From a virus (Duplodnaviria > Heunggongvirae > Uroviricota > Caudoviricetes): 64,000 bases of DNA. This document shows positions 1 through 64,000 of the stretch, in pieces. A model generated the notes under the pieces. The model saw nothing but the letters and a program-made list of their open reading frames with translations, did not search any database and had not been told where the DNA came from. The stretch spans positions 68,588 to 132,587 of IMG/VR virus record IMGVR_UViG_3300020577_006835; one strand, written 5' to 3'. How positions within the stretch are numbered: the first letter of the stretch is position 1; every line of letters begins with the position of its first letter. A program made the translations under genes and the position numbers.

Positions 1-699
1 TGGGCCGAGTCCGGCGCGACGCAGGATCTTGAAGATGCAATCCTGAAGGCGATCCCCGTCTTCGGGAAGATCTTTTGGTACAAGGTGGGCTGCGACGTTG
101 GCTTCGTGACCGCTTCGGACTACTTGTCCAGCGTGTCCTACAAGCTGCTCGTCGTGATGCAGGGCAAGTCGCTACCCCTAGACTGTGAGCTGTCCTACGT
201 GAGCTACCTGTACAAGGTGGTTCGCGGCAGCATCCTGGCCGAGTACGGCAAGGCGCGCTCACACTCGCAGAGGGTCTTCTCCTCGTGGACCTCGTGCGCC
301 ATGCCGCCGCAGGGGCGCCTGGTCAGCGTGGCCGACGTGGACGCCAAGCTGTTCATCGAGGCGCTGCCCAGGATGATCGCCGTGAACGTGGCGCCCAGGA
401 TTCGCTTCAGTGGCGTGAAGCGCAGAGCGTGCCTCGTGATCCTGGAGAGGTACGCCACTGGCAAGCTGCTCTCGAAGCGCATGATCGAGAAGTACTTCAA
501 CCTGCCCAAGGCTGAGGTTGAGTTCTTGATGGAGTACGTCGCAGTGGCCGTGCGCCGGTACCTGTACGACATCAGGGACGACCTTCGTGAGGTGGGCGGC
601 GCAGCCATTCACTGGAGGGAGCTGTACGAGTGGGTCAACCCGCCGACAGCTGTGTACCGCTCCGGGTATTTCGATGAACGAACGCCTTCAGTTGCTTGA
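1..699 (+). CDS. hypothetical protein, 5' partial (frame is open to window start; first in-frame ATG at 85)
   Basis: ORF track 85..699; translation in this frame has no stop from nt 1; high GC3. Confidence 0.55.
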   Translation, partial: WAESGATQDLEDAILKAIPVFGKIFWYKVGCDVGFVTASDYLSSVSYKLLVVMQGKSLPLDCELSYVSYLYKVVRGSILAEYGKARSHSQRVFSSWTSCAMPPQGRLVSVADVDAKLFIEALPRMIAVNVAPRIRFSGVKRRACLVILERYATGKLLSKRMIEKYFNLPKAEVEFLMEYVAVAVRRYLYDIRDDLREVGGAAIHWRELYEWVNPPTAVYRSGYFDERTPSVA

Positions 700-1042
700 C
701 CTTGACGTCGCGCAGTACGTCGACGCCCTCATGGTGCTCCTGGTCAGGCAGTACGAGGCGACGCACCTGCCCGACCTGCTGAGCGTCTTCGGACCGGAGA
801 AGCTGGCCAAGTTCCTGACGCTCTTCGCTGGCACCACTATTCAGGTGCCGTCAACACAGATACTATACAAGCTTGCGCGTGATGCAGACATCTACACGAC
901 CATGAAGCGTGGTGGAGAGGTTGCGGCGCTCGCACGCCGCTACGACATGACTCAGTCAGAGGTCGTGCAGGTGCGGGCGCGGGTAGCAAGAGTGGTGGAC
1001 GAGGTGGTTGATGGCGGAGGAAAAGCCGAACAGCAAGGATGA
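674..1042 (+). CDS. hypothetical helix-turn-helix-like protein; small-terminase candidate
   Basis: ORF 587..1042 with start moved to ATG 674 (MNERLQLLDLD); high GC3; sits two genes upstream of large terminase. Confidence 0.5.
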   Translation: MNERLQLLDLDVAQYVDALMVLLVRQYEATHLPDLLSVFGPEKLAKFLTLFAGTTIQVPSTQILYKLARDADIYTTMKRGGEVAALARRYDMTQSEVVQVRARVARVVDEVVDGGGKAEQQG

Positions 1043-1607
1043 TGTCCTTGGTCTGAACAAGACGATTCCGGTCTTGGACCTGGAGCCGTTGGAAGAAGTG
1101 TACTCTCTCGACATTGCGCGAGAGAACCTGCTCGCCCTGTCGCGAGCGGCCGCGCTTGGGGGAGAAGAGTCGGAGGCCGTGGCCGAGACGGCCGATCTGG
1201 TCACCAAGGCCTTCCAGACCGACCTCAAGACGGTCCAGATCGCCTACGGGCGCGCGATCGCCAACCGCAGGACCATCCTGCTGGGGCTCATCGACTCGAT
1301 CGAGAAGAAGCTCAACACCAAGCGTGTCCTGACCAACGACGAGCTGCTCCGCTACCAGATGAACGCGTGGCGCATGGTCATGGACATCACCAAGACCATC
1401 GAGGACACGGTGCAGAACCCGCCGATCGGTGTCGGTGGTGAGCGCTCCGCTGCCCGCGGCCCGCAGACCGAGAAGAGCGTGCAGGACCTCAAGCGTGAGC
1501 GCGCAGCGCGCGACGTCATGCGTGAGCTGCTGGAGCACGTCGACAAGGAGCTGAAGGGGCGACTCGACGTCGTCGCAGAGAGGCCTGAGAAGGAGCCGGC
1601 AGAGTGA
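1011..1607 (+). CDS. hypothetical coiled-coil protein directly upstream of terminase large subunit; small-terminase candidate
   Basis: ORF 1008..1607; stop overlaps GTG start of next gene (GTGA at 1604-1607). Confidence 0.5.
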   Translation: MAEEKPNSKDDVLGLNKTIPVLDLEPLEEVYSLDIARENLLALSRAAALGGEESEAVAETADLVTKAFQTDLKTVQIAYGRAIANRRTILLGLIDSIEKKLNTKRVLTNDELLRYQMNAWRMVMDITKTIEDTVQNPPIGVGGERSAARGPQTEKSVQDLKRERAARDVMRELLEHVDKELKGRLDVVAERPEKEPAE

Positions 1608-4600
1608 CTCCTGATGAGGTGAGGAAGAAGCTCGCCGCCTCTCTCGAAGAAGAGATCGACCTGCAGATCGAGAAGGAGAAGCAGCGCCTGTTCAGCAGTC
1701 GCGACGGGGTCGACTCAGCCCTGAAGGCTCTCATCAAGTCGAGCGGCCGCGCTGACCTGCTGTACTACTTCAAGGACCTGCCGGAGGAGTGCAAGGACCA
1801 GGTCTACGACATCCTGCGTGCCCGCCTGCAGAACCCGACCGCTCCGCGTGGCGAGTTCGAGAAGGTGATCTGGGAGCCGGACTACGAGGAGCAGCCGATC
1901 TCGATCGAAGAGTTCCTGCAGTCCAAGTATCACATCGGGAAGTGGTACTACGAGAACATCTTCCCAAAGTGGAAGGAAGAGATCACGCAGGTGATCAACA
2001 AGGGCTGCATCGAGTGGGTGCTCGGCGGCTCGATCGGTTGCGGGAAGTGTGTTGAGGCCTCCACTCTGATCAACACCGACGAAGGCTTTGCAACGATCAG
2101 AGACGTGTACTGGGGCAACACACTCGGACCAGACACCTGCTCCGCAGTCCAGGCAGAGTCAGGTGTCAGAGAAATTCAGCAGGTCCACGACGAAGGTGTC
2201 ACCGAGACCCGCCGACTGAGGACGAAGCACGGCCACGTACTCGAAGGCAGACCGAACCACCGCGTTAGGGTTCTCGGTCCAGACTTGTCCTTGTCATGGA
2301 AGACGCTCGGTGAGATCGAACCTGGTGACTGTGTTCTTGAGCAGCCTGCAACCGTGTTCGGGAAAACCGATCTGCCATCTGAAGTGGCCGAGTTGCTGGG
2401 CTGGTTCATTGCTGAGGGTGTGCGTGAGGAGGGGAGCCCGAAGGCGGCCGTCAACACGGCGCGACTACACCTGCATGACGATGAGATTGACTATGTAGAG
2501 CAGCTGGCCAGGAGAGCTGCAGAGTTCTTGCAGGCTGACGTCTCAGTTAGCCGCGAGTACAGATATGTCTCTGTAACTGGTGGCCGTGTGCGCGATGTCT
2601 TCCCTTCCGGAACCAGCAAGGTGAAAACTGTCCCGGACAGCATCCTCACAGGTACGAGGGAGACGATCTGCGCCTTCTTGCGAGGGTTCTTCAGCGGTGA
2701 TGGGCACTCCGGACCGGTGGAGTGCTCGGCTGTCACTGTGTCACAGTGTCTGGCAGAGCAGGTCCGAGTGCTGCTCACCTCACTGGGTATGTACTGCTCG
2801 CTAACAACGAGTACAGCCTCGTACCGGCTGGCCGGTGAGCGCATCGTCACAGGCGACAAGTACCTGATTCGAATCCTCGGACCAGATTCCTTGAAGCAGT
2901 TCGCTGAGGAGATCGGATTCGCTCAGGAGAGCAAGCAGCAAGCTCTGATTGAGTTCGCAACACGGTGGTCACCTAACTCGGATCACTCGTTCGCGTTCAA
3001 GCTCTCGGCTGAGCAGCTGGGTGTGCTGCGGGAGCTGCAGCCAAGGTACAAGCCGAATGAGCTGCCAGATGGCGTCAACAAGCGCACCTCGCCGCGTGGA
3101 CTTCTACACCGGCTGGCGAAGCAAGGGTGCACAGTTCGACTGCTTCGGCAGGTTGAGGCCGCCGGAGGCTTCCTGCCTGGGCCGCTTCACCGGGTCGCGA
3201 CTGGGCAGCTCCTGTTCGACACGGTGGAGAGCGTCGAGGTGAGCGAGGGTCACTGCTACGACCTGACGGTCTCTGGTGACCCGTCCTACATCAGTGGCGG
3301 GTTCGTGAGTCACAACACCACGGCCGCCATGCTGATCACTCTGTACAAGGTGTACGTGGTCTCGTGCATGAAGGACCCGTGCGGCTTCTACACGGCCACC
3401 TCGATCGTCTTCGGCTTCTTCTCGATCACCAAGGATCTGTCGAAGGACGTCGAAGCCAACATGCTGCGCACGCGCCTCATGGAGTCCGAGTACTTCAGGC
3501 GCGCGGTCGGCATGACCGAGGAGGTCGATGACCCGCGGCGTCCGAACGCGATGATCTTCAAGTTCCCGAAGAACATCAAGCTCGTCTTCGGCTCCCGCGC
3601 ACTGCACGCTCTCGGACAGGACGTGTTCGGCGGCATCATGGACGAGGTGGCCTTCGACACTTCGTCCGGTGGCCGTCAGGTGATCGAGCTGTACAACTCG
3701 ATCAAGTCCCGTATCAAGTCGCGATACATGACCCACGCCGGCCGCGTCCCCGGCATCCTGTGCATCTCGTCGTCGGCTGACAAGGAAGGCGACTTCATCG
3801 ACAAGCACATGAAGGACGCCCAGTTCAAGGACAAGACGCACATCTCGTCCTTCGCGCTGTACCAGATGAAGCCGTACAGCGGCCCGACCTTCCGCGTCCT
3901 GGTCGGTGATCAGAGCCAGAAAAGCAAGCTGCTCGACAGAGTCGACGTCGACATGGAGCAAGGCTCGATCGAAGTGGTCCCGGTCGACGAGGCGCCCGAG
4001 GGGTTCCGCGTCGAGAACGTGCCTGTGCACTACTGGGACGACTACGAGCTGGACATCGAGAAGGCGCTCAAGGACATCTCCGGCATCCCGCTCTTCTCGG
4101 CCTCGCCGTTCTTCCCCAACAGGCAGAAGATCTTCCAGCTGATCGACGAGAACAGGAAGCACCCGTTCTCTGTCGACGAGCCGATCCTGACGACCGCTGA
4201 CGACGACTACACGCTGGAGTCTCTGTTCGACCGGGAGGCGCTCTTCGTCAAGCCGGACCCGTACGAGAACCGCTTCCAGATGCGGATCAACCCGGGCACG
4301 CCGCGCTTCTTCCACGTCGACTTGGCCAAGAGTCAGGACTCGGCGGGCCTGGCCTGTGTCCACCTGTTCGGCTCGAAGAAGGTGCTCCGCATCGGCCAGG
4401 ATGGCCGGCCTGGTGAGACCTACCTGCCGTACGTCTACGTCGACTTCATGGTCCGTCTCAGGCCGCCGGCAGAGAAGGGCGAGGAGATCGACTTCTCGAA
4501 GATCGTCTCCTTCATCTTCTACCTGCAGCAGCTGGGCTGCCCGATCGGCGAGGTGACCTTCGACCGGTACCAGTCGAGCCACTCGATCCAGCTCTTCAAG

Positions 4601-4987
4601 AAGCAGCACATCGAGTCGCGTGAGATCAGCATGGACATCACGCCCGCGCCGTACCTGACGCTGCAGTCAGCGTTCAACGCCGGCTGCATCTCGTACTACC
4701 GGTACCCGACGTTCCTGACCGAGGCGACCAGGCTGCAGAAGGACCCCAAGACCGGCAAGGGCGACCACCCGATCGGAGGGTCGAAGGACGTGCTCGACGC
4801 CGTGACCGGCGCCCACTACGCCTGCTTGATGTCGAAGTCGACCGAGATGCAGATGGCTGCGCCCCACCTCATCGTGCGCGGCATCACACCCCCGAGGCCG
4901 ACGGCCCCGGAGGTCAAGAACTGGGCGGCCAAGGACTACAAGGACTTCGACTCCATGGTCGACATCTTCGATGACAGCCTCCGCTGA
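1604..4987 (+). CDS. terL: terminase large subunit (ATPase/nuclease), interrupted by one intein
   Basis: Extein reconstitutes Walker A GGSIGCGK|TTAAML once the intein is removed; Walker B-like GGIMDEVAF; about 704 aa extein. Confidence 0.85.
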   Translation: MTPDEVRKKLAASLEEEIDLQIEKEKQRLFSSRDGVDSALKALIKSSGRADLLYYFKDLPEECKDQVYDILRARLQNPTAPRGEFEKVIWEPDYEEQPISIEEFLQSKYHIGKWYYENIFPKWKEEITQVINKGCIEWVLGGSIGCGKCVEASTLINTDEGFATIRDVYWGNTLGPDTCSAVQAESGVREIQQVHDEGVTETRRLRTKHGHVLEGRPNHRVRVLGPDLSLSWKTLGEIEPGDCVLEQPATVFGKTDLPSEVAELLGWFIAEGVREEGSPKAAVNTARLHLHDDEIDYVEQLARRAAEFLQADVSVSREYRYVSVTGGRVRDVFPSGTSKVKTVPDSILTGTRETICAFLRGFFSGDGHSGPVECSAVTVSQCLAEQVRVLLTSLGMYCSLTTSTASYRLAGERIVTGDKYLIRILGPDSLKQFAEEIGFAQESKQQALIEFATRWSPNSDHSFAFKLSAEQLGVLRELQPRYKPNELPDGVNKRTSPRGLLHRLAKQGCTVRLLRQVEAAGGFLPGPLHRVATGQLLFDTVESVEVSEGHCYDLTVSGDPSYISGGFVSHNTTAAMLITLYKVYVVSCMKDPCGFYTATSIVFGFFSITKDLSKDVEANMLRTRLMESEYFRRAVGMTEEVDDPRRPNAMIFKFPKNIKLVFGSRALHALGQDVFGGIMDEVAFDTSSGGRQVIELYNSIKSRIKSRYMTHAGRVPGILCISSSADKEGDFIDKHMKDAQFKDKTHISSFALYQMKPYSGPTFRVLVGDQSQKSKLLDRVDVDMEQGSIEVVPVDEAPEGFRVENVPVHYWDDYELDIEKALKDISGIPLFSASPFFPNRQKIFQLIDENRKHPFSVDEPILTTADDDYTLESLFDREALFVKPDPYENRFQMRINPGTPRFFHVDLAKSQDSAGLACVHLFGSKKVLRIGQDGRPGETYLPYVYVDFMVRLRPPAEKGEEIDFSKIVSFIFYLQQLGCPIGEVTFDRYQSSHSIQLFKKQHIESREISMDITPAPYLTLQSAFNAGCISYYRYPTFLTEATRLQKDPKTGKGDHPIGGSKDVLDAVTGAHYACLMSKSTEMQMAAPHLIVRGITPPRPTAPEVKNWAAKDYKDFDSMVDIFDDSLR
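2048..3316 (+). mobile_element. intein (423 aa) with LAGLIDADG homing-endonuclease domain, inserted in terminase P-loop after GK
   Basis: Begins with Cys after GCGK (codon tgt at 2048); ends ...GFVSHN followed by Thr (aac at 3314-3316, acc next); internal LGWFIAEG and FLRGFFSGDG LAGLIDADG-like motifs; block F/G YDLTVSGD..VSHN. Confidence 0.8.
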
Positions 4988-4998
4988 GCTGCGATACC

Positions 4999-5304
4999 AT
5001 GACCAAGCGTCAGGCGATCAGGGCTACGGCCAAGCGGATGGGTATCCAGGACGCTGTCCTGGAGAAGCATGTCAATGAGTTCTTCAAGTACGTGGCGGAG
5101 GCTCTGGTCCTTGGTGAAGAGGTTTGGATCTCTCCGATCGGCAAACTGGTCGTCAAGGAACTGAAAAATACCAAGCGTCGAAGGTTGTGGCTGGAACCGT
5201 GCGCCTCAATGAAGTCGACGCTGAAGCGAAACCCGATCGAGGTTCCTGACTGGTACCGGAGTCTGGGAGTGGTGGTGGAGGAGGAACATGGCACAGCAGA
5301 ATAG
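4999..5304 (+). CDS. hypothetical protein
   Basis: ORF track; coding-like codon usage; between terminase and portal. Confidence 0.5.
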   Translation: MTKRQAIRATAKRMGIQDAVLEKHVNEFFKYVAEALVLGEEVWISPIGKLVVKELKNTKRRRLWLEPCASMKSTLKRNPIEVPDWYRSLGVVVEEEHGTAE

Positions 5305-8300
5305 GGGCAGGTTCAGAGACCTCGTAGCCCGACTCTTCACGCGCGACGAGATCATCGAACCGGTCCGCATGGACGGTGAGCCGTCCCTGAGTCCGATCTC
5401 CTCGTACTACCGGACGCGGATGGAGCTGAGTTCCAACCGCATCAAGAGGTACAAGGACTACCGCGACATGGGCGAGGACACGCTCATCAGCGGTGCGCTC
5501 GACATGTACGCCGACGAGGCCGCACAGTTCGACCGCCAGGAGGGGAGGACCGTCTGGGTCGTCTCCAACAACAAGGAGGTCGAGAAGGCCATCCACACCA
5601 TGCTTGACGCGACCGAGATGGAGGAGCAGATCCCCGGTCTCGCGCGCTACCTGGCTCAGCACGGTGACAACCCGGTCCGTCCTCTGGCAGACAAGAACAA
5701 GGGCATCGTGGCCATGGAGTTCTTGGAGGCCGAGGACTTCGAGCGCCAGGTCGACAAGTACGGGCGCTTGACCGGTTTCAGGATTCTCCCTCTCGGCGAC
5801 CGCAGCTTCGACCCCTGGGACATCGTCCACTTCAGGATCATGAACCGCACGCAGACCGTGCGGCAGGGTGGCAGCATCTACGGCACGTCCGTGCTGGAGA
5901 ACGCTCGCAAGACGTGGAGGCAGCTCTGCCTTGCCAAGGGGACCACGATCTGGACCACGGCAGGGCCGAAGAGCATCGAGGACGTCCGGGCCGGCGACGA
6001 TGTGTTCTGCCACGACCCTGACACCGGCGAGACGGCTCAGACACGCATCGTGGCTGCCAAGGCGATGGGTCGGCAGAAGCTCGTCCGGGTGCAGACCGAG
6101 CACCGGGAGCTGTTCGTCACCCCGGATCACGGCCTGCTCGCGAAGACGCGTGGTGGTGAGTTCGTCTACAAGAAGGCCGAAGACTTGGTCCAGAGCGAGG
6201 GGCAGGCGGGCAAGCTTTTCCGCGATGCGGATCAGCTGGTGCTGCCCAGCTTGGATGGCGGCGTCGACCACCACGTCATCAAGCTGAACCCGAAGGACTA
6301 CTATGTCCACCTGAAGGAGCCAGCGCAGTACGACTCGGACGGCGTCGTGGGTCGGCTGTCGGACTTGGGGCTCAGCACGAGCCTGAAGAACGCACACGGG
6401 TTCCTCGCCGCAAAGCGTGGCATCCGACTCGATGACTTCTGCAAGCTGCGCCGGGCGTTCTTCGGTGGTCAGCACCCGGACATGGTGGTGACCTGCGGCA
6501 AGAGCACGCGGCCGACGGTGGCGAGCTTCGGTCCGGCCAACGACCGGCCGTTCTTCGTCGCTGGCAGTGACTTCGTGCGTCTCCTAGGTTTCATGCTCGG
6601 CGACGGCTGGGTCAACGAGGGTGGGCGGATCGGCTTCGCGCTCGGCGTCGACGAGAAGCAGAACGAGGCCTACCGGCAGCTCTTCGAGGAGATGTTTCAC
6701 GTCGAGATGGCGACGGTGCCTTCGAAGCCGGGGCAGGGTGGGCAGCACTACGTCGGCTCGATCGACATCGAGAAGATCTTCAACGCGGCCGGGTTCGTGA
6801 CTGGGTTCGCGAACAAGGTCGTCCCGGAGTGGGCCTACAACCTGTCGCCGTGGCTCAAGGTGCACCTGATCCGGGGCATCATGGACGCCGACGGGTGTGA
6901 GGGCGACGGTCGCCTCACCGTCGCCAACGAGCAGCTCGCGCGTGGCGTGCACACGCTCTGCCAGCAGGCTGGCCTGCGGGTGAGCCGGAAGATCAGCACG
7001 CAGGATCGTGAGGACCGTCAGCGCTCGTACCGGTTCTGGGTGGAGAAGATCCCGCTCATGGATCGGTGGATGCCAGAGGCCGTGGTGTACGAGCGTGTCA
7101 CGCACGTCGACCCGGCTGGTGAGGGCGAGACGTACGATCTTCAGGTCGACGACGACCTGCACAACTTCGTCGCCAACGGCGTGGTGTCGCACAACACGCT
7201 GCTCGAAGACCAGCTCGTCATCTACCGTCTGGAGGTTGGCGGCAGGCACCGCGTCTTCTACATCGACGTCGGCACCGCTTCGCACGAGCAGGCGCTGGCC
7301 ATCACCAGGAAGTACGAGCGGCAGTTCGGCAGGAAGCAGTACTTCAACCCGCAGTGTCTGACTGCCGACACCAAGGTCTTCACGCTCGACGGCCGTCAGT
7401 TGCGAATGGATGAGATGGCGGCTGAGGTTGCGGCTGGCAAGCAGCAGTGGGTGTACAGCTACGACATCAACAAGAAGAAGGTTGTCCCGGGTAGAGTGTT
7501 GTGGGCAGGCAAGACCGGCGCAGCGGTGCGTGTGTGCCGTGTCCAGCTCGACAACGACACGTCCGTCATGTGCACGTTGGACCACCGGTTCCTGGTGAAG
7601 CGTGACGATGGCAAGCGTCACGAGTACGTCGAGGCGTCGAAATTGCAGCCTGGCGATTCGATCACGCCGGTCAACTTCAAGCTGTCTGACAAGGGTCAAG
7701 GTGACCTACTGTCCGGTTACAGAATGGTGTGGCAGGACAGGTTCGACAACTACCAGTATGTGCACCGTGCTGTAGCCCACGCGGCGATTGGCACCCCGAG
7801 GAGAGCCGACGGCACGTTCCAGCCGGACTACCTGGTACACCACCAGGACTTCAACAAGCTCAACAACGCGCCTGAGAATCTGGAGTGGAAGACTCACCAG
7901 GACCACGTTGACCACCATGAGAAGCACTCGAAGAACCTGGAGCTGGGCCGCATCAGGCTGCAGGAGATTCTCAGCGGTGAGGAGCGTGAGGAGTACCTCT
8001 CCAGGCGTGAGAGGGCGAGACAGGAGGCTATCGCAGCGAACCCGGAGCTGCGTTCAAGACTGGCGGAGGCGTCGGCGGCAACGCTGAGAGCGTGGAACAA
8101 GTCGGACAGGGCCAAGGTCGAGCGGAAGAAGTCGATGACAGCACGCTGGCAGGTCAAGCCGGCTGAGATCACTGACTCACTGGTTCGGGGCAAGGTGAAC
8201 TCGGTCTTCGCGGAGTTGAAGCGCAGGAACCTTCCGATCACCGAGGAGGCGTGGAACTCAGTTGCTCGTCAAGGGCAGATCTCGTGGGTGAAGGCGAAGA

Positions 8301-9286
8301 CCAGGTACCCAGAGATGTTCAACTTCAACCACAAGGTCGTCTCCGTGACGGTCGGTGGCAAGGAGGACGTCTTCGACATCGTCGTCGAGCAGTACCACAA
8401 CTTCGCTGTGGCTCTCGAAAACGAGAGCGGCGTGTTCGTGCACAACAGCGGCGAGTGGACCTCGCGCTTCACACCGCTGCAGCTCACGTCCGAGATCTTC
8501 TGGCCGATCCGCGGCGAGTCGGCATCCCGGATCGAGTACCTGGGCACCGACCCCAACGTGCAGGGAATCGCCGACCTGGACTACTTCCGCAACAAACTGT
8601 TCGCCAGCTTGAAGATCCCCAAGGCGTACATCGGCGGCGACGAATACTCGTCTGCCCGCTACGGCCTGGCGCAGATCGACATCGCCTTCGCACGCTCCGT
8701 GCAGCGCCTGCAGCGCGCCCTGATCAACGGCATCACGCGCATGGGTCAGATCCACCTCGCCTTCCTGGGCAAGGACCCGACCCAGGCCGAGAACCAGTTC
8801 CAGATCATGATGAGCCCGCCGTCGACGCTGGACCAGGAGCAGCGCATGGAGGCGCTGGACCTGTCACTCACGCTGTCGATGAAGATGAAGCAGATCGGCG
8901 AGGCGCTCGGCCTCGATGACCAGGCTCTGAACGCGTACATCCAGAAGACCATGCTCGGTCTGACGCCGTACGACCTGAGCCGCATCACGGCGCAGATGCC
9001 AGGCGCGCAGCAGGATCAGGGGTTCAACCCACAGGTCATGGACCACCTGATCAGGACCGTCAACGGAGACCCGGAGGCGGCCGGCTACCGCCCTCGTGGC
9101 GAGCGTGGCGACGACATCTTCCCCAAGCTGGGTGACCAGGGGATTCTGGCCGAGTCGCTGGTGGGCTCCTACAGGTCGGAGGCTGACAAGCTCGGCTTCG
9201 AGGAGTTCTTCGGCGAGACCACCGAGGAAGAGGTCATGAGGCTGCGCTCCAAGATGCGGGTGTCTGACAAGGCTCCGAAGGGCTGA
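5288..9286 (+). CDS. probable portal protein carrying two inteins (extein about 545 aa)
   Basis: Position immediately after terminase; after removing the two intein-like insertions a portal-sized (about 545 aa) protein remains. Confidence 0.65.
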   Translation: MAQQNRGRFRDLVARLFTRDEIIEPVRMDGEPSLSPISSYYRTRMELSSNRIKRYKDYRDMGEDTLISGALDMYADEAAQFDRQEGRTVWVVSNNKEVEKAIHTMLDATEMEEQIPGLARYLAQHGDNPVRPLADKNKGIVAMEFLEAEDFERQVDKYGRLTGFRILPLGDRSFDPWDIVHFRIMNRTQTVRQGGSIYGTSVLENARKTWRQLCLAKGTTIWTTAGPKSIEDVRAGDDVFCHDPDTGETAQTRIVAAKAMGRQKLVRVQTEHRELFVTPDHGLLAKTRGGEFVYKKAEDLVQSEGQAGKLFRDADQLVLPSLDGGVDHHVIKLNPKDYYVHLKEPAQYDSDGVVGRLSDLGLSTSLKNAHGFLAAKRGIRLDDFCKLRRAFFGGQHPDMVVTCGKSTRPTVASFGPANDRPFFVAGSDFVRLLGFMLGDGWVNEGGRIGFALGVDEKQNEAYRQLFEEMFHVEMATVPSKPGQGGQHYVGSIDIEKIFNAAGFVTGFANKVVPEWAYNLSPWLKVHLIRGIMDADGCEGDGRLTVANEQLARGVHTLCQQAGLRVSRKISTQDREDRQRSYRFWVEKIPLMDRWMPEAVVYERVTHVDPAGEGETYDLQVDDDLHNFVANGVVSHNTLLEDQLVIYRLEVGGRHRVFYIDVGTASHEQALAITRKYERQFGRKQYFNPQCLTADTKVFTLDGRQLRMDEMAAEVAAGKQQWVYSYDINKKKVVPGRVLWAGKTGAAVRVCRVQLDNDTSVMCTLDHRFLVKRDDGKRHEYVEASKLQPGDSITPVNFKLSDKGQGDLLSGYRMVWQDRFDNYQYVHRAVAHAAIGTPRRADGTFQPDYLVHHQDFNKLNNAPENLEWKTHQDHVDHHEKHSKNLELGRIRLQEILSGEEREEYLSRRERARQEAIAANPELRSRLAEASAATLRAWNKSDRAKVERKKSMTARWQVKPAEITDSLVRGKVNSVFAELKRRNLPITEEAWNSVARQGQISWVKAKTRYPEMFNFNHKVVSVTVGGKEDVFDIVVEQYHNFAVALENESGVFVHNSGEWTSRFTPLQLTSEIFWPIRGESASRIEYLGTDPNVQGIADLDYFRNKLFASLKIPKAYIGGDEYSSARYGLAQIDIAFARSVQRLQRALINGITRMGQIHLAFLGKDPTQAENQFQIMMSPPSTLDQEQRMEALDLSLTLSMKMKQIGEALGLDDQALNAYIQKTMLGLTPYDLSRITAQMPGAQQDQGFNPQVMDHLIRTVNGDPEAAGYRPRGERGDDIFPKLGDQGILAESLVGSYRSEADKLGFEEFFGETTEEEVMRLRSKMRVSDKAPKG
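5927..7195 (+). mobile_element. portal intein 1 (423 aa) with LAGLIDADG endonuclease domain
   Basis: Starts CLAKGTTIWT (tgc at 5927); ends YDLQVDDDLHNFVANGVVSHN followed by Thr (aac 7193-7195); internal LLGFMLGDG and IRGIMDADG motifs. Confidence 0.75.
7355..8446 (+). mobile_element. portal intein 2 (364 aa) with HNH endonuclease domain
   Basis: Starts CLTADTKVFTLDG (tgt at 7355); ends DIVVEQYHNFAVALENESGVFVHN followed by Ser (aac 8444-8446); internal HNH motif DYLVHHQDFNKLNNAPENLEW..H..DHH. Confidence 0.7.
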
Positions 9287-9288
9287 TT

Positions 9289-9870
9289 GTGGGCTCCATC
9301 AAGAACCTCATCGACTACGTGAACACCGTCGACGAGATGGTGGAGGACGCCAAGATGTACCTGGACGCCTACGAGAAGGCCCTGCCGTTCACAGGGGACC
9401 GCCGTGAGGTTGTTGTCGACTGGAGCGATCAGGCGTACTACAACGCCGACATGAGCGTGAAGGTAGGCGGAGCCAACACAACGGTGCAGGAGGTCGAGTG
9501 GGACGCCTGGGCCAGGCGGGAGATCGAGAACGCCGAGCTGAAGTACAAAGCGATCCTGAATCGCAACATGGAAGAGGTCAGGGAGGAGGCTCGCAACAAG
9601 ATTGCCGACAAGCTCGCCGCTGACGCGGCCAGGGTCAGGATCGGCAGACTCGACAGGGGCACTCTGATGGGTATCTCTACCGGTCCGACCCCAGAGCTGG
9701 TGACCAAGAAGGCTGGCAAGTCTACATACTACCAACCGCGCCGTCCCAGCCAACCCAACCTCAACCTGCCAGAGCGTGAGGTCATCACCCCGTCCAGGAG
9801 GCGCTCGGAACCGCCACCGCCGACCCGTGACCTGGACCCGAAGCGGGAGATCTCGCTCGAAGATGATTGA
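9289..9870 (+). CDS. hypothetical protein with C-terminal KREISLEDD tail
   Basis: ORF track (GTG start); ends ...KREISLEDD with stop overlapping next start. Confidence 0.55.
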   Translation: MGSIKNLIDYVNTVDEMVEDAKMYLDAYEKALPFTGDRREVVVDWSDQAYYNADMSVKVGGANTTVQEVEWDAWARREIENAELKYKAILNRNMEEVREEARNKIADKLAADAARVRIGRLDRGTLMGISTGPTPELVTKKAGKSTYYQPRRPSQPNLNLPEREVITPSRRRSEPPPPTRDLDPKREISLEDD

Positions 9871-10753
9871 CCAGCGCACCTTGGAGGAGCGTCTCGACTA
9901 CCTGCGCGAGATGCTTGACATCGACGAGTCGAAGCACGTCGCGACTCATCGCGGTGTCCCTCACAGACAGGACTATCTCGACCTTCACTACGATCGGTAC
10001 CCGCACAAGCAGACCGACAAGGAAGAGAAGCGCACACGAGCGGCTGTGCTCGCTGCGGCCGGCATCGCCTCGCTGATCGGCATCTCGAAGCAGAAGATGC
10101 TGCAGCAGTTCTACATGGCCGAGAAGTACCTCAAGCTCTCCAAGACGGCCAAGACACCGTTCGAGAGGCAGAAGGCTCTCAGGCAGTTCGAGTCCATGAT
10201 CCAGCTGATCAAGGCCGGGCTCAGGCAGTCGTACACCAAGAGCTACCGGCTGGGCGTGTCGTCGAGCGGTGTGGGCGGCCAGTTCCGCACCCGGGGCTTC
10301 ATGTCGCCCGAGGAGGCGCGCTGGGTCGAATCGGCTTTCAAGCACGAGATGCGCTACCTGAACCAGCTGGTCAACGACGTGAAGGCGGGCAAGTCTGTGC
10401 CCACGCTGGCCAACAGGATCGGGCTCTACGCCAAGGCGCTGGCGGCGGCTTACAACTCAGGCCAGGTCATGGCCACGAACCGGGACACGCTGATCCACTG
10501 GAGGCTCAGCCAGGACCCGGAGGTGCAGCACTGCGACGACTGCCTGTATCTGGCAGGGCTCAGCCCGTTCGTTCGTGATACGCTGCCCACGGTGCCCAAG
10601 GCGGGCATCTGCAGGTGTTCGAGCAACTGCCGCTGCGAGCTGGAGTACGAGGTCGTCAAGCAGGACGTGGCCAGTCAGGTGCGCGCCGGCAACATGAGCA
10701 AGACGTACGTGGTCCGGAAGATCCGAGACCGCCAGAGAGGCCGGTATGCTTGA
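9863..10753 (+). CDS. hypothetical protein with C-terminal Cys-rich motif (CDDC...CRCSSNCRCE); possible head morphogenesis protein
   Basis: ORF 9776..10753 with start moved to ATG 9863 (MIDQRTLEERLDYLREM), which overlaps the previous stop. Confidence 0.5.
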   Translation: MIDQRTLEERLDYLREMLDIDESKHVATHRGVPHRQDYLDLHYDRYPHKQTDKEEKRTRAAVLAAAGIASLIGISKQKMLQQFYMAEKYLKLSKTAKTPFERQKALRQFESMIQLIKAGLRQSYTKSYRLGVSSSGVGGQFRTRGFMSPEEARWVESAFKHEMRYLNQLVNDVKAGKSVPTLANRIGLYAKALAAAYNSGQVMATNRDTLIHWRLSQDPEVQHCDDCLYLAGLSPFVRDTLPTVPKAGICRCSSNCRCELEYEVVKQDVASQVRAGNMSKTYVVRKIRDRQRGRYA

Positions 10754-11918
10754 AGAGCACGATGACGACATCCCAGTCCTGTCCCTCGAAGACCCGGAGA
10801 TCGAGGAGAACGACGGGGAAGCAGTCGAGAACGCGGTCAAGGGCTCGATCCGCTACGCCTTCATCGGCTCCGGACAGGGTGGCTCGCGGCTGGCGGCCGA
10901 GGCGTACAAGATCGGCTACCGCAAGACGATCTGCATCAACACGGCCCCGCAGGACCTGTCGGCGATCCAGATCCCCGAGGAGCAGAAGCTCTGCCTCGAC
11001 ATCGGTCCAGGGGGCGCCGGCAAGGACCCGGCCCGCGGCGAGGAGGCGACGACCAAGCATCAGCAGGCGATCTACAACCTGATGAAGCAGGTCTTCGGCA
11101 AGCAGATCGACCACATCATGATCTGCGCCGGTGCCGGCGGCGGTTCGGGCGGAGGCTCGGTGCTGCCGCTGATCATGATCGCCAAGCGCTACCTCCAGTT
11201 CCTCGGCCATGTAGAGGATCTTGACAAGCGCGTCGGTGTGGTGCTAACGCTCCCTACCAACAGTGAGGTCGTCGCAGTCCGGGTGGCGTGGAACGCCTAC
11301 CAGGTGGCCTCCAAGGTGTCGGACTTGGCCGAGGCGGGCTCCATCGCGCCGCTGGTCGTGGTCGACAACGACAAGGTCCTGGAGCTGAGACGCGGCATCC
11401 CGATGGTCAAGATGTGGCCAACGGTGAATTTCGATGTGATGAACCTGTTCCACATCTTCAACTTGCTGTCGTTGAAGCACTCATCGTACACGTCCTTCGA
11501 CCCGTCCGACTACGCGTCGGTGGTCAAGGCAGGCGGTCACACGATCATGGGTGTGACGTCGGTCAAACCGGAGCAAGCACAGAACGAAACAGAGATCATG
11601 CGGGTGGTGAAGTCGTCGCTCGACCGCACGTTGCTGGCAGATGGGTTCGACCTGTCGACGGCGACGCACGTGGCGGCGATCGTCATGGCCGGCCGGCAGA
11701 CGCTGGAAGAGGTCCCTGGACTGGCCGAGGTGATCGAGTACGTGTTCAGCATGCTGGGCACGCTGACCAGCGCGCAGCTGGTGCATCGCGGAGTGTACGA
11801 GGACTCACGGCCAGGGCTCAGGATTTACACGATCGTCTCCGGACTGCAGCGTCCGCTCACCAGGTATCGTAGACTCGAAACGCTCTCGCGTGAGAGGTAC
11901 CCTTTCACAGAGCGTTGA
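10746..11918 (+). CDS. tubulin/FtsZ-superfamily GTPase (PhuZ/TubZ-like phage tubulin)
   Basis: FIGSGQGGSRLA (N-terminal GTP loop), INTAPQDL, GPGGAGKDPARG, and tubulin signature-like ICAGAGGGSGGGS align with FtsZ GVGGGGxNA / VNTDAQAL / GLGAGANPEVG / AAGMGGGTGTG. Confidence 0.8.
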   Translation: MLEEHDDDIPVLSLEDPEIEENDGEAVENAVKGSIRYAFIGSGQGGSRLAAEAYKIGYRKTICINTAPQDLSAIQIPEEQKLCLDIGPGGAGKDPARGEEATTKHQQAIYNLMKQVFGKQIDHIMICAGAGGGSGGGSVLPLIMIAKRYLQFLGHVEDLDKRVGVVLTLPTNSEVVAVRVAWNAYQVASKVSDLAEAGSIAPLVVVDNDKVLELRRGIPMVKMWPTVNFDVMNLFHIFNLLSLKHSSYTSFDPSDYASVVKAGGHTIMGVTSVKPEQAQNETEIMRVVKSSLDRTLLADGFDLSTATHVAAIVMAGRQTLEEVPGLAEVIEYVFSMLGTLTSAQLVHRGVYEDSRPGLRIYTIVSGLQRPLTRYRRLETLSRERYPFTER

Positions 11919-11930
11919 GGTAGACTGCAC

Positions 11931-12005
11931 AGCGACGTGGCTCAGCTGGCCTAGAGCGCCTGGCTCATAACCAGGAGGTCGTCGGTTCGAATCCGACCGT
12001 CGCAA
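11931..12005 (+). tRNA. tRNA-Met (anticodon CAT)
   Basis: Cloverleaf by eye: D-arm GCTCAGCTGGCCTAGAGC, anticodon loop CTCATAA, T-arm GTCGGTTCGAATCCGAC; coordinates +/-2. Confidence 0.75.
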
Positions 12006-12010
12006 CTCGG

Positions 12011-12084
12011 TGCGGGGTGGAGCAGTTGGAAGCTTGCCGGGCTCATAATCCGGAGGTCGCAGGTTCGAGTCCTGCCCCCGCTTC
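12011..12084 (+). tRNA. tRNA-Met, initiator-like (anticodon CAT)
   Basis: Strongly resembles bacterial tRNA-fMet (GCGGGGTGGAGCAG...GGGCTCATAA...GGTTCGAGTCCTGCCCCCGC); coordinates +/-2. Confidence 0.75.
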
Positions 12085-12189
12085 TCTTCGACTCCCGTCG
12101 TCCCGTCCCCGCGGGGCGGCGCCGAGCAGACCAGCCAATCGGGGGCCAGGCAATTGTGCCTGGCTCCTGTTGGCCCTGCAGATGCCCTG

Positions 12190-12498
12190 ATGAGCGCACT
12201 ACGCATGGTAGAGGTAGCCACCTCCCGCTTTCGCGAGGTGACCGCTGTCACAGCCGTTGGGAGCAACGTGCGCGTGACGGTCGACTACCGCATGAACAAC
12301 AAGTTCCTGCCCGCCTTCCTGGAACAGCTTGACCGCGCGCTGCACGCCACCTACAACGCGGCGCTCATCGTCGAACCCTTGAGCGATGACCAATTCGCAG
12401 CGGACCCGAACTTCGAACGCACACCTGGAACTGGACCGATCGTGCCGACAACGTGGGACTGGATGAACAAGAAGGGAGAGAAGAATGGCAAGCGTTGA
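12190..12498 (+). CDS. hypothetical protein
   Basis: ORF 12154..12498, start moved to ATG 12190 (MSALRMVEV). Confidence 0.45.
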   Translation: MSALRMVEVATSRFREVTAVTAVGSNVRVTVDYRMNNKFLPAFLEQLDRALHATYNAALIVEPLSDDQFAADPNFERTPGTGPIVPTTWDWMNKKGEKNGKR

Positions 12499-12826
12499 AG
12501 CGAAGAAGTGTGATCAGTGTGGAACGGTGGAGCACGGCGAGCAGCTGGGCAGCTGGGTAGGGCTGGCCAAGCCGAACGGCGTCATGCTGATCGGCCCCAT
12601 CTACGAGGTGGCGGCCACGGTCAAGCGCCTGTACGGCGACTTCTCCGGGATCGAGGACATCGACCCGAGACAGCGCAGCGTCAAGGAGCTGTGCAGCCAG
12701 GGCTGCCTGCACGAGATGGTCTCGGCCCACTTGCAGAAGGGTGAGATGCAGGGTCAGAGCTACGGCCGGCGCCGCTCGATCGGCGTCACCGTGGACGACC
12801 TGACTGGTACGGTGGGAGTGGCGTGA
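12485..12826 (+). CDS. hypothetical protein
   Basis: ORF track; RBS GGAGAGAAGA upstream. Confidence 0.45.
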   Translation: MASVEAKKCDQCGTVEHGEQLGSWVGLAKPNGVMLIGPIYEVAATVKRLYGDFSGIEDIDPRQRSVKELCSQGCLHEMVSAHLQKGEMQGQSYGRRRSIGVTVDDLTGTVGVA

Positions 12827-13218
12827 ACGACCCAGCCTACACGCTGACCTGGGAGGAGTACCTGGCCGACATCGGGGAGCTGTGCGAGATCATCCGCTCA
12901 GCTCAGCTCTCCGTGTCAGCTGTGTACGGCATCCAGCCGCACGGCGTCATCCCAGCCTTCATCATCGCACAGCAGTTGCGCGTCGAGTACACGCCGCTCG
13001 CTCTGCCGGTGAGGATGAACGGCGGGACCATGCTCTGCGTCGACGGCTTCTCCAACCGTGGCGAGGATCTGGTCGCGTACCAGCGCGACTCCAAGACAGC
13101 TGCCGTGTACGTCAGGGACCGCCCGGACATCATCTTGCAGCCTCACTACTACGCGAAGGCCATCGAGGGCCTGATCCGCTTCCCTTACGAGCAGTCGCGC
13201 TCCCTCACAGGCCGCTAG
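12823..13218 (+). CDS. hypothetical protein
   Basis: ORF track (GTG start overlapping previous stop). Confidence 0.45.
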   Translation: MNDPAYTLTWEEYLADIGELCEIIRSAQLSVSAVYGIQPHGVIPAFIIAQQLRVEYTPLALPVRMNGGTMLCVDGFSNRGEDLVAYQRDSKTAAVYVRDRPDIILQPHYYAKAIEGLIRFPYEQSRSLTGR

Positions 13219-13260
13219 GATTCGCTGACTAGGAAGCCGACCCGATTCAAGCTAGCTTCA

Positions 13261-13452
13261 GTGCGTATGGGTTGGTTTACAAGGAAGACGGAGATCCAGA
13301 AGAGGGACCTCCGGGCTGACAAGTTGGCGAAGGCCATCAAGAAGATCGGCGGCTTCGAAGTAGTCGAGTGGAAGGCCACTGACCACGAAGAGCGCCCTGG
13401 TGGCTCAGACCGCACGGTGCGTGTCTCGACGATCAAGCTCGTCGAACGCTGA
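13261..13452 (+). CDS. small hypothetical protein
   Basis: ORF track. Confidence 0.35.
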   Translation: MRMGWFTRKTEIQKRDLRADKLAKAIKKIGGFEVVEWKATDHEERPGGSDRTVRVSTIKLVER

Positions 13453-13479
13453 CGCACGAGTGGATGTGGGGAGGGTGAG

Positions 13480-13704
13480 ATGGATGGTGCGTTCCCGAGG
13501 TGCCTGAAGTGCAAGCACGGCACGATGCTGCCGCTGAGTGATTTCCATCACGGCGGAGCGTCGATGCAATACAAGGCCTGGGCCTGTCACAACGACGAGT
13601 GCCGGGCCATGGTGAAGATCGACAAGGGCTGGGTCAGCTACGAGCGTGGCTCGCCGCACCCGCGGCCAGAGAAGTCGTTCAACACCGCCCAGTACGACCG
13701 GTAG
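13480..13704 (+). CDS. small zinc-ribbon-like protein (CxxC...C..C)
   Basis: ORF track; CLKCKHG...WACHNDEC. Confidence 0.45.
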   Translation: MDGAFPRCLKCKHGTMLPLSDFHHGGASMQYKAWACHNDECRAMVKIDKGWVSYERGSPHPRPEKSFNTAQYDR

Positions 13705-13860
13705 CGGCCCTCTCGGCCTGCACCTTGTCGTAGGCCGCCTCGGCCTGCTCCTGGGTCGTGACCACGCCCTCACGGGCCTGCGTCGCGATCAGGGTGGCCA
13801 CCATGAGCCGGCGCCTCTTCACCGGGTCCGTGAGGATCGCCCGGGTGTCGACGCGCCGGC

Positions 13861-14085
13861 TCACAGTTGCTGATCCGTGCTGAACGTGATGGGCGCCGGC
13901 AGACTCCCTTCTCTCCAGCTGGCCCAGGATCGCTGCAGCTCGTCGAACATCCGATCCGCTAGCGGGCCGGTGAATCTCTGTGTGCTGCCGTCCCGCCACG
14001 TGATAGTGGTTGAGGCTGAAGCCCCGGCACAGTTGCTCAGAGTGCGGACGTCCTCCCAGTTGATGGAAAGCTTTGCCTGTTTCAT
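13861..14085 (-). CDS. hypothetical protein
   Basis: ORF track; begins minus-strand island. Confidence 0.4.
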   Translation of the reverse strand: MKQAKLSINWEDVRTLSNCAGASASTTITWRDGSTQRFTGPLADRMFDELQRSWASWREGSLPAPITFSTDQQL

Positions 14086-14100
14086 GGGTTGCTCCTTGGC

Positions 14101-14436
14101 TCACAGCCACTGGTGCTTGAGGGCGTAGCCGTCACCGAAGAGTGCGGCCGACAGCTCGTAGACCGTGTGCATCCCCATGTCCATGCCGCAGCCGTGGACG
14201 ACGACGCCCTCCTCGCCCTCCCGGGTGGACCAGCCGAGAGCCTTCGCGACTAGGTGGTCGAGCTGGTAGACCCTGATCCCATGCTCCTCCTGGACCAGCT
14301 TCAGAACCGAGATGCGGCGGAGCATTCCGCTCCGTGCACGGTGACGCAGCACGAGGTGCAGCGTGTCACCTGGTACCAGGAAGTCGGCCTTCAGGCGGTC
14401 GCGGTACTCCTGCTGTTCGGCTTCGCTCTTTCTCAT
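14101..14436 (-). CDS. hypothetical protein
   Basis: ORF track; high GC3; promoter motif upstream on minus strand. Confidence 0.55.
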   Translation of the reverse strand: MRKSEAEQQEYRDRLKADFLVPGDTLHLVLRHRARSGMLRRISVLKLVQEEHGIRVYQLDHLVAKALGWSTREGEEGVVVHGCGMDMGMHTVYELSAALFGDGYALKHQWL

Positions 14437-14445
14437 GAGCGAATC

Positions 14446-14472
14446 TTAGCACGCGACCAACGAATTTGTCAA
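14446..14472 (-). promoter_or_regulatory. promoter-like motif TTGACA-N14-GTGCTAA (minus strand)
   Basis: Reverse complement reads TTGACAaattcgttggtcgcGTGCTAAgattc just upstream of the 14436 start. Confidence 0.5.
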
Positions 14473-14666
14473 GCGAGTGAGATCTCGATCTTCACTTCGA
14501 CAGGGTCATCGGTGTGCTTCAGCTCAGCGTAGTCCGGGCTGTCAGCCGGCAGCTCGATGGCACCGCGGGCGGACACGAAGACACCATGGCGGCGGACGGG
14601 TATTCCGGCATGCAGGTAGAGCCCGTTGAACAGTCTGTCCCGGGCAACGTACATCGTGATCGTCAT
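14469..14666 (-). CDS. small hypothetical protein
   Basis: ORF track. Confidence 0.35.
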   Translation of the reverse strand: MTITMYVARDRLFNGLYLHAGIPVRRHGVFVSARGAIELPADSPDYAELKHTDDPVEVKIEISLA

Positions 14667-15079
14667 TCAGGGTGTTCCGCCGCAGTGGGCCGGCGGAACT
14701 GCTCTAGCATTGCGGCCGCTTTCCCCCAGGCGTTGCGAGCACCCTCACGGAAGTCGTAGTGGGCCTCCGCGTACGGGCACTTCACGACGCCGTAGACGGC
14801 ATCCAGGGTGCGCTCGACGAGGTCTACGACGTCCTCCCTCGCCAGCTTCTCGCTGACGGCCTGCTCTAGGCGCTTGACCTTGTTCTGTGCGCGAACCAGC
14901 TTGCGAGCGAGGCTGCCGCGGTGCGCGTCGTTGGACCAGATGACATCTCGAAGATGAAAGCAGTGCTCGATGAGCTGCTCCTTGGTCATCTTGCGGATCG
15001 GGTCGTCTGGGCTGCGGGGTGCCAGAGGCTTCGGGTGCCACCTGGACTCCGCTGGTTCAGCTCCGAGCTTCGTCATCAT
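14663..15079 (-). CDS. hypothetical protein
   Basis: ORF 14663..15130 with start moved to ATG at 15077-15079 (MMTKLGAEPAE), clear of tRNA-Leu. Confidence 0.5.
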   Translation of the reverse strand: MMTKLGAEPAESRWHPKPLAPRSPDDPIRKMTKEQLIEHCFHLRDVIWSNDAHRGSLARKLVRAQNKVKRLEQAVSEKLAREDVVDLVERTLDAVYGVVKCPYAEAHYDFREGARNAWGKAAAMLEQFRRPTAAEHPE

Positions 15080-15103
15080 GCATCCCTCCGTCAAGCTAAG
15101 CAG

Positions 15104-15189
15104 TACTGGAGGGGGGACTTGAACCCCCACGGGTTGTTAGCCCACAGCGCTCTCGACGCTGCGCGTGCTGCCAGTTTCGCCACTCCAGT
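15104..15189 (-). tRNA. tRNA-Leu (anticodon GAG), class II with long variable arm
   Basis: 86 nt; T-arm GGGGGTTCAAGTCCCCC and D-arm closely resemble E. coli tRNA-Leu; anticodon stem CAGCG/CGCTG, loop TCGAGAG. Confidence 0.7.
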
Positions 15190-15264
15190 AAACAAGGCCG
15201 ATGGTAAGGGCTCGGCCAACACCCACTTGGTGAAGAACCTCGGATAACGGCCCGAGTGCCGAAG

Positions 15265-15335
15265 AGAGGGCAGCGGGAGTCGAACCCGCCTGACAGGTTT
15301 TGCAGACCTGCGCCTTACCGCTCGGCCATGACCTC
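15265..15335 (-). tRNA. tRNA-Cys (anticodon GCA)
   Basis: 71 nt; anticodon loop CTGCAAA; T-loop TTCGACT as in E. coli tRNA-Cys; 3-bp D-stem. Confidence 0.8.
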
Positions 15336-15343
15336 TTCAAGAG

Positions 15344-15417
15344 TACCAGGGGTGGGATTCGAACCCACACTGTCACGGTTCTGAACCGTGTGCCTCCTGC
15401 CGTTGGGCTACCCTGGC
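15344..15417 (-). tRNA. tRNA with anticodon CAG (Leu-type anticodon) but class-I (short variable arm) architecture; A73
   Basis: 74 nt; acceptor GCCAGGG/CCCTGGT, perfect anticodon stem CACGG/CCGTG, loop TTCAGAA, T-arm GTGGGTTCGAATCCCAC. Confidence 0.6.
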
Positions 15418-15942
15418 AGCTTTTCTACGTCTACGGTACTGGCGATTAGCCTCTGCACCACACGTCAACGAGGTGAACCCCTTGTTGTTGCCGTAGGTTG
15501 GAGTTTGTGAGTGGCAGTTCGGGCAGAGAAATTCTAGGTTGTCCAACCTGCAGTCCTTGAAATCCCCGTTTTTGTGCTCTACGTGCAGCCGTAGAGCGTT
15601 GCCAAGCCAGTGCCCGGGGTTGCCACAGCTGGCGCACTCGTACCTGGTGCCGGCTTCGATCAGGGCTCTCCGCAGTCTCAGGGCGTTTTCTCGATAAGGC
15701 TTGCTCCGAAGAACGAGAACCTCCTCGTGTGGCTTCTTGCTAGCCGAGGGCAGGCCGGCGTTCCACACAGTTCTACTGAAGTGCGTGGTGTCCAGGTTGT
15801 ACTGCTTGATCCTCAGCGAGATCAGGTTCGCTCCGCCGCCAGTCAGACGCATGTTGAGTGCCCGCATCACGTCTCTGATGCAGCTGCTGCTCGCTACTAT
15901 CGGGGCTAGTACCCCCTTGGTGTACTTCAGGTGTGCTGGCAT
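15373..15942 (-). CDS. HNH homing-endonuclease-like protein
   Basis: HVEHKNGDFKDCRLDNLEFLCPNCH motif; ORF 3' end overlaps tRNA 15344..15417 by about 45 nt, and its start abuts tRNA 15950. Confidence 0.7.
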   Translation of the reverse strand: MPAHLKYTKGVLAPIVASSSCIRDVMRALNMRLTGGGANLISLRIKQYNLDTTHFSRTVWNAGLPSASKKPHEEVLVLRSKPYRENALRLRRALIEAGTRYECASCGNPGHWLGNALRLHVEHKNGDFKDCRLDNLEFLCPNCHSQTPTYGNNKGFTSLTCGAEANRQYRRRRKAARVAQRQEAHGSEP

Positions 15943-15949
15943 GTGATAG

Positions 15950-16023
15950 TGGGTCCGGTGGGAGTCGAACCCACAACTTCTCGGTTAAGGGCCGAGTACT
16001 CTAGCCAGTTGAGTTACGGACCC
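15950..16023 (-). tRNA. tRNA-Lys (anticodon CTT), C at position 33
   Basis: 74 nt; acceptor GGGTCCG/CGGACCC, anticodon stem CTCGG/CCGAG, loop CCCTTAA, T-arm GTGGGTTCGACTCCCAC. Confidence 0.6.
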
Positions 16024-16027
16024 AGAG

Positions 16028-16102
16028 TGCGCTCGGCAGGATTCGAACCTGCGTCGCTCCGGGTAAAGGCCGGCTGCCTGGGCCAGACTAGGCTACGAGC
16101 GC
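16028..16102 (-). tRNA. tRNA-Lys (anticodon TTT)
   Basis: 75 nt; T-arm GCAGGTTCGAATCCTGC identical to E. coli tRNA-Lys; loop CCTTTAC. Confidence 0.65.
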
Positions 16103-16228
16103 GTATAGCTTACACAGAAGAAGGGCGTTGGTGCCGGGCTTCTTCTGTTTGGGCTTCAGCTTCTGCTGGATCGCGCTCATAGCCGTCTGTCTTAGCCTAC
16201 CTCTTGGCCCTGTGTCAAGGGCTCTTTC

Positions 16229-16528
16229 TCACGGTTGTCGAAGGTAGTTCTGGATCTCGGTCGTCAGGGCCGGCGGGTCGTTGGTGTAGAACACGAGCTT
16301 CTGCAGCGCGTCCGAACCGTGCACGGTGACCAGGAGGCCAGCTGGCACAGGCTTGGTCTTCACCCTGCGCGCGGTCGACTTGGAGGGGATGATCAGACCG
16401 ACGCTGACCCGCTTCACGAGCGGGTTCTTGCCGGCCCACCTGATGACCGGCACTGCGTCGTCAATCACAGTCGTATGCCCTTTGTAGTTGAACTTCTTCC
16501 CTTTCAGCACCCTCCTCGGCGTGCTCAT
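16229..16528 (-). CDS. hypothetical protein
   Basis: ORF track; reads like a real protein, whereas the overlapping + ORF is Arg-rich. Confidence 0.4.
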   Translation of the reverse strand: MSTPRRVLKGKKFNYKGHTTVIDDAVPVIRWAGKNPLVKRVSVGLIIPSKSTARRVKTKPVPAGLLVTVHGSDALQKLVFYTNDPPALTTEIQNYLRQP

Positions 16529-17127
16529 GCTTGAGCCCTCTCGCGCGCCCGCTTCTCGCGCATGTGGGTGCGCATCGCCTCACGTTTCGCTTCGCCGCGC
16601 CGAGCGTGTGTCGCCGCGTACGTGCACACCGGCCCGCAGAACTTCTGCCGCCTGTACCTCACGAACACCGCCTCACAGTGTGGGCACTTCCGATACGGGA
16701 ACGGCTGTTCCCGAAGGAGCCTCACAAACTCCGCGACAAGCATCTGCTCGACGGTTCGTGTCTCCCAGATCTCTACGAGCATCTCCCGGGAGGTGTGGAG
16801 GTAGGTTAGGACTGACGCACCAGGCACCGGCAGTCTCACCCCCTCCCACTGCAGGAGGCAGCCCAGGTGGAAGTTCACTTTCGGTAGAAGGGTTCTGAGC
16901 AGATTGGCGGGGTTTACAGCTGGCTCCGCGACAAGAACAACGGAGACCGGCGCAGAATCACGCAGGTTGTGCACCTTGAACTTGGCCGCCTCTTCGACCT
17001 GCTCCTTCAGGCGCGCGTGGGCGGACTCTGACAGCATGTCTACGTCATCGTACTCGGCTGACGCCAGCGCTGCGAACAGCGCTTTCACAGCCCCATGGTT
17101 CTTGAATGCCAACCTGTTGCCGCTCAC
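16525..17127 (-). CDS. hypothetical protein with C-terminal zinc ribbon (CPHCE...CGPVC)
   Basis: ORF track. Confidence 0.5.
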   Translation of the reverse strand: MSGNRLAFKNHGAVKALFAALASAEYDDVDMLSESAHARLKEQVEEAAKFKVHNLRDSAPVSVVLVAEPAVNPANLLRTLLPKVNFHLGCLLQWEGVRLPVPGASVLTYLHTSREMLVEIWETRTVEQMLVAEFVRLLREQPFPYRKCPHCEAVFVRYRRQKFCGPVCTYAATHARRGEAKREAMRTHMREKRARERAQA

Positions 17128-18566
17128 TTGGCGTACCTCGACTTGAAGTTGTTGATGTAGAGCAGAGCGCCCAGCTCGGCGACCTGGTCGGCGAAGTCCC
17201 TGGACAGGTGGTCGCTCACGTCCTGGTGGGCGAACTCGTGCAGGAGGAGCTTGAGCACCTCGACCACGTTGTCCTCACGAAACCAGTGGTGGCTGAGCCG
17301 ACCCACGTTGAAGGTGAGCGGGCTGCCAGGGCCGTAGGTGGCGGCGTAGGGCCAGGTGATGTCGCTCGTGAACTGCACCACGAGGTTCTTGAACCCCAGC
17401 GTGTCCTTGCAGATGATCTGCGAGAAGAGGGCGACCCACTTCATGCCCTCGGTCCACTTCTCGCGCGGGATGAGCTTCTGCTCGTCGCCGGTCTCGGAGT
17501 AGGGCTTCGGGCTCGGCGTCACCTGGCCGGCAGGCAGGGTTGCTGCGAACCGCTTCGTGTTGGCGTGCTCCTCGCGTGACTGTGAGCCTCCGTAGATCAG
17601 CTTGTAGCCCTCGCTGACGGCGATGTTGTTCGCCTCCGGGTCTGAGGGGTCGAACATGACCCGCTTCTCACCCCAGCGGAGGTCCTGCACCCTCTTGAAG
17701 GCCTCCTCCTCGACACGCTCGTCACCGGCAGCTTCACGCACCCAGGCCGAGGTCGCATCCTCAACAGAGAGACGGTGGTGAGACGCGTTCAGCGCGTGCG
17801 TGCGCAGAGCCCGCAGATAGCTCGGCGGCACGTTGTCGCGCTCGATGGTCAGCGGGACGCGCTGCAGCACGTTGTAGTGCCACTTGTCGCCTGACTCGAC
17901 GATCGGGATGCCCATCTCGTAGATCAGGGCTGTCTCGCCAGAAGCGGGCTCGTACAGCTCGACGACGGTCTTGCGCTGCGTGCGCCGCAGCTCCCCATCC
18001 TCGCCGCTGAACTCGGTCTGCAGCGTGGCATCGAGCGAGGTGACGGCGGCCCGCCGCGGGATCTCGATGCCGTTCAGCGTGACCGTGACACCGGCGGGTG
18101 GGATGATAGTGCGGAACGCGTCCATCATCTCTGTCATCTCCGCCTTGGTCGCGCGGAGCCTCGCGGTGAACGTGGTGCCTCGAATCGTGCCCGCGGTGCG
18201 ACTCAGGTGTCGACCGTGGTCGTCGAAGATGAGGGCGCCGGTCGTGCTCGCGATCTTCGCATGGTCGCAGAGCGCAAGTACAAACTTCTCGCCGATGTTG
18301 AAGCGACCGCGCAGGGTGGCGTCGGGCTTCTTCTGACTGGGCGCGAACAGCGTGTACGCGTCACGCAGGTCCTGGAAGCCTACCTCCGAATTGTCCCGGA
18401 CCTCCATCTCGACCCGGCCGCGGAACACGGACTCGGTGAGGGCAACCGAGACCCGATCGGACCCGGCATCGACCGCGTTCTGATACAGCTCGAAGAACAC
18501 GAAAGCCTTGCCCCTGCGTGCGACTTGCTGCGCCAGACCTTTCCGATCCACCTCGAACCATTCCAT
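17124..18566 (-). CDS. GHKL/Bergerat-fold ATPase-like protein with C-terminal HExxH (zincin-like) motif
   Basis: N-terminal ELYQNAVDAG (N-box ExxxNAxDA), DNSEVGF (G1), GRFNIGEKF (G2); C-terminal LLLHEFAHQ. ORF 17124..18599 starts at TTG inside its own promoter, so the start is placed at ATG 18564-18566, which has a GGAGG RBS. Confidence 0.55.
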   Translation of the reverse strand: MEWFEVDRKGLAQQVARRGKAFVFFELYQNAVDAGSDRVSVALTESVFRGRVEMEVRDNSEVGFQDLRDAYTLFAPSQKKPDATLRGRFNIGEKFVLALCDHAKIASTTGALIFDDHGRHLSRTAGTIRGTTFTARLRATKAEMTEMMDAFRTIIPPAGVTVTLNGIEIPRRAAVTSLDATLQTEFSGEDGELRRTQRKTVVELYEPASGETALIYEMGIPIVESGDKWHYNVLQRVPLTIERDNVPPSYLRALRTHALNASHHRLSVEDATSAWVREAAGDERVEEEAFKRVQDLRWGEKRVMFDPSDPEANNIAVSEGYKLIYGGSQSREEHANTKRFAATLPAGQVTPSPKPYSETGDEQKLIPREKWTEGMKWVALFSQIICKDTLGFKNLVVQFTSDITWPYAATYGPGSPLTFNVGRLSHHWFREDNVVEVLKLLLHEFAHQDVSDHLSRDFADQVAELGALLYINNFKSRYAK

Positions 18567-18587
18567 GCGTCGTACCTCCAGTCTCAG

Positions 18588-18616
18588 ATTAGACCACAAC
18601 CATCAATCTTTGTCAA
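18588..18616 (-). promoter_or_regulatory. sigma70-like promoter TTGACA-N17-TCTAAT (minus strand) for gene 17124..18566
   Basis: Reverse complement reads TTGACAaagattgatggttgtggTCTAATctgagactGGAGGtacgacgcATG. Confidence 0.5.
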
Positions 18617-18664
18617 CCGGGTTGACTTTCCCAACCCGATGTGAGAGAACCGTAGCTCGGAGGA

Positions 18665-20281
18665 ATGCACCGCATGGCGAAGGACGACTACACACAGCTG
18701 CAGAAGGACTTTCGAAGCGCACGACGCGTGAGCACACCGCTCATGTTGGTGCGCACGGTCGACGGACGAGAGACGGCACGCAACCTGACGGCAGCCGCAG
18801 CCGACGGGCACCCGGTCATCTGGTGGGACACGGCGACCGGTCTGTCATCGCTCAACAAGCAGGTCGGCGTCAAGGCCCTGCTCGAAGCGCTGACCCCGAC
18901 CGATCAGGACGGTGGCGAGCCGATGACGCCGGAGTCGATCACCTCGCCCGTCGACGCGCTGGCCGTGGCCAACAGGCTGCCCAGGACGTCGATCCTGATC
19001 ATGCACAACGCGCACCTGTTCCTGATCCCCGGCCAGGCGGCCTACCCGCTGATGGTGCAGAGCATCTGGAACCTGCGCGACACCTTCAAGACCAACAAGC
19101 GGCTGCTCGTCCTTCTTACGCCGAACACGTCCCTGCCGCCGGAGCTGGTGCAGGACTTCCTCATCTTCGAGGAGGAGCTGCCCAACCGCGAGCGCTTGCA
19201 GAAGGTGGTCGTCGACATCCACAAGTCGGCCAACGTCGAGGTCCCGAAGCAGGAGGTCGTCAACAAGGCGGTCGACGCGCTCCGCGGCCTGGCCTACAAC
19301 CCGGCCGAGCAGATCACGGCCATGTCGCTCTACATGGACGAGAACAAGCAGGTCGTCTTCAACGTCCAGGAGCTGTGGCGGCGCAAGCGGGAGCTGATCA
19401 ACCAGACCAAGGGTTTGTCGGTCGACGCGCCCAAGGCGACCTTCAAGGACATCGGCGGCCAGGCCCAGATCCAGCTCTTCGGCACGCGGATCTTCAACGG
19501 TCCCTCGGCCCCGAACTGCGTGGTGCGCATCGACGAGATCGAGAAGATGCTGGCCGGCGCAGCGGGTCCGGTCTCCGACACGTCCGGCGTCAGCCAGGAT
19601 GCGCTGGGCGTCGTGCTGCGCGAGATGGAGGACAACGGGTGGCCCGGCATCCTGCTCGTCGGCTCGCCCGGTACGGGTAAGACGCTCTTCTCGACCGCGC
19701 TCGGCACCACGTTCGAGAAGCTCTCGATCGCGCTCGACCTGGGTGCGATGAAGGGCAAGTACGTCGGCGAGTCGGAGGCTGCGATCCGCAACGCGATGAG
19801 CGTCATGCGCAGCGTGTCCGACAACCAGCTGCTGATCATCGGCACCTGCAACAAGCTGGAGGTGCTGCCGCCGGAGCTGCGCCGCCGCTTCAAGCTGGGC
19901 ATCTGGTTCATCGACCTGCCCTCGGCCGAGGAGCGGGACCTGATCTGGCAGATCAACCTCAAGCGCTTCAACCTGGACCTGAGCCAGACGCGGCCCGACG
20001 ACAAGGTCTACACCGGAGCCGACATCCGCAACATCTGCGAGATCGCCTGGCGGCTGTCGACCGACGTGATCGAGGCCTCCAAGTTCATCGTGCCCGTGGC
20101 CATCTCGGACCCGGCCTCGATCCAGCGGCTGCGAGTCCAGGCGCACAACAAGTACCTGTCGGCGGCCTACCCTGGGCCGTACATCATCCCGGCCGGGCAG
20201 GCTCCGGAGGAGCTGGCAGCCGAGGAGGGGAAGCGGGAGATCTCGCTCGACCTCACCGGCGGCAAGAAGTACGGGAACTGA
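18665..20281 (+). CDS. AAA+ ATPase-like protein with atypical motif order; C-terminal KREISLDLTGG
   Basis: GILLVGSPGTGKT (Walker A), YVGESEAAIRN, QLLIIGTCNKLEVLPPELRRRF (sensor-1/Arg-finger region); a Walker-B-like VVRIDEIEK lies upstream of Walker A. Confidence 0.6.
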   Translation: MHRMAKDDYTQLQKDFRSARRVSTPLMLVRTVDGRETARNLTAAAADGHPVIWWDTATGLSSLNKQVGVKALLEALTPTDQDGGEPMTPESITSPVDALAVANRLPRTSILIMHNAHLFLIPGQAAYPLMVQSIWNLRDTFKTNKRLLVLLTPNTSLPPELVQDFLIFEEELPNRERLQKVVVDIHKSANVEVPKQEVVNKAVDALRGLAYNPAEQITAMSLYMDENKQVVFNVQELWRRKRELINQTKGLSVDAPKATFKDIGGQAQIQLFGTRIFNGPSAPNCVVRIDEIEKMLAGAAGPVSDTSGVSQDALGVVLREMEDNGWPGILLVGSPGTGKTLFSTALGTTFEKLSIALDLGAMKGKYVGESEAAIRNAMSVMRSVSDNQLLIIGTCNKLEVLPPELRRRFKLGIWFIDLPSAEERDLIWQINLKRFNLDLSQTRPDDKVYTGADIRNICEIAWRLSTDVIEASKFIVPVAISDPASIQRLRVQAHNKYLSAAYPGPYIIPAGQAPEELAAEEGKREISLDLTGGKKYGN

Positions 20282-20419
20282 GGGGGAGCAGGGGGAGGGC
20301 GCCGCAGAGGCTCGACCCTCCCCCCGCATGGGTGGGGTGAGCCAAACCCTACTCATGTCCGTCAGAGTTGTCAATACGAGGTCGCTGGTGCTAACCGGCC
20401 AGCGGACAGGAGGACGAGG

Positions 20420-20761
20420 ATGCCGTGTTACGTGGTGAGCGAGGCGTCGGTCGACATCAAGGCGGCCAACTTCTCGCTTCTGGAGAAGGGGCTGGCCAAC
20501 GACAAGGACTTCATCCTGCACGGTGTGTATGGGGGTGTCCTGCACGCGTCGTGGAAAGGGCAACGGTTCACTCTGGCCAACGGACAGGTCACAGTGGAGC
20601 ACCGGGACCAGCGGATGGCCGAAAAGCTGGCCGGCGAGATCGGCAACGCCGTCAATCGAGCCTACTCCAAGCAGGTTGTGAAGCACGCTTCGCAGAAGAT
20701 GGGCTGGGCTGTGGAGCAGACGGGTGACCTGGAGTTCAACGTCACCAAGCGGTCGGCCTGA
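20420..20761 (+). CDS. hypothetical protein
   Basis: ORF track; promoter-like motif at about 20368-20394. Confidence 0.5.
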   Translation: MPCYVVSEASVDIKAANFSLLEKGLANDKDFILHGVYGGVLHASWKGQRFTLANGQVTVEHRDQRMAEKLAGEIGNAVNRAYSKQVVKHASQKMGWAVEQTGDLEFNVTKRSA

Positions 20762-20771
20762 GGGAGGGGAC

Positions 20772-20993
20772 ATGTCACAGGACAAGATGACGGTGCGCAT
20801 CGAGGAGGATGGCACCATCACGACGGTGGTCAACGGGCAGATCTCGACCATGAATCACGACTCTGCCGACAAGTGGCTCAAGATGGTTGAGAAGCTGGCC
20901 GGCGGCCACGTGCGCCGCACCAAGGACAAGAAGGCGGAGCACAAGCATGCCCACACGCACCACGACCACGAGCATGAACAAGCCAAGGCCTGA
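20772..20993 (+). CDS. small His-rich hypothetical protein
   Basis: ORF 20724..20993, start moved to ATG 20772 (MSQDKMTV); C-terminal HKHAHTHHDHEHE. Confidence 0.45.
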   Translation: MSQDKMTVRIEEDGTITTVVNGQISTMNHDSADKWLKMVEKLAGGHVRRTKDKKAEHKHAHTHHDHEHEQAKA

Positions 20994-21270
20994 GCCCACA
21001 CCAACACCGGTGTGGGAGATCATCAGCGCCACGTCCAAGGGTAAGTTCGTGATCGTCGAGGCCCGCATTGCCGGCAACCAGGTTGCGAGGTCTGGGTGCG
21101 CCTGGGTCGACTACCAGCTCAAGTTCGAGACCAAGGGAGGGCTGCCCTCGTGTGTGGGCGGCACGTACAAGATCTCCAACGTCGCCGCCGGTGACGCGTT
21201 CGCGACCAGGCTGCCGGACAACTTCCTGCGAGCCTGTGGCAGTGCCGCGCTCGCGGCCAGGAAGAGGTGA
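20974..21270 (+). CDS. hypothetical protein
   Basis: ORF 20887..21270, start moved to ATG 20974 (MNKPRPEP). Confidence 0.45.
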   Translation: MNKPRPEPTPTPVWEIISATSKGKFVIVEARIAGNQVARSGCAWVDYQLKFETKGGLPSCVGGTYKISNVAAGDAFATRLPDNFLRACGSAALAARKR

Positions 21271-21273
21271 ACC

Positions 21274-21561
21274 GTGAAGCTCTTGTTCTGCAAGGCGTGC
21301 GTGGACGTGAGGAAGCTCTCCACGCGCACGATCACGGTCTGTGACTGCGGTGCGTCCAAGGGCAAGTACCTGGAGGATGGGCTGAACGCTACGGTCGAAG
21401 GGGACCGCGCCCTCGTGCTGGGGTTCGACAACAACTCTCTTCGAGCTGCCATCATGCAGGACGGCAGACTGCCGAAGGAGTACGGGGCCGAAGGGGAGCC
21501 CGGCGTCAGGTTCGAAGCCTTCATCATCCCCAACTCAGCAAGGTCCGTGAAACGGGCTTGA
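21274..21561 (+). CDS. hypothetical protein
   Basis: ORF track (GTG start). Confidence 0.45.
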   Translation: MKLLFCKACVDVRKLSTRTITVCDCGASKGKYLEDGLNATVEGDRALVLGFDNNSLRAAIMQDGRLPKEYGAEGEPGVRFEAFIIPNSARSVKRA

Positions 21562-21584
21562 CACACTCAGCGGTCGAGTGCTAA
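21558..21584 (+). promoter_or_regulatory. promoter-like motif TTGACA-N14-GTGCTAA
   Basis: cTTGACAcactcagcggtcgaGTGCTAAagg, 35 nt upstream of the 21619 start with RBS GAAAGGAG. Confidence 0.5.
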
Positions 21585-21618
21585 AGGGCCGCACCAGTAG
21601 CAGAGAAAGGAGTAGAGA

Positions 21619-22530
21619 ATGGCGATCGAAGAAGGGGGCCGGAAGGTCATCGAGACGACCGTGTGTCTGGACGTGCAGATCAGCATGCTCGGCTTGGAGC
21701 GACGGGTCGAGTCCGAGGACGTGACCGCCAAGGACGCGGACAAGAAGCGTTTGCGTGTCACCAAGTTGATCATCGAATCCGACACCATCAAGTCGATGCA
21801 GAAGCTGCGCAGCCGACTCGCGGCCGATCTCAAGGAGATCAAGGTGCCCACCAAGATGTACCGGCACGGCATCTACTTGATCCCGCAGATCTACGTGGTC
21901 AACGTCGAGAACCTGCTGAAGCTGGCCAAGAAGGAGATGAAGGAGCTGGCCACGCAGCTGGTGTCCGAGTACGACGACCTGAAGGCGGCCGCCAAGGAGA
22001 GTCTGGGTCAGCTGTACGACGAGAAGGATTACCCGTCCCCTGAAGCGTTGCCGGCGCTGTTCGACGTCCAGTGGGATTACTTGGCGTTCGACACGCCAGC
22101 CGTTCTGAAGAACCTGGACTACGAGCTGTTCCAGAGTCAGCGGGAGAGAGCTGAGCGTCGCTGGGACGAGGCCGCGGAGCAGATCCGTCGTGCTCTGCGT
22201 GAGGGGTTCGGCGGTCTGGTGACCGAGTTCGTGGACAAGATGATCCCCGGAGACGACGGCACCTTCCGCAAGCTGAAGCAGCCCTTCATCGACAAGTTCC
22301 ACGAGTTCCTGCGCTTCTTCGAGGGCCGCAACGTGACCTCGGACGAGGAGCTGGACGAGCTGGTCAAGAAGGCCAAGGACCTGCTCGAAGGACGCACGGC
22401 GCAGGAGCTGCGCGGCGACGAGGAGATGCGCGAGAAGATCCTGGAGAGCTTCAAGACGCTGCGCGAGAGCAGCGACAAGCTGGTCCAGGAGTACGTGCGC
22501 GAGGTCAGTCTGGAGGAAGATGCGGCGTGA
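21619..22530 (+). CDS. acidic, Lys/Glu-rich hypothetical protein ending REVSLEEDAA (scaffold-like composition)
   Basis: ORF track; strong RBS; stop overlaps next GTG start. Confidence 0.6.
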   Translation: MAIEEGGRKVIETTVCLDVQISMLGLERRVESEDVTAKDADKKRLRVTKLIIESDTIKSMQKLRSRLAADLKEIKVPTKMYRHGIYLIPQIYVVNVENLLKLAKKEMKELATQLVSEYDDLKAAAKESLGQLYDEKDYPSPEALPALFDVQWDYLAFDTPAVLKNLDYELFQSQRERAERRWDEAAEQIRRALREGFGGLVTEFVDKMIPGDDGTFRKLKQPFIDKFHEFLRFFEGRNVTSDEELDELVKKAKDLLEGRTAQELRGDEEMREKILESFKTLRESSDKLVQEYVREVSLEEDAA

Positions 22531-23135
22531 GAGACACGCCTACATTGTTGGTGGCCGAGCAGGACTTCAAGCGGCTGGTGCTCGCGGGCCGTGTGTACAG
22601 CATCGCCCGCGGGCAGTGGCGCAAGATCGACGATCTGGGGCCGCCCCCTGTCGCGGTCGTGCGCCCCGGGCTGCTTGGTGAGGACTTCGCCTCCGAGGTC
22701 ACGGCCGCTGATCTGTGCGAGCTGAGCGGTGCCCAGACCGACTACATGGACACCTTCCTGCTGGTGCTGCGTGGGGCTGTCATGGACGAGGTGCCGTTCC
22801 ACACCGAGAGCGGCGTCACGATGCCTGAGGTCTACAAGGAGTGCTTGCAGTTCTTCGTCAGACACGCGCCGAGGCCGATCGTGCGCCGCATGATGATTGC
22901 ACCCGTCATCGACCGGGCGATCAACGACATCACCATGGCCGTGGATGCCTGGAAGACGAACCGCCCGGACTTCACCATGCTCTGGGAGGGCATGATGGAA
23001 GTGTCACGACGGTCTGACAGCCTGCGGGCCGGCGGGCGCCGCTACGTACCGAAGAGGCAGCTGGACCAGGAGACCTTGAAGGCGTTGACCCAGACCACAC
23101 CGGTGCGAGAGGTCTCGCTGTCAGAGGACGATTGA
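22527..23135 (+). CDS. hypothetical protein ending REVSLSEDD
   Basis: ORF track (GTG start). Confidence 0.55.
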   Translation: MRDTPTLLVAEQDFKRLVLAGRVYSIARGQWRKIDDLGPPPVAVVRPGLLGEDFASEVTAADLCELSGAQTDYMDTFLLVLRGAVMDEVPFHTESGVTMPEVYKECLQFFVRHAPRPIVRRMMIAPVIDRAINDITMAVDAWKTNRPDFTMLWEGMMEVSRRSDSLRAGGRRYVPKRQLDQETLKALTQTTPVREVSLSEDD

Positions 23136-23136
23136 A

Positions 23137-23919
23137 GTGGAGATCGTGGACGACATGACGCTCGACTTCATGGCCCACGTGACGGCCCAGGTGAGGCTGG
23201 ACGGGACCTTCATCACGGTTGCGCAGTCTGAGCCTGGCTACTCGACGGCCGACAAGGCGTACAAGGCTTTGCTGATCGAGGCTGGTCTTGCGGATGGAAT
23301 GGTGCTGCTTCCGTCGGATGAGGATCGTGACTTCGCTGCCAGGACCATGGCCTGGGCCAGAGAGGTGTTCGTCGCCCGCAGCTCGTTCCAGGAGAAGCAG
23401 CGAGAGGCAGCCCTGCAGGGCGTCAACAAGGTCAATTACAGAATCCTGGCCTCGCTCTACGTGGCGTACGACAAGACCGCGAACCGCAAGAAGCCGTTCG
23501 GCGCCCCGGGCGACATCATCTCGTGCAGGGCGCTGCTCAAGGGGCTCCGAGCGCAGCCGCTGGGGTCCACGCTCTTGAAGGGGCTCGACGCCACGTTCGA
23601 GAACATGGACAACGGGTCGACGCTCGTGGTCGAGATGCCGGCCAACCTCCAGCAGGACGCTGCGGACGAGCTGGTGCTCAACGATGAGTACCAGGGGACC
23701 TTCTACGTGGTCTCTGCCAGGGACCTGAGCGGGGTCTGGTACTGCCGCGGGACGGCCGTCGAGCTGGTGCACATCACTGCCGATGCAGCGATGCGGGTGA
23801 TCGGGCAGCGAATCCCCATCCCGAGAGTGCAGCGGGCGATGCCGACCAAGGCGATCGCAAGCGGGGTGGCACCGGAGCCGAAGAAGGTCAGGGACATTAG
23901 CTTGACGGAGGACGATTGA
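23137..23919 (+). CDS. hypothetical protein ending RDISLTEDD
   Basis: ORF track (GTG start). Confidence 0.55.
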   Translation: MEIVDDMTLDFMAHVTAQVRLDGTFITVAQSEPGYSTADKAYKALLIEAGLADGMVLLPSDEDRDFAARTMAWAREVFVARSSFQEKQREAALQGVNKVNYRILASLYVAYDKTANRKKPFGAPGDIISCRALLKGLRAQPLGSTLLKGLDATFENMDNGSTLVVEMPANLQQDAADELVLNDEYQGTFYVVSARDLSGVWYCRGTAVELVHITADAAMRVIGQRIPIPRVQRAMPTKAIASGVAPEPKKVRDISLTEDD

Positions 23920-24260
23920 GAGTCATCGAAGGCGTTGGACCTGATGCCCAGGTTGTCGCGAACGAGAGGGGTGCCAAGGCCAGCAAGCCCGCGGCCCGCA
24001 TGGACCTGCTGCCGCACCGGGCGCTGCTGGAGATCGGCAAGCTCGGCCTGTTCGGGGCAGACAAGTATGGGGTCGACAACTGGCGCGGCTTCGACGTGAA
24101 CGACCACCTGAACCACGCCGACGTCCACCTGCACGCCCACCTGGCCGGCGACCGGCAGGAGGGTCCGATCGGGCACCTGTCGAGGCTCGCACTCAGGGCG
24201 CTGTTCGCCCTGGAGACGGCCATCGACGATGAACGCAAGAAGCAAGAAACAGCAAGTTGA
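23916..24260 (+). CDS. hypothetical protein
   Basis: ORF track (TTG start overlapping previous stop). Confidence 0.45.
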   Translation: MRVIEGVGPDAQVVANERGAKASKPAARMDLLPHRALLEIGKLGLFGADKYGVDNWRGFDVNDHLNHADVHLHAHLAGDRQEGPIGHLSRLALRALFALETAIDDERKKQETAS

Positions 24261-24282
24261 CAAAGCACCGGACAGCGTGCTA
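24256..24282 (+). promoter_or_regulatory. promoter-like motif TTGACA-N14-GTGCTAA
   Basis: gTTGACAaagcaccggacagcGTGCTAAcaaaGGAGGctcctATG. Confidence 0.5.
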
Positions 24283-24297
24283 ACAAAGGAGGCTCCT

Positions 24298-24429
24298 ATG
24301 AAGACGATCGTTTCCACCCTGCTCGTGCTCTGGCTTGTGGCCGGAGTGGTGAGCACTGCTTCGGCCCACCCGCAGGGCAAGCCCCATCCCGAGCCGCATC
24401 CAGCGCCTCAGGAACCGTGGGGCAAGTAG
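24298..24429 (+). CDS. small secreted/membrane peptide (signal-peptide-like N-terminus)
   Basis: ORF 24229..24429, start moved to ATG 24298 with AAGGAGG RBS; MKTIVSTLLVLWLVAGVVSTASA. Confidence 0.45.
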   Translation: MKTIVSTLLVLWLVAGVVSTASAHPQGKPHPEPHPAPQEPWGK

Positions 24430-24438
24430 CCCACTCAG

Positions 24439-24510
24439 GCCACGCTCGTCTATCGGCTAGGACACCTGATTCTCGATCAGGGAAGCGGAGTTCGACTCTC
24501 CGGCGTGGTA
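24439..24510 (+). tRNA. tRNA-Glu (anticodon CTC)
   Basis: 72 nt; anticodon stem CCTGA/TCAGG, loop TTCTCGA; T-arm CGGAGTTCGACTCTCCG. Confidence 0.75.
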
Positions 24511-24520
24511 CTCGTGCCGG

Positions 24521-24594
24521 GGGTCAGGGGTGCATGCTGGAGCGCACATCGGTCTCCAAAACCGAAGGACTCGGTTCGACTCCGAGCTGACCTG
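24521..24594 (+). tRNA. tRNA-Trp (anticodon CCA)
   Basis: 74 nt; anticodon stem TCGGT/ACCGA, loop CTCCAAA; T-arm CTCGGTTCGACTCCGAG. Confidence 0.75.
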
Positions 24595-24657
24595 TTGAAC
24601 TCCAAATCAGGTTGACGACTTGTAACCCGGCAGCCCTTCGTGATGTAGTGTCGAGCT

Positions 24658-25107
24658 GTGAAGACTAAGGTTTGCACTAAGTGCGGTGCCAGGAAGCAGC
24701 TCGACCAATTTCACGTCAAGGATAAGCAGAGGGGGACGAGGCGAGCACGCTGTAAGCCTTGCTGGTCGATCTACAGGCGGCAGCACTACCTGGAGAACCA
24801 GAGCAAGTACATCAAGATGTCACGGGCTCGTGTTGTAGAGCATCGCCGCCGTCTTCGATTTCTGATTCTTGAGGCCAAGGCGAAGCCGTGTGCAGACTGC
24901 GACCTCTCATACCCGCCATGGGTGATGCAGTTTGATCATGTGCGGGGCAGGAAGCTCTTTCACCTGGGCGCCTACCGTGAAGACTACGTCTCGGTGCCCA
25001 CACTCCTGAACGAGATCAAGAAGTGCGACGTGGTGTGCGCGAACTGCCACGCTGATCGAACGTACAAGCGAAACCCGTACGACATCCCAGACAGCCCGTT
25101 CGTCTAG
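24658..25107 (+). CDS. HNH endonuclease (small free-standing family shared with 36387..36833 and 37826..38191)
   Basis: GTG start; PCADCDLSYPPWVMQFDHV...KCDVVCANCH; 3' end overlaps tRNA-Glu(TTC) by about 15 nt. Confidence 0.7.
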   Translation: MKTKVCTKCGARKQLDQFHVKDKQRGTRRARCKPCWSIYRRQHYLENQSKYIKMSRARVVEHRRRLRFLILEAKAKPCADCDLSYPPWVMQFDHVRGRKLFHLGAYREDYVSVPTLLNEIKKCDVVCANCHADRTYKRNPYDIPDSPFV

Positions 25108-25165
25108 AGGCCGAGGACGCCGGACTTTCAATCCGGGGACGCGGGTTCGAATCCCGTACGGGCTA
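25093..25165 (+). tRNA. tRNA-Glu (anticodon TTC)
   Basis: 73 nt; anticodon stem CCGGA/TCCGG, loop CTTTCAA; T-arm GCGGGTTCGAATCCCGT. Confidence 0.8.
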
Positions 25166-25192
25166 TTGACAAGGTCACCTCTCATGTGCTAA
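25166..25192 (+). promoter_or_regulatory. promoter-like motif TTGACA-N14-GTGCTAA
   Basis: TTGACAaggtcacctctcatGTGCTAAaacc, immediately after tRNA-Glu. Confidence 0.45.
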
Positions 25193-25248
25193 AACCAGAT
25201 CATCGCGGAGCAACACCGCTCAAGAACGTAGAGAGAAGGAGAGAGAAC

Positions 25249-25758
25249 ATGGCGAACGAAGAGAAGAAGAAGGCGAGCAAGAAGGTCCTCAAGGCGACGG
25301 CGACCCGCCTCATCGAGAAGGCGTTCCGCCTCGGCTGCCTCAAGACCCGCTACGAGAAGGCCTACAACGACACCCGCAAGGCGGGCCTCGCGGCCCTGGC
25401 CGAGCTTGGCCAGCTGCCCGCGAAGCCGGGCGACTGCCTCACCTTCGACGGCGGCGACCTGAAGCGCTTCGGCTCGAACGAGGTCACGGTCCAGACGGGC
25501 CTGATCCTGCAGAAGGTGCTCACCGACAAGACGGTCTCCGTCGACAAGCTCCTCAGCTGCGTGAAGAGCTTCGACGTCGAGAAGCTGAAGGAGACCTTCT
25601 CGCCCGACGTCGTCACCGAGACCGTGGTCCCGGGCGACCTCCGCTTCACCGCCAACGGCGACGTGAAGAAGCTCGTGGCCAGCAAGGCTGACGGGCTCGA
25701 CACCATCCTGTTCGACCTGATCAAGGTCGAGGAGGAGAAGGAGGAGCACGCGGCGTGA
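25249..25758 (+). CDS. Lys/Glu-rich hypothetical protein
   Basis: ORF 25186..25758, start moved to ATG 25249 with RBS AGAAGGAGAGAGAAC. Confidence 0.55.
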   Translation: MANEEKKKASKKVLKATATRLIEKAFRLGCLKTRYEKAYNDTRKAGLAALAELGQLPAKPGDCLTFDGGDLKRFGSNEVTVQTGLILQKVLTDKTVSVDKLLSCVKSFDVEKLKETFSPDVVTETVVPGDLRFTANGDVKKLVASKADGLDTILFDLIKVEEEKEEHAA

Positions 25759-26039
25759 GCGAGCGCGTCTACGTCCCCGTCCATCGCGGCGACAGTTTCT
25801 GGGCCATCGAGGAGCGATTGGACGGGGTCGTGACGCACGTCTGTGCAGCGGCCCTGTCCAGGATTCAGGCCCACGCACTGGCGGAGCAGTTCACGCGCGC
25901 CGTGTCACTGGCCCGACGGGAGGCTCGACCTGCCGTCCCCAGCCCTCCGAAGGAGAAAGTCTATGAGACGAAGCCTCAACGCCTTGGCCGTTCTGCTGCT
26001 GGTGTCGTGTACCGCGGTGCCGGCGTCAGCCGGCGGTAA
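25755..26039 (+). CDS. hypothetical protein (3' part overlaps next gene; extent uncertain)
   Basis: ORF track, GTG start; GC3 drops in the last third. Confidence 0.35.
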   Translation: MSERVYVPVHRGDSFWAIEERLDGVVTHVCAAALSRIQAHALAEQFTRAVSLARREARPAVPSPPKEKVYETKPQRLGRSAAGVVYRGAGVSRR

Positions 26040-26349
26040 CCAGCTCGCCAACAGCTGGGCCGCCATCAACTACGCCACTGCCGGTGCGATCGCTCTGGGA
26101 GCCCTGCAGGGTGGCCCTGTGGGCGTCCCTGTGGCCCCCGGCTGGGGAGGTGGGGTGGTAGGCCCTGCCGTCCCGGTGGCCCCCGTGTGGGGCTTCCCTG
26201 CGCTGCGGCCGGGGGTGGTCGTGGTGCCCGGCCCTGGCGGCTGGGAGGCCCGGCAGGCTGTGCGCGGATGCGTGCCGGCCAGGTGGAACCCGTACATCGA
26301 ACCTGGTGCGCCAGGGGCAGTGATCTGTGGCGGACAGTTCGCACGCTGA
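25963..26349 (+). CDS. secreted Gly/Pro/Val-rich protein with signal peptide
   Basis: ORF 25843..26349, start moved to ATG 25963 with AAGGAGAAAG RBS; MRRSLNALAVLLLVSCTAVPASA. Confidence 0.5.
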   Translation: MRRSLNALAVLLLVSCTAVPASAGGNQLANSWAAINYATAGAIALGALQGGPVGVPVAPGWGGGVVGPAVPVAPVWGFPALRPGVVVVPGPGGWEARQAVRGCVPARWNPYIEPGAPGAVICGGQFAR

Positions 26350-26857
26350 CCAGAGCTGGCGCTACTACCCCCGAAGGGGGGACAACCACGAGGTGCGGTC
26401 GATCTACGATGATGACGACCGACGGCTCGTGGCGAAGCGCCGTGCGAACCGCAGACTGGGCTCCACGGTGGCGTCTCCGGTCCGAGCGTTCTACGACCCG
26501 GACCGACGGCGCGCGATGCCGAGGCCGAGCTGGGGCAAGAAAGGGTACGTCGACCCGGCAACGGGCGGTGAGCCCGAGATCCCGCTCGGCCTCGACTTCA
26601 AGTACAAGGACCTTCTGATCGCCATGTTGATGGAGATCGTGAACGTCATCCGAGGCCACGGGCACGACGTCACAGCCAAGGAGTACGAGCGGGCGCTCAA
26701 CTTCGTCGCCGCCAGGGACCGCAAGTTGCCCGAGAACTGGCTCTCGTTCGACGACGCCTGCTGGGTCTGCGGTATCGACCCGAGCGCTGCCGCCCGCGCT
26801 ATCTTTGAGGATCAGCCAGGATGCTCACGCTTGCACTTGTTTTCAGTGTACTACTGA
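26327..26857 (+). CDS. hypothetical protein
   Basis: ORF track (GTG start); high GC3. Confidence 0.45.
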   Translation: MADSSHADQSWRYYPRRGDNHEVRSIYDDDDRRLVAKRRANRRLGSTVASPVRAFYDPDRRRAMPRPSWGKKGYVDPATGGEPEIPLGLDFKYKDLLIAMLMEIVNVIRGHGHDVTAKEYERALNFVAARDRKLPENWLSFDDACWVCGIDPSAAARAIFEDQPGCSRLHLFSVYY

Positions 26858-27090
26858 CCGTGGGCGACACCACCACGCTCCGCGACCAGTTCGGGCGCCC
26901 TGCCGGCTCCTTGAACAGTCGCGGGCAGCTCGGCAAGCAGTTCGTCACCGACTGCAACGGCATCACGCTCGGCTACACGGAGCCCTCTGGCACCTACGAC
27001 AGCGTAGGCCGCAAGGTGGCCCCGTTCCCGGACGCCGGGATTCTCCTGAGAAATTCGAAGTGTCCCGGCGCGAAGGAGGTGTACAAATGA
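26821..27090 (+). CDS. small hydrophobic-N-terminus protein
   Basis: ORF track. Confidence 0.4.
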   Translation: MLTLALVFSVLLTVGDTTTLRDQFGRPAGSLNSRGQLGKQFVTDCNGITLGYTEPSGTYDSVGRKVAPFPDAGILLRNSKCPGAKEVYK

Positions 27091-27132
27091 GTAGACGTGT
27101 GCTAACACTGACAGCCGTGGTCGTGCGGAGAG

Positions 27133-27594
27133 GTGTCGGTATACGTGAGACGAAGCAAGCTACCTCTGAAGGAGGTGTTGTCTAAGGGCCAGCTGCTGAT
27201 CAGCGCAGACAAGATCGAGGTCATGGTCGACGATCCGGACGGTGTGATCCGAGACTTCGGCCTGGAGCTGGAAGGGCTCGTGATCTCCGACAAGGGTTCG
27301 TGGCACGTGTTGTACGCCAGCGGCGGCAGCATGCTCCAGGAGCTGGAGTTGAAGGTCAAGACGCTGCGCAGGATCGAGGATGGTCTGGGAGCGCTCGAAG
27401 ACAGGTACGGGGTGCCAGGGAGCTTCGGCCAGTACGCGGTGAGGGTTGCCGACGTGCTGGGCATCAAGAGCTTCAGGGCACAGGGGTTGGCTCACCTGAC
27501 CCCGCGTGAGGCGGTGCACGTGATTGATCACCGTCCTGCCACGCTGCACAGGGTGGGGGAGTCTGAACGCCCCCGGGGAGCGGCGACGGCATGA
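27133..27594 (+). CDS. hypothetical protein
   Basis: ORF track. Confidence 0.5.
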   Translation: MSVYVRRSKLPLKEVLSKGQLLISADKIEVMVDDPDGVIRDFGLELEGLVISDKGSWHVLYASGGSMLQELELKVKTLRRIEDGLGALEDRYGVPGSFGQYAVRVADVLGIKSFRAQGLAHLTPREAVHVIDHRPATLHRVGESERPRGAATA

Positions 27595-28277
27595 AGGCAG
27601 GAAAGGGGGCTGGCAAGAAAGGTAACGAGTTGACGATCAAGAAGAAGAGAACGCGAGAAGAAGTACTCGCGAGCTTTACCAAGAAGTACAAGGTCGAGGC
27701 CAAGACCGGCTGCTGGGTCTGGCAAGGGGCCGTAGCCAACAGATCCCGAGGGACAGGTATCCGCGGCAACATGCTGGGTGAGACCGGCATCGAGGCTGCG
27801 CACCGAGTCTCGTGGAAGCTATTCAGGCCGGACGAGCCGATCGAGGGCCTCTACGTCGGGCAATCGTGCCACAACGCTCTCTGCGTGAATCCGAAACACT
27901 TGTTCAGCCAGAAGGGTCGACCTGTTCTGGCCGGCGAACATCACCCTCTGTCCAGGCTGAACGACTACACGGTGATGGAGCTGAGGCACCTGCGAGAGCG
28001 CAACCGAAACCGGAACACGCTGCAGAGGCTCGCCGACAGGTACAACGTGTCCAGGGAGGCGGTCCGCAGGATCGTGCACGGCATGTCATTGGGCGGGATG
28101 AAGATCCCCCAGGACATCGTCGAGCAGATCAAGAAGGACTACCAGCCCAAGATCGACATCGTCGAGTTCGTTGGCCTGCCTGAGAACGAGATCGCACGCA
28201 GCACGCTCGAAGGGGCAGCCTCCGGTCGCACCTGGCGACACGTAGGCGAGCCGCCAGTGGACATCGGGTCTCTGTGA
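27591..28277 (+). CDS. HNH endonuclease (HNH_3-type) with C-terminal HTH-like region
   Basis: GCWVWQG...AHRVSWKLF...GLYVGQSCHNALCVNPKHL. Confidence 0.7.
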   Translation: MKAGKGAGKKGNELTIKKKRTREEVLASFTKKYKVEAKTGCWVWQGAVANRSRGTGIRGNMLGETGIEAAHRVSWKLFRPDEPIEGLYVGQSCHNALCVNPKHLFSQKGRPVLAGEHHPLSRLNDYTVMELRHLRERNRNRNTLQRLADRYNVSREAVRRIVHGMSLGGMKIPQDIVEQIKKDYQPKIDIVEFVGLPENEIARSTLEGAASGRTWRHVGEPPVDIGSL

Positions 28278-28531
28278 TCGACCGGGTAGAAGTGGTCAGA
28301 GTGCTCCTCGCGCGTGGCGGTGTCGTCACGCGCGGGGATGTGGAGGCTCTGGTGGAGCGCCTGGACGAGCTGCAGGAGGAGCTGCAGCAGGTGCGACAGG
28401 ACGCCGAAGCGGTGGTCACAGCGGCCGAGGCCTACGCAGACGCGTGCCTGGCCAGCTCCTCGATCGAGGCTTTCGAGGCGCTTCCGACGGTTCTTGAGGG
28501 TTGGCGGAAATTGTACCCTCCGACGAATTGA
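28274..28531 (+). CDS. hypothetical protein
   Basis: ORF track (GTG start). Confidence 0.4.
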   Translation: MIDRVEVVRVLLARGGVVTRGDVEALVERLDELQEELQQVRQDAEAVVTAAEAYADACLASSSIEAFEALPTVLEGWRKLYPPTN

Positions 28532-28594
28532 CATTTTCTCACAGCAGGTATAGCTAGGGCACCTAGAAGGCAGGAAGGATTTTGGATTGACGGT

Positions 28595-29089
28595 ATGCTG
28601 GTGATCTCCGGTGGGCAGTCGGGTGCCGACATCGGCGGAGTGGTCGGAGCGTTCTCAGCCGGCCACTCCTGCCTCTTCATCGCTTTCCGCGGCTTCAAGC
28701 CGCAGGGCCGCGACTCCCTGCCGAGCGTGATCCCGTACAAGGACGCCGTCATGCCCGAGTGGGCAGTGTCCTACCCCCAGATGCTCTTGGCCCGTACGCA
28801 GCACAACGTCGAGCTGGCAGATGCGACCGTGGTCTTCATCAACACGATGCACCTGAAGGACTCGATCGGCTCGCGGCGTACCATGGAGTACGCGCAGAAG
28901 ATGCAGCGTCCTCGACTCCTGCTCACCCTGTTCGGGCAGTCTGATGTCGAGCCGACGGCGAGCGTGTTGTCCGAGTGGGTTCAACGTGTGAAGCCAGAAA
29001 TCCTGAACATTGCAGGAAGCAGAACTTGCGACGAGGACTTGGTGAGTCGCATAACCGAGAAAGGGTTGAAGCAATGCTTGACGGTGTGA
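28595..29089 (+). CDS. SLOG-superfamily Rossmann-like protein (MoCo-carrier/YpsA-like motif ISGGQSGADIGG)
   Basis: N-terminal LVISGGQSGADIGGVVGAFSAG glycine-rich nucleotide-binding-like motif. Confidence 0.35.
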   Translation: MLVISGGQSGADIGGVVGAFSAGHSCLFIAFRGFKPQGRDSLPSVIPYKDAVMPEWAVSYPQMLLARTQHNVELADATVVFINTMHLKDSIGSRRTMEYAQKMQRPRLLLTLFGQSDVEPTASVLSEWVQRVKPEILNIAGSRTCDEDLVSRITEKGLKQCLTV

Positions 29090-29622
29090 AGACGTTCGTA
29101 GACCAGTTGAGAGATCGGAGAGACTACCTCCTGAAAGAGCTGAAGGACACCGAGGAGACGCTGGCCTCGGCCGAGCAGGTGCTGGGCATCACGCCTACGC
29201 CGGTGCAGGCTGTGAAGCCTGTGGCGCTGGCGGAGCCGCCGGCCAACTCGCGTGTGGTTCTCGGCGCGGAGCGGTTCCGTGAGCGTGTGCTGAGCGTCAT
29301 GTCGACCAAGCACACGTGGATGACGAAGAAGGCGATCCACGAGCTGATGGAGCGCACGTCGTCGTCCTACCTCAAGGGTGCGCGTAACCGTTACGCCAAG
29401 GTGGCCGACGCGATCGACGTGCTCACGAAGCGCGGGGCAGTGCTGCGCAATGGGATCTTCTACGGTCTGGAGTCGTACCACGCATTCGACTCGACGCAGA
29501 ACATCGAGGCCTTGCGCCGGTGGAACCACGAGAGCTTGCGAAAGAAGAAGGCGGCATCGCTGAGAGCGTGGGACAGCCGCAGGGGGAGCAACAACCATGG
29601 GGAAGGAGTGGTAGCAGGATGA
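29074..29622 (+). CDS. hypothetical protein
   Basis: ORF 28975..29622, start moved to ATG 29074 (MLDGVKTFVDQL). Confidence 0.5.
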   Translation: MLDGVKTFVDQLRDRRDYLLKELKDTEETLASAEQVLGITPTPVQAVKPVALAEPPANSRVVLGAERFRERVLSVMSTKHTWMTKKAIHELMERTSSSYLKGARNRYAKVADAIDVLTKRGAVLRNGIFYGLESYHAFDSTQNIEALRRWNHESLRKKKAASLRAWDSRRGSNNHGEGVVAG

Positions 29623-30581
29623 TGGGTTCAAACGAGATCGACTTCAGGATCTTCTACGAGAAGATCAAGGAGGATCGCGTCAAGCTCGTAGACAGCATCG
29701 AGGCTGATCTGCAGCGTGTGCGCGAGGTGGACGAGCTGCTGGAGCGCATCGCGCGTCACCACGGCTTCGAGCACAACGGCAACGGGCACGTGCCGACGCC
29801 GGAAGTGCAGGCACCGCAGAAGGCGGCCAAGATCGCCACGATCAAGGCCAAGGACGGTACCGAAGAGCGCAAGTACATCGTCATCGACGGCAAGAAGAAG
29901 CTCACGCCGAGGACGATCCGTATTCGCGACGGGTACTCGATCGACAAGGACACCGGCTACGTGAGGCACACCGCCCTGCGTGCTGGCATCGACGCTCTGC
30001 GCCGACTGGGTGCGGGCTCGACGCTGGACGAGATCTGCAAGGAGATCGCCAGGGTCGGCGGCGAAGTGGACCGGAACAAGCTGCGCACCTCGTTGCGCCG
30101 CAACGGCAACCAGGGCGTGGCCGCGGTCTACGCCGAGAAGACGGACAACCCGGGCATCGCCCGCTACTTCCTGTGGGAGTGGCGTCCGGGGACGAAGCAG
30201 GGCAAGGCCGCGATCCAGATCCTCCGTCTGCAGAAGGTCGGCGACAAGCTGGTCCCGCCCAAGTACGACAAGAACGGTCTGCCTCTGGTGAAGGCGAAGC
30301 CGGTCACCGAGGAGACGAAGGCCGCTGCGGAGCCGGTGGTCGAAGAGCGTCCCCCGGTCAAGGTCGAGGAGCGCGCAAAGGCCCCTTCCGGCAACGAGCC
30401 TCCCCATCTCGACCCGTCGTGGGACGACGCGCGGATCTGGAACGCCATGTCCTCGCCGCAGCGCAACTACATGGTGAACTCGGCCAGCAACGGCCAGCCC
30501 CGCATCCGTCCGCTCAAGTTCGCACTGGAGCCTGAGTGGGCGGCCAAGGTCCACCGCGGGGAGATCACGGCAGACGAATGA
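29619..30581 (+). CDS. hypothetical protein
   Basis: ORF 29520..30581, start moved to ATG 29619 (MMGSNEIDF) after RBS GGAAGGAG. Confidence 0.55.
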   Translation: MMGSNEIDFRIFYEKIKEDRVKLVDSIEADLQRVREVDELLERIARHHGFEHNGNGHVPTPEVQAPQKAAKIATIKAKDGTEERKYIVIDGKKKLTPRTIRIRDGYSIDKDTGYVRHTALRAGIDALRRLGAGSTLDEICKEIARVGGEVDRNKLRTSLRRNGNQGVAAVYAEKTDNPGIARYFLWEWRPGTKQGKAAIQILRLQKVGDKLVPPKYDKNGLPLVKAKPVTEETKAAAEPVVEERPPVKVEERAKAPSGNEPPHLDPSWDDARIWNAMSSPQRNYMVNSASNGQPRIRPLKFALEPEWAAKVHRGEITADE

Positions 30582-30958
30582 TGCGCGTCAAGGCAGCAGC
30601 AGCTGCCCCTGCACGCTACATGGAGGGTGGGCGTCCGAGGGTGATCCTCGGACGTCTGTCCGACACCAAGCTGGGGCTCCTGTACAACCTGCTCAACACC
30701 AAGCTCTCGCGGACCGTGCATGTAGACCAGCGAGACGTGACGAGCATGGTCGACGAGCTGCGCGCGTGGCGTGAGGTCTACGGCGACCTGCGCGGTCTGA
30801 AGGCGGCCAAGGCCGAGATGGTCAAGGCTGCAGCCGAGGCCGACTACGAAGAGGCCGGCGCTCTGATGACCCGGATCGCCGAGGTGAGCGACAGCATCAA
30901 ACAGCTGGAGCAGGGGCTCGAAGACCTGTACAGAAGCACGCAGCAAGTAGGGAAGTGA
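30578..30958 (+). CDS. hypothetical protein with UVR-like helical motif
   Basis: ORF 30536..30958, start moved to ATG 30578; EMVKAAAEADYEEAGALMTRIAEVSDSIKQL. Confidence 0.45.
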   Translation: MMRVKAAAAAPARYMEGGRPRVILGRLSDTKLGLLYNLLNTKLSRTVHVDQRDVTSMVDELRAWREVYGDLRGLKAAKAEMVKAAAEADYEEAGALMTRIAEVSDSIKQLEQGLEDLYRSTQQVGK

Positions 30959-30979
30959 CCCCAGCCTTGGGATGAAAGG

Positions 30980-33046
30980 ATGATGATGAACGTGTTGGAG
31001 TACGCAATCTCGTTCGTGTTGCTGAACGCGCTTTGGGTGGTTCCGCTCGGAGTCGCGCTCATCGTGTCCATGAGATCGCTGCACCAGATCGGCCCCACCG
31101 AGGTCGGCCTGGTGAACAAGCTGTTCAGCTTCAAGAAGCTGGACTCCGGCTCGCCGATCGCCTTCAACGGTGAGGCCGGCTACCAGGCCGAGCTGCTGAC
31201 GCCTGGTCTGCGCTGGAAGACCTGGCCTATCTACCGCGTCGAGAAGCACCCTTGGGTGCAGGTGCCGCCGGAGCAGATCGGCCTCGTGGTGGCCCAGGTT
31301 GGTGATCCGATCCCGGTCGGAGCCAAGTCCGGAGTCTACAAGGAGGTGTTCGGCAACTTCGCCGATCTCAACGCCTTCATCCAAAACGGTGGGCAGAAGG
31401 GTGTGCAGCGCCCCGTGCTTCCGCCGGGCACCATCGCGCCGATCCACCCGATCGGATTCCTGGTATTGACCATGGAACACATGTTCGGTCTCCCTGTGGC
31501 CGACGACTGGCAGGGTGTGGATCACGCTCAGTTCCTGAGGTCGATCGGCCTCAACCCGAGCGACCTGCGAGTGACGCGCATCGAGCCGCAACACGACGAG
31601 CAGTCGGGCAAGGTGGTCGACGTCATCGGCATCGTGACCACGGGCGAGGGTGGACCGCTGCCTTCGACCGACATCGCCGGTCGGCTCGGCGGCTTCGACG
31701 ACATCGAGCAGGCCATCAACAAGGGCATGGACCAGGGTCAGCTGGTCGACATGGTGCTCGGCAACAAGAACACGCTGCACAACAACTACCAGGACTTCCA
31801 GAAGTTCCTGGACAACGGCGGCTGCATCGGTCTGCAGCACGACCCTCTGATGTACGGTGCCTACAACCTGAACCCGTTCCTGGTCGACGTCGAGATCATG
31901 CGCATGACGACCATCGACCAGGGCCAGGTGGGCGTGGTCAAGGCGTACGTCGGTCTCCCGACGCAGGACGTCTCTGGCGAGGCCTTCAAGTTCGGCGTGC
32001 TCGTCTCCCCTGGCCGTCGTGGCATCTGGGCCGAGCCGCTGCGCACGGGCAAGTACCCGATCAACCCGCGCTGCTACCAGATCGAGAAGGTGCCCACGTC
32101 GATCCTCACGCTCAACTGGGCCGAGGCCCGCAGCCGGGCGCACGACCTCGACGGCCACCTGTCGCAGATCGAGGCCAAGTCGAAGGAGGGCTTCGTCTTC
32201 AGGCTCGACCTGCAGGTGCAGATCCACGTCGCCGACAAGAACGCCCCGCGCGTGATCTCGGCCGTGGCCACGATGCAGAACCTGGTCAACGAAGTGCTGC
32301 AGGCGGCCGTGGGCAACCACTTCCGCGACAAGCTGCAGTCGATGGAGGCCGTGCAGTTCATCGAGCGCCGTGGCGAGGTGCAGCAGGAGGCCTACGAGCT
32401 GATCAGGGGCAAGCTGGACGACTACCACGTCGAGACGCCGGGTGTGTACATCCAGGACGTCGTGCTGCCCGAGGAGCTGGTCAAGGTCCTCAAGGAGCGC
32501 GAGATCGCCAACCAGTCGATCCAGACCTTCGAGATGAAGCGGCAGGCCGAGGACAAGCGCACGCAGACCGAGCGCGCCCGCGGTCTGGCCGAGAAGCAGG
32601 CCGCACTGGCAGCCTCCGAGGTCGACATCAAGATCAAGGAGAACAACGCGAGCGCCCGCAAGGCCGAGGCGCTGGGCGAGGCCTCCTACGTCAAGGAGGT
32701 CGGCGAGGCGCAGGCGGCCCCGATCCGTGCCGAGGCACTGGCCCGTGCCGAGGGCATCAGGGCAGAGGGCCTGGCTCGCGCAGAGGGCTACCAGAAGCAG
32801 GTGGCCGCTCTGGGGCAGGGGCCGACGGCGCTCATCAACGCGGTCTCCGAGCTGTCGGACATCAAGACCCGCTTCGTGCCCGAGATCCTGATCAACGGGG
32901 GCGGCGGCAGCACGGCGGACGGCCTGTTCGCCGTTCTCATGCGCTACCTGAGCCTGCCTGGCTCGACGGCGGCCGACATCGAGACCACGGCAGCCAGTGC
33001 CCAGGTGGACGACACCACCAAGGCCAACAACACGCTGCTCTCCTGA
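30980..33046 (+). CDS. SPFH/band-7 (flotillin/YqiK-like) membrane protein, 688 aa
   Basis: N-terminal TM segment, SPFH-like core, long coiled-coil with Ala/Glu repeats (AEALARAEGIRAEGLARAEG) typical of flotillins. Confidence 0.7.
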   Translation: MMMNVLEYAISFVLLNALWVVPLGVALIVSMRSLHQIGPTEVGLVNKLFSFKKLDSGSPIAFNGEAGYQAELLTPGLRWKTWPIYRVEKHPWVQVPPEQIGLVVAQVGDPIPVGAKSGVYKEVFGNFADLNAFIQNGGQKGVQRPVLPPGTIAPIHPIGFLVLTMEHMFGLPVADDWQGVDHAQFLRSIGLNPSDLRVTRIEPQHDEQSGKVVDVIGIVTTGEGGPLPSTDIAGRLGGFDDIEQAINKGMDQGQLVDMVLGNKNTLHNNYQDFQKFLDNGGCIGLQHDPLMYGAYNLNPFLVDVEIMRMTTIDQGQVGVVKAYVGLPTQDVSGEAFKFGVLVSPGRRGIWAEPLRTGKYPINPRCYQIEKVPTSILTLNWAEARSRAHDLDGHLSQIEAKSKEGFVFRLDLQVQIHVADKNAPRVISAVATMQNLVNEVLQAAVGNHFRDKLQSMEAVQFIERRGEVQQEAYELIRGKLDDYHVETPGVYIQDVVLPEELVKVLKEREIANQSIQTFEMKRQAEDKRTQTERARGLAEKQAALAASEVDIKIKENNASARKAEALGEASYVKEVGEAQAAPIRAEALARAEGIRAEGLARAEGYQKQVAALGQGPTALINAVSELSDIKTRFVPEILINGGGGSTADGLFAVLMRYLSLPGSTAADIETTAASAQVDDTTKANNTLLS

Positions 33047-33064
33047 CACAAACGTCTTGAAGGT

Positions 33065-33325
33065 TTGGTAGGATCGTGCGATAGGGCTCGCACACCTGAG
33101 GGGGATGAGTTGGAACGCACGGAGCTGTACCAGTACCTTCAAGAGAATCAGATGCTGATCGAGTCCCTGTCCAACAGTGGCCGGGGGATCTGCAAGCGCA
33201 TCACCAAGCTCAAGAGTCAGCACCTGGAGCATCCGGCTGACCAGGGAGTACTCAGCTCCCTGGTCAGCGCGGTGTCCGAGTTCCGGGCCGAGATGCGACA
33301 ACAGGAGAGGAGGGCCGGCAAGTGA
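33065..33325 (+). CDS. small hypothetical protein
   Basis: ORF track (TTG start). Confidence 0.3.
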   Translation: MVGSCDRARTPEGDELERTELYQYLQENQMLIESLSNSGRGICKRITKLKSQHLEHPADQGVLSSLVSAVSEFRAEMRQQERRAGK

Positions 33326-33528
33326 CCCAGAAGGCCGATAAGGCGATCGAAGCGGTCATGGCCGGCGAAGAGGCGTCCGATGTGGTAGACGCGCTGGGAG
33401 AGGGCGCCTTCTCGGCGGCGATGCCGTTGGAGAGGAGGAGCACCTTCGCAAGATCAGGGAAGGCAGCGGGCACCAGGTACAAGTCGGCCAAGAGGCTGGC
33501 ACCTGTGCCGGTCAAGCCTCCCTCGTAA
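33322..33528 (+). CDS. small hypothetical protein
   Basis: ORF track (GTG start). Confidence 0.35.
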   Translation: MTQKADKAIEAVMAGEEASDVVDALGEGAFSAAMPLERRSTFARSGKAAGTRYKSAKRLAPVPVKPPS

Positions 33529-33539
33529 GGTAGAGGTGG

Positions 33540-33773
33540 ATGGCAGAACGAAAGAAGTTGACGCTGAGGGAAGAGCGGGCACAGCAGAAGAAGATGATGG
33601 CGAAGTACGTGGACAACGTCTTCGCCCACCTGCGCAGGAACCCGGGTCGACCGGTGCCCATGCGCAAGCTCGCCGAGACGCAGGAAATGAAGCCGTGGCT
33701 CCCGCCGGGTTTCCCGGAGGAGATCACGAAGAAGTGGGGCCTGAACTCAGGGAAGCTTGCTGACCTGAGCTGA
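33540..33773 (+). CDS. small hypothetical protein
   Basis: ORF track. Confidence 0.4.
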   Translation: MAERKKLTLREERAQQKKMMAKYVDNVFAHLRRNPGRPVPMRKLAETQEMKPWLPPGFPEEITKKWGLNSGKLADLS

Positions 33774-33793
33774 GGTCCCTTTCGCGTTGTGGT

Positions 33794-34141
33794 GTGGTGG
33801 GGTGGAGGTGGTTGAGAGTGAAAGGATTGGTCCACGCGGAAGAGGGGATCGACTCCTCTCCGATTGTCTGGACGTCTGCAAGGTTGCTCGCTCTGGGTGT
33901 ACTTCACCAGGCGGCACACGATTTCTGGAAGGACGACGACCCAGAAGCTGAGGCTGAGAGCGCACGCGAGTGGTTCTACCAAGGTGATGTCGGCGAGCTG
34001 CCGTACTACCGGGTGTGCCAGGAGCTGCGCATCGACCCGGACTGGTTCCTCGACAGAGTCGAGAGAGACCGTCGCGCCTTCAAGGGTATCCACAGACCGT
34101 CAAGCGCGAACGCACCGATGCGGATCTCGCTGAACGACTGA
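33794..34141 (+). CDS. hypothetical protein
   Basis: ORF track (GTG start). Confidence 0.4.
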   Translation: MVGWRWLRVKGLVHAEEGIDSSPIVWTSARLLALGVLHQAAHDFWKDDDPEAEAESAREWFYQGDVGELPYYRVCQELRIDPDWFLDRVERDRRAFKGIHRPSSANAPMRISLND

Positions 34142-34146
34142 CCCTG

Positions 34147-34173
34147 TTGACAAGCCTGTCATGCGTGTGCTAA
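34147..34173 (+). promoter_or_regulatory. promoter-like motif TTGACA-N14-GTGCTAA
   Basis: gTTGACAagcctgtcatgcgtGTGCTAAaccacccgcATG, coordinates +/-1. Confidence 0.5.
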
Positions 34174-34182
34174 ACCACCCGC

Positions 34183-34410
34183 ATGGCAGACAACCCAAAC
34201 CAAGCACGAGGAGTCGTCAGAGTGTCGGCCCTCGTGCTTGGCCTACTCGCGATCGTCGCGATGTACCAAGGCCTGCACGCCTTCATGAGCGTGGACAACT
34301 ATGAGGGCGGCCGCTGGTACGCAGTCATGGCCCTCGGCTGGGCCATCTACCTGCTGGGCCTCCGAGCGCTGGCGACCGTGCTCGGCTTCATCATGTACGG
34401 GGAACGCTGA
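34183..34410 (+). CDS. small two-TM membrane protein
   Basis: ORF track; hydrophobic segments VSALVLGLLAIVAMY and YAVMALGWAIYLLGLRALATVLGFIMY. Confidence 0.45.
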   Translation: MADNPNQARGVVRVSALVLGLLAIVAMYQGLHAFMSVDNYEGGRWYAVMALGWAIYLLGLRALATVLGFIMYGER

Positions 34411-34411
34411 C

Positions 34412-35497
34412 TTGTACCTGCTGCTCTTGATGGTGGTGCCCCTGGTGGTGGGTGCTGTCGCGATGTTTACCTCGCGCGGCCGAGTCACCTGGAAAGAGTT
34501 CCTGGCCATGGAGGCGCTCTGCCTCTTCCTGCTCGGCGCTGGTGTTTTCATCGCCCGGTGGACGGCCACCTACGACGTCGAGGTCTGGAGCGGCCGCATC
34601 GTCAGCAAGAAGAAGGACTGGGTCTCCTGCGAACACAGCTACAGCTGCAACTGCAGGACAACCGGCAGCGGCAAGAAGAAGAGCACGACCTGCGACACCT
34701 GCTACGAGCACAGCAACGACTGGGACTGGTTGCTCTTCACCTCGAACGGTGAGCGGGTCGAGATCGAGCGCATCGACAGGCGCGGGTCTCAAACACCGCC
34801 GCGGTGGGAGGCTGCCAAGGTTGGCGACGCGACTGCGATCACGCACGCGTTCGACAACTACATCAAGGCCAACCCGGACTCCGTGCTCCGCTTGTCGGGC
34901 ACCATGGAGGCCTACTCTCTGCCCGAGTACCCGAACACGGTCTACGACTACTACTACGTGAACCGAGTGGTCGGTGACGCACCTGTACCCAACAGGCAGA
35001 TGTGGGAGTGGCAGGTCGCAGAGCTGAACGCAGACCTGGGCCGCGCCAAGCAGGTGAACGTGGTCTTCGTCTTCACCAAGCAGGACCCAGGCTTCACCGA
35101 GGCCCTGCGAGAGAAGTGGATCGGCGGCAAGAAGAACGACCTGATCATCATCTTCGGCACCAAGGACGGGACCTTCCTCGACTGGGTCAACATCATCTCC
35201 TGGACCGATTCGGAGATGCTCAAGGTGCAGCTGCGCGATGAGCTGTTGGCCATCAAGGACCTGGGCTACCGAGGCCCGATCCTCGACACCGTCAAGCGCA
35301 TGGTCAAGGAGCAGTTCGTCAGGAAGCCGATGGCCGACTTCAAGTACTTGATGGCCGGCCTGCAGCCTGGGCCAGGAGCGATCGGCGCGCTGTTCTTCCT
35401 GTCGATCGCACTCTCGTGTGGGCTCGTGTTCTGGTTCCACAAGGAAGACGTTTTCGGGGACGAGGATGTCCCTGCAGCATGGAGGAGGAGAGTATGA
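34412..35497 (+). CDS. membrane protein (N-terminal and C-terminal TM helices; Cys-rich segment CEHSYSCNCRTTGSGKKKSTTCDTCYEH)
   Basis: Part of ORF 34301..35497; start set at TTG 34412 just after the previous stop (an alternative ATG is at 34430). Confidence 0.5.
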   Translation: MYLLLLMVVPLVVGAVAMFTSRGRVTWKEFLAMEALCLFLLGAGVFIARWTATYDVEVWSGRIVSKKKDWVSCEHSYSCNCRTTGSGKKKSTTCDTCYEHSNDWDWLLFTSNGERVEIERIDRRGSQTPPRWEAAKVGDATAITHAFDNYIKANPDSVLRLSGTMEAYSLPEYPNTVYDYYYVNRVVGDAPVPNRQMWEWQVAELNADLGRAKQVNVVFVFTKQDPGFTEALREKWIGGKKNDLIIIFGTKDGTFLDWVNIISWTDSEMLKVQLRDELLAIKDLGYRGPILDTVKRMVKEQFVRKPMADFKYLMAGLQPGPGAIGALFFLSIALSCGLVFWFHKEDVFGDEDVPAAWRRRV

Positions 35498-36078
35498 AGG
35501 CAGTAGCAGCAGTCGCAGCGTTGTTCGGAGTGGTCATCGTCTTCGCCCTGGGTGTGGTGCTGGCAGGCGTCGGCTACCGCAACGGCGCCGTGCGCTTCGA
35601 GAACGCGATCGAAGCGTCGTACACCAACAACCAGAACGTGTACGACAACGGGTGGAAGGAAGTGAAGGAGAAGGCGCAGGTGCCGACTCTGGCCGAGAGC
35701 CAGCTGGAGAAGCTCTACAAGTCGGCCTTGCAGGGCCGCTACGGCGACAAGGGGTCGCAGGCCGTGGTCCAGTTCATCCAGGAGCAGAACCCGCATCTGG
35801 AGCCCGCCCTGTACGTGCAGATCCAGCAGTCGGTCGAAGCCTTCAGGCGCAGCTTCACGTCGCACCAGACGACGCTGATCTCGCAGAAGCAGGCCTACAA
35901 GAACTACCTCGACGCCTCGATCAGCGGCATCGTGTTCAACGGTTTCTTCGGCTTTCCGCACATCGACCTGACCAAGTTCGACATCATCACGTCCGACCAG
36001 ACGCAGCAGGACTTCGAGACCAAGAAGTCACAACCGATCGACCTGATCAGCGACAGGCCATTGCAACCGGAGAAGTAA
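35494..36078 (+). CDS. LemA-family membrane protein
   Basis: ORF 35416..36078, start moved to ATG 35494 with RBS; N-terminal TM, then NGAVRFENAIEASYTNNQNVYDNGWKEVKEKAQVPTLAESQLEKLYKSALQGRYG, which is LemA-like. Confidence 0.65.
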   Translation: MKAVAAVAALFGVVIVFALGVVLAGVGYRNGAVRFENAIEASYTNNQNVYDNGWKEVKEKAQVPTLAESQLEKLYKSALQGRYGDKGSQAVVQFIQEQNPHLEPALYVQIQQSVEAFRRSFTSHQTTLISQKQAYKNYLDASISGIVFNGFFGFPHIDLTKFDIITSDQTQQDFETKKSQPIDLISDRPLQPEK

Positions 36079-36386
36079 GCAGTGACGGCTGCTGCACGTG
36101 TAAGCTGACGTGCGACAGCATGGGTCGGTGCAGGAATCACGGCCACTGGTCGTCGGTGACGGCGACAGAAGCGAGTGGGTACGGAGGCGACAACGGCGCC
36201 AGAGTTCCGTCGAAAGGTTCCATGCCAGCCGGGGTGTCCGGGTTCGATCCCTGGGGATACCGCACCAAGTCGGAGGAAGAGCCGACCAGCCGTTCACGAC
36301 CGTGAAACCCATACCGGTTGACAAGAAACGCGGATCTGGGCATAGTCGGTGATCAACGCGAGAGTGGCGAAATTGGCAGCACGCGC

Positions 36387-36833
36387 ATGGGGATGAGCAA
36401 GGAACAAGCACGAGTCTACCACCGCTCCTACTACTACAAGCGGCGACAGAAGCTCTACGATTTCCTCGGTGGAAAGTGCGTGGTGTGCGGTGCAACAGAA
36501 GACCTTGAGTTTGATCACATTGACCCTGCACAGAAGTCGTTCGACATCAAGGATAACCTCACGCTCAGTGAGGCTGTGAAGCAAGAGTTGGAGAAGTGCC
36601 AGTTGTTGTGCCGCGCGCACCACACCGAGAAAACCATCCGGGCGCAGATCAAGGTCAGCTTCGAGCATGGCACGTCGTACGGGTGGCGCAGGGCGCGTTG
36701 TAGTTGTGTAGCGTGCTCGGAGGCCCGCTGGCACTACTACGACAGGCGCAACGCGGCTCGACGTCGCGTGAGAGACAAGCCAAACAAGACCAAGAGACAG
36801 GCTGGGGTGACGGGAACTGGCATACCTCACTGA
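36387..36833 (+). CDS. HNH endonuclease (same family as 24658..25107)
   Basis: ORF 36318..36833, start moved to ATG 36387; GGKCVVCGATEDLEFDHIDPAQK...KCQLLCRAHH; 3' end overlaps the tRNA-like element at 36801. Confidence 0.7.
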   Translation: MGMSKEQARVYHRSYYYKRRQKLYDFLGGKCVVCGATEDLEFDHIDPAQKSFDIKDNLTLSEAVKQELEKCQLLCRAHHTEKTIRAQIKVSFEHGTSYGWRRARCSCVACSEARWHYYDRRNAARRRVRDKPNKTKRQAGVTGTGIPH

Positions 36834-36876
36834 TTCAAAACCAGTGGCACTGTGGGTTCGAGTCCCACCCCCAGTA
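36801..36876 (+). tRNA. tRNA-like gene, anticodon CAA? (irregular D-arm; low confidence)
   Basis: 7-bp acceptor GCTGGGG/CCCCAGT and T-arm GTGGGTTCGAGTCCCAC are good; anticodon stem ACTGA/CCAGT with loop TTCAAAA; D-arm is poor. Confidence 0.35.
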
Positions 36877-36877
36877 T

Positions 36878-36949
36878 ACACCGATAGCTCAGATGGTAGA
36901 GCGCACGACTGATAATCGTGATACGGGAGTTCGATCCTCTCTCGGTGTA
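36878..36949 (+). tRNA. tRNA-Ile (anticodon GAT)
   Basis: 72 nt; ACACCGA TA GCTC AGATGGTA GAGC...CACGA CTGATAA TCGTG...GGGAGTTCGATCCTCTC. Confidence 0.85.
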
Positions 36950-36954
36950 CTCAG

Positions 36955-37028
36955 GCCCACGTAGCACAACTGGATAATGCACCGGACTACGAATCCGGTT
37001 ATTGGGGGTTCAAGTCCCTCCGTGGGTA
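36955..37028 (+). tRNA. tRNA-Arg (anticodon ACG)
   Basis: 74 nt; anticodon stem CCGGA/TCCGG, loop CTACGAA; T-arm GGGGGTTCAAGTCCCTC. Confidence 0.8.
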
Positions 37029-37036
37029 CTTCTCAG

Positions 37037-37110
37037 GGGTCGTTAGCTCAGTGGAGCAGAGCACCACGTTCCGAGCGTGGGGGTCGCAGGTTCGAGTCCT
37101 GCACGGCCTA
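37037..37110 (+). tRNA. tRNA-Arg (anticodon CCG)
   Basis: 74 nt; anticodon stem CCACG/CGTGG, loop TTCCGAG; acceptor has 2 G-U pairs. Confidence 0.7.
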
Positions 37111-37121
37111 CTGAAGCCTGT

Positions 37122-37196
37122 GCGCCAGTAGCTCAGCGGACTCAGAGCGGCGGTTTTCTACACCGAGGGTCGGGGGTTCGATTCCCTCCTGGCGTG
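37122..37196 (+). tRNA. tRNA-Arg (anticodon TCT)
   Basis: 75 nt; acceptor GCGCCAG/CTGGCGT; loop TTTCTAC; T-arm GGGGGTTCGATTCCCTC. Confidence 0.8.
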
Positions 37197-37229
37197 TTGA
37201 AGTAGCAGCAGAAGAAGGAAGGGGAATGC

Positions 37230-37655
37230 ATGAAGAGAAGGATGCGAAAGGCTCTCTTGACGAAGCTCGCCGACTTGTTGGACGACTTCTTCCACACCAT
37301 CAAGCACCTGATTGCCGTGCTGGAGCTGCAGGGTTGGTCGCTGGACAACCTGGCCTTCGGCATGGGCGGCGCGCTGCTGCAGCAGATCGACCGGGACACG
37401 TGTTCCTTCGCCATGAAGGGTTCCTGGGTTCGAGTCGACGGTGTGGAGCGCGAGATCTACAAACAGCCTGTGACCGATTCGAAGAAGAACTCGCTGCGCG
37501 GGCGGCTGGCTCTCATCAAGGATGTCAAAGGACTCTTGACAACAGTAGCTGGTCCGTGCGAAGACGACATCCTCGTCGACACGTATCTCAACGGCGAGGT
37601 GCTCCAGACCTGGGACTACGAACAGGTCAGGGAGCGAGTCCGAGCAGCGATCTGA
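37230..37655 (+). pseudogene. C-terminal fragment (about 140 aa) of a nicotinamide/nicotinate phosphoribosyltransferase (NAMPT-family) gene; the N-terminal catalytic two-thirds are absent from the locus
   Basis: NLAFGMGGALLQQIDRDTCSFAMKGSWVRVDGVEREIYKQPVTDSKKNSLRGRLAL aligns with the NAMPT C-terminus (NIAFGSGGGLLQK..RD..FA.K.SYV..NG.G..VFKDP..D..K.SKKGRLSL); strong RBS; flanked by tRNA and HNH genes. Confidence 0.6.
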
Positions 37656-37751
37656 CCATGAACGACTTCACACACCAGATGCCAAGCCCCGCCAAGGGTG
37701 CGGTTGCGCGACCACGACCGTGGCCGCGACCGTGCCCGTGTCGGTAAGCAT

Positions 37752-37823
37752 CTGGGTGTAAGTCAGTGGCAGACGGCGCCGTTCGGATCGGCGAGGCCGG
37801 GAGTTCGAGTCTCCCCACCCAGA
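37752..37823 (+). tRNA. tRNA-Pro (anticodon CGG)
   Basis: 72 nt; acceptor CTGGGTG/CACCCAG; anticodon stem CGCCG/CGGCG, loop TTCGGAT; T-arm GGGAGTTCGAGTCTCCC. Confidence 0.7.
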
Positions 37824-37825
37824 CT

Positions 37826-38191
37826 CAACCTCCACCCTCCGCTGAGCCTGAGACTGCTCTAGACCGCCGTCGAAGGCGGTGGCGCGAGTGGTACCACCGC
37901 AACAAGCACGATCAGTTCAAGAAGGAGTACTTCAGGAGGACGACGAGGAGAGCGAAAGCCAGGGCTTGGCTGGATAACTACAAGAGGGGGCTGTCTTGTG
38001 CTGAGTGCGGGTTTTCGAACCCAGTAGCACTGGACTTTCACCACACAGATCCGGCGGGCAAGGATTTCAGCTTGGCTGACGCTCTCAACGTCTCTCTTTC
38101 TATCAAGAGGCTGCAAAAGGAAATTCAGAAGTGCGTCGTCTTGTGTGCGAACTGTCACCGGATAGAGCATGCAAGACTGATCGGGATGTAG
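37826..38191 (+). CDS. HNH endonuclease (same family as 24658 and 36387); start codon unclear because the upstream in-frame region (ORF 37766..) runs through tRNA-Pro(CGG)
   Basis: RRRRWREWYHRNKHDQFKKEYF...CAECGFSNPVALDFHHTDPAGK...KCVVLCANCHRIEH; 3' end overlaps tRNA-Pro(TGG) by about 10 nt. Confidence 0.6.
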   Translation, partial: QPPPSAEPETALDRRRRRWREWYHRNKHDQFKKEYFRRTTRRAKARAWLDNYKRGLSCAECGFSNPVALDFHHTDPAGKDFSLADALNVSLSIKRLQKEIQKCVVLCANCHRIEHARLIGM

Positions 38192-38257
38192 CGTAGTCTG
38201 GCCAACGCGCCTGTTTTGGGAACAGGAGACTCGCAGGTTCGAATCCTGTCATCCCGA
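38182..38257 (+). tRNA. tRNA-Pro (anticodon TGG)
   Basis: 76 nt; CGGGATG TA GCGT...CCTGT TTTGGGA ACAGG...GCAGGTTCGAATCCTGT CATCCCG A. The N-terminus of ORF 38216.. is really this tRNA. Confidence 0.75.
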
Positions 38258-38287
38258 CTCTTTCTCATAGTGACCGCCAGGACAACA

Positions 38288-38818
38288 ATGACCCTTCACG
38301 AGCGCCTCGGACAGTTCGACCAGAAGCAGGTGGTGCGCTTCGAGTGCACCTTCGAGGTCTACGCTGTCTGCAACATGCTGACCAACACCATGCGGGTCAA
38401 CATGGCCATGGCGGCCGAGCTGGTGCCCGAGCTGACCCGCTTGCAGCAGTCAACGCAGACCTTGGCCAGCAGGTTTGCGATCCTGCCGGCCCACATCGAC
38501 AAGCTGAAGGACGGGGCCATCGTCGAGCTGAGCATCCGCGAGATCATGGCCATGCTGGAGATCGTGTACTTCTTCCGCACCAGGGGGTTCGGGGCGCTCG
38601 TCTCATCGTTCTACGACTTCGTCGACGCCGGCATTCTGCCTCGTGACGCAGAGCTGAACGTGCAACACTTGGAGCGCATGCTGCGCTCGACCGAGATGTC
38701 GATCAGCATGCTGGGCGAGGACGTCTACCGGTGCCTGTCGCAGTCGAAGGAGAAGCCGACGGTACCGATCGAGATGGCAGAGGGTTCTGCGTTGAAGCAG
38801 GGGGAGCTGGGTAATTGA
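38288..38818 (+). CDS. hypothetical protein
   Basis: ORF 38216..38818, start moved to ATG 38288 (MTLHERLGQF), downstream of tRNA-Pro. Confidence 0.5.
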   Translation: MTLHERLGQFDQKQVVRFECTFEVYAVCNMLTNTMRVNMAMAAELVPELTRLQQSTQTLASRFAILPAHIDKLKDGAIVELSIREIMAMLEIVYFFRTRGFGALVSSFYDFVDAGILPRDAELNVQHLERMLRSTEMSISMLGEDVYRCLSQSKEKPTVPIEMAEGSALKQGELGN

Positions 38819-38819
38819 C

Positions 38820-39023
38820 GTGGACGAAACCGAGTACCAAGGGCTCGTCGAGAAGTTCACAGAGCTGATTCACGGGTCCGAGGACGCCATGGGGGCCTTC
38901 GCGGCCCACCTGGCCCGGAACCAGCTCACCGCGGCCGCGCTGTACGCGCTGCTCTACAACCACGGCATCCGCTTCGACACCAACGCCATCAGCTCCTGGC
39001 GCAGGCAGAAGGTGAAGCGGTGA
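38820..39023 (+). CDS. small hypothetical protein
   Basis: ORF track (GTG start right after previous stop). Confidence 0.4.
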   Translation: MDETEYQGLVEKFTELIHGSEDAMGAFAAHLARNQLTAAALYALLYNHGIRFDTNAISSWRRQKVKR

Positions 39024-39475
39024 GAGAGGCCGTCGGAGACCTCTGGACGCACCCGGCTCGCATCAAGGTGGTGACGACCAACTGGACGCTCAAGAGCGAC
39101 GGCTCGCTCGTCATGGGTGCCGGCGTCGCCAAGCAGGCGGCAGAGCGTTACCCAGACCTGCCGTACGAGCTTGGTGAGTTCATCGCCGGCTGCATCAAGC
39201 ATGGTCGTGGGCCGTTGCCGGTCTTCGTCGCCCGCTACAACTTGATCTCTCTGCCGACCAAGGTCGACTGGCGGGCTCCGTCGGAGCTGGGCTTCGTCGA
39301 GGAGATGCTCGACAAGCTCGCCAACGATCTGTTCGGCACCTACCCGGTCAGCCAGGACGTGGTCATGCCGAGGCCAGGTTGCGGGCTCGGCGGGTTGCGC
39401 TGGGAGGACGTCAAGCCGATCTGCGAGAGGCACCTTGTGAGCGATCATTACATCGTGATCGACAAGGTGTGCTGA
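39020..39475 (+). CDS. macro-domain-like (ADP-ribose binding/processing) protein
   Basis: VVTTNWTLKSDGSLVMGAGVAKQAAERYP and PRPGCGLGGL resemble the macro-domain motifs NAAN...GGGVAGAI and G.G.YG. Confidence 0.45.
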   Translation: MREAVGDLWTHPARIKVVTTNWTLKSDGSLVMGAGVAKQAAERYPDLPYELGEFIAGCIKHGRGPLPVFVARYNLISLPTKVDWRAPSELGFVEEMLDKLANDLFGTYPVSQDVVMPRPGCGLGGLRWEDVKPICERHLVSDHYIVIDKVC

Positions 39476-39661
39476 CACGGGGGCTGGTGGTGGATCTGGG
39501 ACTGGTGTTGTTGGGTGGGTCGATCGCGCTGAACGCCTACCTCGTCATGAGGCTGCAGGTGGTCACCAAGGAACGGGACCTGCTTGAGATGGAGAAGCGT
39601 CACCGCCTCAAGGCGGCGAGTCACCTCAAGCTGGTGAGAGCAGGAAGGTTGGTACGAACTG

Positions 39662-40486
39662 ATGGACGAAACGCGGGTCCAAGATCTGCTTGACGAGGTC
39701 GAGCGCGAGCGCAACGTCAAGATACTGTTTGCCGTCGAGTCCGGTTCCAGGGCCTGGGGTCTCGACTCGCCTAAGAGCGACTGCGACGTGCGCTTCGTAT
39801 TCACCTACCCGCGCGACCGGTACCTGACGATCCAGCCGCCGAACGACGTCATCGTCCACAAGAACGGCGAGATCGAGCTGGACAGCTGGGAGCTGCGCAA
39901 GGCGCTCGGCCTGCTGACCAAGGGCAACCCGACCTGCATGGAGTGGGTCTTCGCGCAGGTGGTCTACCGCGAGCTGGACTGGTCGCACTGGCCTGGGCTC
40001 AAGGTGCTGCGCGACCTGGCGCACCACTACTTCAACCCGATCGCGACCTACTACCACTACCTGCACATCGCGTCCAACAACTACAAGGACTACATCCGAG
40101 GCCGGGGCGAAGTGCCGGTCAAGAAGCTGACGCACGTGTTCCGCGGGCTCTTCAGCGCGATCTGGGTGCTGCAGAACACGACTCTGCCGAAGGTCATGTA
40201 CACCGGCGAACTCACGGACCCGATGCCGGCGCACAACTTCAACACGCTGATGGTTGCCGCCCTGCCGCGCGTGCGCGAGTACCTCACGGAGCAGGAGTGC
40301 GACGAGCTGGTTCAGATCCCTGCCATGAAGAGGGAAGGTGTCGACACGATGCAGGAGCCGGCCTGGCTGGAGCCGTACCTGGACACCGAGCTGCGTGTGC
40401 TCAAGGATGCTGCCAGCTCGGTGCCCAAGCCGCTGCACCAGGACTTCAAGATGCTGGACGAGTTCTTCCGGGCTTCGCTACGCTGA
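39662..40486 (+). CDS. Pol-beta-superfamily nucleotidyltransferase (PF10127/RlaP-like)
   Basis: ILFAVESGSRAWGLDSPKSDCDVRFVF fits the GS..G...SD.D signature; about 270 aa with a helical C-terminal domain. Confidence 0.55.
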   Translation: MDETRVQDLLDEVERERNVKILFAVESGSRAWGLDSPKSDCDVRFVFTYPRDRYLTIQPPNDVIVHKNGEIELDSWELRKALGLLTKGNPTCMEWVFAQVVYRELDWSHWPGLKVLRDLAHHYFNPIATYYHYLHIASNNYKDYIRGRGEVPVKKLTHVFRGLFSAIWVLQNTTLPKVMYTGELTDPMPAHNFNTLMVAALPRVREYLTEQECDELVQIPAMKREGVDTMQEPAWLEPYLDTELRVLKDAASSVPKPLHQDFKMLDEFFRASLR

Positions 40487-40504
40487 AACACAAGGAGATG
40501 AACG

Positions 40505-41008
40505 ATGAACGAGGATGTGACGCTGAAGGAGCTGCGTGAGCAGCTGTCCGCCGACCTGAAGGCGGGCAAGATCGTAACCTGCGCCTGCTGCGAGCAGAAG
40601 TGCAAGGTGTACAAGCGTACCATCACGAGGACGATGGCGATCGCCCTCCTGCTCTTCACCAGGTACACGAGACCGGGCGAGCCGTTCCACCTGCCGACCC
40701 TTCTGTCTGACCCTCCGGGCGATCTGCCGGCCACGCTGCGCGCCGGCTTCCACGGCGGTGACCCGGTCAAGCTCAAGCACTGGGGCATGATCGAGTCCGC
40801 ATCCAAGGAGAAGAGGCCGGACGGCAGCAAGCGCAACGGCTGGTACGTCGTCACCCCGTTCGGGCGCAGCTTCGCCCGTGGCGAGGTTTTCGCCAAGAAG
40901 CACGTGCGCACCTACAACGAGCGCGTGCTGCGCATGGAGGAGCCGTTGATCAAGATCTCGACCGCTCTGGGCGAGGGGTTCGACTTCAACGAGCTGATGA
41001 GTGCGTGA
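40505..41008 (+). CDS. hypothetical protein
   Basis: ORF track; RBS AAGGAGATGAACG. Confidence 0.5.
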   Translation: MNEDVTLKELREQLSADLKAGKIVTCACCEQKCKVYKRTITRTMAIALLLFTRYTRPGEPFHLPTLLSDPPGDLPATLRAGFHGGDPVKLKHWGMIESASKEKRPDGSKRNGWYVVTPFGRSFARGEVFAKKHVRTYNERVLRMEEPLIKISTALGEGFDFNELMSA

Positions 41009-41634
41009 CCGGACGCATGTACCCGGCTGAGTTGCAGAGTCTGCATGATCGAGTCCTGCACGGGCTCGCGACCAAGTCGCTGAAGTACTCGAAGCAGGGG
41101 TTCACGTTGCGCAGCGGGAAGACGAGCCACGTGCTCATCGACGCCTCGCGCACGATCAAGTCAGGGGAGCACTTCGAGGACATCGGGTACCTTTGCGAGC
41201 GCTTCCTGCACTCGCTCACCGACCACTGGCCTGTGGCCGTCGGCGGGCCGGCAACGGGATGCGACCCGCTGTGTGCAGCTCTCTTGGCGACTACCAGCGT
41301 GCGCCTGGATTGGTTCTCGGTACGCAAGGAGCCCAAGAACCGTGGCCTCGACTACGGCTGCCTCAGCGGTGCCTACCCAACCAGTGGTGAGTCGGTTGTC
41401 CTGTTCGAGGACGTGCTGACCACCGGCGGCTCGCTGCTGCATGCGATCGAGCAGTGCCGGCCTAAGATGGACATCCTGGGCGTGTTCGTGCTCGTTGACC
41501 GGGAGGAGGGTGGCAGGGAGGCGATCCAGGCTGCGCTGCCGGACGCGCTGTTTCACGCCGAGTTCACTCTGGACGAGATCGAGGCCTACAAGCGCGCCCA
41601 GGCCGGCGGCCGGATGCCCTGGGACGATGAGTGA
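41005..41634 (+). CDS. type I phosphoribosyltransferase, orotate-PRTase (PyrE)-like
   Basis: PRPP-binding motif VVLFEDVLTTGGSLL; GFTLRSGKTSHVLIDAS resembles the OPRT N-terminal motif. Confidence 0.6.
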   Translation: MTGRMYPAELQSLHDRVLHGLATKSLKYSKQGFTLRSGKTSHVLIDASRTIKSGEHFEDIGYLCERFLHSLTDHWPVAVGGPATGCDPLCAALLATTSVRLDWFSVRKEPKNRGLDYGCLSGAYPTSGESVVLFEDVLTTGGSLLHAIEQCRPKMDILGVFVLVDREEGGREAIQAALPDALFHAEFTLDEIEAYKRAQAGGRMPWDDE

Positions 41635-41869
41635 GCTGGACCAGCTCGTCGTCCTGCTGAACAGCGCCGGGTATGAGAGGTACAACCCGCTCAACCTGGA
41701 CGGCGGGGGCAAGATCGGCGAGATGCAGGTGCTCCTGGCTCAGGCCAGGAAGGAGATCGCGACCGCCTTCAGGTTTCCCAAGTCCTACCTGAACACCGCA
41801 GAGCCCAAGAGCTTGAACGGCAGAGTGTACCCGAAAGAGTTGTGGGAGAAGGTGTTGACAAAAGCATGA
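41627..41869 (+). CDS. small hypothetical protein
   Basis: ORF 41441..41869, start moved to ATG 41627 (MSELDQLVV), overlapping the PRTase stop. Confidence 0.4.
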   Translation: MSELDQLVVLLNSAGYERYNPLNLDGGGKIGEMQVLLAQARKEIATAFRFPKSYLNTAEPKSLNGRVYPKELWEKVLTKA

Positions 41870-41881
41870 GTCGTGTGCTAA
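41855..41881 (+). promoter_or_regulatory. promoter-like motif TTGACA-N14-GTGCTAAtct
   Basis: gTTGACAaaagcatgagtcgtGTGCTAATCTcttctcATG. Confidence 0.5.
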
Positions 41882-41890
41882 TCTCTTCTC

Positions 41891-42778
41891 ATGATGATGA
41901 ACGCACAGCGCAAGGCGAAGAGCAGCAGCAAGCGGAACGAGACGGTCGTCGATCTCCGTGAGTTCATCGCGGCCGGCATTCAGGGTGTGCTCCTGAGCCG
42001 CCGCTTCATCCCCGCCTCCGAGGCCCGCCAGACCGGCGACGAGTCGACGCTGGAGACCGCCCGCGGCCTCAGCACCCGCTTCCAGACCTCGATCACCGAC
42101 CGCGCCCGCGAGGGTGCCGACAAGGTCCTCGCCTTCATGGGCGAGCAGCAGTTCAAGATGGCGTCGGCGCGCAGCGAGTTCTCGCGCTCGCTGTCGGCCG
42201 AGTTCTCGAACGCGCGTCAGAACGGTGTGCGCGGCGACAAGGCCGGCATCGTCGTGTGGGCCATCAAGGTCTACATGGACGCCCAGAAGGCCGCCAAGGG
42301 GGCTCCTGCGGTCGAGAGCCGCAACGTGGTCTGCGAGGCGACCCGCATCGTCAACCTCTTCGCCAAGGCGACGGAGGCCGGCCTGCAGCACCCGAAGATC
42401 CGCCTTCAGGTCGAGAGCTTGGGCAAGGTGGTCTTCTCGCTCGCCGGCCCGCGCTCCAGCGCCCCGGGCTCGATCAACATCACCGACGGCCGCCCCTACG
42501 GCCAGAACACCTACTACGGCCGCATCACCAAGGACGGCCAGATGGTCCCCAGCAAGGCGTGCACGGACGAGGTCCGCGACCTGATCGTCTCGCTGGCCAC
42601 CGACCCTGCTGGTGTCGCCAAGGTGCACGGGCACCGGACCGGGTATTGCTGCTTCTGCGGCAGACTGTTAACGGACGACAGAAACGGGTTCTCGGTCGAT
42701 ATGGGTTACGGTCCGATTTGTAGTGAGAAGTGGGGGCTGCCGTGGGGTGTCAGCGTGTCGGAGGAGGCAAGTGCGTAG
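41891..42778 (+). CDS. hypothetical protein with C-terminal Cys-rich motif (GYCCFCGRLL...GYGPICSEKWG)
   Basis: ORF track. Confidence 0.55.
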   Translation: MMMNAQRKAKSSSKRNETVVDLREFIAAGIQGVLLSRRFIPASEARQTGDESTLETARGLSTRFQTSITDRAREGADKVLAFMGEQQFKMASARSEFSRSLSAEFSNARQNGVRGDKAGIVVWAIKVYMDAQKAAKGAPAVESRNVVCEATRIVNLFAKATEAGLQHPKIRLQVESLGKVVFSLAGPRSSAPGSINITDGRPYGQNTYYGRITKDGQMVPSKACTDEVRDLIVSLATDPAGVAKVHGHRTGYCCFCGRLLTDDRNGFSVDMGYGPICSEKWGLPWGVSVSEEASA

Positions 42779-43569
42779 TCGCAGGGTGCGGGGAGCCCAC
42801 CCGTAGTCGTGGGCTGTGCCAGCTGCACTACAACCGCTGGATCAAGTACGGCAAGACTGGGGTCGGGCCAAGCACTAGGTTACACCAGCGCGCCCGCGGC
42901 AGGGTGTGCTCTGTACCGCAGTGCGACCGCCCGGTGAGGTGCAAAGGGCTCTGCAGCGTCCACTACGGCCACGGGATTCGGAGTAGCACCTGTGCACGCT
43001 GCGGTGGCAGGAAGACCGCAGCTGCTGCCCTCTGCGCGGGTTGCTTCGAGAAGACCTTCGAGCCGCCTGCCGCTGAGAAGCGGTGCACAGGGTGTAATGC
43101 AGTGCAGCCTGTCGAGGCGTTCGGCTGGCGCAGTGATGGTTCCGGCAGGTCCAAGCTGAGATCCAAGTGCCGCACCTGTGAGCGAGCCCGCGCGCGTACC
43201 TACATGGCTGCTCTGCGGCTCGACCCAGACAGGTGGCGCAGGGTGAAGGCGCGAGAGAAAGCTGCCAGGGACCTAGTGGCTCAACGAGACCCCGAGCGGT
43301 GGCTTTTCCGCTCGTTACGGGTCTCAGCTAAAGCACTCGGCATTGACCCTGAGCTGGTGTTTGAGCGTTTGCAACGCACAGGTCACCGGTGTGAGGTTTG
43401 CGGGTTGCAGGGTGCCCCATCACCAGGTCGTCGCCTCCACATCGACCACTGTCATACGACAGGTAGGTTTCGCGGACTGCTGTGCTCCCCGTGTAACCGG
43501 GCGCTGGGTCTAGTCGAAGACGACACAGACCGAGTCTTGAAGCTTGCCAAATATCTCAAGGGTGCTTGA
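42730..43569 (+). CDS. recombination endonuclease VII-family (HNH-like) protein with N-terminal CxxC zinc-ribbon repeats
   Basis: C-terminal RLHIDHCHTTGRFRGLLCSPCNRALG matches the Endo VII motif; N-terminal repeated C..GC...R..GLC..HY units. Confidence 0.6.
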   Translation: MGAAVGCQRVGGGKCVVAGCGEPTRSRGLCQLHYNRWIKYGKTGVGPSTRLHQRARGRVCSVPQCDRPVRCKGLCSVHYGHGIRSSTCARCGGRKTAAAALCAGCFEKTFEPPAAEKRCTGCNAVQPVEAFGWRSDGSGRSKLRSKCRTCERARARTYMAALRLDPDRWRRVKAREKAARDLVAQRDPERWLFRSLRVSAKALGIDPELVFERLQRTGHRCEVCGLQGAPSPGRRLHIDHCHTTGRFRGLLCSPCNRALGLVEDDTDRVLKLAKYLKGA

Positions 43570-43592
43570 CAAGAGCCTCACTCGCGTGCTAA
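43566..43592 (+). promoter_or_regulatory. promoter-like motif TTGACA-N14-GTGCTAA
   Basis: cTTGACAagagcctcactcgcGTGCTAAaggt. Confidence 0.5.
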
Positions 43593-43636
43593 AGGTAGGG
43601 ACTGGCAGCGGCGCAGCCGCAGAAGGGGATGAAAGA

Positions 43637-43996
43637 ATGGTTCGGTACCGGGTACACGTCAGCATGATCGGCGACCTCCTCCGATTCAGCGACACGGCGG
43701 AGATCGTCAGCCCGCTTCAGGGCAACGTGGTCCGCAAGCTCCGCCGCATCGACGGCGAGACGGTCGAGCTGGACGCGCTCGCCGGCCCGGTGCTCCAGCT
43801 CCAGGCGCTCACGCCGGTCGAGTACCAGCCGTGGGTCTTCGACCGCGGCAGCCTCCTGATCGAGGTCCCGACCGACGTGGTCCCGGACGGCAAGGGCAAG
43901 CTCTGCACCGAGTCCGACGTGCTCCGCACGCCGGACGGGCGCGAGTTCGAGATCTGCGCAGCCTTCGAGGCCTGCGTCGACGCGGCGGTGCGCTGA
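43637..43996 (+). CDS. hypothetical protein
   Basis: ORF 43544..43996, start moved to ATG 43637 with RBS GAAGGGGATGAAAGA. Confidence 0.45.
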   Translation: MVRYRVHVSMIGDLLRFSDTAEIVSPLQGNVVRKLRRIDGETVELDALAGPVLQLQALTPVEYQPWVFDRGSLLIEVPTDVVPDGKGKLCTESDVLRTPDGREFEICAAFEACVDAAVR

Positions 43997-44481
43997 TGGG
44001 CTGGACGCACACCGAGGGTGCCACGCGCGCCGACGTCATCAACTACCTGACCAGGGATGGCATCTTCGGCGAGGGTGCGAAGTGCCTCAAGAAGGCGACC
44101 CGGGGCAACGTGCTCTGGGCGGTGATCGAGGTCAAGCCCGACGACCGGTTCATCCTCTGCGCCCTGCTGAGCTGCGAGAAGGGCTTCGGCTGGGGTTACA
44201 AGGACATGACCGAGAGCATGCACCCGTACTACTACAGCTGCCCGGTCAGCTTCCTGGAGATGGTCCCGGTGGCTTGCCAGCCGTGGCGCGACGGGGTGCT
44301 GGCCGCAGCGGCCAAGGCGAGGCGCAAGTTCAAGGTGGGAGTGTGGTACACTCTCCCTGGCCGCCGGCCGAACAAGGTGCGCATCGAGTCGGTGAGCCCG
44401 TTGCGTGGCAGGGGTGAGGACGGGCTGCTGTATCGAGTGTCGTCCAAGTTCCTGGGCGAAGAGATCCCGGTGGAGGTCTGA
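43996..44481 (+). CDS. hypothetical protein
   Basis: ORF 43831..44481, start moved to ATG 43996 (MGWTHTEGA), overlapping the previous stop. Confidence 0.45.
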   Translation: MGWTHTEGATRADVINYLTRDGIFGEGAKCLKKATRGNVLWAVIEVKPDDRFILCALLSCEKGFGWGYKDMTESMHPYYYSCPVSFLEMVPVACQPWRDGVLAAAAKARRKFKVGVWYTLPGRRPNKVRIESVSPLRGRGEDGLLYRVSSKFLGEEIPVEV

Positions 44482-44482
44482 C

Positions 44483-44833
44483 ATGCGTGTGCAGGTGTAC
44501 TGGAACTTCAACCGCAAGGTCTGGTCCGTGCGTGATGCGCGGACCCGTCGGGTGATCGGGCACGCGAGCGAGCTGCTGCTCAGCCGGTGCACGATGAAGG
44601 TCTCCGAGGCCGGCCGGCAGCGCGTGCTGCGCGAGAAGCGCAAGAACGTCCACGCCTACATCGAGGGCTTCCTGGAGACCCTGCGGCCGACCGCAACCTG
44701 GGAGCCGATCGGGTACAACCCGTACAAGGGTGAGACGTTCACGCTGCGCGAGTCCGGCTGCCCGATCGTGGCCAGTGCGCTGGCCAAGTTCGACCCGGAC
44801 GGAAAGGCGTTCGTTCACGGCAGAGGCTGGTAG
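44483..44833 (+). CDS. hypothetical protein
   Basis: ORF 44405..44833, start moved to ATG 44483 (MRVQVYWNF). Confidence 0.45.
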   Translation: MRVQVYWNFNRKVWSVRDARTRRVIGHASELLLSRCTMKVSEAGRQRVLREKRKNVHAYIEGFLETLRPTATWEPIGYNPYKGETFTLRESGCPIVASALAKFDPDGKAFVHGRGW

Positions 44834-44994
44834 GTTCGCGGGGCCGTCTCCTTTGGAAGACCCGTCGTGCTTCGGTGGCCCCGTGGGCATCACCTTGCCG
44901 ACCACAACGGGCTACGGCTTGGTGGTTCATGCATAAGGGCCTGTCCTGATTGAAGGGCAGGAAAACCACTACCCCTACGAGGAAGGAGAGAGGA

Positions 44995-45357
44995 ATGAGT
45001 GAGTTGAGTTTCAAGAGCGACCCGACCGAGGACATCAGACGGGCGCAGGTGGCCGAGCTGAACGGCAGCGTCCAGGAGGACACCGTCGAGCAGGCGCGCG
45101 AGAAGCTGGCAGCCCAGTACGGCCAGCTGTGGAACACGGAGCAGCTGCAGCAGGACTTCAGCGTCACGGGCTTCATGGCCCCGTACGTCACGGTGCGCCG
45201 CAAGCGCGACGGGGCGACCGGCACGCTGCAGTTCACGCACAACCCGCGCTTCTACTTCCGCTGGCAGCCGGACGTGCCCGAGGAGCTGAAGGACGTGATC
45301 GACGAGCTGCCCGACACGACGCTCCGCGCCTACGCGATCGGCCCCAAGGACGGCTGA
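44995..45357 (+). CDS. hypothetical protein
   Basis: ORF 44950..45357, start moved to ATG 44995 with RBS GAAGGAGAGAGG. Confidence 0.45.
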   Translation: MSELSFKSDPTEDIRRAQVAELNGSVQEDTVEQAREKLAAQYGQLWNTEQLQQDFSVTGFMAPYVTVRRKRDGATGTLQFTHNPRFYFRWQPDVPEELKDVIDELPDTTLRAYAIGPKDG

Positions 45358-45359
45358 GG

Positions 45360-45671
45360 GTGAAGAGGGTTCTCAAGTACGCCATCACCCCGGGCAGGGT
45401 CTTCCCGCTCACGGTCCCGTACAAGAACTTCAAGGTGCTCTGCGTTCAGGAGCAGCACGGCAGACCGCAGCTCTGGGCACTGGTCGATGAGGAGAAGGAC
45501 TTCGACCCCAACGCCGAGTATCAGCACGACTTCTTCATCTTCGACACCGGCTCCCCGATCTTCGACCCGGAGTTCGAGGAGATCGGCGAGTACGTGGGCA
45601 CCTTCCAGCTCAAGGGCGGCGACCAGGTCTTCCACGTCTTCGAAGCTCTGAAGTGGACACCAGGTAGCTGA
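45360..45671 (+). CDS. hypothetical protein
   Basis: ORF 45129..45671, start moved to GTG 45360 (VKRVLKYAITPG). Confidence 0.4.
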   Translation: MKRVLKYAITPGRVFPLTVPYKNFKVLCVQEQHGRPQLWALVDEEKDFDPNAEYQHDFFIFDTGSPIFDPEFEEIGEYVGTFQLKGGDQVFHVFEALKWTPGS

Positions 45672-45844
45672 AATCTCTTGCACGGCTGCTCGGTGCCGTG
45701 CTAATGCTTGACCTTCTCAGGCAGCGTTTCACCGGGCCAGGGCCTGGTATCCGAAAGGGTACCAGGCCTGAGGCTCTGAGGATCAACGACATGACCAGCT
45801 TTGAAAGGAGGATAGCCATGAAGCGAATGTAAAGGAGGCTATTC

Positions 45845-46636
45845 ATGTCCACGAAGAATCTGGCGCGGACCATCATCGAAGGTGGCCGCACGACTCGCTC
45901 GAAGGACGCGCGCAGGCAGTGCACGCGGTTCGCCCGTCAGCAGGCTCGGATGTACATCACCAGAGGCCTGAAGGACCCGGACCACTTCGACGACTTCAAC
46001 GAGTTCGACTACCGCGAGTGGGATGTCCACGAGCAGCGCGACAAGCTGCCGCCGGTCTACCGCTGGCTCGACAAGCACTCCGGGCAGCCCTGGGACCTGG
46101 TTTGGTCCAAGCTCAAGGGCAAGTTCGACAACCGCAACGTCGCTCAGCGGCACGTGATCTACGACCACATGCTGCACGAGGTGACCGGCAACGGCGTGAC
46201 CCGGGAGGTCATGTACCGCTACTGGTACCGCCGCGAGGGGTTCAACCCGGAGGAGATGCACGTCGACAAGGACGGCATCCTGCGCGGGCACACCCGCTAC
46301 GGGCGCTACTACTACAACCGGCGGAAGGCGATCAAGCCGCGGTACACCGGGCAGCAGGTCTCGGCCTGGGCCGGCGACAACAAGGTCATCGTCCGCGGAC
46401 CCGGCGTCTACTTCTGGGTCGAGCCCGTAGAGTCCAGCCTGAGCGCTGTGGCCGCAGCCGAGTACCGGCGTCGCACCGGCTTCGAGCCGCCCAGCTACGC
46501 CTACCGGCAGACCACCAAGCTGACCAAGAAGGATGCCGAGATCTTCGAGCACCTGATGCAGCTGCCGGACTACCTGAACTACAAGAAGATGCTGCTCTAC
46601 CCGACTCCGCACAAGCGCGTAGTGTACGCAGGGTGA
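45845..46636 (+). CDS. hypothetical protein
   Basis: ORF track; strong RBS AAAGGAGG; preceded by a mini-ORF and hairpin. Confidence 0.55.
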   Translation: MSTKNLARTIIEGGRTTRSKDARRQCTRFARQQARMYITRGLKDPDHFDDFNEFDYREWDVHEQRDKLPPVYRWLDKHSGQPWDLVWSKLKGKFDNRNVAQRHVIYDHMLHEVTGNGVTREVMYRYWYRREGFNPEEMHVDKDGILRGHTRYGRYYYNRRKAIKPRYTGQQVSAWAGDNKVIVRGPGVYFWVEPVESSLSAVAAAEYRRRTGFEPPSYAYRQTTKLTKKDAEIFEHLMQLPDYLNYKKMLLYPTPHKRVVYAG

Positions 46637-46650
46637 GACGAGAGGGAGGG

Positions 46651-46992
46651 ATGACGATGGTGAGAGGTGGAGGGCGCGGGGGCGCCATCAAGCGCGTGAT
46701 GATCGAGGAGAAGCCGAGTCCGACTCCGACTCCGACACACAGGCAGGACTCCGTGGCCCAGCTGCCGACCATGACGGTCTGCGTCGGGTGCCAGACGCTC
46801 ACAAAGCGCATCGAGCACCTGGAGCGCCGGGTGGCCGACCTGATCGAGGCGCTCTGCGGAGGGTCGAGCCGTGCCCCGCATACCAGGGGGATGCTCATCT
46901 CCGAGGGTGCACCGATAGTCCCGATCAGCAAGGAGACGCTGGACAACCTACGGCATCATCTGCCGTTACGCGGGTACTCCGTCAGAAGGTAG
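46651..46992 (+). CDS. hypothetical protein
   Basis: C-terminal part of ORF 45919..46992, from ATG 46651 (MTMVRGGG...); the upstream part of that ORF is an antisense-like artifact. Confidence 0.35.
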   Translation: MTMVRGGGRGGAIKRVMIEEKPSPTPTPTHRQDSVAQLPTMTVCVGCQTLTKRIEHLERRVADLIEALCGGSSRAPHTRGMLISEGAPIVPISKETLDNLRHHLPLRGYSVRR

Positions 46993-47011
46993 AATTACAC
47001 GACTGGAGGTC

Positions 47012-47362
47012 GTGATGGACCGTGTGGACGAAGTGCTGGGACAGGTGCTGATCGGTGTCGATCCGGCGCAGGCGATCGACGAGAGCAAGCTGGAGCCGGT
47101 CTACGAGCCGGACAAGATCCGCGGCCTGCTCGCCGTGCACGGCTACCGCCAGGTGGTCGAAGGCAACCAGGTCTCGCGCGACCAGCTCGAAGGCCGTGAG
47201 CGGTACAAGCACGAGGACGGGACCATGGTCTACCTCGACATGAACCCGTTCAACAACGAGGGTCGCGGCCGCTGGACCTTCCACCACGCTGCCGGCGTGC
47301 ACGAGGGGTACTCGCACAAGCACCTGGCCCACGTCCTTGGCAGCTGGGCTCTGCGCTCCTGA
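47012..47362 (+). CDS. hypothetical protein
   Basis: ORF track (GTG start). Confidence 0.45.
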   Translation: MMDRVDEVLGQVLIGVDPAQAIDESKLEPVYEPDKIRGLLAVHGYRQVVEGNQVSRDQLEGRERYKHEDGTMVYLDMNPFNNEGRGRWTFHHAAGVHEGYSHKHLAHVLGSWALRS

Positions 47363-47752
47363 AAATTCTTCAAACAGGATCTTCAAGGGTGTCGGCAACA
47401 AATTCCTCTCACACCACGTAGAAATTGCTTGCATCCCCGTCTGGCTCGTGCGATTGACATCTCCACTCGAATGGTTGTCACCGCGCTGACACCCATTGTT
47501 TGGATTGTCGCATTTCTGGCGAAGGCGGGGATGTATGCGGGTGCGGAACGATCTCGACCGACTCATCGACCTGGCAGCTGACCTGCCAGGCCGCCTGACC
47601 AGCGGTTTGCAGCCCGAGCGGCTCCGGCCTCTCAGCGGCGCGACCGCGGCAACGTCCTAGTCCGACTCTGCTGCCGGGCCGGTGGACTCACCTTGGGGGT
47701 TGAGCTGCCGGAGTTGGCGGCGCTACCTGTCAAGCGCAAGATTGGAGGGGGG

Positions 47753-48283
47753 ATGAACGTCGAGAAGGTGGCCTACGCGATCCGCAAGCTGCGCCGCATC
47801 CGCGAGACCCTGCAGCCGGAGCAGTTCGACATCGGCGACTGGACCAGGGAGAACTGGACCAAGGATGGCAGCTGCGGCTTCACTGCGTGCGCGATCGGTT
47901 GGCTGCTGCACGAGGACTCGGAGACGCAGGCGTACATGGGTGTGACGCTCGTGCCCACCCTAGACCGCCGCGCAACATCCCTTGCTGTCATCAAGGATGA
48001 TGGCCCGCCCGAAGCGGACGCCTTGTGTCAGTACCACATCGTCGCCTCGATGTTCGACATCCAGACCGAGCAAGCGCTGCACCTGTTCTCCCCCATGGGG
48101 TACTGGGATCTTGACCCGCACAAGCCCACGCTGACCGACGTGCTCGACAGGTTCACCGTGTTCTTCTACATGAACGGTGGCACGTCCGAGATGCTGCTCG
48201 ACGCCGATCAACAGGTGCAGCAGATCGTGGAGCGCGCCCTCTGCGACTTCGAGGTCTACGAAGAGGAGCCAGTCAGTGAGTGA
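47753..48283 (+). CDS. hypothetical protein
   Basis: ORF 47693..48283, start moved to ATG 47753 with RBS GGAGGGGGG. Confidence 0.5.
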   Translation: MNVEKVAYAIRKLRRIRETLQPEQFDIGDWTRENWTKDGSCGFTACAIGWLLHEDSETQAYMGVTLVPTLDRRATSLAVIKDDGPPEADALCQYHIVASMFDIQTEQALHLFSPMGYWDLDPHKPTLTDVLDRFTVFFYMNGGTSEMLLDADQQVQQIVERALCDFEVYEEEPVSE

Positions 48284-48941
48284 GAAGGCGCTGCCGACGA
48301 CCGAGGTGTCGGAGGACTTCATCCGGTACATGCGCAACCGGATGCTGGTCAGCTACTACAAGTACGGCCCTCTGGCCGAGGCGTACCCGCACAGGGTCAA
48401 CGCGCTCGAAACGCTGCAGGACAGGCTCAAGAAGTACGAGGCCACCGGCAACACCGAGTGGCTGGTCGATGCGGCCAACATGGCGATGATCGAGTTCATG
48501 CGCCCTGCACACCCGCAGGCACACTTCCGCCCGACGGACTCGAACGAGTCGCCTGGCAGGGTGACCAAGGTGGGCCGCACCAGCAAGAGCAACAAGGAGA
48601 TCCGCGAGGAGGCTCGGCACGCAGCTGCCGACCGCTTCCACGCGCTGGTCGAGAAGACGGGGCCACTGCCGAGCAGCGTGTTGTGCGCCAGCGAGCCGTG
48701 GCCTACGAAGACCAACAAGAAAGGAGGTGAGAAAGGAATGACGAAGGCAGAGATGGTCCGCGTCGCGAACGAGATCGTGACGTCGGCAGTGCTCGCGGTC
48801 GACAAGGAAGCCGACCGCAAGGTTCTGAAGCCGCAGTGGCGGAAGGATCTCAAGACCAAGATCGTCTGCGCGCTGGAGACGGCGGCAGCGGAAGGTCTCC
48901 CCAAGCGCGGCCGCAAGGCTGGGCTGAAGGTGGCGGCCTGA
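48276..48941 (+). CDS. hypothetical protein
   Basis: Part of ORF 48177..48941, from GTG 48276 (VSEKALPTTEV), overlapping the previous stop. Confidence 0.45.
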   Translation: MSEKALPTTEVSEDFIRYMRNRMLVSYYKYGPLAEAYPHRVNALETLQDRLKKYEATGNTEWLVDAANMAMIEFMRPAHPQAHFRPTDSNESPGRVTKVGRTSKSNKEIREEARHAAADRFHALVEKTGPLPSSVLCASEPWPTKTNKKGGEKGMTKAEMVRVANEIVTSAVLAVDKEADRKVLKPQWRKDLKTKIVCALETAAAEGLPKRGRKAGLKVAA

Positions 48942-49005
48942 TCCGAACCGAAGCTTTGGAGGCCTGGTTGACGCCCACAGCCAGGCCTTCCAACTTCGCT
49001 CCCGC

Positions 49006-49335
49006 ATGACCCTCTGGGAGTTCATCTGCGAGGTGAACAGCATCATCTCGCTGTCCGCCATCGAGCTAGACAGGATCACCGCGGCCATCGACATGATGGT
49101 CGTGCGGATGGAGATAAAGGCGCGACCCCAGAAGCTGCAGGCCGACTGGTCTCTGGACGAGGGTTCCGGGTTCATGCCCTACGCCCAGGAGGGGTCCTAC
49201 TCCGAGGCGGACAAGCTCGCGGCCCAGAAGCTGGCCGTCAAGGTCTTGAGAGAGGCCGCAGCCAACGGGTTGATCGTCCCATCACCTGTTGCGACCGCTG
49301 AATACCTAGAGGAGGAGATGGCCCTTGGCCCGTGA
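49006..49335 (+). CDS. hypothetical protein
   Basis: ORF track. Confidence 0.45.
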   Translation: MTLWEFICEVNSIISLSAIELDRITAAIDMMVVRMEIKARPQKLQADWSLDEGSGFMPYAQEGSYSEADKLAAQKLAVKVLREAAANGLIVPSPVATAEYLEEEMALGP

Positions 49336-49942
49336 CCCGACGAAGTACATCTTCGATGGCGTTCGATTCCCGTCCGTGACCGAGGTGCTCTCGCTGTCCG
49401 GCTGGTCCGACTACAGCGACGTCAACTCCGAGGTGCTTGACCGAGCAGCTGTCCGCGGCAGTGAGGTGCACGACCTGAGCGAGCAGTTCGACCTGCAGAT
49501 GCTCGACCCGGACACCCTGCCCCTGCACCGCAGAGGGTACATGAACGGGTACCGGCGGTTCCACCAGGACTACGACTGCCGGCCGCTGCTCAGAGAGCGG
49601 GTGGTCAAGAGCTTCAAGTACCGTGTCGCAGGCCAGATGGACATCTACGCCTTCCTCAACGGCAAGCTGGCTGTGATTGACGTGAAGACGGCGCGCGAGG
49701 AGTCGAGGTCCTGGGGCCTGCAGCTGGCCGGCTACGCGATCTGCTTGATGGAGGAGGACTTCCACAAGATGCTGCTCAAGCAGAACGGGCAGATCAAGCC
49801 GGAGAGGTACGGGCTCAGGCTGGGGCACGAGGGTACCTACGAGCTGGACCGCTGGCCCAACGACAAGGACTACACCCTGTTCCTGGCCGCCACCACGACC
49901 GTAAACGCGCAGATCGACGCCGGATTGGTCACTGTCGGTTGA
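49325..49942 (+). CDS. possible PD-(D/E)xK-fold nuclease-like protein
   Basis: GQMDIYAF...LAVIDVKTAR resembles a D...(D/E)xK motif. Confidence 0.35.
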   Translation: MARDPTKYIFDGVRFPSVTEVLSLSGWSDYSDVNSEVLDRAAVRGSEVHDLSEQFDLQMLDPDTLPLHRRGYMNGYRRFHQDYDCRPLLRERVVKSFKYRVAGQMDIYAFLNGKLAVIDVKTAREESRSWGLQLAGYAICLMEEDFHKMLLKQNGQIKPERYGLRLGHEGTYELDRWPNDKDYTLFLAATTTVNAQIDAGLVTVG

Positions 49943-49966
49943 CAAACACACCGGGAGTCGTGTTAA
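49939..49966 (+). promoter_or_regulatory. promoter-like motif TTGACA-N15-GTGTTAA upstream of tRNA cluster
   Basis: gTTGACAaacacaccgggagtcGTGTTAAgg, about 40 nt before tRNA-Gln. Confidence 0.45.
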
Positions 49967-50006
49967 GGTGGCCGCTGTGCAACGACAGTCACAACGAAGG
50001 TATTGC

Positions 50007-50081
50007 TGGCCAGTAGCTTAGCCCGGTTAAAGCAGCGGTCTCTGAAATCGCGATGCGCAGGTTCGAATCCTGCCTGGCCTA
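50007..50081 (+). tRNA. tRNA-Gln (anticodon CTG)
   Basis: 75 nt; anticodon stem GCGGT/ATCGC, loop CTCTGAA; T-arm GCAGGTTCGAATCCTGC. Confidence 0.7.
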
Positions 50082-50097
50082 CTCCTTCTCAACTTGC

Positions 50098-50169
50098 AGG
50101 CCAGTAGCTCAACGGCTAGAGCGACGGACTTTGACTCCGTGGGTGTGGGTTCGATTCCTACCTGGCCTG
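50098..50169 (+). tRNA. tRNA-Gln (anticodon TTG)
   Basis: 72 nt; anticodon stem ACGGA/TCCGT, loop CTTTGAC; T-arm GTGGGTTCGATTCCTAC. Confidence 0.75.
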
Positions 50170-50177
50170 CGCCTCAA

Positions 50178-50250
50178 GCCCACGTGGCCGAAAGGATCAG
50201 GCACGCCCCTCCTAAGGGCGTCGATGCAGGTTCGAGTCCTGCCGTGGGTA
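50178..50250 (+). tRNA. tRNA-Arg (anticodon CCT)
   Basis: 73 nt; anticodon stem CGCCC/GGGCG, loop CTCCTAA; T-arm GCAGGTTCGAGTCCTGC. Confidence 0.7.
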
Positions 50251-50387
50251 TTCGATGTCAGAGGGGTGGTTTGTGGAGTGGTTGGGGTACACGCTGCTGG
50301 TGACGGCAGCCTTGCTGGTGCTTTTCTCGTTCAGAAGGTAAGGAAGTCGGTTTGGGGTTCGTCAACCCCAGCGGAGGAGGAGAACTC

Positions 50388-51338
50388 ATGAAGGGGATTC
50401 TGTTCGGAGCGCTCGCGCTCAGCATGCTGATCGGTGGTGGCAAGGCGTACGCCTACGACTCGGACCGTGCGTTCCAGGAGCCTGGCAACGCGCTGGTGGC
50501 ACCGTTCGATGCCAGGGAAGGGCGCACCACGTTCCTCCTGGCCAGCAACGTCGGCGACAAGAAGCTGACCACGCACTGGGCCTTCTGGAGTGACAGCTGC
50601 TCGCACCTGGCCGACGTCTCGATCTGCTTGACGCAGGACGACACCGTGGTCGTGGACCCGGCGTCGGTCTCGGCCGTCAACGAGGCCAACGATCAGGTCG
50701 GCCCCAAGGTCAACCTGTCCGGCAAGGCCGGCTTCGTGACGATCACAGCCTACGAGGCGAACGAGAACTGCGACAACCCGGGTCGTTCGGGTGAGGTCCT
50801 GGTCGACGACACGCTGCTCGGCTCGTACACGATCGCCGACCTGTCGACGACTGCATCGTTCGGTGCGAGCCCGCTCGTGCTCGGCCTCGACGAGAGCGGC
50901 ACGTACACCGACCTGCCGAACAAGGTGGTCACCGAGATCAACGCCGAGACGTTCGCCCCTGGCGATCTGGCTGCGGCCACGGTCTACGCCATCTCGCTCG
51001 AAGAGCGTGGCGGTGAGTCGCAGGGCTTCGCCGGTGAGGTCGGACCGATCAAGGGCCAGGTTGTGGCGGCGTCAAGCTACTTCGACAACCTGGAGATCCG
51101 CACCTCGCTGCCGGATCTGACCTTCGGCTGCGCGGCCGAGCTGGACCTGCTCCAGTACCTGTCGCCGCTGGAGGGTGCGACGGCCGGCGTCCTGCGCCTG
51201 AGCGACCTGCGCATCGTCGACGGTGGCAGCGAGACCGAGATCGGCGGCACGACCGCGGTCTACGGCATCGTGGCCGAGGCGGTCGGACCGTTCGGCGTCG
51301 TGCTGCAGCCGACCTACAAGTACACCAGCCTGGAGTAA
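50388..51338 (+). CDS. secreted protein with signal peptide
   Basis: ORF 50352..51338, start moved to ATG 50388 after RBS GGAGGAGGAG; MKGILFGALALSMLIGGGKAYA. Confidence 0.55.
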   Translation: MKGILFGALALSMLIGGGKAYAYDSDRAFQEPGNALVAPFDAREGRTTFLLASNVGDKKLTTHWAFWSDSCSHLADVSICLTQDDTVVVDPASVSAVNEANDQVGPKVNLSGKAGFVTITAYEANENCDNPGRSGEVLVDDTLLGSYTIADLSTTASFGASPLVLGLDESGTYTDLPNKVVTEINAETFAPGDLAAATVYAISLEERGGESQGFAGEVGPIKGQVVAASSYFDNLEIRTSLPDLTFGCAAELDLLQYLSPLEGATAGVLRLSDLRIVDGGSETEIGGTTAVYGIVAEAVGPFGVVLQPTYKYTSLE

Positions 51339-51377
51339 GCAGGGGGTGGCGTAGAGAGGCTCCGGCTTCTCGGAAAG

Positions 51378-51404
51378 AGACCAACCTTCGGGTTGGTTTT
51401 TTTC
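51378..51404 (+). terminator. rho-independent terminator (hairpin ACCAACC-TTCG-GGTTGGT followed by T7)
   Basis: agagACCAACCttcgGGTTGGTttttttct immediately after the 51338 stop. Confidence 0.65.
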
Positions 51405-51415
51405 TATCCAGGCTG

Positions 51416-51442
51416 TTGACAGATCCACAGGTCGTGTGCTAA
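51416..51442 (+). promoter_or_regulatory. promoter-like motif TTGACA-N14-GTGCTAAtct
   Basis: gTTGACAgatccacaggtcgtGTGCTAATCTtcttcacATG. Confidence 0.5.
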
Positions 51443-51452
51443 TCTTCTTCAC

Positions 51453-51911
51453 ATGGACGCAAACTACTCGAACGAGATGCAGAGCGGACTGTGGGCCGAG
51501 ACCAGCCCGGACGAGTGCCCCTGCCGGGGCGGTGGCTGGATGCACGACGACTACGACTGCACCTGGAAGTGCCCGCTTCACGGACACGACCTCGGTGCCG
51601 GCACGCCGCCGCACCCGGAGGACGAGGAGCCCCGCCACTTCGACCACGATCAGCACCTGCTTCTTGCCCGTCGCGCGGCGTACCGCACCTTCCGCGAGCG
51701 CACCGGGCTCGGCCTGGCCTTCCACAAGCTGGTCTTCGCCGAGTGCGGTGAGAAGGCCTCGCCCAAGGAGCAGGTGGCCGCCGCCAAGCTCGTCTCCGAG
51801 TGCATCCTCATGGAGCGCGCCGAGACCCAGGCCTGGCGCGAAGGTTTCTCCTGCGACCTGGAGCGCCGCCTGGAGGACGAGGCGGCCCGCGAGCGCCGCG
51901 ACCGTCGCTGA
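51453..51911 (+). CDS. hypothetical Cys/His-rich protein
   Basis: ORF track; CPCRGGGWMHDDYDCTWKCPLHGH. Confidence 0.5.
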   Translation: MDANYSNEMQSGLWAETSPDECPCRGGGWMHDDYDCTWKCPLHGHDLGAGTPPHPEDEEPRHFDHDQHLLLARRAAYRTFRERTGLGLAFHKLVFAECGEKASPKEQVAAAKLVSECILMERAETQAWREGFSCDLERRLEDEAARERRDRR

Positions 51912-51950
51912 TCGAGTAGAGCAGTCCAACAACCAAGAAGGAGAGAAGAG

Positions 51951-52178
51951 ATGAAGCCGCACCTGACGATCAAGCTGACCGACCTGCTCAAGAACGCGCG
52001 CGAGCTGGACAACGCTCGCCAGATCCTCCAGGCGCAGGAGGCGCACCAGCTGCGGGACTACGCCGTCGAGCGCACCCGCCGCGTGCGCCAGAACGTGAAG
52101 CGCCGGCTGGCGACCGCGATCAAGCACGGCGACCAGGCCGCCGTCAGCACGCTCTCCAACCTCGCGGAGCGCCTGTGA
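51951..52178 (+). CDS. small hypothetical protein
   Basis: ORF track; RBS AAGGAGAGAAGAG. Confidence 0.45.
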   Translation: MKPHLTIKLTDLLKNARELDNARQILQAQEAHQLRDYAVERTRRVRQNVKRRLATAIKHGDQAAVSTLSNLAERL

Positions 52179-52411
52179 GCGACAACGAGAAGGTCTACGA
52201 GCTGTTCCACGGCGACGGGGGCCACGGCGGCCCCTACACGCTGGAGGAGGCGATCGAGGCCGGCAAGAGGTTGGCCGTGGGCAGGGTGCAGCGAGGTGCC
52301 CCGTCGGCCTACGAGCGGGTGTTTCGAGGCACTACGGCGAAGGAGCCGACGAAGATCATCCAGGCCAATCGCTGCATGCACTGCGCCGAGATCCACGTCT
52401 GCGTGAGTTGA
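52175..52411 (+). CDS. small hypothetical protein
   Basis: ORF track (GTG start overlapping previous stop). Confidence 0.4.
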   Translation: MSDNEKVYELFHGDGGHGGPYTLEEAIEAGKRLAVGRVQRGAPSAYERVFRGTTAKEPTKIIQANRCMHCAEIHVCVS

Positions 52412-52415
52412 ACGA

Positions 52416-52550
52416 GTGGGTGTAGTTTAGAGGTCTAGAACGGCCCGAACGGGAGCTGCTGATGGCCACAGCTAACAGCCCTGGGACTGATCACCCTGGG
52501 TCAACTGGGCTCCCCGGTGGACGACGCAGGTTCGAATCCTGCCACCCGCA
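52416..52550 (+). ncRNA. 135-nt tRNA-like element: canonical acceptor, D-arm and T-arm, with a 55-60 nt insertion in the anticodon region and a long variable region
   Basis: GTGGGTG TA GTTT AGAGGTCTA GAAC ... GCAGGTTCGAATCCTGC CACCCGC A; followed by ACCA; internal direct repeat CCCTGGG x2. Confidence 0.35.
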
Positions 52551-52601
52551 ACCAACAATCAACTTGGAGGCGTCACCACGTTGCGCTACTACGTGGGCAC
52601 G

Positions 52602-53672
52602 ATGCAGAAACCTGAATACCTGATCATCGGATCAGGGCTCACAGGTGCGACGATCGCCCGCTTGCTGCATGACGCCGGCAAGCGGGTTCTCGTGCTTGAG
52701 AGCCGAAGCCACCCGGGCGGCAACGTCTGGGACGACATCTACGAGGACACCGGGATCTGGTACCACCTGTACGGGCCTCACTACTTCCGCACCGACTCGG
52801 AGCGCGTGTGGGCCTTCGTCAACCGCTTCTGCAACTGGCGACCATGGGCGGCACGCGTCTCGATCGAGCACAAGGACAAGCTCCGGCCCTGGCCGCTGAC
52901 GCCTGAGGAGCTGGCCGAGTTCGGCAAGATCGAGCCTCCGGAGCGCGTCGAGAACTTCCGCGACGCCTGCCTGACGAAGATGCCGCGGGCTGCGTACGAG
53001 GCCTTCGTCGAGCCCTACAACCTGAAGCAGTGGGGTGTGTCGCCGCTGCAGCTGAAGCCCACGCTGGCCGGCCGGATCGACACCGCGGGGGACGATCCTT
53101 TGCGCCGCCTCAAGCCACAGAGGTACCAGGCGCAGCCGATGGGCGGCTACCAAGCCCTGATCAAGAACATGCTGCGCGACATCCCGGTCGAGGTGGGTCA
53201 CCACTTCGAGCTGGACGAGTGGAGCGGTGATGGCCACCTGGTCTTCACCGGCTCGAGCGACGAGCTGTTCGACAAGCGCTTCGGGCCGCTGCCGTACCGG
53301 TCTCAGGAGAGGGCAGTCGTCTACTACCCGTTCCAGAGTCAGCGCGAGTGGCCGACACCGCAGGTCAACTTCCCTTCTCTGCTCGACATCCCGATCCGCG
53401 GCATCGAGTGGAGGCATCTCGGCCCGCCGACCACCAAGTGGGGCGCGCTGATCACCTGGGAGATGCCGAGAGCTGGTGGCCTGGAGTATCCTATCCCGAC
53501 GTTCGAGGCCGAGGCCCTGTACGAGCGGTACAGGGCGCTGCTGCCTGAGCTGGAGCGGGTCACGGTCGCTGGCAGACTAGGGCGGTTTCAGTACCTCGAC
53601 ATGGATCAAGCGATTGGCGCCGCTATGGTGTTGGCTGGGAGGCTGCTGAAAGGTGAAAAAGATCCAGCTTGA
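52602..53672 (+). CDS. glf: UDP-galactopyranose mutase
   Basis: YLIIGSGLTGATIA...GKRVLVLESRSHPGGN...YGPHYFRT...GGYQALIKNML...VAGRLGRFQYLDMDQAI aligns along the whole length with bacterial Glf. ORF track start is TTG 52581; ATG 52602 is preferred. Confidence 0.8.
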   Translation: MQKPEYLIIGSGLTGATIARLLHDAGKRVLVLESRSHPGGNVWDDIYEDTGIWYHLYGPHYFRTDSERVWAFVNRFCNWRPWAARVSIEHKDKLRPWPLTPEELAEFGKIEPPERVENFRDACLTKMPRAAYEAFVEPYNLKQWGVSPLQLKPTLAGRIDTAGDDPLRRLKPQRYQAQPMGGYQALIKNMLRDIPVEVGHHFELDEWSGDGHLVFTGSSDELFDKRFGPLPYRSQERAVVYYPFQSQREWPTPQVNFPSLLDIPIRGIEWRHLGPPTTKWGALITWEMPRAGGLEYPIPTFEAEALYERYRALLPELERVTVAGRLGRFQYLDMDQAIGAAMVLAGRLLKGEKDPA

Positions 53673-54396
53673 TGAGGTGAGAGTGGTCGAGTTGTACCGG
53701 CAAGGGAGAAGCCTACCGCAAGTGGCGGTGGAGATGCACTGCTCTCCGGGTACAGTGAAGAAGTGTTTGACCGGTCTCGGTGTCAAGATCCGCAGAGCCA
53801 GGCCTCTCAGTGAGCAGATCGAGATCGGTAGGCGGTTCGGCAGGCTGACCGTGACCGACTTGATGATGACGGCACGCAGAGATGGGCCAGGGCTCACACT
53901 GACAGCTCTCTGCAGCTGTCAGTGCGGTCGCAGCGGTCTTGAGAAAAGAGCTAGCAACCTGTTGAGCGGCACGACTACATCCTGCGGGTGTAGGCCAAGA
54001 ATCGGCGCTGACGGTCCGCGATGGAAAGGTTGTGGCCAGCTGAGCGGGTACGCCTGGGCTCAGATCACAGCATCTGCCAGAAGCCGTGCTGATAGGCAAA
54101 AGGCTCACTTCGAAGTTACTATCGAGGAGGCGTGGCAGTTGTTTGAAGCCCAAGGTGGTCGGTGTGCTCTGAGCGGGCTGCCGATCTGCTTTGCCGAGAC
54201 AGCTGAGAAGAAGAGGCAAGGGCAGCAGACAGCCTCTCTAGACAGGATTGATTCCAGAGCGGGTTACACAGTCGGTAATCTGCAGTGGGTTCACAAGGAC
54301 ATCAACAAGCTCAAGAGTGACTTCCAAGAGGGGAGATTCGTTGAGCTGTGCAAGCTCGTGGCCGATTACCAAGCAGAGAGGCTGTTGCATGGGTGA
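53653..54396 (+). CDS. HNH homing-endonuclease-like protein with N-terminal HTH
   Basis: GTG start; C-terminal GGRCALSGLPI...ASLDRIDSRAGYTVGNLQWVHKDINKLK; inserted between glf and the GT2 gene. Confidence 0.6.
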   Translation: MKKIQLDEVRVVELYRQGRSLPQVAVEMHCSPGTVKKCLTGLGVKIRRARPLSEQIEIGRRFGRLTVTDLMMTARRDGPGLTLTALCSCQCGRSGLEKRASNLLSGTTTSCGCRPRIGADGPRWKGCGQLSGYAWAQITASARSRADRQKAHFEVTIEEAWQLFEAQGGRCALSGLPICFAETAEKKRQGQQTASLDRIDSRAGYTVGNLQWVHKDINKLKSDFQEGRFVELCKLVADYQAERLLHG

Positions 54397-55231
54397 GAAG
54401 ATCTCGGTGATGGTGCCCTACTACAAGGAAGACGGGGCGCAGGTACGAACGCTGTTGCAGTCGCTGCCGATGAACATGCTGCACGAGGTGGCTGTGGTCG
54501 ATGACGGCGGCAACGGTTCGATCAAGGACTTCCTGCCGCCAGGGGTCAAGTACTACAGGCATGACGAGAACGTCGGACCCACCGGCAACTACAACAGGTG
54601 TATCGAGCATGCGACCGGTGACCTGGTGCACATCATGCACGCCGACGACGTCGTGCAGGTGGCTTTCTACATCGGGATCACCGGCCTGGCGCAAAAGTGG
54701 CCCGACTGCGCCTTCTACGGCACGCAGCACTTCCACATGCAGGAGGGCAACAACCAGGTCTTCGTACCGGCGTACCAGTTCTTCCTGTTCACGCCGACCG
54801 ACGATCCGACCACCCTGTACTACGGCAACGCGTTCGCAGCCTCGGCCTGTGTGATCCGGCGCTCCTTCTTCGCGAAGCACGGTTACTACAACGAGAAGCT
54901 GGTCCATGTGGCAGACTGGGAGATGTGGGTACGAGCGATCAGGTTTGGCGGCGGGGTCTACCTGCCGGCGCCACTGGTCACGTACTTGACGTCCAGCAGG
55001 AATCACACGACACACCTCGCGATGACCGGCGACAACTTCCGCGACACGCTGCAGCTGGCACCGATCTTCGAGGAGTACGGCGGAGACAAGTTCGACAAGA
55101 GGAAGTTCTACGAGACGGTGCTCGCATCGACCGAGGCTCAGGCCAAGGGTCTGGAGGCCGCCGGGTTGAAGGATGCCGCCAAGCACAACCGTAAGCTGGC
55201 GCACGAGATCAAGGGGAGACTCAATGGGTAA
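54389..55231 (+). CDS. family-2 glycosyltransferase (GT-A fold)
   Basis: ORF 54248..55231, start moved to ATG 54389 (ATGGGTGA overlap); ISVMVPYYKEDGAQVRTLLQSL...HEVAVVDDGGNGS. Confidence 0.6.
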   Translation: MGEKISVMVPYYKEDGAQVRTLLQSLPMNMLHEVAVVDDGGNGSIKDFLPPGVKYYRHDENVGPTGNYNRCIEHATGDLVHIMHADDVVQVAFYIGITGLAQKWPDCAFYGTQHFHMQEGNNQVFVPAYQFFLFTPTDDPTTLYYGNAFAASACVIRRSFFAKHGYYNEKLVHVADWEMWVRAIRFGGGVYLPAPLVTYLTSSRNHTTHLAMTGDNFRDTLQLAPIFEEYGGDKFDKRKFYETVLASTEAQAKGLEAAGLKDAAKHNRKLAHEIKGRLNG

Positions 55232-55778
55232 GGTTGAAGCGCTCAGCAAGGCGTCCCAGGTCGCCGGATTCATGTACGAGCATGAGCTGGAGTGGCTCTA
55301 CGACCAGGCCTGTGACCGCGACATCATCATCGAGATTGGTGTCTGGAAAGGGCTCAGCACGACCGTGCTCTGTGAGGCTTGTCCGGGCGTCGTGATCGCT
55401 GTCGACCACTTTTCCGGTGGCTCGGACGAGGGGGATGCGAGCCCGGCCGCGGCCAAGAACCAGAATGTCAGGGCGGTCGCCATCGAGAACCTCAAGCCAT
55501 ACCTGGATTCAGGCAAGCTGATCCTGGTGCAGACCCCGTCCGACAAGGCGTTTGAGACCCTGCGCAAGCTGTTCCCCGGTCGCTTCGCCGACATGGTCTA
55601 CATCGACGGAGACCACCGGACCGAGGCCGTGAAGCTGGACTTGAGGTACAAGGACCTGATCAAGGACGGCGGACTACTCTCAGGGCACGACTGGGATTGG
55701 AGCAGTGTGCGCGAAGCAGTGGCGCCGCTGAAGCCTGTGACCCTGGGTCGCATGTGGTGGACGCTGATCGGCGGTTGA
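55227..55778 (+). CDS. TylF/MycF-like class I SAM-dependent (sugar) O-methyltransferase
   Basis: ORF 55173..55778, start moved to ATG 55227; IIEIGVWKGLST, VDHFSGG, VYIDGDH, LSGHDWDW. Confidence 0.55.
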   Translation, partial: GKVEALSKASQVAGFMYEHELEWLYDQACDRDIIIEIGVWKGLSTTVLCEACPGVVIAVDHFSGGSDEGDASPAAAKNQNVRAVAIENLKPYLDSGKLILVQTPSDKAFETLRKLFPGRFADMVYIDGDHRTEAVKLDLRYKDLIKDGGLLSGHDWDWSSVREAVAPLKPVTLGRMWWTLIGG

Positions 55779-55801
55779 CAAGCCGCCAGGTCGTGTGCTA
55801 A
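55775..55801 (+). promoter_or_regulatory. promoter-like motif TTGACA-N14-GTGCTAA
   Basis: gTTGACAagccgccaggtcgtGTGCTAAaaagatcggATG. Confidence 0.5.
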
Positions 55802-55810
55802 AAAGATCGG

Positions 55811-57361
55811 ATGTCGTACCTCGGCTACAAGCTGCACCCTGAGAGCAGGGACAGACTGCTGCACCGCTTCCCCGCGGTGCACCCGGAGGTGGTCGCACAC
55901 CACGTGACGACCGACCTGCTGGGGAAGCGGTACACGGCCTTCAGGCCCGAGGATGCGCACGTCGAGGTCATCGGCCACGCAGCCAACAGCCTGGTCCAGG
56001 CTGCCGTGCTGCGCGTCAACGGCAAGACGCACCGTGACGACGGGGAGCCGTTTCATGTCACACTGTCCGTGAACAGGAAGCTCGGAGGGTCGCCCAAGGA
56101 CTCGAAGGAGCTGATCCGCCAGGGTTACGAGAAGGTGGACCCGTTCACGATCCAGGCCGAGCCCGAGTATTTCCAGGAGGAAGTCACGCCAGTTTTGTCC
56201 AAATACGATCACGTCATCCGTGCGGTGCAGGACTTCACAGGGTTGAAGCCGTACCTCGTCGGCGGAGCTGTGCGTGACGCGATGCTGGGCAAGCCGTCCA
56301 AGGACACGGACCTGGTGGTCGTGGGCGGCCACGACAAGCTGCACAAGCTCGGCTTCAAGCCGATCAAGAAGGACTTCCCGGTCTTCACGCACCCGAAGTT
56401 CCCCGGCGTCGAGGTTGCTCTGGCCCGCGGCGAGAAGAAGACCGGCACCGGCCACAGCGGCTTCGACTGGCACGAGGCGGCCGACCTGACCACGGACTTG
56501 AATCGCAGGGATTTCACGGTCAACGCGATGGCCTATCACCCGGACGACGGCGTGATCGACCACCACGGCGGCATGAGCGACCTGCAGAACAAGAAGCTGC
56601 GCCACGTGTCGGATGCCTTCTCTGAGGACCCGCTGCGCACGTTCAGGGCGGCCCGCTTCGCGGCCAAGCTGGGCTTCGATGTCCACCCGGACACGATCCC
56701 AGTGCTGCGAGCGACCAATCCGGAGCTGCCGGCGCTGTCCAAGGAGCGCGTGCGCGACGAGTTCAGCCGGGCCATGATGACCAAGAACCCGAGCCGGTTC
56801 TTCAAGACGCTCAAGCTGTCCGGCTCGCACGAGCACTGGTTCCCGGAGGCTGCGCACCTGAAGGACTCGACGATGCGGGCGCTCGACTCGGCTGCGGCCG
56901 GCGGGGCGTCCGAGGAGGCCAGGCACCTGGTCCTGACCCACGCCATGTCACCGGAGACGATCAAGGCCTTCGACGCACGGCTGGGTGTGGGAGCGGCCGA
57001 CACGGCACGCAAGCTGACGCACGCCAAGTACTCGCCCATGGGCACGGCCAGGCACCAGAGCCCGGACGCGGCCGCGGAGCACTGGAGGGCGGTCCGCTCG
57101 ACGCTCATGGGGCCTCATCTGCAGGCGCTGGCCCACCAGGGCGGCAACCAGGTGGAGCACCTGAAGGGGCTCTTCAAGAGGCTGGGAGAGGTCAGGATCG
57201 AGCCCCAGAAGGGCAAGAGGGCCGACGTGGCGGCCATTCGCAGCACGTACGCAGCTGCGGCCGCGCAGTACCTCAAGGAGAGCGTGAACAAGGTCGACGA
57301 GCTGATCGCAGAGGCATTGAAAGGAATGAATGGGTATGGGGATCGGACCGAGCTGGGGTAG
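55811..57361 (+). CDS. fusion of N-terminal 2H-phosphoesterase-like domain (two HxT motifs) and class II tRNA nucleotidyltransferase (CCA-adding enzyme / PcnB family)
   Basis: N-terminal HHVTTD and FHVTLS; then LVGGAVRDAMLGKPSKDTDLVVVG (GGxVRD...DxD head motif), RRDFTVNAMAY, DPLRTFRAARFAAKLGF. Confidence 0.7.
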   Translation: MSYLGYKLHPESRDRLLHRFPAVHPEVVAHHVTTDLLGKRYTAFRPEDAHVEVIGHAANSLVQAAVLRVNGKTHRDDGEPFHVTLSVNRKLGGSPKDSKELIRQGYEKVDPFTIQAEPEYFQEEVTPVLSKYDHVIRAVQDFTGLKPYLVGGAVRDAMLGKPSKDTDLVVVGGHDKLHKLGFKPIKKDFPVFTHPKFPGVEVALARGEKKTGTGHSGFDWHEAADLTTDLNRRDFTVNAMAYHPDDGVIDHHGGMSDLQNKKLRHVSDAFSEDPLRTFRAARFAAKLGFDVHPDTIPVLRATNPELPALSKERVRDEFSRAMMTKNPSRFFKTLKLSGSHEHWFPEAAHLKDSTMRALDSAAAGGASEEARHLVLTHAMSPETIKAFDARLGVGAADTARKLTHAKYSPMGTARHQSPDAAAEHWRAVRSTLMGPHLQALAHQGGNQVEHLKGLFKRLGEVRIEPQKGKRADVAAIRSTYAAAAAQYLKESVNKVDELIAEALKGMNGYGDRTELG

Positions 57362-57668
57362 GAGTGCAAGGGTCAGCGCAGCCGCGACTCCGACATCGAA
57401 GACGGCGCCCAACCCGAATCCGCACAGGTTTCAGATCCGCTGGATCAAGGAGTACTCGAACTGCACTGCGGCGCTGGTGCACTACCCGGACTGCGACAAC
57501 TTCGAGGGCGAGAAGCTGCTGGTCTTCTCTGGGATGTGCGCCGCGAAGATCAGGGCCATGAGAGTGCTCGACCCACACTTCAGGGAGGACATGAACTTGA
57601 TCGCGCGTCTCCGACCTGACGAGCTAGGCATGAGGGTGTTGAAGAAGATCGCGATCGAGAAGAAGTGA
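57330..57668 (+). CDS. hypothetical protein (start uncertain)
   Basis: ORF track; overlaps the end of the previous gene. Confidence 0.35.
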   Translation: MGMGIGPSWGRSARVSAAATPTSKTAPNPNPHRFQIRWIKEYSNCTAALVHYPDCDNFEGEKLLVFSGMCAAKIRAMRVLDPHFREDMNLIARLRPDELGMRVLKKIAIEKK

Positions 57669-57671
57669 GAC

Positions 57672-58292
57672 GTGAGAAAACTGATCCTGGTTCGCCACGG
57701 TGAGTCCGCTGCCAACGTCAGCGAGATCATCAGCGGTGACCCGCAGACACCGTTGACCGACCTGGGCGTGCACCAGGCGACCAACACCGGCAAGCAGATC
57801 GCGATGAAGTACGACCCGCGAGAGCTGCAGATCGTGGCCAGCCCGTACAAGAGGGCGCACGACACAGCTCTGCACATCGCACGCGAGATCGGTCACGACC
57901 CGTCGTCGATTGTGCTTGACCCGGAGCTGCGCGAGCGCCACTTCGGTGAGTTCGAGGGTAGGCACGTCGACTTCCAGAAGGTGCCCGGGTATGTCGTCCA
58001 GGTACGCAAGGGCTACAACCGCGCCAACGAGCACTTCAGGCCTGATGGTGGTGAGTCGCTGGTCGACGTGAGCAACCGCGCCGTGCCGGCGATTCAGCGT
58101 CACCTGGCCGCGTTCCCCGGCAAGCACTTGTTGGTCGTGGCGCACGGGCACGTCATCAAGGCCTTCCACGGCTGGCACCAGGGGCACTGGGACAAGATCC
58201 CTCGCGTGCAGAACGCCGAGGCCCGTGAGTTCGATCTGAAGGAGTCTCACGTCGGTGTAGAGGCTCTGATCGCCGAGCTGCTCTCGCAGTAG
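57672..58292 (+). CDS. histidine phosphatase superfamily (phosphoglycerate-mutase-like) protein
   Basis: GTG start; LILVRHGESAAN (RHG motif)...VVAHGHVIKA. Confidence 0.7.
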   Translation: MRKLILVRHGESAANVSEIISGDPQTPLTDLGVHQATNTGKQIAMKYDPRELQIVASPYKRAHDTALHIAREIGHDPSSIVLDPELRERHFGEFEGRHVDFQKVPGYVVQVRKGYNRANEHFRPDGGESLVDVSNRAVPAIQRHLAAFPGKHLLVVAHGHVIKAFHGWHQGHWDKIPRVQNAEAREFDLKESHVGVEALIAELLSQ

Positions 58293-58317
58293 CGACCCAG
58301 GTCCACGGCGGGGTATC

Positions 58318-59589
58318 ATGCTCCTCGTGGACGACTTCGAGAGCGCTCCCGTCATGGGGTGGATCTCTCCGAAAGGGGAGGTCCACGAGCTTGGCGGTTA
58401 CAACAACCACGACCGTTGGGCCTACGCCAAGCACGGCGTCTCTGCGGACTTCCTCATGTCCAAGGGGTGGGTGCGCAAGGCGCATCGAGACTCCTACGAG
58501 GCTGGCAGCGACAGCGCTCTGCCGCGCGTGCTGAAGCACGTTCGCCGGCACCACCCGGACGTCGGTGAGTTCTACTTCGACACGCCGTCGCAGAAGACGC
58601 TCGGAGGCGTGCGTACCTGGCTCGTGCCCGTGAGCCGTCCCGGTGCGAAGCAGCTCTTGGGGGAGGGCCACAACGAGGTCCCGGCCTACGGCTGGATCTC
58701 TCCCACCGGAGAGACTCATGACCTGGGGGGTTACAACGACCACGATCGCTGGGCAGAGCGTGTGCAAGGCATGACGAGCGATCAGCTCCTGAGCAAGGGT
58801 TGGATTCGCAAGGGGTCGCCGCACGCCTATCAAGCCGGCAGCGACAGCGCGCTACCACGCGTGCTGAAGCACATTCGCCTACACCACCCTATGGCTCAGA
58901 ATTTCTACTTCGACACGCCGTCCGAGAAGCATCCGGGCGGTCTGCGCTCGTGGCATGTCCCTGTGCGCATGCCAGGCTCGAAGCGGCTGCTTGGCGACGT
59001 GCCAAAGGGTGTGTGGCTGACCAGGGATAGTTCCGTGGTGAAAGAAGTCGTCGAGGCCATCGTGCGTGGCCGCTATGCGGGTGGGCGCGGGGTCGACCCT
59101 GTTGCGCAGTGGAACGCGTACTTCAACAACCGCCCAGCGGGGTGGATCACACCCACGGGCGACTTCCACTCGCTCTCCGACCTACCTGAGGGTAGGCGCA
59201 CGCACCCGCGTTGGATCGAGGCCAACCAGGACATCGTCAAGCAGTACGGTCACCTGGTGGTCAAGGGTCCGCACGCTGCAGAGAACACACACGACGCCAT
59301 GATGCGCGGTGGCTGGGTCCAGAAAGAAAACAAGGATCGCTACCGTGTTTGGGGTCCTGAGGCATTGAAAACCGTTCAGGACCATGTGAAGAAGCACCAC
59401 CCTGAAACCAGGGAGGTGACGGTCGAGATCGTGAACCCTGCAAAGGGTGGTACGAGCTTCAAGTCCCCGGTCTACGAGAGCGAGGATGCCATGCGAGCCT
59501 CGCTCGCAAGCTGGTTGATTCACATCGCGTTGGGTGGAGGGGCAGGTGGGCATCGTTCGCTCGATCGGTACGGACTTCAAGAACCCTGA
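58318..59589 (+). CDS. protein built of three tandem repeats of about 100 aa each
   Basis: Repeat 1 and repeat 2 share GWISP.GE.H.LGGYN.HDRWA...SKGW.RK....Y.AGSDSALPRVLKH.R.HHP....FYFDTPS.K..GG.R.W.VPV; the third copy is diverged. Confidence 0.55.
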   Translation: MLLVDDFESAPVMGWISPKGEVHELGGYNNHDRWAYAKHGVSADFLMSKGWVRKAHRDSYEAGSDSALPRVLKHVRRHHPDVGEFYFDTPSQKTLGGVRTWLVPVSRPGAKQLLGEGHNEVPAYGWISPTGETHDLGGYNDHDRWAERVQGMTSDQLLSKGWIRKGSPHAYQAGSDSALPRVLKHIRLHHPMAQNFYFDTPSEKHPGGLRSWHVPVRMPGSKRLLGDVPKGVWLTRDSSVVKEVVEAIVRGRYAGGRGVDPVAQWNAYFNNRPAGWITPTGDFHSLSDLPEGRRTHPRWIEANQDIVKQYGHLVVKGPHAAENTHDAMMRGGWVQKENKDRYRVWGPEALKTVQDHVKKHHPETREVTVEIVNPAKGGTSFKSPVYESEDAMRASLASWLIHIALGGGAGGHRSLDRYGLQEP

Positions 59590-59866
59590 CGGGACCTACA
59601 CATGCGCCCCTTGCGATGGAGGCGGGCGCGCACCATGTCGTTGCGATTGTGGCTGCCCTTGTATCCCGGACCAGGACGGGATCTGCAGCTGTTGCAGGGA
59701 GGCGTTGGAGATAGAGGCCTTCGCGTTCGACGCGGAGGATGAAGCGGTTGTGGTTCAGGCTCGCCGGCTACTCGGTCTCCCGCCGTGGATTCGCGAGGTG
59801 CCGGCCACGGGGGGTGGCGATGCAGCAGCTGTCGTTCGAGTGGAATCTGACGGAGCCGAAGATTGA
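59534..59866 (+). CDS. small Cys-rich protein (CAPCDGGGRAPCRCDCGCPCIPDQDGICSCC)
   Basis: ORF track (GTG start); overlaps the end of the repeat protein. Confidence 0.3.
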   Translation: MEGQVGIVRSIGTDFKNPDGTYTCAPCDGGGRAPCRCDCGCPCIPDQDGICSCCREALEIEAFAFDAEDEAVVVQARRLLGLPPWIREVPATGGGDAAAVVRVESDGAED

Positions 59867-60200
59867 CCCAGGACTGCAAAGCTTTGTGCTGCGCGCCCAG
59901 CTCCTCGGCGGGTACATCGTCAGTTCCAAGGACTGCTCTGATGAGGAGCTGGAGCAGGCCAAGGCCGAAGGGCGCTTCTACAGCAGCTACGGCAACCGCG
60001 AGTACGTCTTCAGAGAGTAGAACTGTGCACAAGCATGACATCGACTTCATGAGGCTGGCCGGCCCGTACGAGTGTGACAACTGCGGACTGGAGCAGCCTG
60101 TGGTGAGCAGGTGCGTGACCTGCGTCGCGTTCATCTGCGAGAAGTGCTTGACGCAACCAGCTGCCCTCGAACGGCACTCGATGTGCCTGGGAGCCTAGTA

Positions 60201-61067
60201 GTGGACGAGTTCCGAGCATCAAGAATCATTGACGCCATCCTGTCCGGCGAGCCGCTCAGCAGAGCGCTGGTAGAGGCGTCTCCGCAGCCTGCGTTCCACA
60301 ACGCGTACGAGTGGCATGACAGCCACACCAAGCACTACAAGCGGCTGAACGAAGAGGACGAGGTGCATGCGACCAACGCGCAGGCGGCCGCTGGCAGGAT
60401 CTCGACCTACCAGCAGTTCGCTCGCGACTACGGGCGCATCGACCCTGGCACACGTACCAACCTGAAGATCTACAAGTACGGGCCGGAGCACTCGCGTGCG
60501 ATCGACGCTCTGATCCAGCGCCACGGCTACCAGGTGTACTACGCTGGTGGGAAGTACGGGAAGCCGGACCTGGCCAACAAAAACTACGACACTGGGCATT
60601 TGATGGTGTACGACCCGTCTGAGGGGTCTGGAGGGGATTTCGGCGAGCAGGCGTATACAGAGCACTGGAGAAAAACGCACGAACTTGCGCACGCGCTTAC
60701 CCACCAGACGTTGAACGCCAAGTACGGTGAAGCTCGCAGGATGGGGAAGCTGGGGCACCACCGTACTCCACATGAGGCTCTCCGAGCTGTTGAGTGGGAA
60801 CACATGGCCGCCAACAAGCAACGGGAGTTGAGCGCTGCTATTGGTGTCCACTTGTCAGACAGTGACTTTGGGAGGGAGTACAACACTGTGCTTCACGATG
60901 CCGTGCACCGTGCTGTGACTGGGCTTTTTACCAACCCCAGTGTTGAAGGTTTCCACCCACATGATGTAGCTGTGCCTCTCTCCCATTCGCTGGCACTTGT
61001 CCAAGCGCATGCAGATAAGATGAAGCTGGGGCCGCATGACACCTTGAAGAGGAAAGCAGGTCAGTGA
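60201..61067 (+). CDS. hypothetical protein with HExxH motif ([10 protein letters not shown])
   Basis: Part of ORF 60111..61067, from GTG 60201. Confidence 0.45.
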
Positions 61068-61780
61068 GGAAGACGCAGGCACAGCAGTGCGCTGAGACTG
61101 GCTGTGATGTTGTGCTGCCGAAAGCTCGGAGTGTTGAAGCCAGGTGCGCACGGCACGCGCTAATGCTTTGGAAGCGCAGCAACGCCGAGCAGGTCAAGAA
61201 GTACGAAACTGAGTACCGCAAAGCGCACAAAGAGCAGATCAACGCTACCAGGAGATTGAGGCTAGCTGAGCCAGAGGTGCGGGCCATTACCAGGGCTCGC
61301 GATCGTGCCCGCCTTGAGCAGAAGAGGTTGTATGTAGCTGCGAATCGCGAGCGGTACCAGGAGTTGCACCGCAGTTACTATCCGCGCTATCGAGAGCGGT
61401 ACCAGAGGCGGTACCAGGAAAACCGTGAGAAGCTGCTAGCTCAGAATAAGTCCTGGCAAGCAAAAAACAAGGATAGAGTGAAAGCCAAGCGTGAGGAGTG
61501 GAAGGCGGCAAACCCTGGAAAGGTCAGAGCTGAGTGGGCGAGGCGTCGCGCTGCGAAGATGCAGGCGATGCCGCGGTGTTTGACCGCGGAGCAACTGCTT
61601 CAGCTCGAACGAATCTACGAGAGTTGCCCGCCTGGGTACCACGTCGACCACATCGTACCGCTTCGCGGCAAAGACGTCTCCGGGTTACACGTACCGTGGA
61701 ACCTGCAGTACTTGCCGGCAGCAGAGAATCTTCGCAAGAGCAACAAGTACAGTAGTTCGCGCAGCATTGTCGCTGTGTGA
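61064..61780 (+). CDS. HNH endonuclease
   Basis: GTG start; C-terminal [38 protein letters not shown]. Confidence 0.7.
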
Positions 61781-61815
61781 GGAGGCGCCAGTAGTGGGCT
61801 AGCGAGGAGGAACCT

Positions 61816-62070
61816 ATGGGTCGACTGGGAATGTGTCTGCTCATGTTTTGTTTGACGGCAACCAGTGTGGCCGGGGCGATAACCTTCAAGATGAACCACG
61901 AAGGCAACTCTGTTGCATGTAGGGAAGAGAGGAAGTTCTTGATGGACTGGGATGCGGAGCTGCACACAGCGGCACAGCTGGCTGCGTACGAGCCCTTCGC
62001 GGGCCTGACACAGCCGACGACGACACCAACACCGGCGATGACGGCCGGCGGCCGCGACTACCAGGGCTGA
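61816..62070 (+). CDS. small secreted protein (signal peptide)
   Basis: ORF track; RBS AGGAGGAACC. Confidence 0.45.
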   Translation: MGRLGMCLLMFCLTATSVAGAITFKMNHEGNSVACREERKFLMDWDAELHTAAQLAAYEPFAGLTQPTTTPTPAMTAGGRDYQG

Positions 62071-62288
62071 TGGGTAAGCGGTCGTTCAAGGCCTGGCTCA
62101 CCGGCCAGCGCCTGCGCAAGGACAGTGTCGGCACGATCGCGCGCTTCGTGTGCGACGACAGCAGGATCTTGATGGGTGCACCGAACGCACACACGGTGCA
62201 CGTGCGACTCGATCAGTACGGGCTGCTCACCGCGACGAGAGCCAAGGCTCTCCAGAAGGCGGAGGCCGAGTGGCGAGAGACCTGGTAA
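62070..62288 (+). CDS. small hypothetical protein
   Basis: ORF track. Confidence 0.4.
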   Translation: MGKRSFKAWLTGQRLRKDSVGTIARFVCDDSRILMGAPNAHTVHVRLDQYGLLTATRAKALQKAEAEWRETW

Positions 62289-62548
62289 TCGAGCACGGCG
62301 TCGTCGCCTATCAGTGGGACGACGAGAGTCCGACGCCGTGCACGGTGCTCCACTTCGTCGGCTACCCAATCTTCCCGGACGATGCGGAGATGGATCGCCT
62401 GCTGCAGGACCTGGCCACCGACCCGTGCTTCGGTCTGATCGGCATCCCGTTTGCCCTCAAGAGGGCGACCCCTGAGCAGGTCAGGTTCTACATGGAGGAC
62501 ATCCCGGAAGATGTTCTTGTCATCGAAGACGAGGACGATTTCTGTTGA
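62279..62548 (+). CDS. small acidic hypothetical protein
   Basis: Part of ORF 62150..62548, from GTG 62279. Confidence 0.35.
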   Translation, partial: DLVIEHGVVAYQWDDESPTPCTVLHFVGYPIFPDDAEMDRLLQDLATDPCFGLIGIPFALKRATPEQVRFYMEDIPEDVLVIEDEDDFC

Positions 62549-62571
62549 CAGCTACTTGGAGGGGGTGCTAG
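62545..62571 (+). promoter_or_regulatory. promoter-like motif TTGACA-N14-GTGCTAG (copy A of duplicated element)
   Basis: gTTGACAgctACTTGGAGgGGGTGCTAGAGGCGCC. Confidence 0.45.
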
Positions 62572-62598
62572 AGGCGCCTCAAATTTGTGGGGGTGGTG

Positions 62599-63158
62599 TG
62601 GAGCATTACTATCAGAGTGTTCAAGGTTGGTTCGTCGAGGGCGATATAGCTTTCTACAAGACCCTGCTTTCAATGATTCCGGACGGCGGGGTTTTTGTTG
62701 AGGTTGGCTCGTGGAGAGGGAGATCCTTCTCATACATGCTCGTCGAGGCCTTGAACACCAACAGGCAGATCAAGATGGTCTCCGTCGACCACTTCGGCGG
62801 GTCACCAGAGGAGCACATCTTTTTCGGTGCCGACAGCGGTGAGGTAAGGAACTGTTTCCTTAGCAACGCTTCCAGGTCGGGCTACCCGTACGAATTGATC
62901 GAGGCCCCCTCACTGGTAGCCGCCGAGCGGTTCCAGGATGAGTCTGTCGATGCGGTTTTCATCGACGCTGCCCACAACGAGCAGGATGCAACTGCGGACT
63001 TCGCCGCTTGGTTGCCGAAGGTCAAAGTAGGGGGAGTACTCTCCGGGCACGACTCCCATTTCCCTGGCGTTCAAGCGGCGTGGGCGAACAACGGGCTGCA
63101 GCCCATCATCGTTGGTGACACGGAGGCAGGCGGGTCCTGCTGGTATCTCATCAAGTAA
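62599..63158 (+). CDS. TylF/MycF-like SAM-dependent O-methyltransferase (paralog of 55227..55778)
   Basis: VEVGSWRGRSFSY, VSVDHFGGSPEE, VFIDAAH, LSGHDSHF; start set at GTG 62599 within ORF 62451..63158. Confidence 0.5.
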
Positions 63159-63161
63159 GTG

Positions 63162-63188
63162 TTGACAACCACTTGGAGAGGGTGCTAG
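63162..63188 (+). promoter_or_regulatory. promoter-like motif TTGACA-N14-GTGCTAG (copy B of duplicated element)
   Basis: gTTGACAaccACTTGGAGaGGGTGCTAGAGGCGCC. Confidence 0.45.
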
Positions 63189-63278
63189 AGGCGCCCTCGA
63201 AACGTCGGGCAGCGACGTGAGCATGGTGCTCGAAGCCGAGAGGCACTGCACTAGACAGTCAGAGAACAGGAGGAGACC

Positions 63279-64000
63279 ATGTCCTACGAGGACAAGCTGG
63301 CGCAGATCCGCGCCCTCATCGCCCAGTTCAACGAGGCCGCTGAGGAGGGCGAGAAGATCGACGCCGCCGAGTTCGAGCGCAAGCTCAGGAAGACCGGCGC
63401 AGTCAACGAAGAGACCCTGCGTGCAGCCACGTGGGAGGACTTCGAGAAGGCAGGCCTGCCGCGCATCATGGCTCGCCGTGTGGCAGAGCTGGCGCGCGTC
63501 ACCAAGCCGGGCGAGAAGGAGTTCGTCAGCTCCAAGAAGGCCGAGCGCATGTCGGTCAGGGAGCTGGTCGAGGCCTACAACCCGAACGAGACGATCGAGA
63601 GCCCGGTCACGAGCCGCCTGAAGGCCGTGTCGCAGGGCAAGCGGTGCCTCGTGCTCAAGAACGACGGGACGGTGCACGTCGAGCCCACGGTCAAGCTGCT
63701 CGGCGAGGTGCAACAGGGCTACGCGGAGCGCCCGCTCTTCTACGACCCGGACGATCTCTCGCCACTGCGAGTGGTCCGCGTCGGCGAGAAGGCCAGCTCC
63801 GTGGTCGACGAGAACCCGGTCTTCCGCGGCGAGGCACTGCGGCCGGACGGCACGTGCCAGCGCACGGACCTGAACTGGGGCGAAATCCCGTTCGAGACCA
63901 GGCAGCTGGTCTACCTGATCGCCCTCGATCCGTCCTCCAGCTCAGTGGCCACGCCCGACCTGGCCATGAAGCTGTACGATCTCGCCTCCGAGACCGGCAA
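63279..64000 (+). CDS. hypothetical protein, 3' partial (runs off window)
   Basis: ATG 63279 after RBS GGAGGAGACC; high-GC3 open frame to the end of the window. Confidence 0.5.
   Translation, partial: MSYEDKLAQIRALIAQFNEAAEEGEKIDAAEFERKLRKTGAVNEETLRAATWEDFEKAGLPRIMARRVAELARVTKPGEKEFVSSKKAERMSVRELVEAYNPNETIESPVTSRLKAVSQGKRCLVLKNDGTVHVEPTVKLLGEVQQGYAERPLFYDPDDLSPLRVVRVGEKASSVVDENPVFRGEALRPDGTCQRTDLNWGEIPFETRQLVYLIALDPSSSSVATPDLAMKLYDLASETG

Follow-up and report, generated by a model that had tools for sequence, protein, structure and literature searches.

A recurrent TTGACA-N14-GTGCTAA motif at gene and tRNA boundaries of an uncultured jumbo phage, a probable promoter of the early/middle type

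Introduction

The early promoters of T4-type phages, which belong to the extended -10 (TGn) class of sigma-70 promoters, combine a TTGACA hexamer with T-12/A-11 and TG at -15/-14, their spacer falling within 17±1 bp, and they occur in many near-identical copies before small non-structural genes and tRNAs but are missing from the structural block. T4-like phages also carry PeSLs, composite terminator/promoter motifs that mediate indels in hyperplastic genome regions (PMC4122927), and the corresponding cassettes are marked by repeated early-type promoters that border small variable ORFs and by promoter-led genes that are replaced from strain to strain (PMC2839356, PMC4122927). Among bacterial promoters, the housekeeping consensus of the Caulobacter crescentus RpoD (sigma-73) is TTGaCgS / GCtANAWC (PMC8144410, PMC13004042), while in the leaderless-gene promoters of the Actinomycetota and Deinococcus-Thermus the -10 element adjoins the ORF (PMC12340547).

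Here we describe the motif TTGACA-N14-GTGCTAA in 64,000 nt (64 kb) of an uncultured jumbo phage whose genome measures at least 208 kb and encodes a T4-like portal, a tubulin, and 21 tRNAs, which whole stretch of DNA we refer to as the window. The motif shares with the T4-type early promoters all the features listed above, both in its elements and in its distribution, and differs from them in an 18- instead of a 17-bp spacer, in a TAAnnn -10 hexamer with T-7 in about a third of the copies, in the invariance of G-16, C-13, and A-10, in a GC-rich context, and in several units predicted to be leaderless with their ATG at +1, an arrangement that, to our knowledge, is not a feature of the enterobacterial T4-type phages. 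The T4-like cyanophage contigs that we examined likewise contained recurrent TTGACA-N14-TGGTATTAT, TGCTAAGAT, and similar sequences. PeSL cassettes resemble the window in both of the traits mentioned, whereas the stem-loop/terminator half accompanies one copy only (51379–51403).

With the Caulobacter RpoD consensus, which may not be that of the host, so that no more than a resemblance is meant, the motif has in common the TTGAC of the -35 and a -10 in which G-C-T-A-A-a parallels GC-TA-N-A, the last T of the hexamer being required by neither. The differences lie in an A instead of G at position 6 and an A instead of S at position 7 of the -35, in the terminal W and C of GCtANAWC, which are not seen in the motif, and in the 15-nt gap between the two consensus blocks. 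A promoter of the form cgtgaatcTTGACA-N14-TG.., its -10 weak, recurs in the Caulobacter phage phiCbK, and leaderless mRNAs are common in Caulobacter. As in the leaderless promoters of the Actinomycetota and Deinococcus-Thermus, the -10 hexamer of the window ends close to the ATG, 6 nt before it; those promoters, in contrast, are typically TAnnnT and often without a strong -35, whereas the window has a perfect -35 and a weak T-7, and the phage resembles in gene content those of Pseudomonadota and not actinophages. The sharing of genes points to high-GC Pseudomonadota as the probable host group.

Results

In the window, TTGACA-N14-GTGCTAA occurred in 10 exact copies, versus 0.00 expected from 100 shuffles; up to two mismatches gave 15 matches (0.59 expected), and a weight matrix derived from 13 sites, with a threshold of 8 bits, gave 14 (0.62 in simple shuffles), all of which counts confirm the existence of the motif that the initial annotation had noticed. 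When one- and two-mismatch and N15 variants are included, the total comes to about 18 copies of a signal of 27 bases:

11221–11247, plus strand: exact copy inside a TubZ-like tubulin gene (10746–11918), 683 nt upstream of a tRNA-Met pair (11931–12084)
14446–14472, minus strand: exact copy, -10 hexamer TAAGAT; TTGACA contains the stop (TGA) of upstream gene 14469–14666; the ATG of gene 14101–14436 (minus) lies 9 nt past GTGCTAA, predicted leaderless
16192–16218, minus strand: variant TTGACA-N14-AGGCTAAGAC (AGGCTAA) upstream of a tRNA-Lys pair (16102–15949)
18589–18616, minus strand: variant TTGACA-N15-GGTCTAATCT (GGTCTAA) in a divergent intergenic region, preceding a 480-aa ATPase-like gene (17124–18566, minus)
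20368–20394, plus strand: variant with -35 TTGTCA; Shine-Dalgarno-led start downstream at ATG 20420
21558–21584, plus strand: exact copy whose TTGACA contains the TGA that ends the upstream gene; Shine-Dalgarno-led start downstream at ATG 21619 (303-aa protein)
24257–24283, plus strand: exact copy, followed by a Shine-Dalgarno sequence, a 43-aa ORF (ATG 24298), and tRNA-Glu and tRNA-Trp (24439–24594)
25166–25192, plus strand: exact copy abutting the 3' end of a tRNA-Glu (25093–25165); Shine-Dalgarno-led start downstream at ATG 25249
34147–34173, plus strand: exact copy; ATG 34183, first start of ORF 34183–34410, lies 9 nt past GTGCTAA, predicted leaderless
37536–37562, plus strand: doubtful variant GTGCGAA (8.4 bits) inside gene 37230–37655, 189 nt upstream of tRNA-Pro 37752
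41855–41881, plus strand: exact copy, -10 hexamer TAATCT; the upstream gene ends in the spacer; ATG 41891 (DUF6011 protein) lies 9 nt past GTGCTAA, predicted leaderless
43566–43592, plus strand: exact copy with the TGA stop of an Endonuclease-VII/HNH ORF (42730–43569) within TTGACA; Shine-Dalgarno-led ATG downstream at about 43637
45678–45704, plus strand: variant TTGCAC-N14-GTGCTAA; gene 45845–46636 begins 140 nt downstream
49939–49966, plus strand: variant TTGACA-N15-GTGTTAAGGT (GTGTTAA) whose TTGACA contains the upstream gene's TGA stop; a tRNA-Gln/Gln/Arg cluster (50007–50250) lies 40 nt downstream
51379–51403, plus strand: intrinsic-terminator-like hairpin and T-run (GACCAACCTTCGGGTTGGTTTTTTT) just upstream of the next copy, z = -4.7
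51416–51442, plus strand: exact copy, -10 hexamer TAATCT; ATG 51453 lies 10 nt past GTGCTAA, predicted leaderless
55775–55801, plus strand: exact copy whose TTGACA contains the TGA stop of an upstream methyltransferase gene; ATG 55811 (CCA-adding enzyme) lies 9 nt past GTGCTAA, predicted leaderless
62545–62571, plus strand: variant GTGCTAG, spacer ..CTTGGAGGGG, upstream of a methyltransferase gene (62598–63158); TTGACA contains the upstream gene's TGA stop
63162–63188, plus strand: variant GTGCTAG, upstream of a gene starting at 63279

The coordinates given in the initial annotation all proved right, apart from a shift of 24256 to 24257, and the copies at 11221, 37536, 16192–16218 (minus), and 18589–18616 (minus) are additional to it. 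Two weak sites were not counted: that at 27097, whose -35 is merely TGTACA-N13, and that at 18622 (plus), which is without TA at the -10. The spacing between the blocks, described at first as an invariant 14 nt, is N14 in 16 of the 18 copies and N15 in the other two; the spacer is partly conserved in its 3' half, as (G)GTCGY, and a mildly AT-rich stretch (0.48 vs. 0.37) precedes the -35. A T at -7 is normally one of the two most important bases of a -10 element; no such T is conserved here, and a standard sigma-70 consensus scan requiring T-7 recovered none of these sites. The three invariant positions together with the (G)GTCGY segment exceed the known needs of sigma-70 contacts, which excess could reflect either another protein or the copying of one ancestral promoter.

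Every one of the 18 copies is co-oriented with the local genes, the three on the minus strand all falling within the window's only block of minus-strand genes (13.7–18.6 kb); two more exact minus-strand copies precede minus-strand genes just outside the window (L165). Sixteen copies lie in the non-coding 10% of the window or straddle the last codons of a gene (p~1e-14). The two intragenic copies are those at 11221 and 37536, of which the former is also present in the strain variants L117, L149, and L150 and is possibly an internal promoter for the tRNA-Met pair. Full copies were absent from the roughly 16 kb of upstream flank and from positions 1–11 kb of the window, a block that holds PolA, gp32, UvsX, gp46/47-like genes, a Mor-like gene, and portal and related genes, and the small-gene region far upstream had only two weak variants.

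Rather than the 20–50 nt from a start codon or tRNA cluster that had been claimed for each copy, the distance from the end of GTGCTAA to the next start measured 9–11 nt in six copies, five of them with clean leaderless ATG starts, 14–90 nt in most copies led by a Shine-Dalgarno sequence, and 140 nt at 45678, with the above 683 and 189 nt to the next tRNA for the intragenic copies. The gene-opening ATGs at 9–10 nt (14436, 34183, 41891, 51453, and 55811; p~1e-5) are each the first start of the downstream ORF, and the same arrangement is found in the relatives L130, L131, L136, L142, and L165. The copies without a leaderless ATG have a Shine-Dalgarno sequence or tRNA genes downstream. If the A of these ATGs is taken as +1, the fixed distance would place TAA at -12 to -10, TG at -15/-14, and TTGACA beyond an 18-bp spacer, with which geometry the location of TG at the extended -10, followed by TAAnnn, as originally proposed, agrees.

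Relatives of about 77–80% identity retain the -35 and -10 blocks but have diverged in the spacer and flanks. No block of the intergenic alignment with L142 and L136 is better conserved than the 51416 copy, and these two relatives also keep the hairpin and T-run; no other copy has a clear terminator upstream of it. In L143 the counterpart of the 16192 copy retains the -35 and AGGCTAAGA with a changed spacer, and L123, a distant relative, preserves the TTGACA-N18-TAA(A) spacing with TG moved by 1 nt.

Discussion

Co-orientation, placement at gene boundaries, the 9–10-nt distance to the ATG, and the conservation of the blocks in relatives all support the reading of the motif as a promoter, and, as judged from the sequence, it is almost certainly the standard sign for transcription start of this phage, read by a sigma-70-type RNA polymerase. 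More specifically, we assign a probability of about three in four to its being an early/middle-type promoter of non-structural units read by a primary-type holoenzyme of the sigma-70 family, most likely that of the host; initiation by RNA polymerase at the motif, the sigma used, and the temporal class are what we infer. TTGACA would be the -35 element, contacted by sigma region 4.2 and followed by the 18-bp spacer; the TG of GTGC would act as the extended -10 through region 3.0, and TAA would present T-12, A-11, and A-10 to region 2, while the frequent absence of T-7 would be made up for by the TG together with the perfect -35. Transcription would begin about 7 nt past the hexamer, which position we infer solely from the fixed ATG distance; for at least five genes of the window the start would be the first base of the ATG itself, giving leaderless mRNAs, and the remaining transcripts would carry a Shine-Dalgarno-led gene or a tRNA cluster. 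Such a motif set, though neatly organised, would be nothing unusual in a large phage.

Of the two options first considered, a primary-sigma-type holoenzyme and a phage-specified sigma or appropriation factor, the former is thus favoured, while an appropriation factor in the style of MotA/AsiA is disfavoured because the -35 is perfect. That the motif defines a phage-specific class apart from host promoters, served by a phage-encoded sigma-70-family factor or a cofactor-modified host polymerase, we regard as distinctly unlikely. Huge phages often encode sigma factors, and the invariance of GTGCTAA at G-16, C-13, and A-10, where primary sigmas usually tolerate change, would suit such a factor, as would the unconserved T-7 and the semi-conserved spacer. 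The pattern extended with GGTCGY had 2 matches in 185,579 bacterial species genomes, no more than chance, yet this near-absence concerns an over-specified pattern and not the generic promoter class. Furthermore, the perfect TTGACA, TG, T-12/A-11, and 18-bp spacer are what a primary sigma reads, so that no new specificity would be needed; the driven units (tRNAs, small ORFs, and RNA-repair/modification genes) look to be needed before any phage factor; and a search of the genes in the window and flanks, which covered about 85 kb of the at least 208 kb, revealed no sigma, anti-sigma, or RNA polymerase domain. The (G)GTCGY segment might also be understood if the blocks were, in addition or mainly, sites for a phage regulator mediating coordinated repression or a timing switch, comparable to the stoperators of cluster A mycobacteriophages or to a promoter-overlapping operator, for which the strict orientation of the copies at gene boundaries, the second spacer subtype at 62545 and 63162, and a Mor-family activator gene (674–1042) could be adduced. 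We consider this very unlikely: a bipartite motif whose spacer varies in sequence but not in length, and which stands at a fixed distance from the ATG, corresponds to a promoter instead of to a single operator of 13–20 bp, orthologous copies keep the hexamers and change the spacer, no repressor-like gene was identified, and Mor-type activators, as in phage Mu, work on promoters without a good -35.

A further role compatible with the promoter, namely that the repeats are PeSL-like recombination points at which promoter-led cassettes are shuffled, appears unlikely, even though the small ORFs that copies border are of unknown function and lie in a variable region, strains differ in the non-homologous promoter-led genes that occupy the slot from the tRNA-Leu cluster to about 13.8 kb, and the near-duplicates at 62545 and 63162 enclose a single methyltransferase gene. 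The stem-loop/terminator that defines PeSLs is confined to the 51416 copy, no recombination junction within a motif copy was demonstrated, and the clearest strain indel, at 20420, consists in the insertion of a free-standing HNH endonuclease gene at the start codon and not in an exchange between promoter copies. The many homing endonucleases and inteins of the genome could suggest a repeat unrelated to transcription, such as a homing-endonuclease, packaging, or replication target; this notion is hardly credible in view of the gene-following orientation on both strands, the placement at gene starts with a fixed ATG distance and before tRNA clusters, the match to the sigma-70 -35 and extended -10 elements, and hexamers that are conserved around a variable spacer.

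The copies at 62545 and 63162, both also present in strain L165, are identical at 31 of 34 positions through GGCGCC and have the spacer subtype GGAG(G/A)GG-GTGCTAG-AGGCGCC. The recent local duplication initially suggested for them is plausible given that identity and the one methyltransferase gene lying between them, though unproven: a relative has a comparable GGAGGGG-GTGCTAC type at another locus, so that the pair may instead represent a promoter subfamily.

Occurrence and Placement of the Motif

The exact sequence TTGACA-N14-GTGCTAA was found 10 times in the window and not once in 100 dinucleotide-preserving shuffles, and when up to two mismatches were tolerated the window held 15 matches against an expectation of 0.59. 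By allowing spacers of N13–N16 and inspecting the intergenic sequence we recovered three further copies, and the resulting 18 are designated here by their coordinates. The main coordinates of the initial annotation were all correct upon re-examination, although its list lacked one exact copy at 11221 along with the variants at 37536 and 16218 (minus strand); the sites that it had entered as weaker variants at 27097 and 18622 (plus strand) had no credible -35 or -10 and were left out of the count. The three copies so recovered are:

49939, plus strand: N15, with GTGTTAA
18616, minus strand: N15, with GGTCTAA
45678, plus strand: TTGCAC-N14-GTGCTAA

The 13 strong copies align as tgTTGACAa-N7-(g)GTCGy-GTGCTAAa, with a mild AT enrichment in the 20 nt ahead of the -35 (0.48, vs. 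0.37 for the window).

According to the genes called with a codon-usage gene caller built for the window, genes and tRNAs occupy 90% of the sequence; of the 18 copies, 16 are either within the other 10% or overlap the final codons of a gene (binomial p~1e-14); the exact copy at 11221, for its part, sits inside a tubulin gene (10746–11918). All 18 copies are co-oriented with the local genes, which are packed on the plus strand outside a single minus-strand block (13.7–18.6 kb); that block contains the three minus-strand copies, and two more exact minus-strand copies precede three minus-strand genes just past the window, in a contig that reaches beyond it (L165). When we checked whether the motif was equally frequent inside coding regions, on either strand, it was not, so that the proposal of a promoter survived that comparison. 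In seven copies, moreover, the TGA stop codon of the upstream gene is the TGA within TTGACA.

No full copy was found in the roughly 16 kb of upstream flank together with positions 1–11 kb of the window, a stretch comprising replication, recombination, and head genes, where there were two weak variants, both in a far-upstream region of small genes. The motif would mark some 18 transcription units in the window and set a variable early-type region apart from the replication and head-gene block. Immediately upstream of the head genes lies a 122-aa protein of the Mor family (674–1042), named for the middle-operon regulator of phage Mu, which product may be an activator of the motif-less late genes.

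Two intergenic regions contain elements of another kind. A more canonical promoter-like site, TTGACA-N17-CATAGT (36318–36350), stands about 480 nt upstream of a cluster of five tRNAs (36801–37197), indicating that the GTGCTAA type is not used by every tRNA cluster; the same gap (36079–36386) holds a fragment resembling a T-arm and acceptor with a CCA end (~36230–36290). In the divergent region at 18567–18664 an inverted repeat, GGGTTGACTTTCCCAACCC, overlaps a weak plus-strand TTGACT and abuts a minus-strand TTGACA, and is kept in the relative L143.

Putative Promoter Elements and the Predicted Transcription Start

Scored against the extended -10 class of sigma-70 promoters, 16 of the 18 copies carry an exact TTGACA as the -35, the exceptions being TTGTCA (20368) and TTGCAC (45678). 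If the -10 hexamer is taken as TAAnnn, the spacer is of 18 bp in 16 copies and of 19 bp in the two N15 copies, the class range being 16–18 bp. In 13/13 strong copies GTGC precedes the TAA, which arrangement puts a TG one base upstream of the hexamer (-15/-14). T-12 and A-11 are invariant, while just 3 of the 13 strong copies have T-7, the last base of the hexamer, as do about 5 of the 18 when the variants are counted (TAAGAT, TAATCT, TAAGGT), and the alignment of the strong copies has no conserved base at that position; a generic sigma-70 consensus scan demanding T-7 consequently missed the motif sites. The motif deviates from the E. coli consensus mainly in the missing T-7. Within the sigma-70 family, a consensus -35 combined with the TG is known to relax the requirement for the -10.

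Regarding the start of transcription, the first ATG, 9–10 nt past GTGCTAA, opens an ORF at 14436, 34183, 41891, 51453, and 55811; in these five window copies, as in several copies in relatives, the gene-opening ATG begins 7 nt past the hexamer, which lends indirect support to initiation 6–8 nt downstream of it, as expected of the class. An ATG would fall at those 9–10-nt offsets by chance in 2% of cases, whereas 5 of 16 were observed (p~1e-5), and the arrangement recurs in the diverged relatives L130, L131, L136, and L142 and at L165 19696 (minus strand). Taking the A of these ATGs as +1 places the TAA at -12 to -10 and the TG at -15/-14, with an 18-bp spacer to TTGACA, from which geometry we infer an extended -10 promoter of the sigma-70 family that would yield leaderless mRNAs. 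The other copies have downstream of them either a ribosome-binding site of the AGGAG type and a start codon, or tRNA genes. From the motif one can also predict the set of genes with leaderless mRNAs, and the layout with the previous stop codon in the -35 and the next start codon at +1 would be very compact, a tidy case of genome economy. Both the T-7-independent -10 and the leaderless design, here in a phage whose portal and recombination genes are T4-like, are worth keeping in view as clues to the transcription and translation machinery of the host.

Conservation in Relatives

A metagenome scan with a stricter pattern led to contigs of relatives that are ~77–80% identical to the window. Three alignments of orthologous regions showed the two blocks, -35 and -10, to be the best conserved parts of variable intergenic DNA, with a spacer that differed, as exemplified by cagggccaagaggt versus ctaggtgaggaggt, both flanked by an identical TTGACA and AGGCTAAGA. 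A more distant relative (L123), whose Glf is 48% identical and has the same DUF6011 and GT2 neighbours, carries TTGACA-N12-TGTGGTTAAA, where the TG is shifted by one base though the distance from TTGACA to TAA is still 18, as selection on the sigma contacts would predict.

The copies at 62545 and 63162, which had been interpreted as a recent duplication, do prove nearly identical, with 31 of 34 positions matching and a single methyltransferase gene between them; the local duplication itself is plausible, though a similar type of spacer occurs at another locus in a relative and the pair may instead belong to a promoter subfamily.

Which Holoenzyme May Read the Motif

The co-orientation, the placement at gene boundaries, the spacing to the ATG, and the conservation of the blocks all support the promoter interpretation that the motif had been given. 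The most likely mechanism would be that a primary-sigma-type holoenzyme, probably that of the host, initiates at promoters of the extended -10 class that also have a consensus -35. The units so driven would be of early or middle type, tRNA clusters included, and several of their genes would yield leaderless mRNAs.

The middle and late promoters of T4 do not fit the motif. In T4 middle promoters a MotA box, (a/t)(a/t)(a/t)TGCTTtA, centred at -30 replaces the -35, and in the alignment the canonical TTGACA fills the -35 with no TGCTT box at -30, which perfect -35 rules out an appropriation in the style of MotA/AsiA. T4 late promoters, recognized through gp55, have TATAAATA at the -10 and no -35; no match to TATAAATA was found in the window. 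We likewise rejected a host-chromosomal origin of the extended motif, since an over-specified pattern including GGTCGY gave 2 matches in 185,579 bacterial species genomes, a number not above chance. The near-absence of that pattern from bacteria indicates that the spacer conservation belongs to the phage lineage, where it would reflect either common descent of the copies or some unexplained extra constraint.

That lineage-specific conservation keeps alive, as a minority proposal that we consider improbable, a phage-specific promoter class read by a phage-encoded factor of the sigma-70 family or by the host polymerase plus a phage co-factor. Such a class would be characterized by the invariant G-16/T-15/G-14/C-13/T-12/A-11/A-10 block, by a semi-conserved GGTCGY in the spacer, by its lack of dependence on T-7, and by an ATG fixed at +1; the ~85 kb of window plus flanks yielded no sigma or RNA polymerase domain, and the gene for the factor would have to be placed in the two-thirds of the genome, of at least 208 kb, outside the part seen. 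If that class were real, a transcription start and a leaderless translation start would be coupled in one compact module. Under the preferred reading of a host primary-sigma holoenzyme no new mechanism is revealed, recurrent sigma-70-like promoters being expected in large lytic phages. What is new here is a phage lineage without earlier description, the element itself being of a well-known kind; neither the sample accessions nor the motif word led to anything in the literature. The motif offers a ready-made transcription map for a widely distributed jumbo phage lacking any prior description.

Candidate Hosts and Likeness to Known Promoters

The -10 region, GC-TA-A-a, resembles the GCtANAWC of the RpoD (sigma-73) of Caulobacter, whose consensus is TTGaCgS + GCtANAWC (PMC8144410, PMC13004042): the agreement covers TTGAC and GCTA-A-a, with mismatches at g, S, W, and C. 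The Caulobacter phage phiCbK has a recurrent promoter of its own, cgtgaatcTTGACA-N14-TG.., with a weak -10.

RlaP, DUF6011, and the CCA enzyme have homologues in phages that infect Pseudomonas, Caulobacter, Brevundimonas, Rhizobium, Burkholderia, or a few cyanobacteria, no actinophage being among them, while the named bacterial homologues of the CCA enzyme all belonged to Gamma- or Betaproteobacteria; searches with GroES and Glf gave no taxonomic signal. From this distribution our best guess, put forward with low confidence, is that the host may be a high-GC member of the Pseudomonadota. An actinobacterial host, suggested by the GC content, by the leaderless genes, and by a match of tRNA-Pro to phages of Streptomyces, found no support, because those homologues are in phages of Pseudomonadota and a few cyanophages and none is from an actinophage.

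A cyanobacterial host was discarded as well. The metagenome scan with TTGACA-N8-GGTCGYGTGCTAA led to one conserved locus in T4-like cyanophages. The spacer of that locus is mismatched outside the positions that the pattern enforced, the ordinary promoters of these phages are TTGACA-N14-TGnTAnnAT, and we judged the match to be a chance one within a generic promoter class. In an IMG/VR scan with 14 specified bases there were only single random matches, and the lineage was not found there. The cyanophage contigs (36–47% G+C; L124–L146 group A, e.g., L139 11780–12300, and L153–L164) have this highly conserved locus in common. Downstream of its phased TTTTTGAGA repeats comes gcTTGACAACTCGTTAGGTCGCGTGCTAAGAC, after which ATCTGTGGAAAAC repeats occur in a non-coding stretch several hundred bases long. 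The locus may be an origin or may specify a non-coding RNA, and a spacer so rich in GC is unusual in an AT-rich phage.

Cassettes and Gene Replacement

Equating the motif copies with the promoter-early stem-loop (PeSL) cassettes of T4-type phages in the strict sense was rejected, as the latter require a stem-loop, yet a significant fold was found upstream of only one copy out of 18 (51416, z = -4.7), where a clear terminator (51379–51403) is kept in relatives. In the slot extending from the tRNA-Leu cluster to ~13.8 kb, non-homologous genes stand behind a motif copy in the window and in the related contig L117, and the strain-specific replacement beside the tRNA-Leu/Cys/Leu cluster involves window 13864–15778 vs. 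L117 2737–3754. Although this replacement adjoins a promoter copy, the clearest indel, at the ATG at 20420, is instead the insertion of an HNH endonuclease gene exactly at that start codon, a gene that some strains have and the window lacks, and not a promoter-mediated recombination. A role of the motif copies in recombination is possible.

Several free-standing genes of the HNH/Endonuclease-VII type, the inserted one among them, are located at 27591–28277, 37825–38181, 42730–43569, and 53673–54388 of the window, and at L117 8404–8800 and L122 1959–2354 in the compared contigs.

Gene Content and Distribution of the Phage

The window has a G+C content of 62–64% and 20 tRNA genes by ARAGORN plus one by Rfam alone, the latter a 135-nt match (52416–52550; 38.7 bits) with an insertion of ~60 nt that may make it an intron-containing or otherwise unusual tRNA. 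INPHARED contained no close phage at the DNA level. Look-ups of exact proteins indicated that the phage is present in dozens of public metagenome assemblies at 94–99.9% identity, one contig of the same phage measuring 208 kb.

Pfam matches included RlaP, a CCA-adding enzyme, a histidine phosphatase, Glf, a GT2 glycosyltransferase, two class-24 methyltransferases, an Endonuclease VII/HNH gene, an SPFH protein, a TubZ/PhuZ-like tubulin, a T4-type portal with two inteins, and an intein-containing protein of 1127 aa. The tubulin has its nearest isolated-phage match in Bacillus phage G, at 24% identity. The inteins lie within 5288–9286 and 1604–4987: one of the two in the portal contains an HNH domain, and that of the upstream 1127-aa protein is of the LAGLIDADG type; in the relative L152 the homologue of the latter protein is of only 703 aa, and the portal is of 909 aa.

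The flanks encode PolA-UDG, gp32, RNase H, UvsX, GroES, and gp46/47-like genes in addition to the Mor-family protein. Directly after the PolA-UDG gene and a promoter variant of the GTGTTAA type, some 15 kb before the window begins, there are 440 nt of non-coding sequence with many GGCGAGGCAGGCG and GGCAAGG repeats (L168 363–803).

What the first reader, a model, noticed from the sequence alone, without database searches (positions are those of the whole stretch)
15344..38257. HNH endonuclease genes systematically overlap tRNA genes; one HNH sits between the two tRNA-Pro genes
Four small HNH ORFs end inside the 5' end of a tRNA: 24658..25107 into tRNA-Glu(TTC); 36387..36833 into the tRNA-like element at 36801; 37826..38191 into tRNA-Pro(TGG); and 15373..15942(-) into tRNA(CAG) at its 3' end, with tRNA-Lys abutting its start. 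The 37826 HNH also has tRNA-Pro(CGG) embedded in its upstream in-frame region, so it lies precisely between two tRNA-Pro isoacceptors. Three of these HNH proteins are paralogs (shared RVYHRSYYYKRRQK... / CxxCG...LDFHH.DP...C..LC..CH architecture). This looks like a family of tRNA-gene-targeting homing endonucleases that has spread through the phage tRNA clusters. Alternatively the tRNA sequence may provide their transcription or translation termination.
Basis: seen in the sequence. Interest (0 to 1): 0.6.

Follow-up and report, generated by a model that had tools for sequence, protein, structure and literature searches.

The report
Homing endonuclease genes wedged between phage tRNAs
Four small selfish nuclease genes sit between the transfer-RNA genes of an uncultured phage and run into the next tRNA; a related phage lacks three of them, so they are mobile insertions of an already known kind.

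Summary
All five tRNAs named in the finding are supported, though 36801-36876 only marginally. Four HNH ORFs end inside the 5' part of the next same-strand tRNA, with overlaps of 10, 15, 33 and 45 nt.

A related phage (about 77-85% identical, assembly GCA_009612995.1) has the same tRNA clusters. It has no HNH at the h24, h36 and h37 sites. At the h15 site it carries an HNH of a different family.

The tRNAs directly beside the HNH genes are the most diverged ones: Trp 64% and Pro(TGG) 73%, against 79-99% for the other orthologous tRNAs. The four inserts lie in the lowest 1-4% of the window for G+C.

Homologues sit in inter-tRNA spacers in more than 20 unrelated phages. Their stop codon often falls on tRNA positions 8-10 (TAG).

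These are free-standing HNH homing endonuclease genes in tRNA operons. This is the arrangement already described for T4 SegB, the T5 F-Tfl enzymes and mycobacteriophage tRNA arrays.

The three "paralogues" are only 25-38% identical to each other. Each is closer to HNHs of other phages, so they are separate acquisitions rather than intragenomic spread. Three further HNH-like ORFs in the window are not near tRNAs.

Verdict: new members of a known kind, of moderate interest.

The parts
15949..16102 (-). tRNA-Lys(TTT) 16027-16102 and tRNA-Lys(CTT) 15949-16023, upstream of h15
   Evidence: ARAGORN. Rfam 52.9 and 65.3 bits. Lys(CTT) is 73% identical to the L100 copy while Lys(TTT) is 97%.
15373..15942 (-). 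h15: a 189-aa HNH endonuclease ORF of family phrog_10822. Its ATG lies 6 nt after tRNA-Lys(CTT), no Shine-Dalgarno sequence is visible, and its last 45 nt are tRNA(CAG) sequence.
   Evidence: (E 1.5e-44). dN/dS is about 0.2 against the L100 homologue. G+C is 57.3%, the 3.5th percentile of the window.
15103..15417 (-). tRNA(CAG) 15343-15417 (75 nt, no long variable arm), tRNA-Cys 15264-15335 and tRNA-Leu(GAG) 15103-15189
   Evidence: Rfam 56.8, 57.8 and 42.3 bits. Identity to L103 is 96%, 99% and 89%.
24439..24594 (+). tRNA-Glu(CTC) 24439-24511 and a non-canonical tRNA-Trp(CCA) 24521-24594. The Trp gene appears to have been imported together with h24.
   Evidence: (the best Rfam hit for the Trp gene is the tRNA-Sec model, 33 bits). 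Identity to relative L004 is 85% for Glu and 64% for Trp.
24658..25107 (+). h24: a 149-aa HNH endonuclease ORF of family phrog_2255, with an N-terminal zinc ribbon and a GTG start 63 nt after tRNA-Trp. Its last 15 nt are tRNA-Glu(TTC) sequence, and the stop is the D-arm TAG.
   Evidence: (E 2e-29). The ORF is absent from relative L004, where Trp and Glu(TTC) are 8 nt apart. G+C is 56.6%, the 1.9th percentile.
25093..25165 (+). tRNA-Glu(TTC), the resident tRNA whose 5' end closes the h24 ORF
   Evidence: Rfam 63.6 bits. Identity to L004 is 89%, and homology resumes at or 1 nt before tRNA position 1.
36318..36346 (+). Promoter-like site (TTGACA, 17-nt spacer, CATAGT) of the tRNA operon. The h36 cassette begins 6 nt after the -10 element.
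   Evidence: The site is conserved in L019, where it directly precedes tRNA(CAA).
36353..36386 (+). Left end of the h36 insert. It carries a 5' fragment of a class-II tRNA-Leu (about 36362-36387, 25 of 26 nt identical to the 5' part of the window's tRNA-Leu(GAG)) and abuts the ATG.
   Evidence: No Rfam hit, as expected for a fragment.
36387..36833 (+). h36: a 148-aa HNH endonuclease ORF of family phrog_4234. Its last 33 nt are tRNA(CAA) sequence, with a TGA stop at the anticodon stem/loop.
   Evidence: (E 2e-32). The ORF is absent from relative L019. The closest homologue, Crossroads gp113, overlaps a short tRNA-Leu(TAG) by 32 nt.
36801..37197 (+). tRNA(CAA) 36801-36876 (76 nt, weak D arm), tRNA-Ile, tRNA-Arg(ACG), tRNA-Arg(CCG) and tRNA-Arg(TCT)
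   Evidence: 31.6, 68.2, 60.3, 60.4 and 57.4 bits. tRNA(CAA), with its odd D arm, is also present in L019 at 88% identity.
37752..37824 (+). tRNA-Pro(CGG), a resident tRNA. The h37 reading frame is open through it, and it contains the only canonical start codon of that frame (GTG 37766).
   Evidence: Rfam 55.2 bits. Identity to L019 is 95%, and homology ends at the discriminator base.
37825..38191 (+). h37: an HNH endonuclease ORF of family phrog_2255/3106, about 121 aa after the tRNA, with no start codon of its own. Its last 10 nt are tRNA-Pro(TGG) sequence, and the stop is tRNA U8-A9-G10.
   Evidence: (E 2e-28). The ORF is absent from L019, where the two tRNA-Pro genes are 14 nt apart. G+C is 55.2%, the 0.9th percentile. 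Gene callers do not call it.
38182..38258 (+). tRNA-Pro(TGG), an allele that differs from the relative's copy and resembles Streptomyces-phage tRNA-Pro genes. It was probably imported with h37.
   Evidence: Rfam 63.9 bits. Identity is 73% to L019, 87% to Faust and 82% to JimJam tRNA-Pro.

Best explanation
The four ORFs are free-standing HNH (His-Me finger) homing endonuclease genes. They belong to three families: phrog_10822, phrog_2255/3106 and phrog_4234. Each has settled in a spacer of a phage tRNA operon.

Shown here:
- They are present/absent or replaced between related phages.
- They fill the spacer up to the 5' end of the next tRNA.
- They have no stop codon of their own and no visible ribosome-binding site.
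- They have atypically low G+C.
- They are flanked on one side by a tRNA allele that has been swapped.

Inferred mechanism:
- In a mixed infection the enzyme cuts or nicks the endonuclease-free allele, within or next to a conserved tRNA gene.
- Recombinational repair from the carrier genome copies in the endonuclease gene together with the neighbouring tRNA allele (co-conversion).
- The imported tRNA allele is presumably resistant to cleavage.
- The genes are transcribed as part of the tRNA precursor.
- Because the stop codon lies inside the downstream tRNA, RNase P processing of that tRNA would separate the ORF from its stop codon. This would keep expression of a potentially toxic nuclease low. 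The same idea was proposed for T4 segB.
For: HNH identity:
- PHROG profile matches at E 1e-28 to 1e-44.
- The conserved CxxC...[DH]H...N...CxxCH motif is present.
- h15 is under purifying selection, dN/dS about 0.2.

Empty or differently filled sites in relatives:
- L004 has Trp and Glu(TTC) 8 nt apart.
- L019 has the promoter directly upstream of tRNA(CAA), and the two tRNA-Pro genes 14 nt apart.
- L103 has a phrog_4234 HNH in the h15 slot, overlapping tRNA(CAG) by 10 nt.
- L100 has a mosaic h15 homologue that reads through a whole tRNA-Leu.

Other signatures in the window:
- Swapped flanking tRNAs: Trp 64%, Pro(TGG) 73% and Lys(CTT) 73%, against 79-99% for the others.
- Low G+C, at the 0.9th to 4th percentile.

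Second natural pair:
- JimJam and StarPlatinum have about 99% identical flanks.
- The HNH sits exactly between two tRNA-Pro genes.
- The sequence differences cluster in the first roughly 45 nt of the downstream tRNA.

Generality across phages:
- 12 of 13 sampled h15-, h24- or h37-family loci, and 6 of 6 sampled h36-family loci, have a tRNA within 200 nt.
- The stop codon lies at tRNA positions 8-10 in 6 of 15 tabulated junctions, and 0-1 nt before the tRNA in 3.
- A tRNA-Leu is adjacent in 8 of 12 h15-family loci.

Precedent:
- SegB recognises the tRNA T-psi-C motif and co-converts the tRNA region.
- Its stop codon is cut off by maturation of tRNA-Arg.
- The T5 F-Tfl HNH enzymes lie in a tRNA cluster (PMC2330249).
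- SegB-tRNA association is widespread (PMC13096335).
- HNH is the most widespread coding sequence in tRNA arrays (PMC5966550).
Against: - No cleavage site is known, so targeting of tRNA DNA is inferred only from position and isotype association.
- The polarity of each difference is not proven. It could be insertion in the window or loss in the relative.
- L004, L019 and L103 are separate contigs of one metagenome assembly. I assume, but have not shown, that they belong to one phage.
- h37 has no start codon of its own and may be a decaying copy.
- h36 has CRAHH in place of the second CxxCH.
- At the h36 site neither flank shows a swapped allele.
- The flanking tRNA isotypes of the h24/h37 family are diverse (Glu, Pro, Met, Thr, Lys).
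- Some h24-family hits appear to lie outside tRNA clusters, for example Patience gp5 and Beckerton gp4, which sit near a genome end. I did not inspect these.
- Non-HNH small ORFs also overlap tRNAs by 10 nt (JimJam gene 166, Phabba gp183). The overlap itself therefore needs no special function.
Confidence: 0.72

Rival explanations
1. tRNA clusters are simply permissive landing zones. Any small selfish or accessory ORF can lodge between tRNAs without harm and gains free transcription there. On this view the HNH enzymes do not recognise tRNA genes, and the overlaps are a by-product of tight packing in G+C-rich DNA, which has few stop codons.
For: - Many non-HNH small ORFs are interleaved with tRNAs in JimJam and Phabba. 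Two of them overlap a tRNA by the same 10 nt.
- In A+T-rich phages (FelixO1, Michonne) the HNH ORFs stop 1 nt before the tRNA rather than inside it.
- The flanking isotypes of the h24/h37 family are diverse.
Against: - tRNA-Leu is adjacent in 8 of 12 h15-family loci drawn from very different phages. I estimate a binomial p of roughly 5e-4, assuming a 20% chance that a Leu gene lies on either side.
- h36-family members sit upstream of the same short tRNA-Leu family, with three different anticodons.
- An HNH lies between tandem tRNA-Pro genes in two unrelated phages.
- In JimJam the differences cluster inside the downstream tRNA, as expected for co-conversion.
- SegB demonstrably recognises tRNA-gene sequence (PMC2330249).
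Confidence: 0.2
2. The HNH proteins are domesticated phage functions rather than mobile elements. Possible roles are help with packaging, degradation of host DNA, amplification of tRNA genes, or anti-defence. They would be kept in tRNA operons for co-regulation.
For: - h15 is under purifying selection.
- SegB has been shown to amplify tRNA and anti-defence loci (PMC13096335).
- HNH proteins next to terminase genes have known packaging roles (established knowledge). Such a terminase-adjacent HNH exists in JimJam (gene 101).
Against: - Three of the four are absent from a close relative whose synteny is otherwise the same, and the fourth slot holds a different family.
- G+C is atypically low.
- None is adjacent to a terminase gene.
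- h37 lacks a start codon.
- The closest homologues are scattered over phages of unrelated hosts.
Confidence: 0.06
3. The ORFs are decayed remnants or chance reading frames. The apparent overlap would then be an artefact of extending ORFs to the first stop codon.
For: - h37 has no start codon and is not called by gene finders.
- Pfam HNH scores are below the cut-off for all four.
- NCBIfam and PDB sequence searches give nothing useful.
Against: - PHROG matches are strong and span the whole domain.
- The catalytic and zinc-binding motifs are intact in h15, h24 and h37.
- dN/dS is about 0.2 for h15.
- The ORFs are intact and identical in many independent metagenome contigs.
Confidence: 0.02

Closest known systems
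T4 SegB, a free-standing GIY-YIG homing endonuclease in the T4 tRNA gene cluster (PMC2330249; PMC13096335)
   Same: - It lies between tRNA genes.
- It is absent from otherwise homologous tRNA regions of relatives (T2L, RB1, RB3).
- It is transcribed within the tRNA precursor.
- Its stop codon is separated from the ORF by maturation of the downstream tRNA.
- It drives co-conversion and preferential inheritance of neighbouring tRNA genes.
- SegB homologues are statistically associated with tRNAs across phages.
   Different: - The catalytic family differs: GIY-YIG for SegB, HNH here.
- For SegB the recognition site (the T-psi-C motif) and homing were shown experimentally. Here nothing has been tested biochemically.
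- This window carries four such genes from three HNH families. One has no start codon, and several read 15-45 nt into the tRNA.
[quoted passage not shown] 2004, as cited in PMC2330249)
   Same: These are HNH-family endonuclease ORFs inside a phage tRNA cluster. Down-regulation through processing of the primary transcript was proposed for them as well.
   Different: I did not test sequence relatedness to the T5 enzymes. That these enzymes nick DNA, and where they cut, is from my memory of that paper and was not checked here.
HNH endonuclease genes in tRNA arrays of mycobacteriophages, Streptomyces phages and mycobacterial plasmids (PMC5966550; PMC6409571; Pope et al. 2014 as cited there)
   Same: - The protein families are the same. 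The nearest homologues are HNHs of Phabba, Crossroads/Zaria, JimJam and StarPlatinum, all located in tRNA arrays, several with the same ORF-tRNA overlap.
- Those papers already implicate the HNHs in diversifying tRNA repertoires.
   Different: - The papers describe co-occurrence only. In the passages I read they do not describe the docking of the ORF end onto tRNA position 1-10, the empty-site comparisons, or the family-to-isotype links seen here.
- The present phage is an uncultured, unclassified lineage. Only its tRNA-Pro matches known phages at the DNA level.

Membership tests
HNH / His-Me finger endonuclease superfamily | Significant match to HNH family profiles | tested here: met
   PHROG HNH families: h15 E 1.5e-44, h24 E 2.3e-29, h36 E 1.9e-32, h37 E 2e-28.
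HNH / His-Me finger endonuclease superfamily | Pfam PF01844 (HNH) at or above the gathering score | tested here: not met
   Scores are h15 20.8, h36 16.6 and h37 15.7 bits against a cut-off of 21.4. h24 has no hit. The Pfam model is short and these families are divergent. NCBIfam gives nothing relevant.
HNH / His-Me finger endonuclease superfamily | Catalytic [DH]-H...N...H core flanked by two zinc-binding CxxC pairs | tested here: met
   The alignment has invariant C58, C61, H73, C103, C107 and H111 (h37 numbering). h15 has CASCG...HVEHKNGD...N...CPNCH. Exception: h36 has CRAHH in place of the second CxxCH.
HNH / His-Me finger endonuclease superfamily | Beta-beta-alpha-metal fold and nuclease activity | not tested
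   No structure was predicted, because only window sequences could have been used as the alignment. A PDB sequence search with h24 found nothing. Nuclease activity needs an experiment.
Free-standing homing endonuclease gene | Sporadic presence or absence at one locus between otherwise syntenic relatives | tested here: met
   h24, h36 and h37 are absent from L004 and L019. The h15 slot holds a different HNH family in L103. JimJam versus StarPlatinum gives a second pair.
Free-standing homing endonuclease gene | Intergenic position that leaves the neighbouring genes intact | tested here: met
   All flanking tRNAs remain complete. The inserts end at tRNA position 1.
Free-standing homing endonuclease gene | Co-conversion of flanking markers | tested here: inconclusive
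   The tRNAs adjacent to HNH genes are the most diverged: Trp 64%, Pro(TGG) 73%, Lys(CTT) 73%, against 79-99% for the others. In JimJam the differences cluster in the downstream tRNA. This fits co-conversion but does not prove it. No such tract is seen at the h36 site.
Free-standing homing endonuclease gene | The enzyme cleaves the endonuclease-free allele near the insertion point and promotes its own inheritance | not testable with these tools
   This needs in vitro cleavage assays and phage crosses.
tRNA-cluster homing endonucleases of the SegB / T5 F-Tfl type | The gene lies inside a tRNA operon, on the same strand, without a promoter of its own | tested here: met
   All four ORFs share the strand of their tRNA cluster. 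The only promoter-like site near h36 is the operon promoter at 36318-36346. None was found near h24 or h15. The scan is a simple consensus search.
tRNA-cluster homing endonucleases of the SegB / T5 F-Tfl type | The ORF's stop codon lies at or within the 5' end of the downstream tRNA, so that tRNA maturation truncates the mRNA | tested here: met
   At the sequence level the stops fall at tRNA positions 8-10, 13-15, 31-33 and 43-45. The processing itself was not tested.
tRNA-cluster homing endonucleases of the SegB / T5 F-Tfl type | The recognition site lies within tRNA-gene sequence | not testable with these tools
   There is only indirect support: the family-to-isotype associations and the position of the diverged tracts.
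tRNA-cluster homing endonucleases of the SegB / T5 F-Tfl type | GIY-YIG catalytic domain (SegB proper) | tested here: not met
   All four ORFs match HNH profiles only. They are therefore analogues of SegB, not members of its protein family.

The most novel reading that the evidence does not exclude
The docking of HNH ORFs onto the 5' end of a tRNA may be a conserved functional design rather than a packing accident. Two parts to this reading:

1. Expression. Endonuclease mRNAs would be delimited by tRNA processing. They start a few nucleotides after one tRNA, have no Shine-Dalgarno sequence, and have their stop codon inside the next tRNA. Only unprocessed precursors could yield full-length enzyme. 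RNase P-cut transcripts would become non-stop mRNAs.

2. Specificity. Individual HNH subfamilies would be specialised on particular tRNA isotypes, for example phrog_10822 and phrog_4234 on tRNA-Leu genes. They would carry a cleavage-resistant tRNA allele with them. That would make them the main vehicle by which tRNA alleles, including the non-canonical short tRNA-Leu and the Sec-like tRNA-Trp seen here, move between phages of different phyla. Such movement could help phages evade tRNA-targeting host defences.
Probability: 0.25. Interest if true: 0.6.

Novelty: new member of a known kind. Interest (0 to 1): 0.35.

Why it matters
The window and its metagenomic relatives give four natural comparisons in one phage lineage: filled versus empty, or filled versus differently filled. 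JimJam and StarPlatinum add a fifth, nearly isogenic pair.

These comparisons define the candidate homing sites of three uncharacterised HNH families to within a few nucleotides. They also show which tRNA alleles travel with each gene.

The comparisons suggest that endonuclease-driven gene conversion helps shape tRNA repertoires in large phages. That repertoire has recently been tied to escape from tRNA-cleaving defence systems through work on SegB.

The finding does not reveal a new kind of system.

Tried and rejected
- IMG/VR scans with the proteins flanking h37 and h24 found no relatives.
- An exact look-up of the AAA protein found nothing. A homologue search with the 138-aa neighbour of h15 found only the protein itself.
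- Look-ups of exact window proteins returned 13 contigs that are 98.5-100% identical to the window. They carry no presence/absence information.
- Three of those contigs (L010, L011, L014) have unrelated ends that join at 36669, 36124 and 36812. I treat them as chimeric assemblies rather than alternative junctions.
- Rfam on the isolated tRNA-Leu fragment upstream of h36 gave no hit. The fragment rests on the 25/26-nt match alone.
- The h24 leader contains CGTGATGTAGTGT, which resembles the 5' end of tRNA-Pro(TGG). It scored no better than other chance alignments, so I do not claim it.
- I considered that the poor D arm of tRNA(CAA) was damage caused by the HNH insertion. I rejected this because the HNH-free relative has the same D arm.
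- I considered a tRNA intron or intron-encoded endonuclease. I rejected this because the ORFs lie between complete tRNAs, not inside them.
- The PDB sequence search and NCBIfam added nothing.
- I did not predict a structure, because only window sequences could have been supplied as the alignment.

Full report
**1. Source of the window**

The window has 62.7% G+C. At the DNA level it matches known phages only through tRNA-Pro(TGG), which resembles Streptomyces phage tRNA-Pro genes at 81-87.5%. One large protein has its only good phage match in a 642-kb uncultured phage. Thirteen metagenome contigs are 98.5-100% identical to parts of the window. It is therefore an uncultured phage, probably large, that has been sampled repeatedly.

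**2. Check of the observation**

ARAGORN finds 20 tRNAs, including all five named in the finding. Rfam RF00005 supports each of them:

| tRNA | Rfam score (bits) | Note |
|---|---|---|
| Pro(TGG) 38182 | 63.9 | |
| Glu(TTC) 25093 | 63.6 | |
| tRNA(CAG) 15344 | 56.8 | |
| Pro(CGG) 37752 | 55.2 | seen only with the laxer filters |
| tRNA(CAA) 36801 | 31.6 | just above the gathering score of 29; badly paired D arm |

The four ORFs and their overlaps are as described:

| ORF | Coordinates | Overlap with next tRNA | Stop codon |
|---|---|---|---|
| h15 | 15373-15942(-) | 45 nt into tRNA(CAG) | TGA, tRNA positions 43-45 |
| h24 | 24658-25107 | 15 nt into tRNA-Glu(TTC) | TAG in the D arm |
| h36 | 36387-36833 | 33 nt into tRNA(CAA) | TGA at the anticodon stem/loop |
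| h37 | ends at 38191 | 10 nt into tRNA-Pro(TGG) | TAG, the tRNA's U8-A9-G10 |

- h15 starts 6 nt after tRNA-Lys(CTT).
- One correction is needed. Position 37826 is a CAA codon. The only canonical start in that frame is GTG 37766, inside tRNA-Pro(CGG), and gene finders skip this ORF.
- The fraction of positions at which a 3' end falls in the first 45 nt of a same-strand tRNA is 0.007. For four of four that gives about 2e-9.

**3. Identity of the proteins**

- Pfam HNH scores stay under the cut-off for all four.
- PHROG profiles are decisive. h15 matches phrog_10822 at E 1.5e-44. h24 and h37 match phrog_2255/3106 at E 2e-29 and 2e-28. h36 matches phrog_4234 at E 2e-32.
- The zinc-binding cysteines and the catalytic His/Asn are conserved. 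The exception is h36, which has CRAHH in place of the second CxxCH.
- h24, h36 and h37 are distant paralogues: phmmer about 1e-8 and 25-38% identity.
- Each is closer to HNHs of other phages. h24 is 51% identical to Phabba, h36 is 45-50% identical to Crossroads and Zaria, and h37 is 54% identical to Felixounavirus and Milchi.
- They are therefore separate acquisitions, not a family that multiplied inside this genome.

**4. Comparison with relatives**

Homologue searches with neighbouring proteins led to contigs of a related phage in assembly GCA_009612995.1 (about 77-85% identity) and to a mosaic relative, L100.

- *h24 site.* L004 has tRNA-Glu(CTC), tRNA-Trp and tRNA-Glu(TTC), with 8 nt between the last two and no HNH. 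Homology with the window resumes at or 1 nt before position 1 of tRNA-Glu(TTC).
- *h36 site.* L019 has the same promoter-like site (TTGACG/CATAGT), followed after 8 nt by tRNA(CAA). In the window a 448-nt insert sits between them, beginning 6 nt after the -10 element.
- *h36 insert.* It starts with a 5' fragment of a class-II tRNA-Leu that is 25 of 26 nt identical to the window's tRNA-Leu(GAG). I read this as a scar from an earlier tRNA-Leu context.
- *h37 site.* L019 has tRNA-Pro(CGG) and tRNA-Pro(TGG) 14 nt apart. Homology with the window stops exactly at the end of tRNA-Pro(CGG).
- *h15 site.* L103 has, in the same slot between tRNA-Lys(CTT) and tRNA(CAG), an uncalled 131-aa HNH of the h36 family. 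It starts 8 nt after the Lys tRNA and ends CCA GGG TAG, 10 nt into tRNA(CAG).
- *h15 homologue in L100.* Similarity to the window breaks just after the catalytic motif. The ORF then reads through an entire tRNA-Leu(GAG).
- *Selection on h15.* dN/dS against the L100 copy is about 0.2.

**5. Signatures of import**

- Orthologous tRNAs are 79-99% identical between the window and its relatives, apart from tRNA-Lys(TTT), which is 75% identical to the L103 copy and does not adjoin an HNH gene. The tRNAs that adjoin an HNH gene are lower: Trp 64%, Pro(TGG) 73%, and Lys(CTT) 73% against L100, where Lys(TTT) is 97%.
- The window's tRNA-Pro(TGG) is 87% identical to that of Streptomyces phage Faust.
- The four inserts lie at the 0.9th to 4th percentile of the window's G+C distribution.
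- None has a visible Shine-Dalgarno sequence, unlike neighbouring genes.

**6. Generality across phages**

*The JimJam / StarPlatinum pair*
- In Streptomyces phage JimJam an HNH (gene 109) lies between two tRNA-Pro(TGG) genes and overlaps the second by 10 nt.
- Its near-isogenic relative StarPlatinum lacks that HNH.
- The flanks are about 99% identical, and the differences cluster in the first roughly 45 nt of the downstream tRNA-Pro.

*Homologues in other phages*

| Phage | Position of the HNH gene |
|---|---|
| Phabba | overlaps tRNA-Met by 10 nt |
| Crossroads gp113 | overlaps a short tRNA-Leu(TAG) by 32 nt |
| GodonK, Smoothie | overlap the next tRNA by 10 nt |
| Vibrio phage D69 | overlaps the next tRNA by 15 nt |
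| Francesca, FelixO1, Michonne | stop 0-1 nt before the next tRNA |
| Mx1, phiPsa347 | unannotated homologues between two tRNAs |

*Counts*
- Of 13 sampled h15-, h24- or h37-family loci in unrelated phages, 12 have a tRNA within 200 nt. All six sampled h36-family loci do.
- Eight of twelve h15-family loci touch a tRNA-Leu.
- h36-family genes precede the same short tRNA-Leu family, with three different anticodons.
- Sampling was from the best-scoring hits, not at random.
- I did not inspect some h24-family hits that appear to lie outside tRNA clusters, such as Patience gp5.

**7. Interpretation**

- The data fit free-standing homing endonuclease genes that live in tRNA operons and exchange the neighbouring tRNA alleles by co-conversion.
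- That the enzymes cut tRNA-gene DNA is an inference. It rests on position, the isotype association, the diverged tracts and the SegB precedent.
- The ORF-tRNA overlap arises because the inserts end at tRNA position 1 without a stop codon of their own. The first in-frame stop is often the conserved U8-A9-G10.
- The overlap itself is not specific to HNH genes. Other small ORFs in JimJam and Phabba overlap tRNAs by the same 10 nt.

**8. Comparison with what is known**

- T4 SegB (GIY-YIG) sits in the T4 tRNA cluster and is absent from T2L, RB1 and RB3. It recognises the tRNA T-psi-C motif, cuts tRNA genes and causes preferential inheritance of the tRNA region.
- The SegB authors note that maturation of tRNA-Arg cuts between the last sense codon and the stop codon of segB. 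They propose this as negative control, and they say the same for the T5 HNH enzymes F-TflI, II and IV in the T5 tRNA cluster (PMC2330249).
- SegB homologues are statistically associated with tRNAs and can amplify tRNA genes to escape a tRNA-cleaving defence (PMC13096335).
- HNH genes are reported as the most widespread coding sequence in tRNA arrays of mycobacteria and their phages, and are implicated in diversifying the tRNA repertoire (PMC5966550, PMC6409571).
- Nuclease genes are also reported at the boundaries of genetic exchange between phages (PMC10448857, from its title; I did not read the paper).
- The finding is therefore a new set of members of a known kind.

**9. Limits on the word "systematically"**

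- The window holds three more His-Me nuclease ORFs away from tRNAs. These are 42742-43569 (PF02945, 63 bits), 53653-54396 and 61064-61780.
- Two tRNA clusters have no HNH: Met-Met at 11931-12084 and Gln-Gln-Arg at 50007-50250.

**10. Verdict**

- Novelty is low to moderate. Interest is 0.35.

Noticed in passing
window 52416-52550 (+): A tRNA-like element. Its acceptor, D and T arms fit the Rfam tRNA model (38.7 bits), but 75 nt stand in place of the 13-nt anticodon region. ARAGORN does not call it. A long ORF (52491/52581-53672) starts inside or just after it.
   Followed up: partly
window 37230-37655 (+); L019 1760-4074: The 141-aa ORF after the tRNA-Arg genes is only the C-terminal remnant of a nicotinate phosphoribosyltransferase (PF04095). 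The relative L019 has a full NMN-adenylyltransferase/Nudix-like gene and a full-length NAPRTase at this place. About 2 kb is therefore missing from the window. The window also has an extra tRNA-Arg(CCG) that L019 lacks.
   Followed up: partly
window 24521-24594 (+): The tRNA with anticodon CCA (Trp) next to h24 is non-canonical. Its best Rfam match is the tRNA-Sec model (33 bits, below that model's gathering score of 47). It is only 64% identical to the relative's tRNA-Trp.
   Followed up: partly
window 15343-15417 (-) and 36801-36876 (+): Two 75-76-nt tRNAs carry leucine anticodons (CAG, CAA) but lack the long variable arm of bacterial tRNA-Leu, and both have G1-U72. They align with short tRNA-Leu genes of mycobacteriophage Crossroads and Streptomyces phage JimJam, so this is a family shared among actinobacteriophages. 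Their amino-acid identity is unknown.
   Followed up: partly
window 42742-43569, 53653-54396, 61064-61780 (+): Three more His-Me finger nuclease ORFs that are not near tRNAs. The first is a 275-aa Endonuclease_7 protein (PF02945, 63 bits). The second is a helix-turn-helix plus endonuclease VII/HNH-like ORF (phrog_3322, phrog_1035). The third is a 238-aa ORF with an HVDH...N...N motif (phrog_26577, phrog_1035). The last two lie in low-G+C patches.
   Followed up: partly
window 5225-9286 (+): The portal-like gene (about 1330-1350 aa) carries precomputed hits to Intein_splicing (twice), Hint_2 and HNH_3. It is therefore interrupted by one or two inteins, one with a homing endonuclease domain. This is another class of selfish element in the same window.
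   Followed up: no
L010 1-82, L011 1-324, L014 1-724 (joining the window at 36669, 36124 and 36812): Three short JGI contigs that otherwise match the window at 99.8-100% begin with unrelated sequence. One of these ends looks like a bacterial pilin-type gene. The L014 junction falls inside tRNA(CAA). These are probably assembly chimeras, but I did not examine them further.
   Followed up: partly
window 16087-16216 (-): A promoter-like TTGACA-N17-CTAAGA site is followed by a 30-codon ORF that reads into tRNA-Lys(TTT) and stops at the D-loop TAG. Its 3' part is conserved in L100 and L103. Similar TTGACA-N17-CTAAAR motifs follow other tRNA clusters, for example at 25168-25196.
   Followed up: no
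L017 1-240 versus window 16528-17145: A 98.5%-identical variant contig lacks the 200-aa gene at 16525-17127. This is another presence/absence difference close to the h15 cluster.
   Followed up: no
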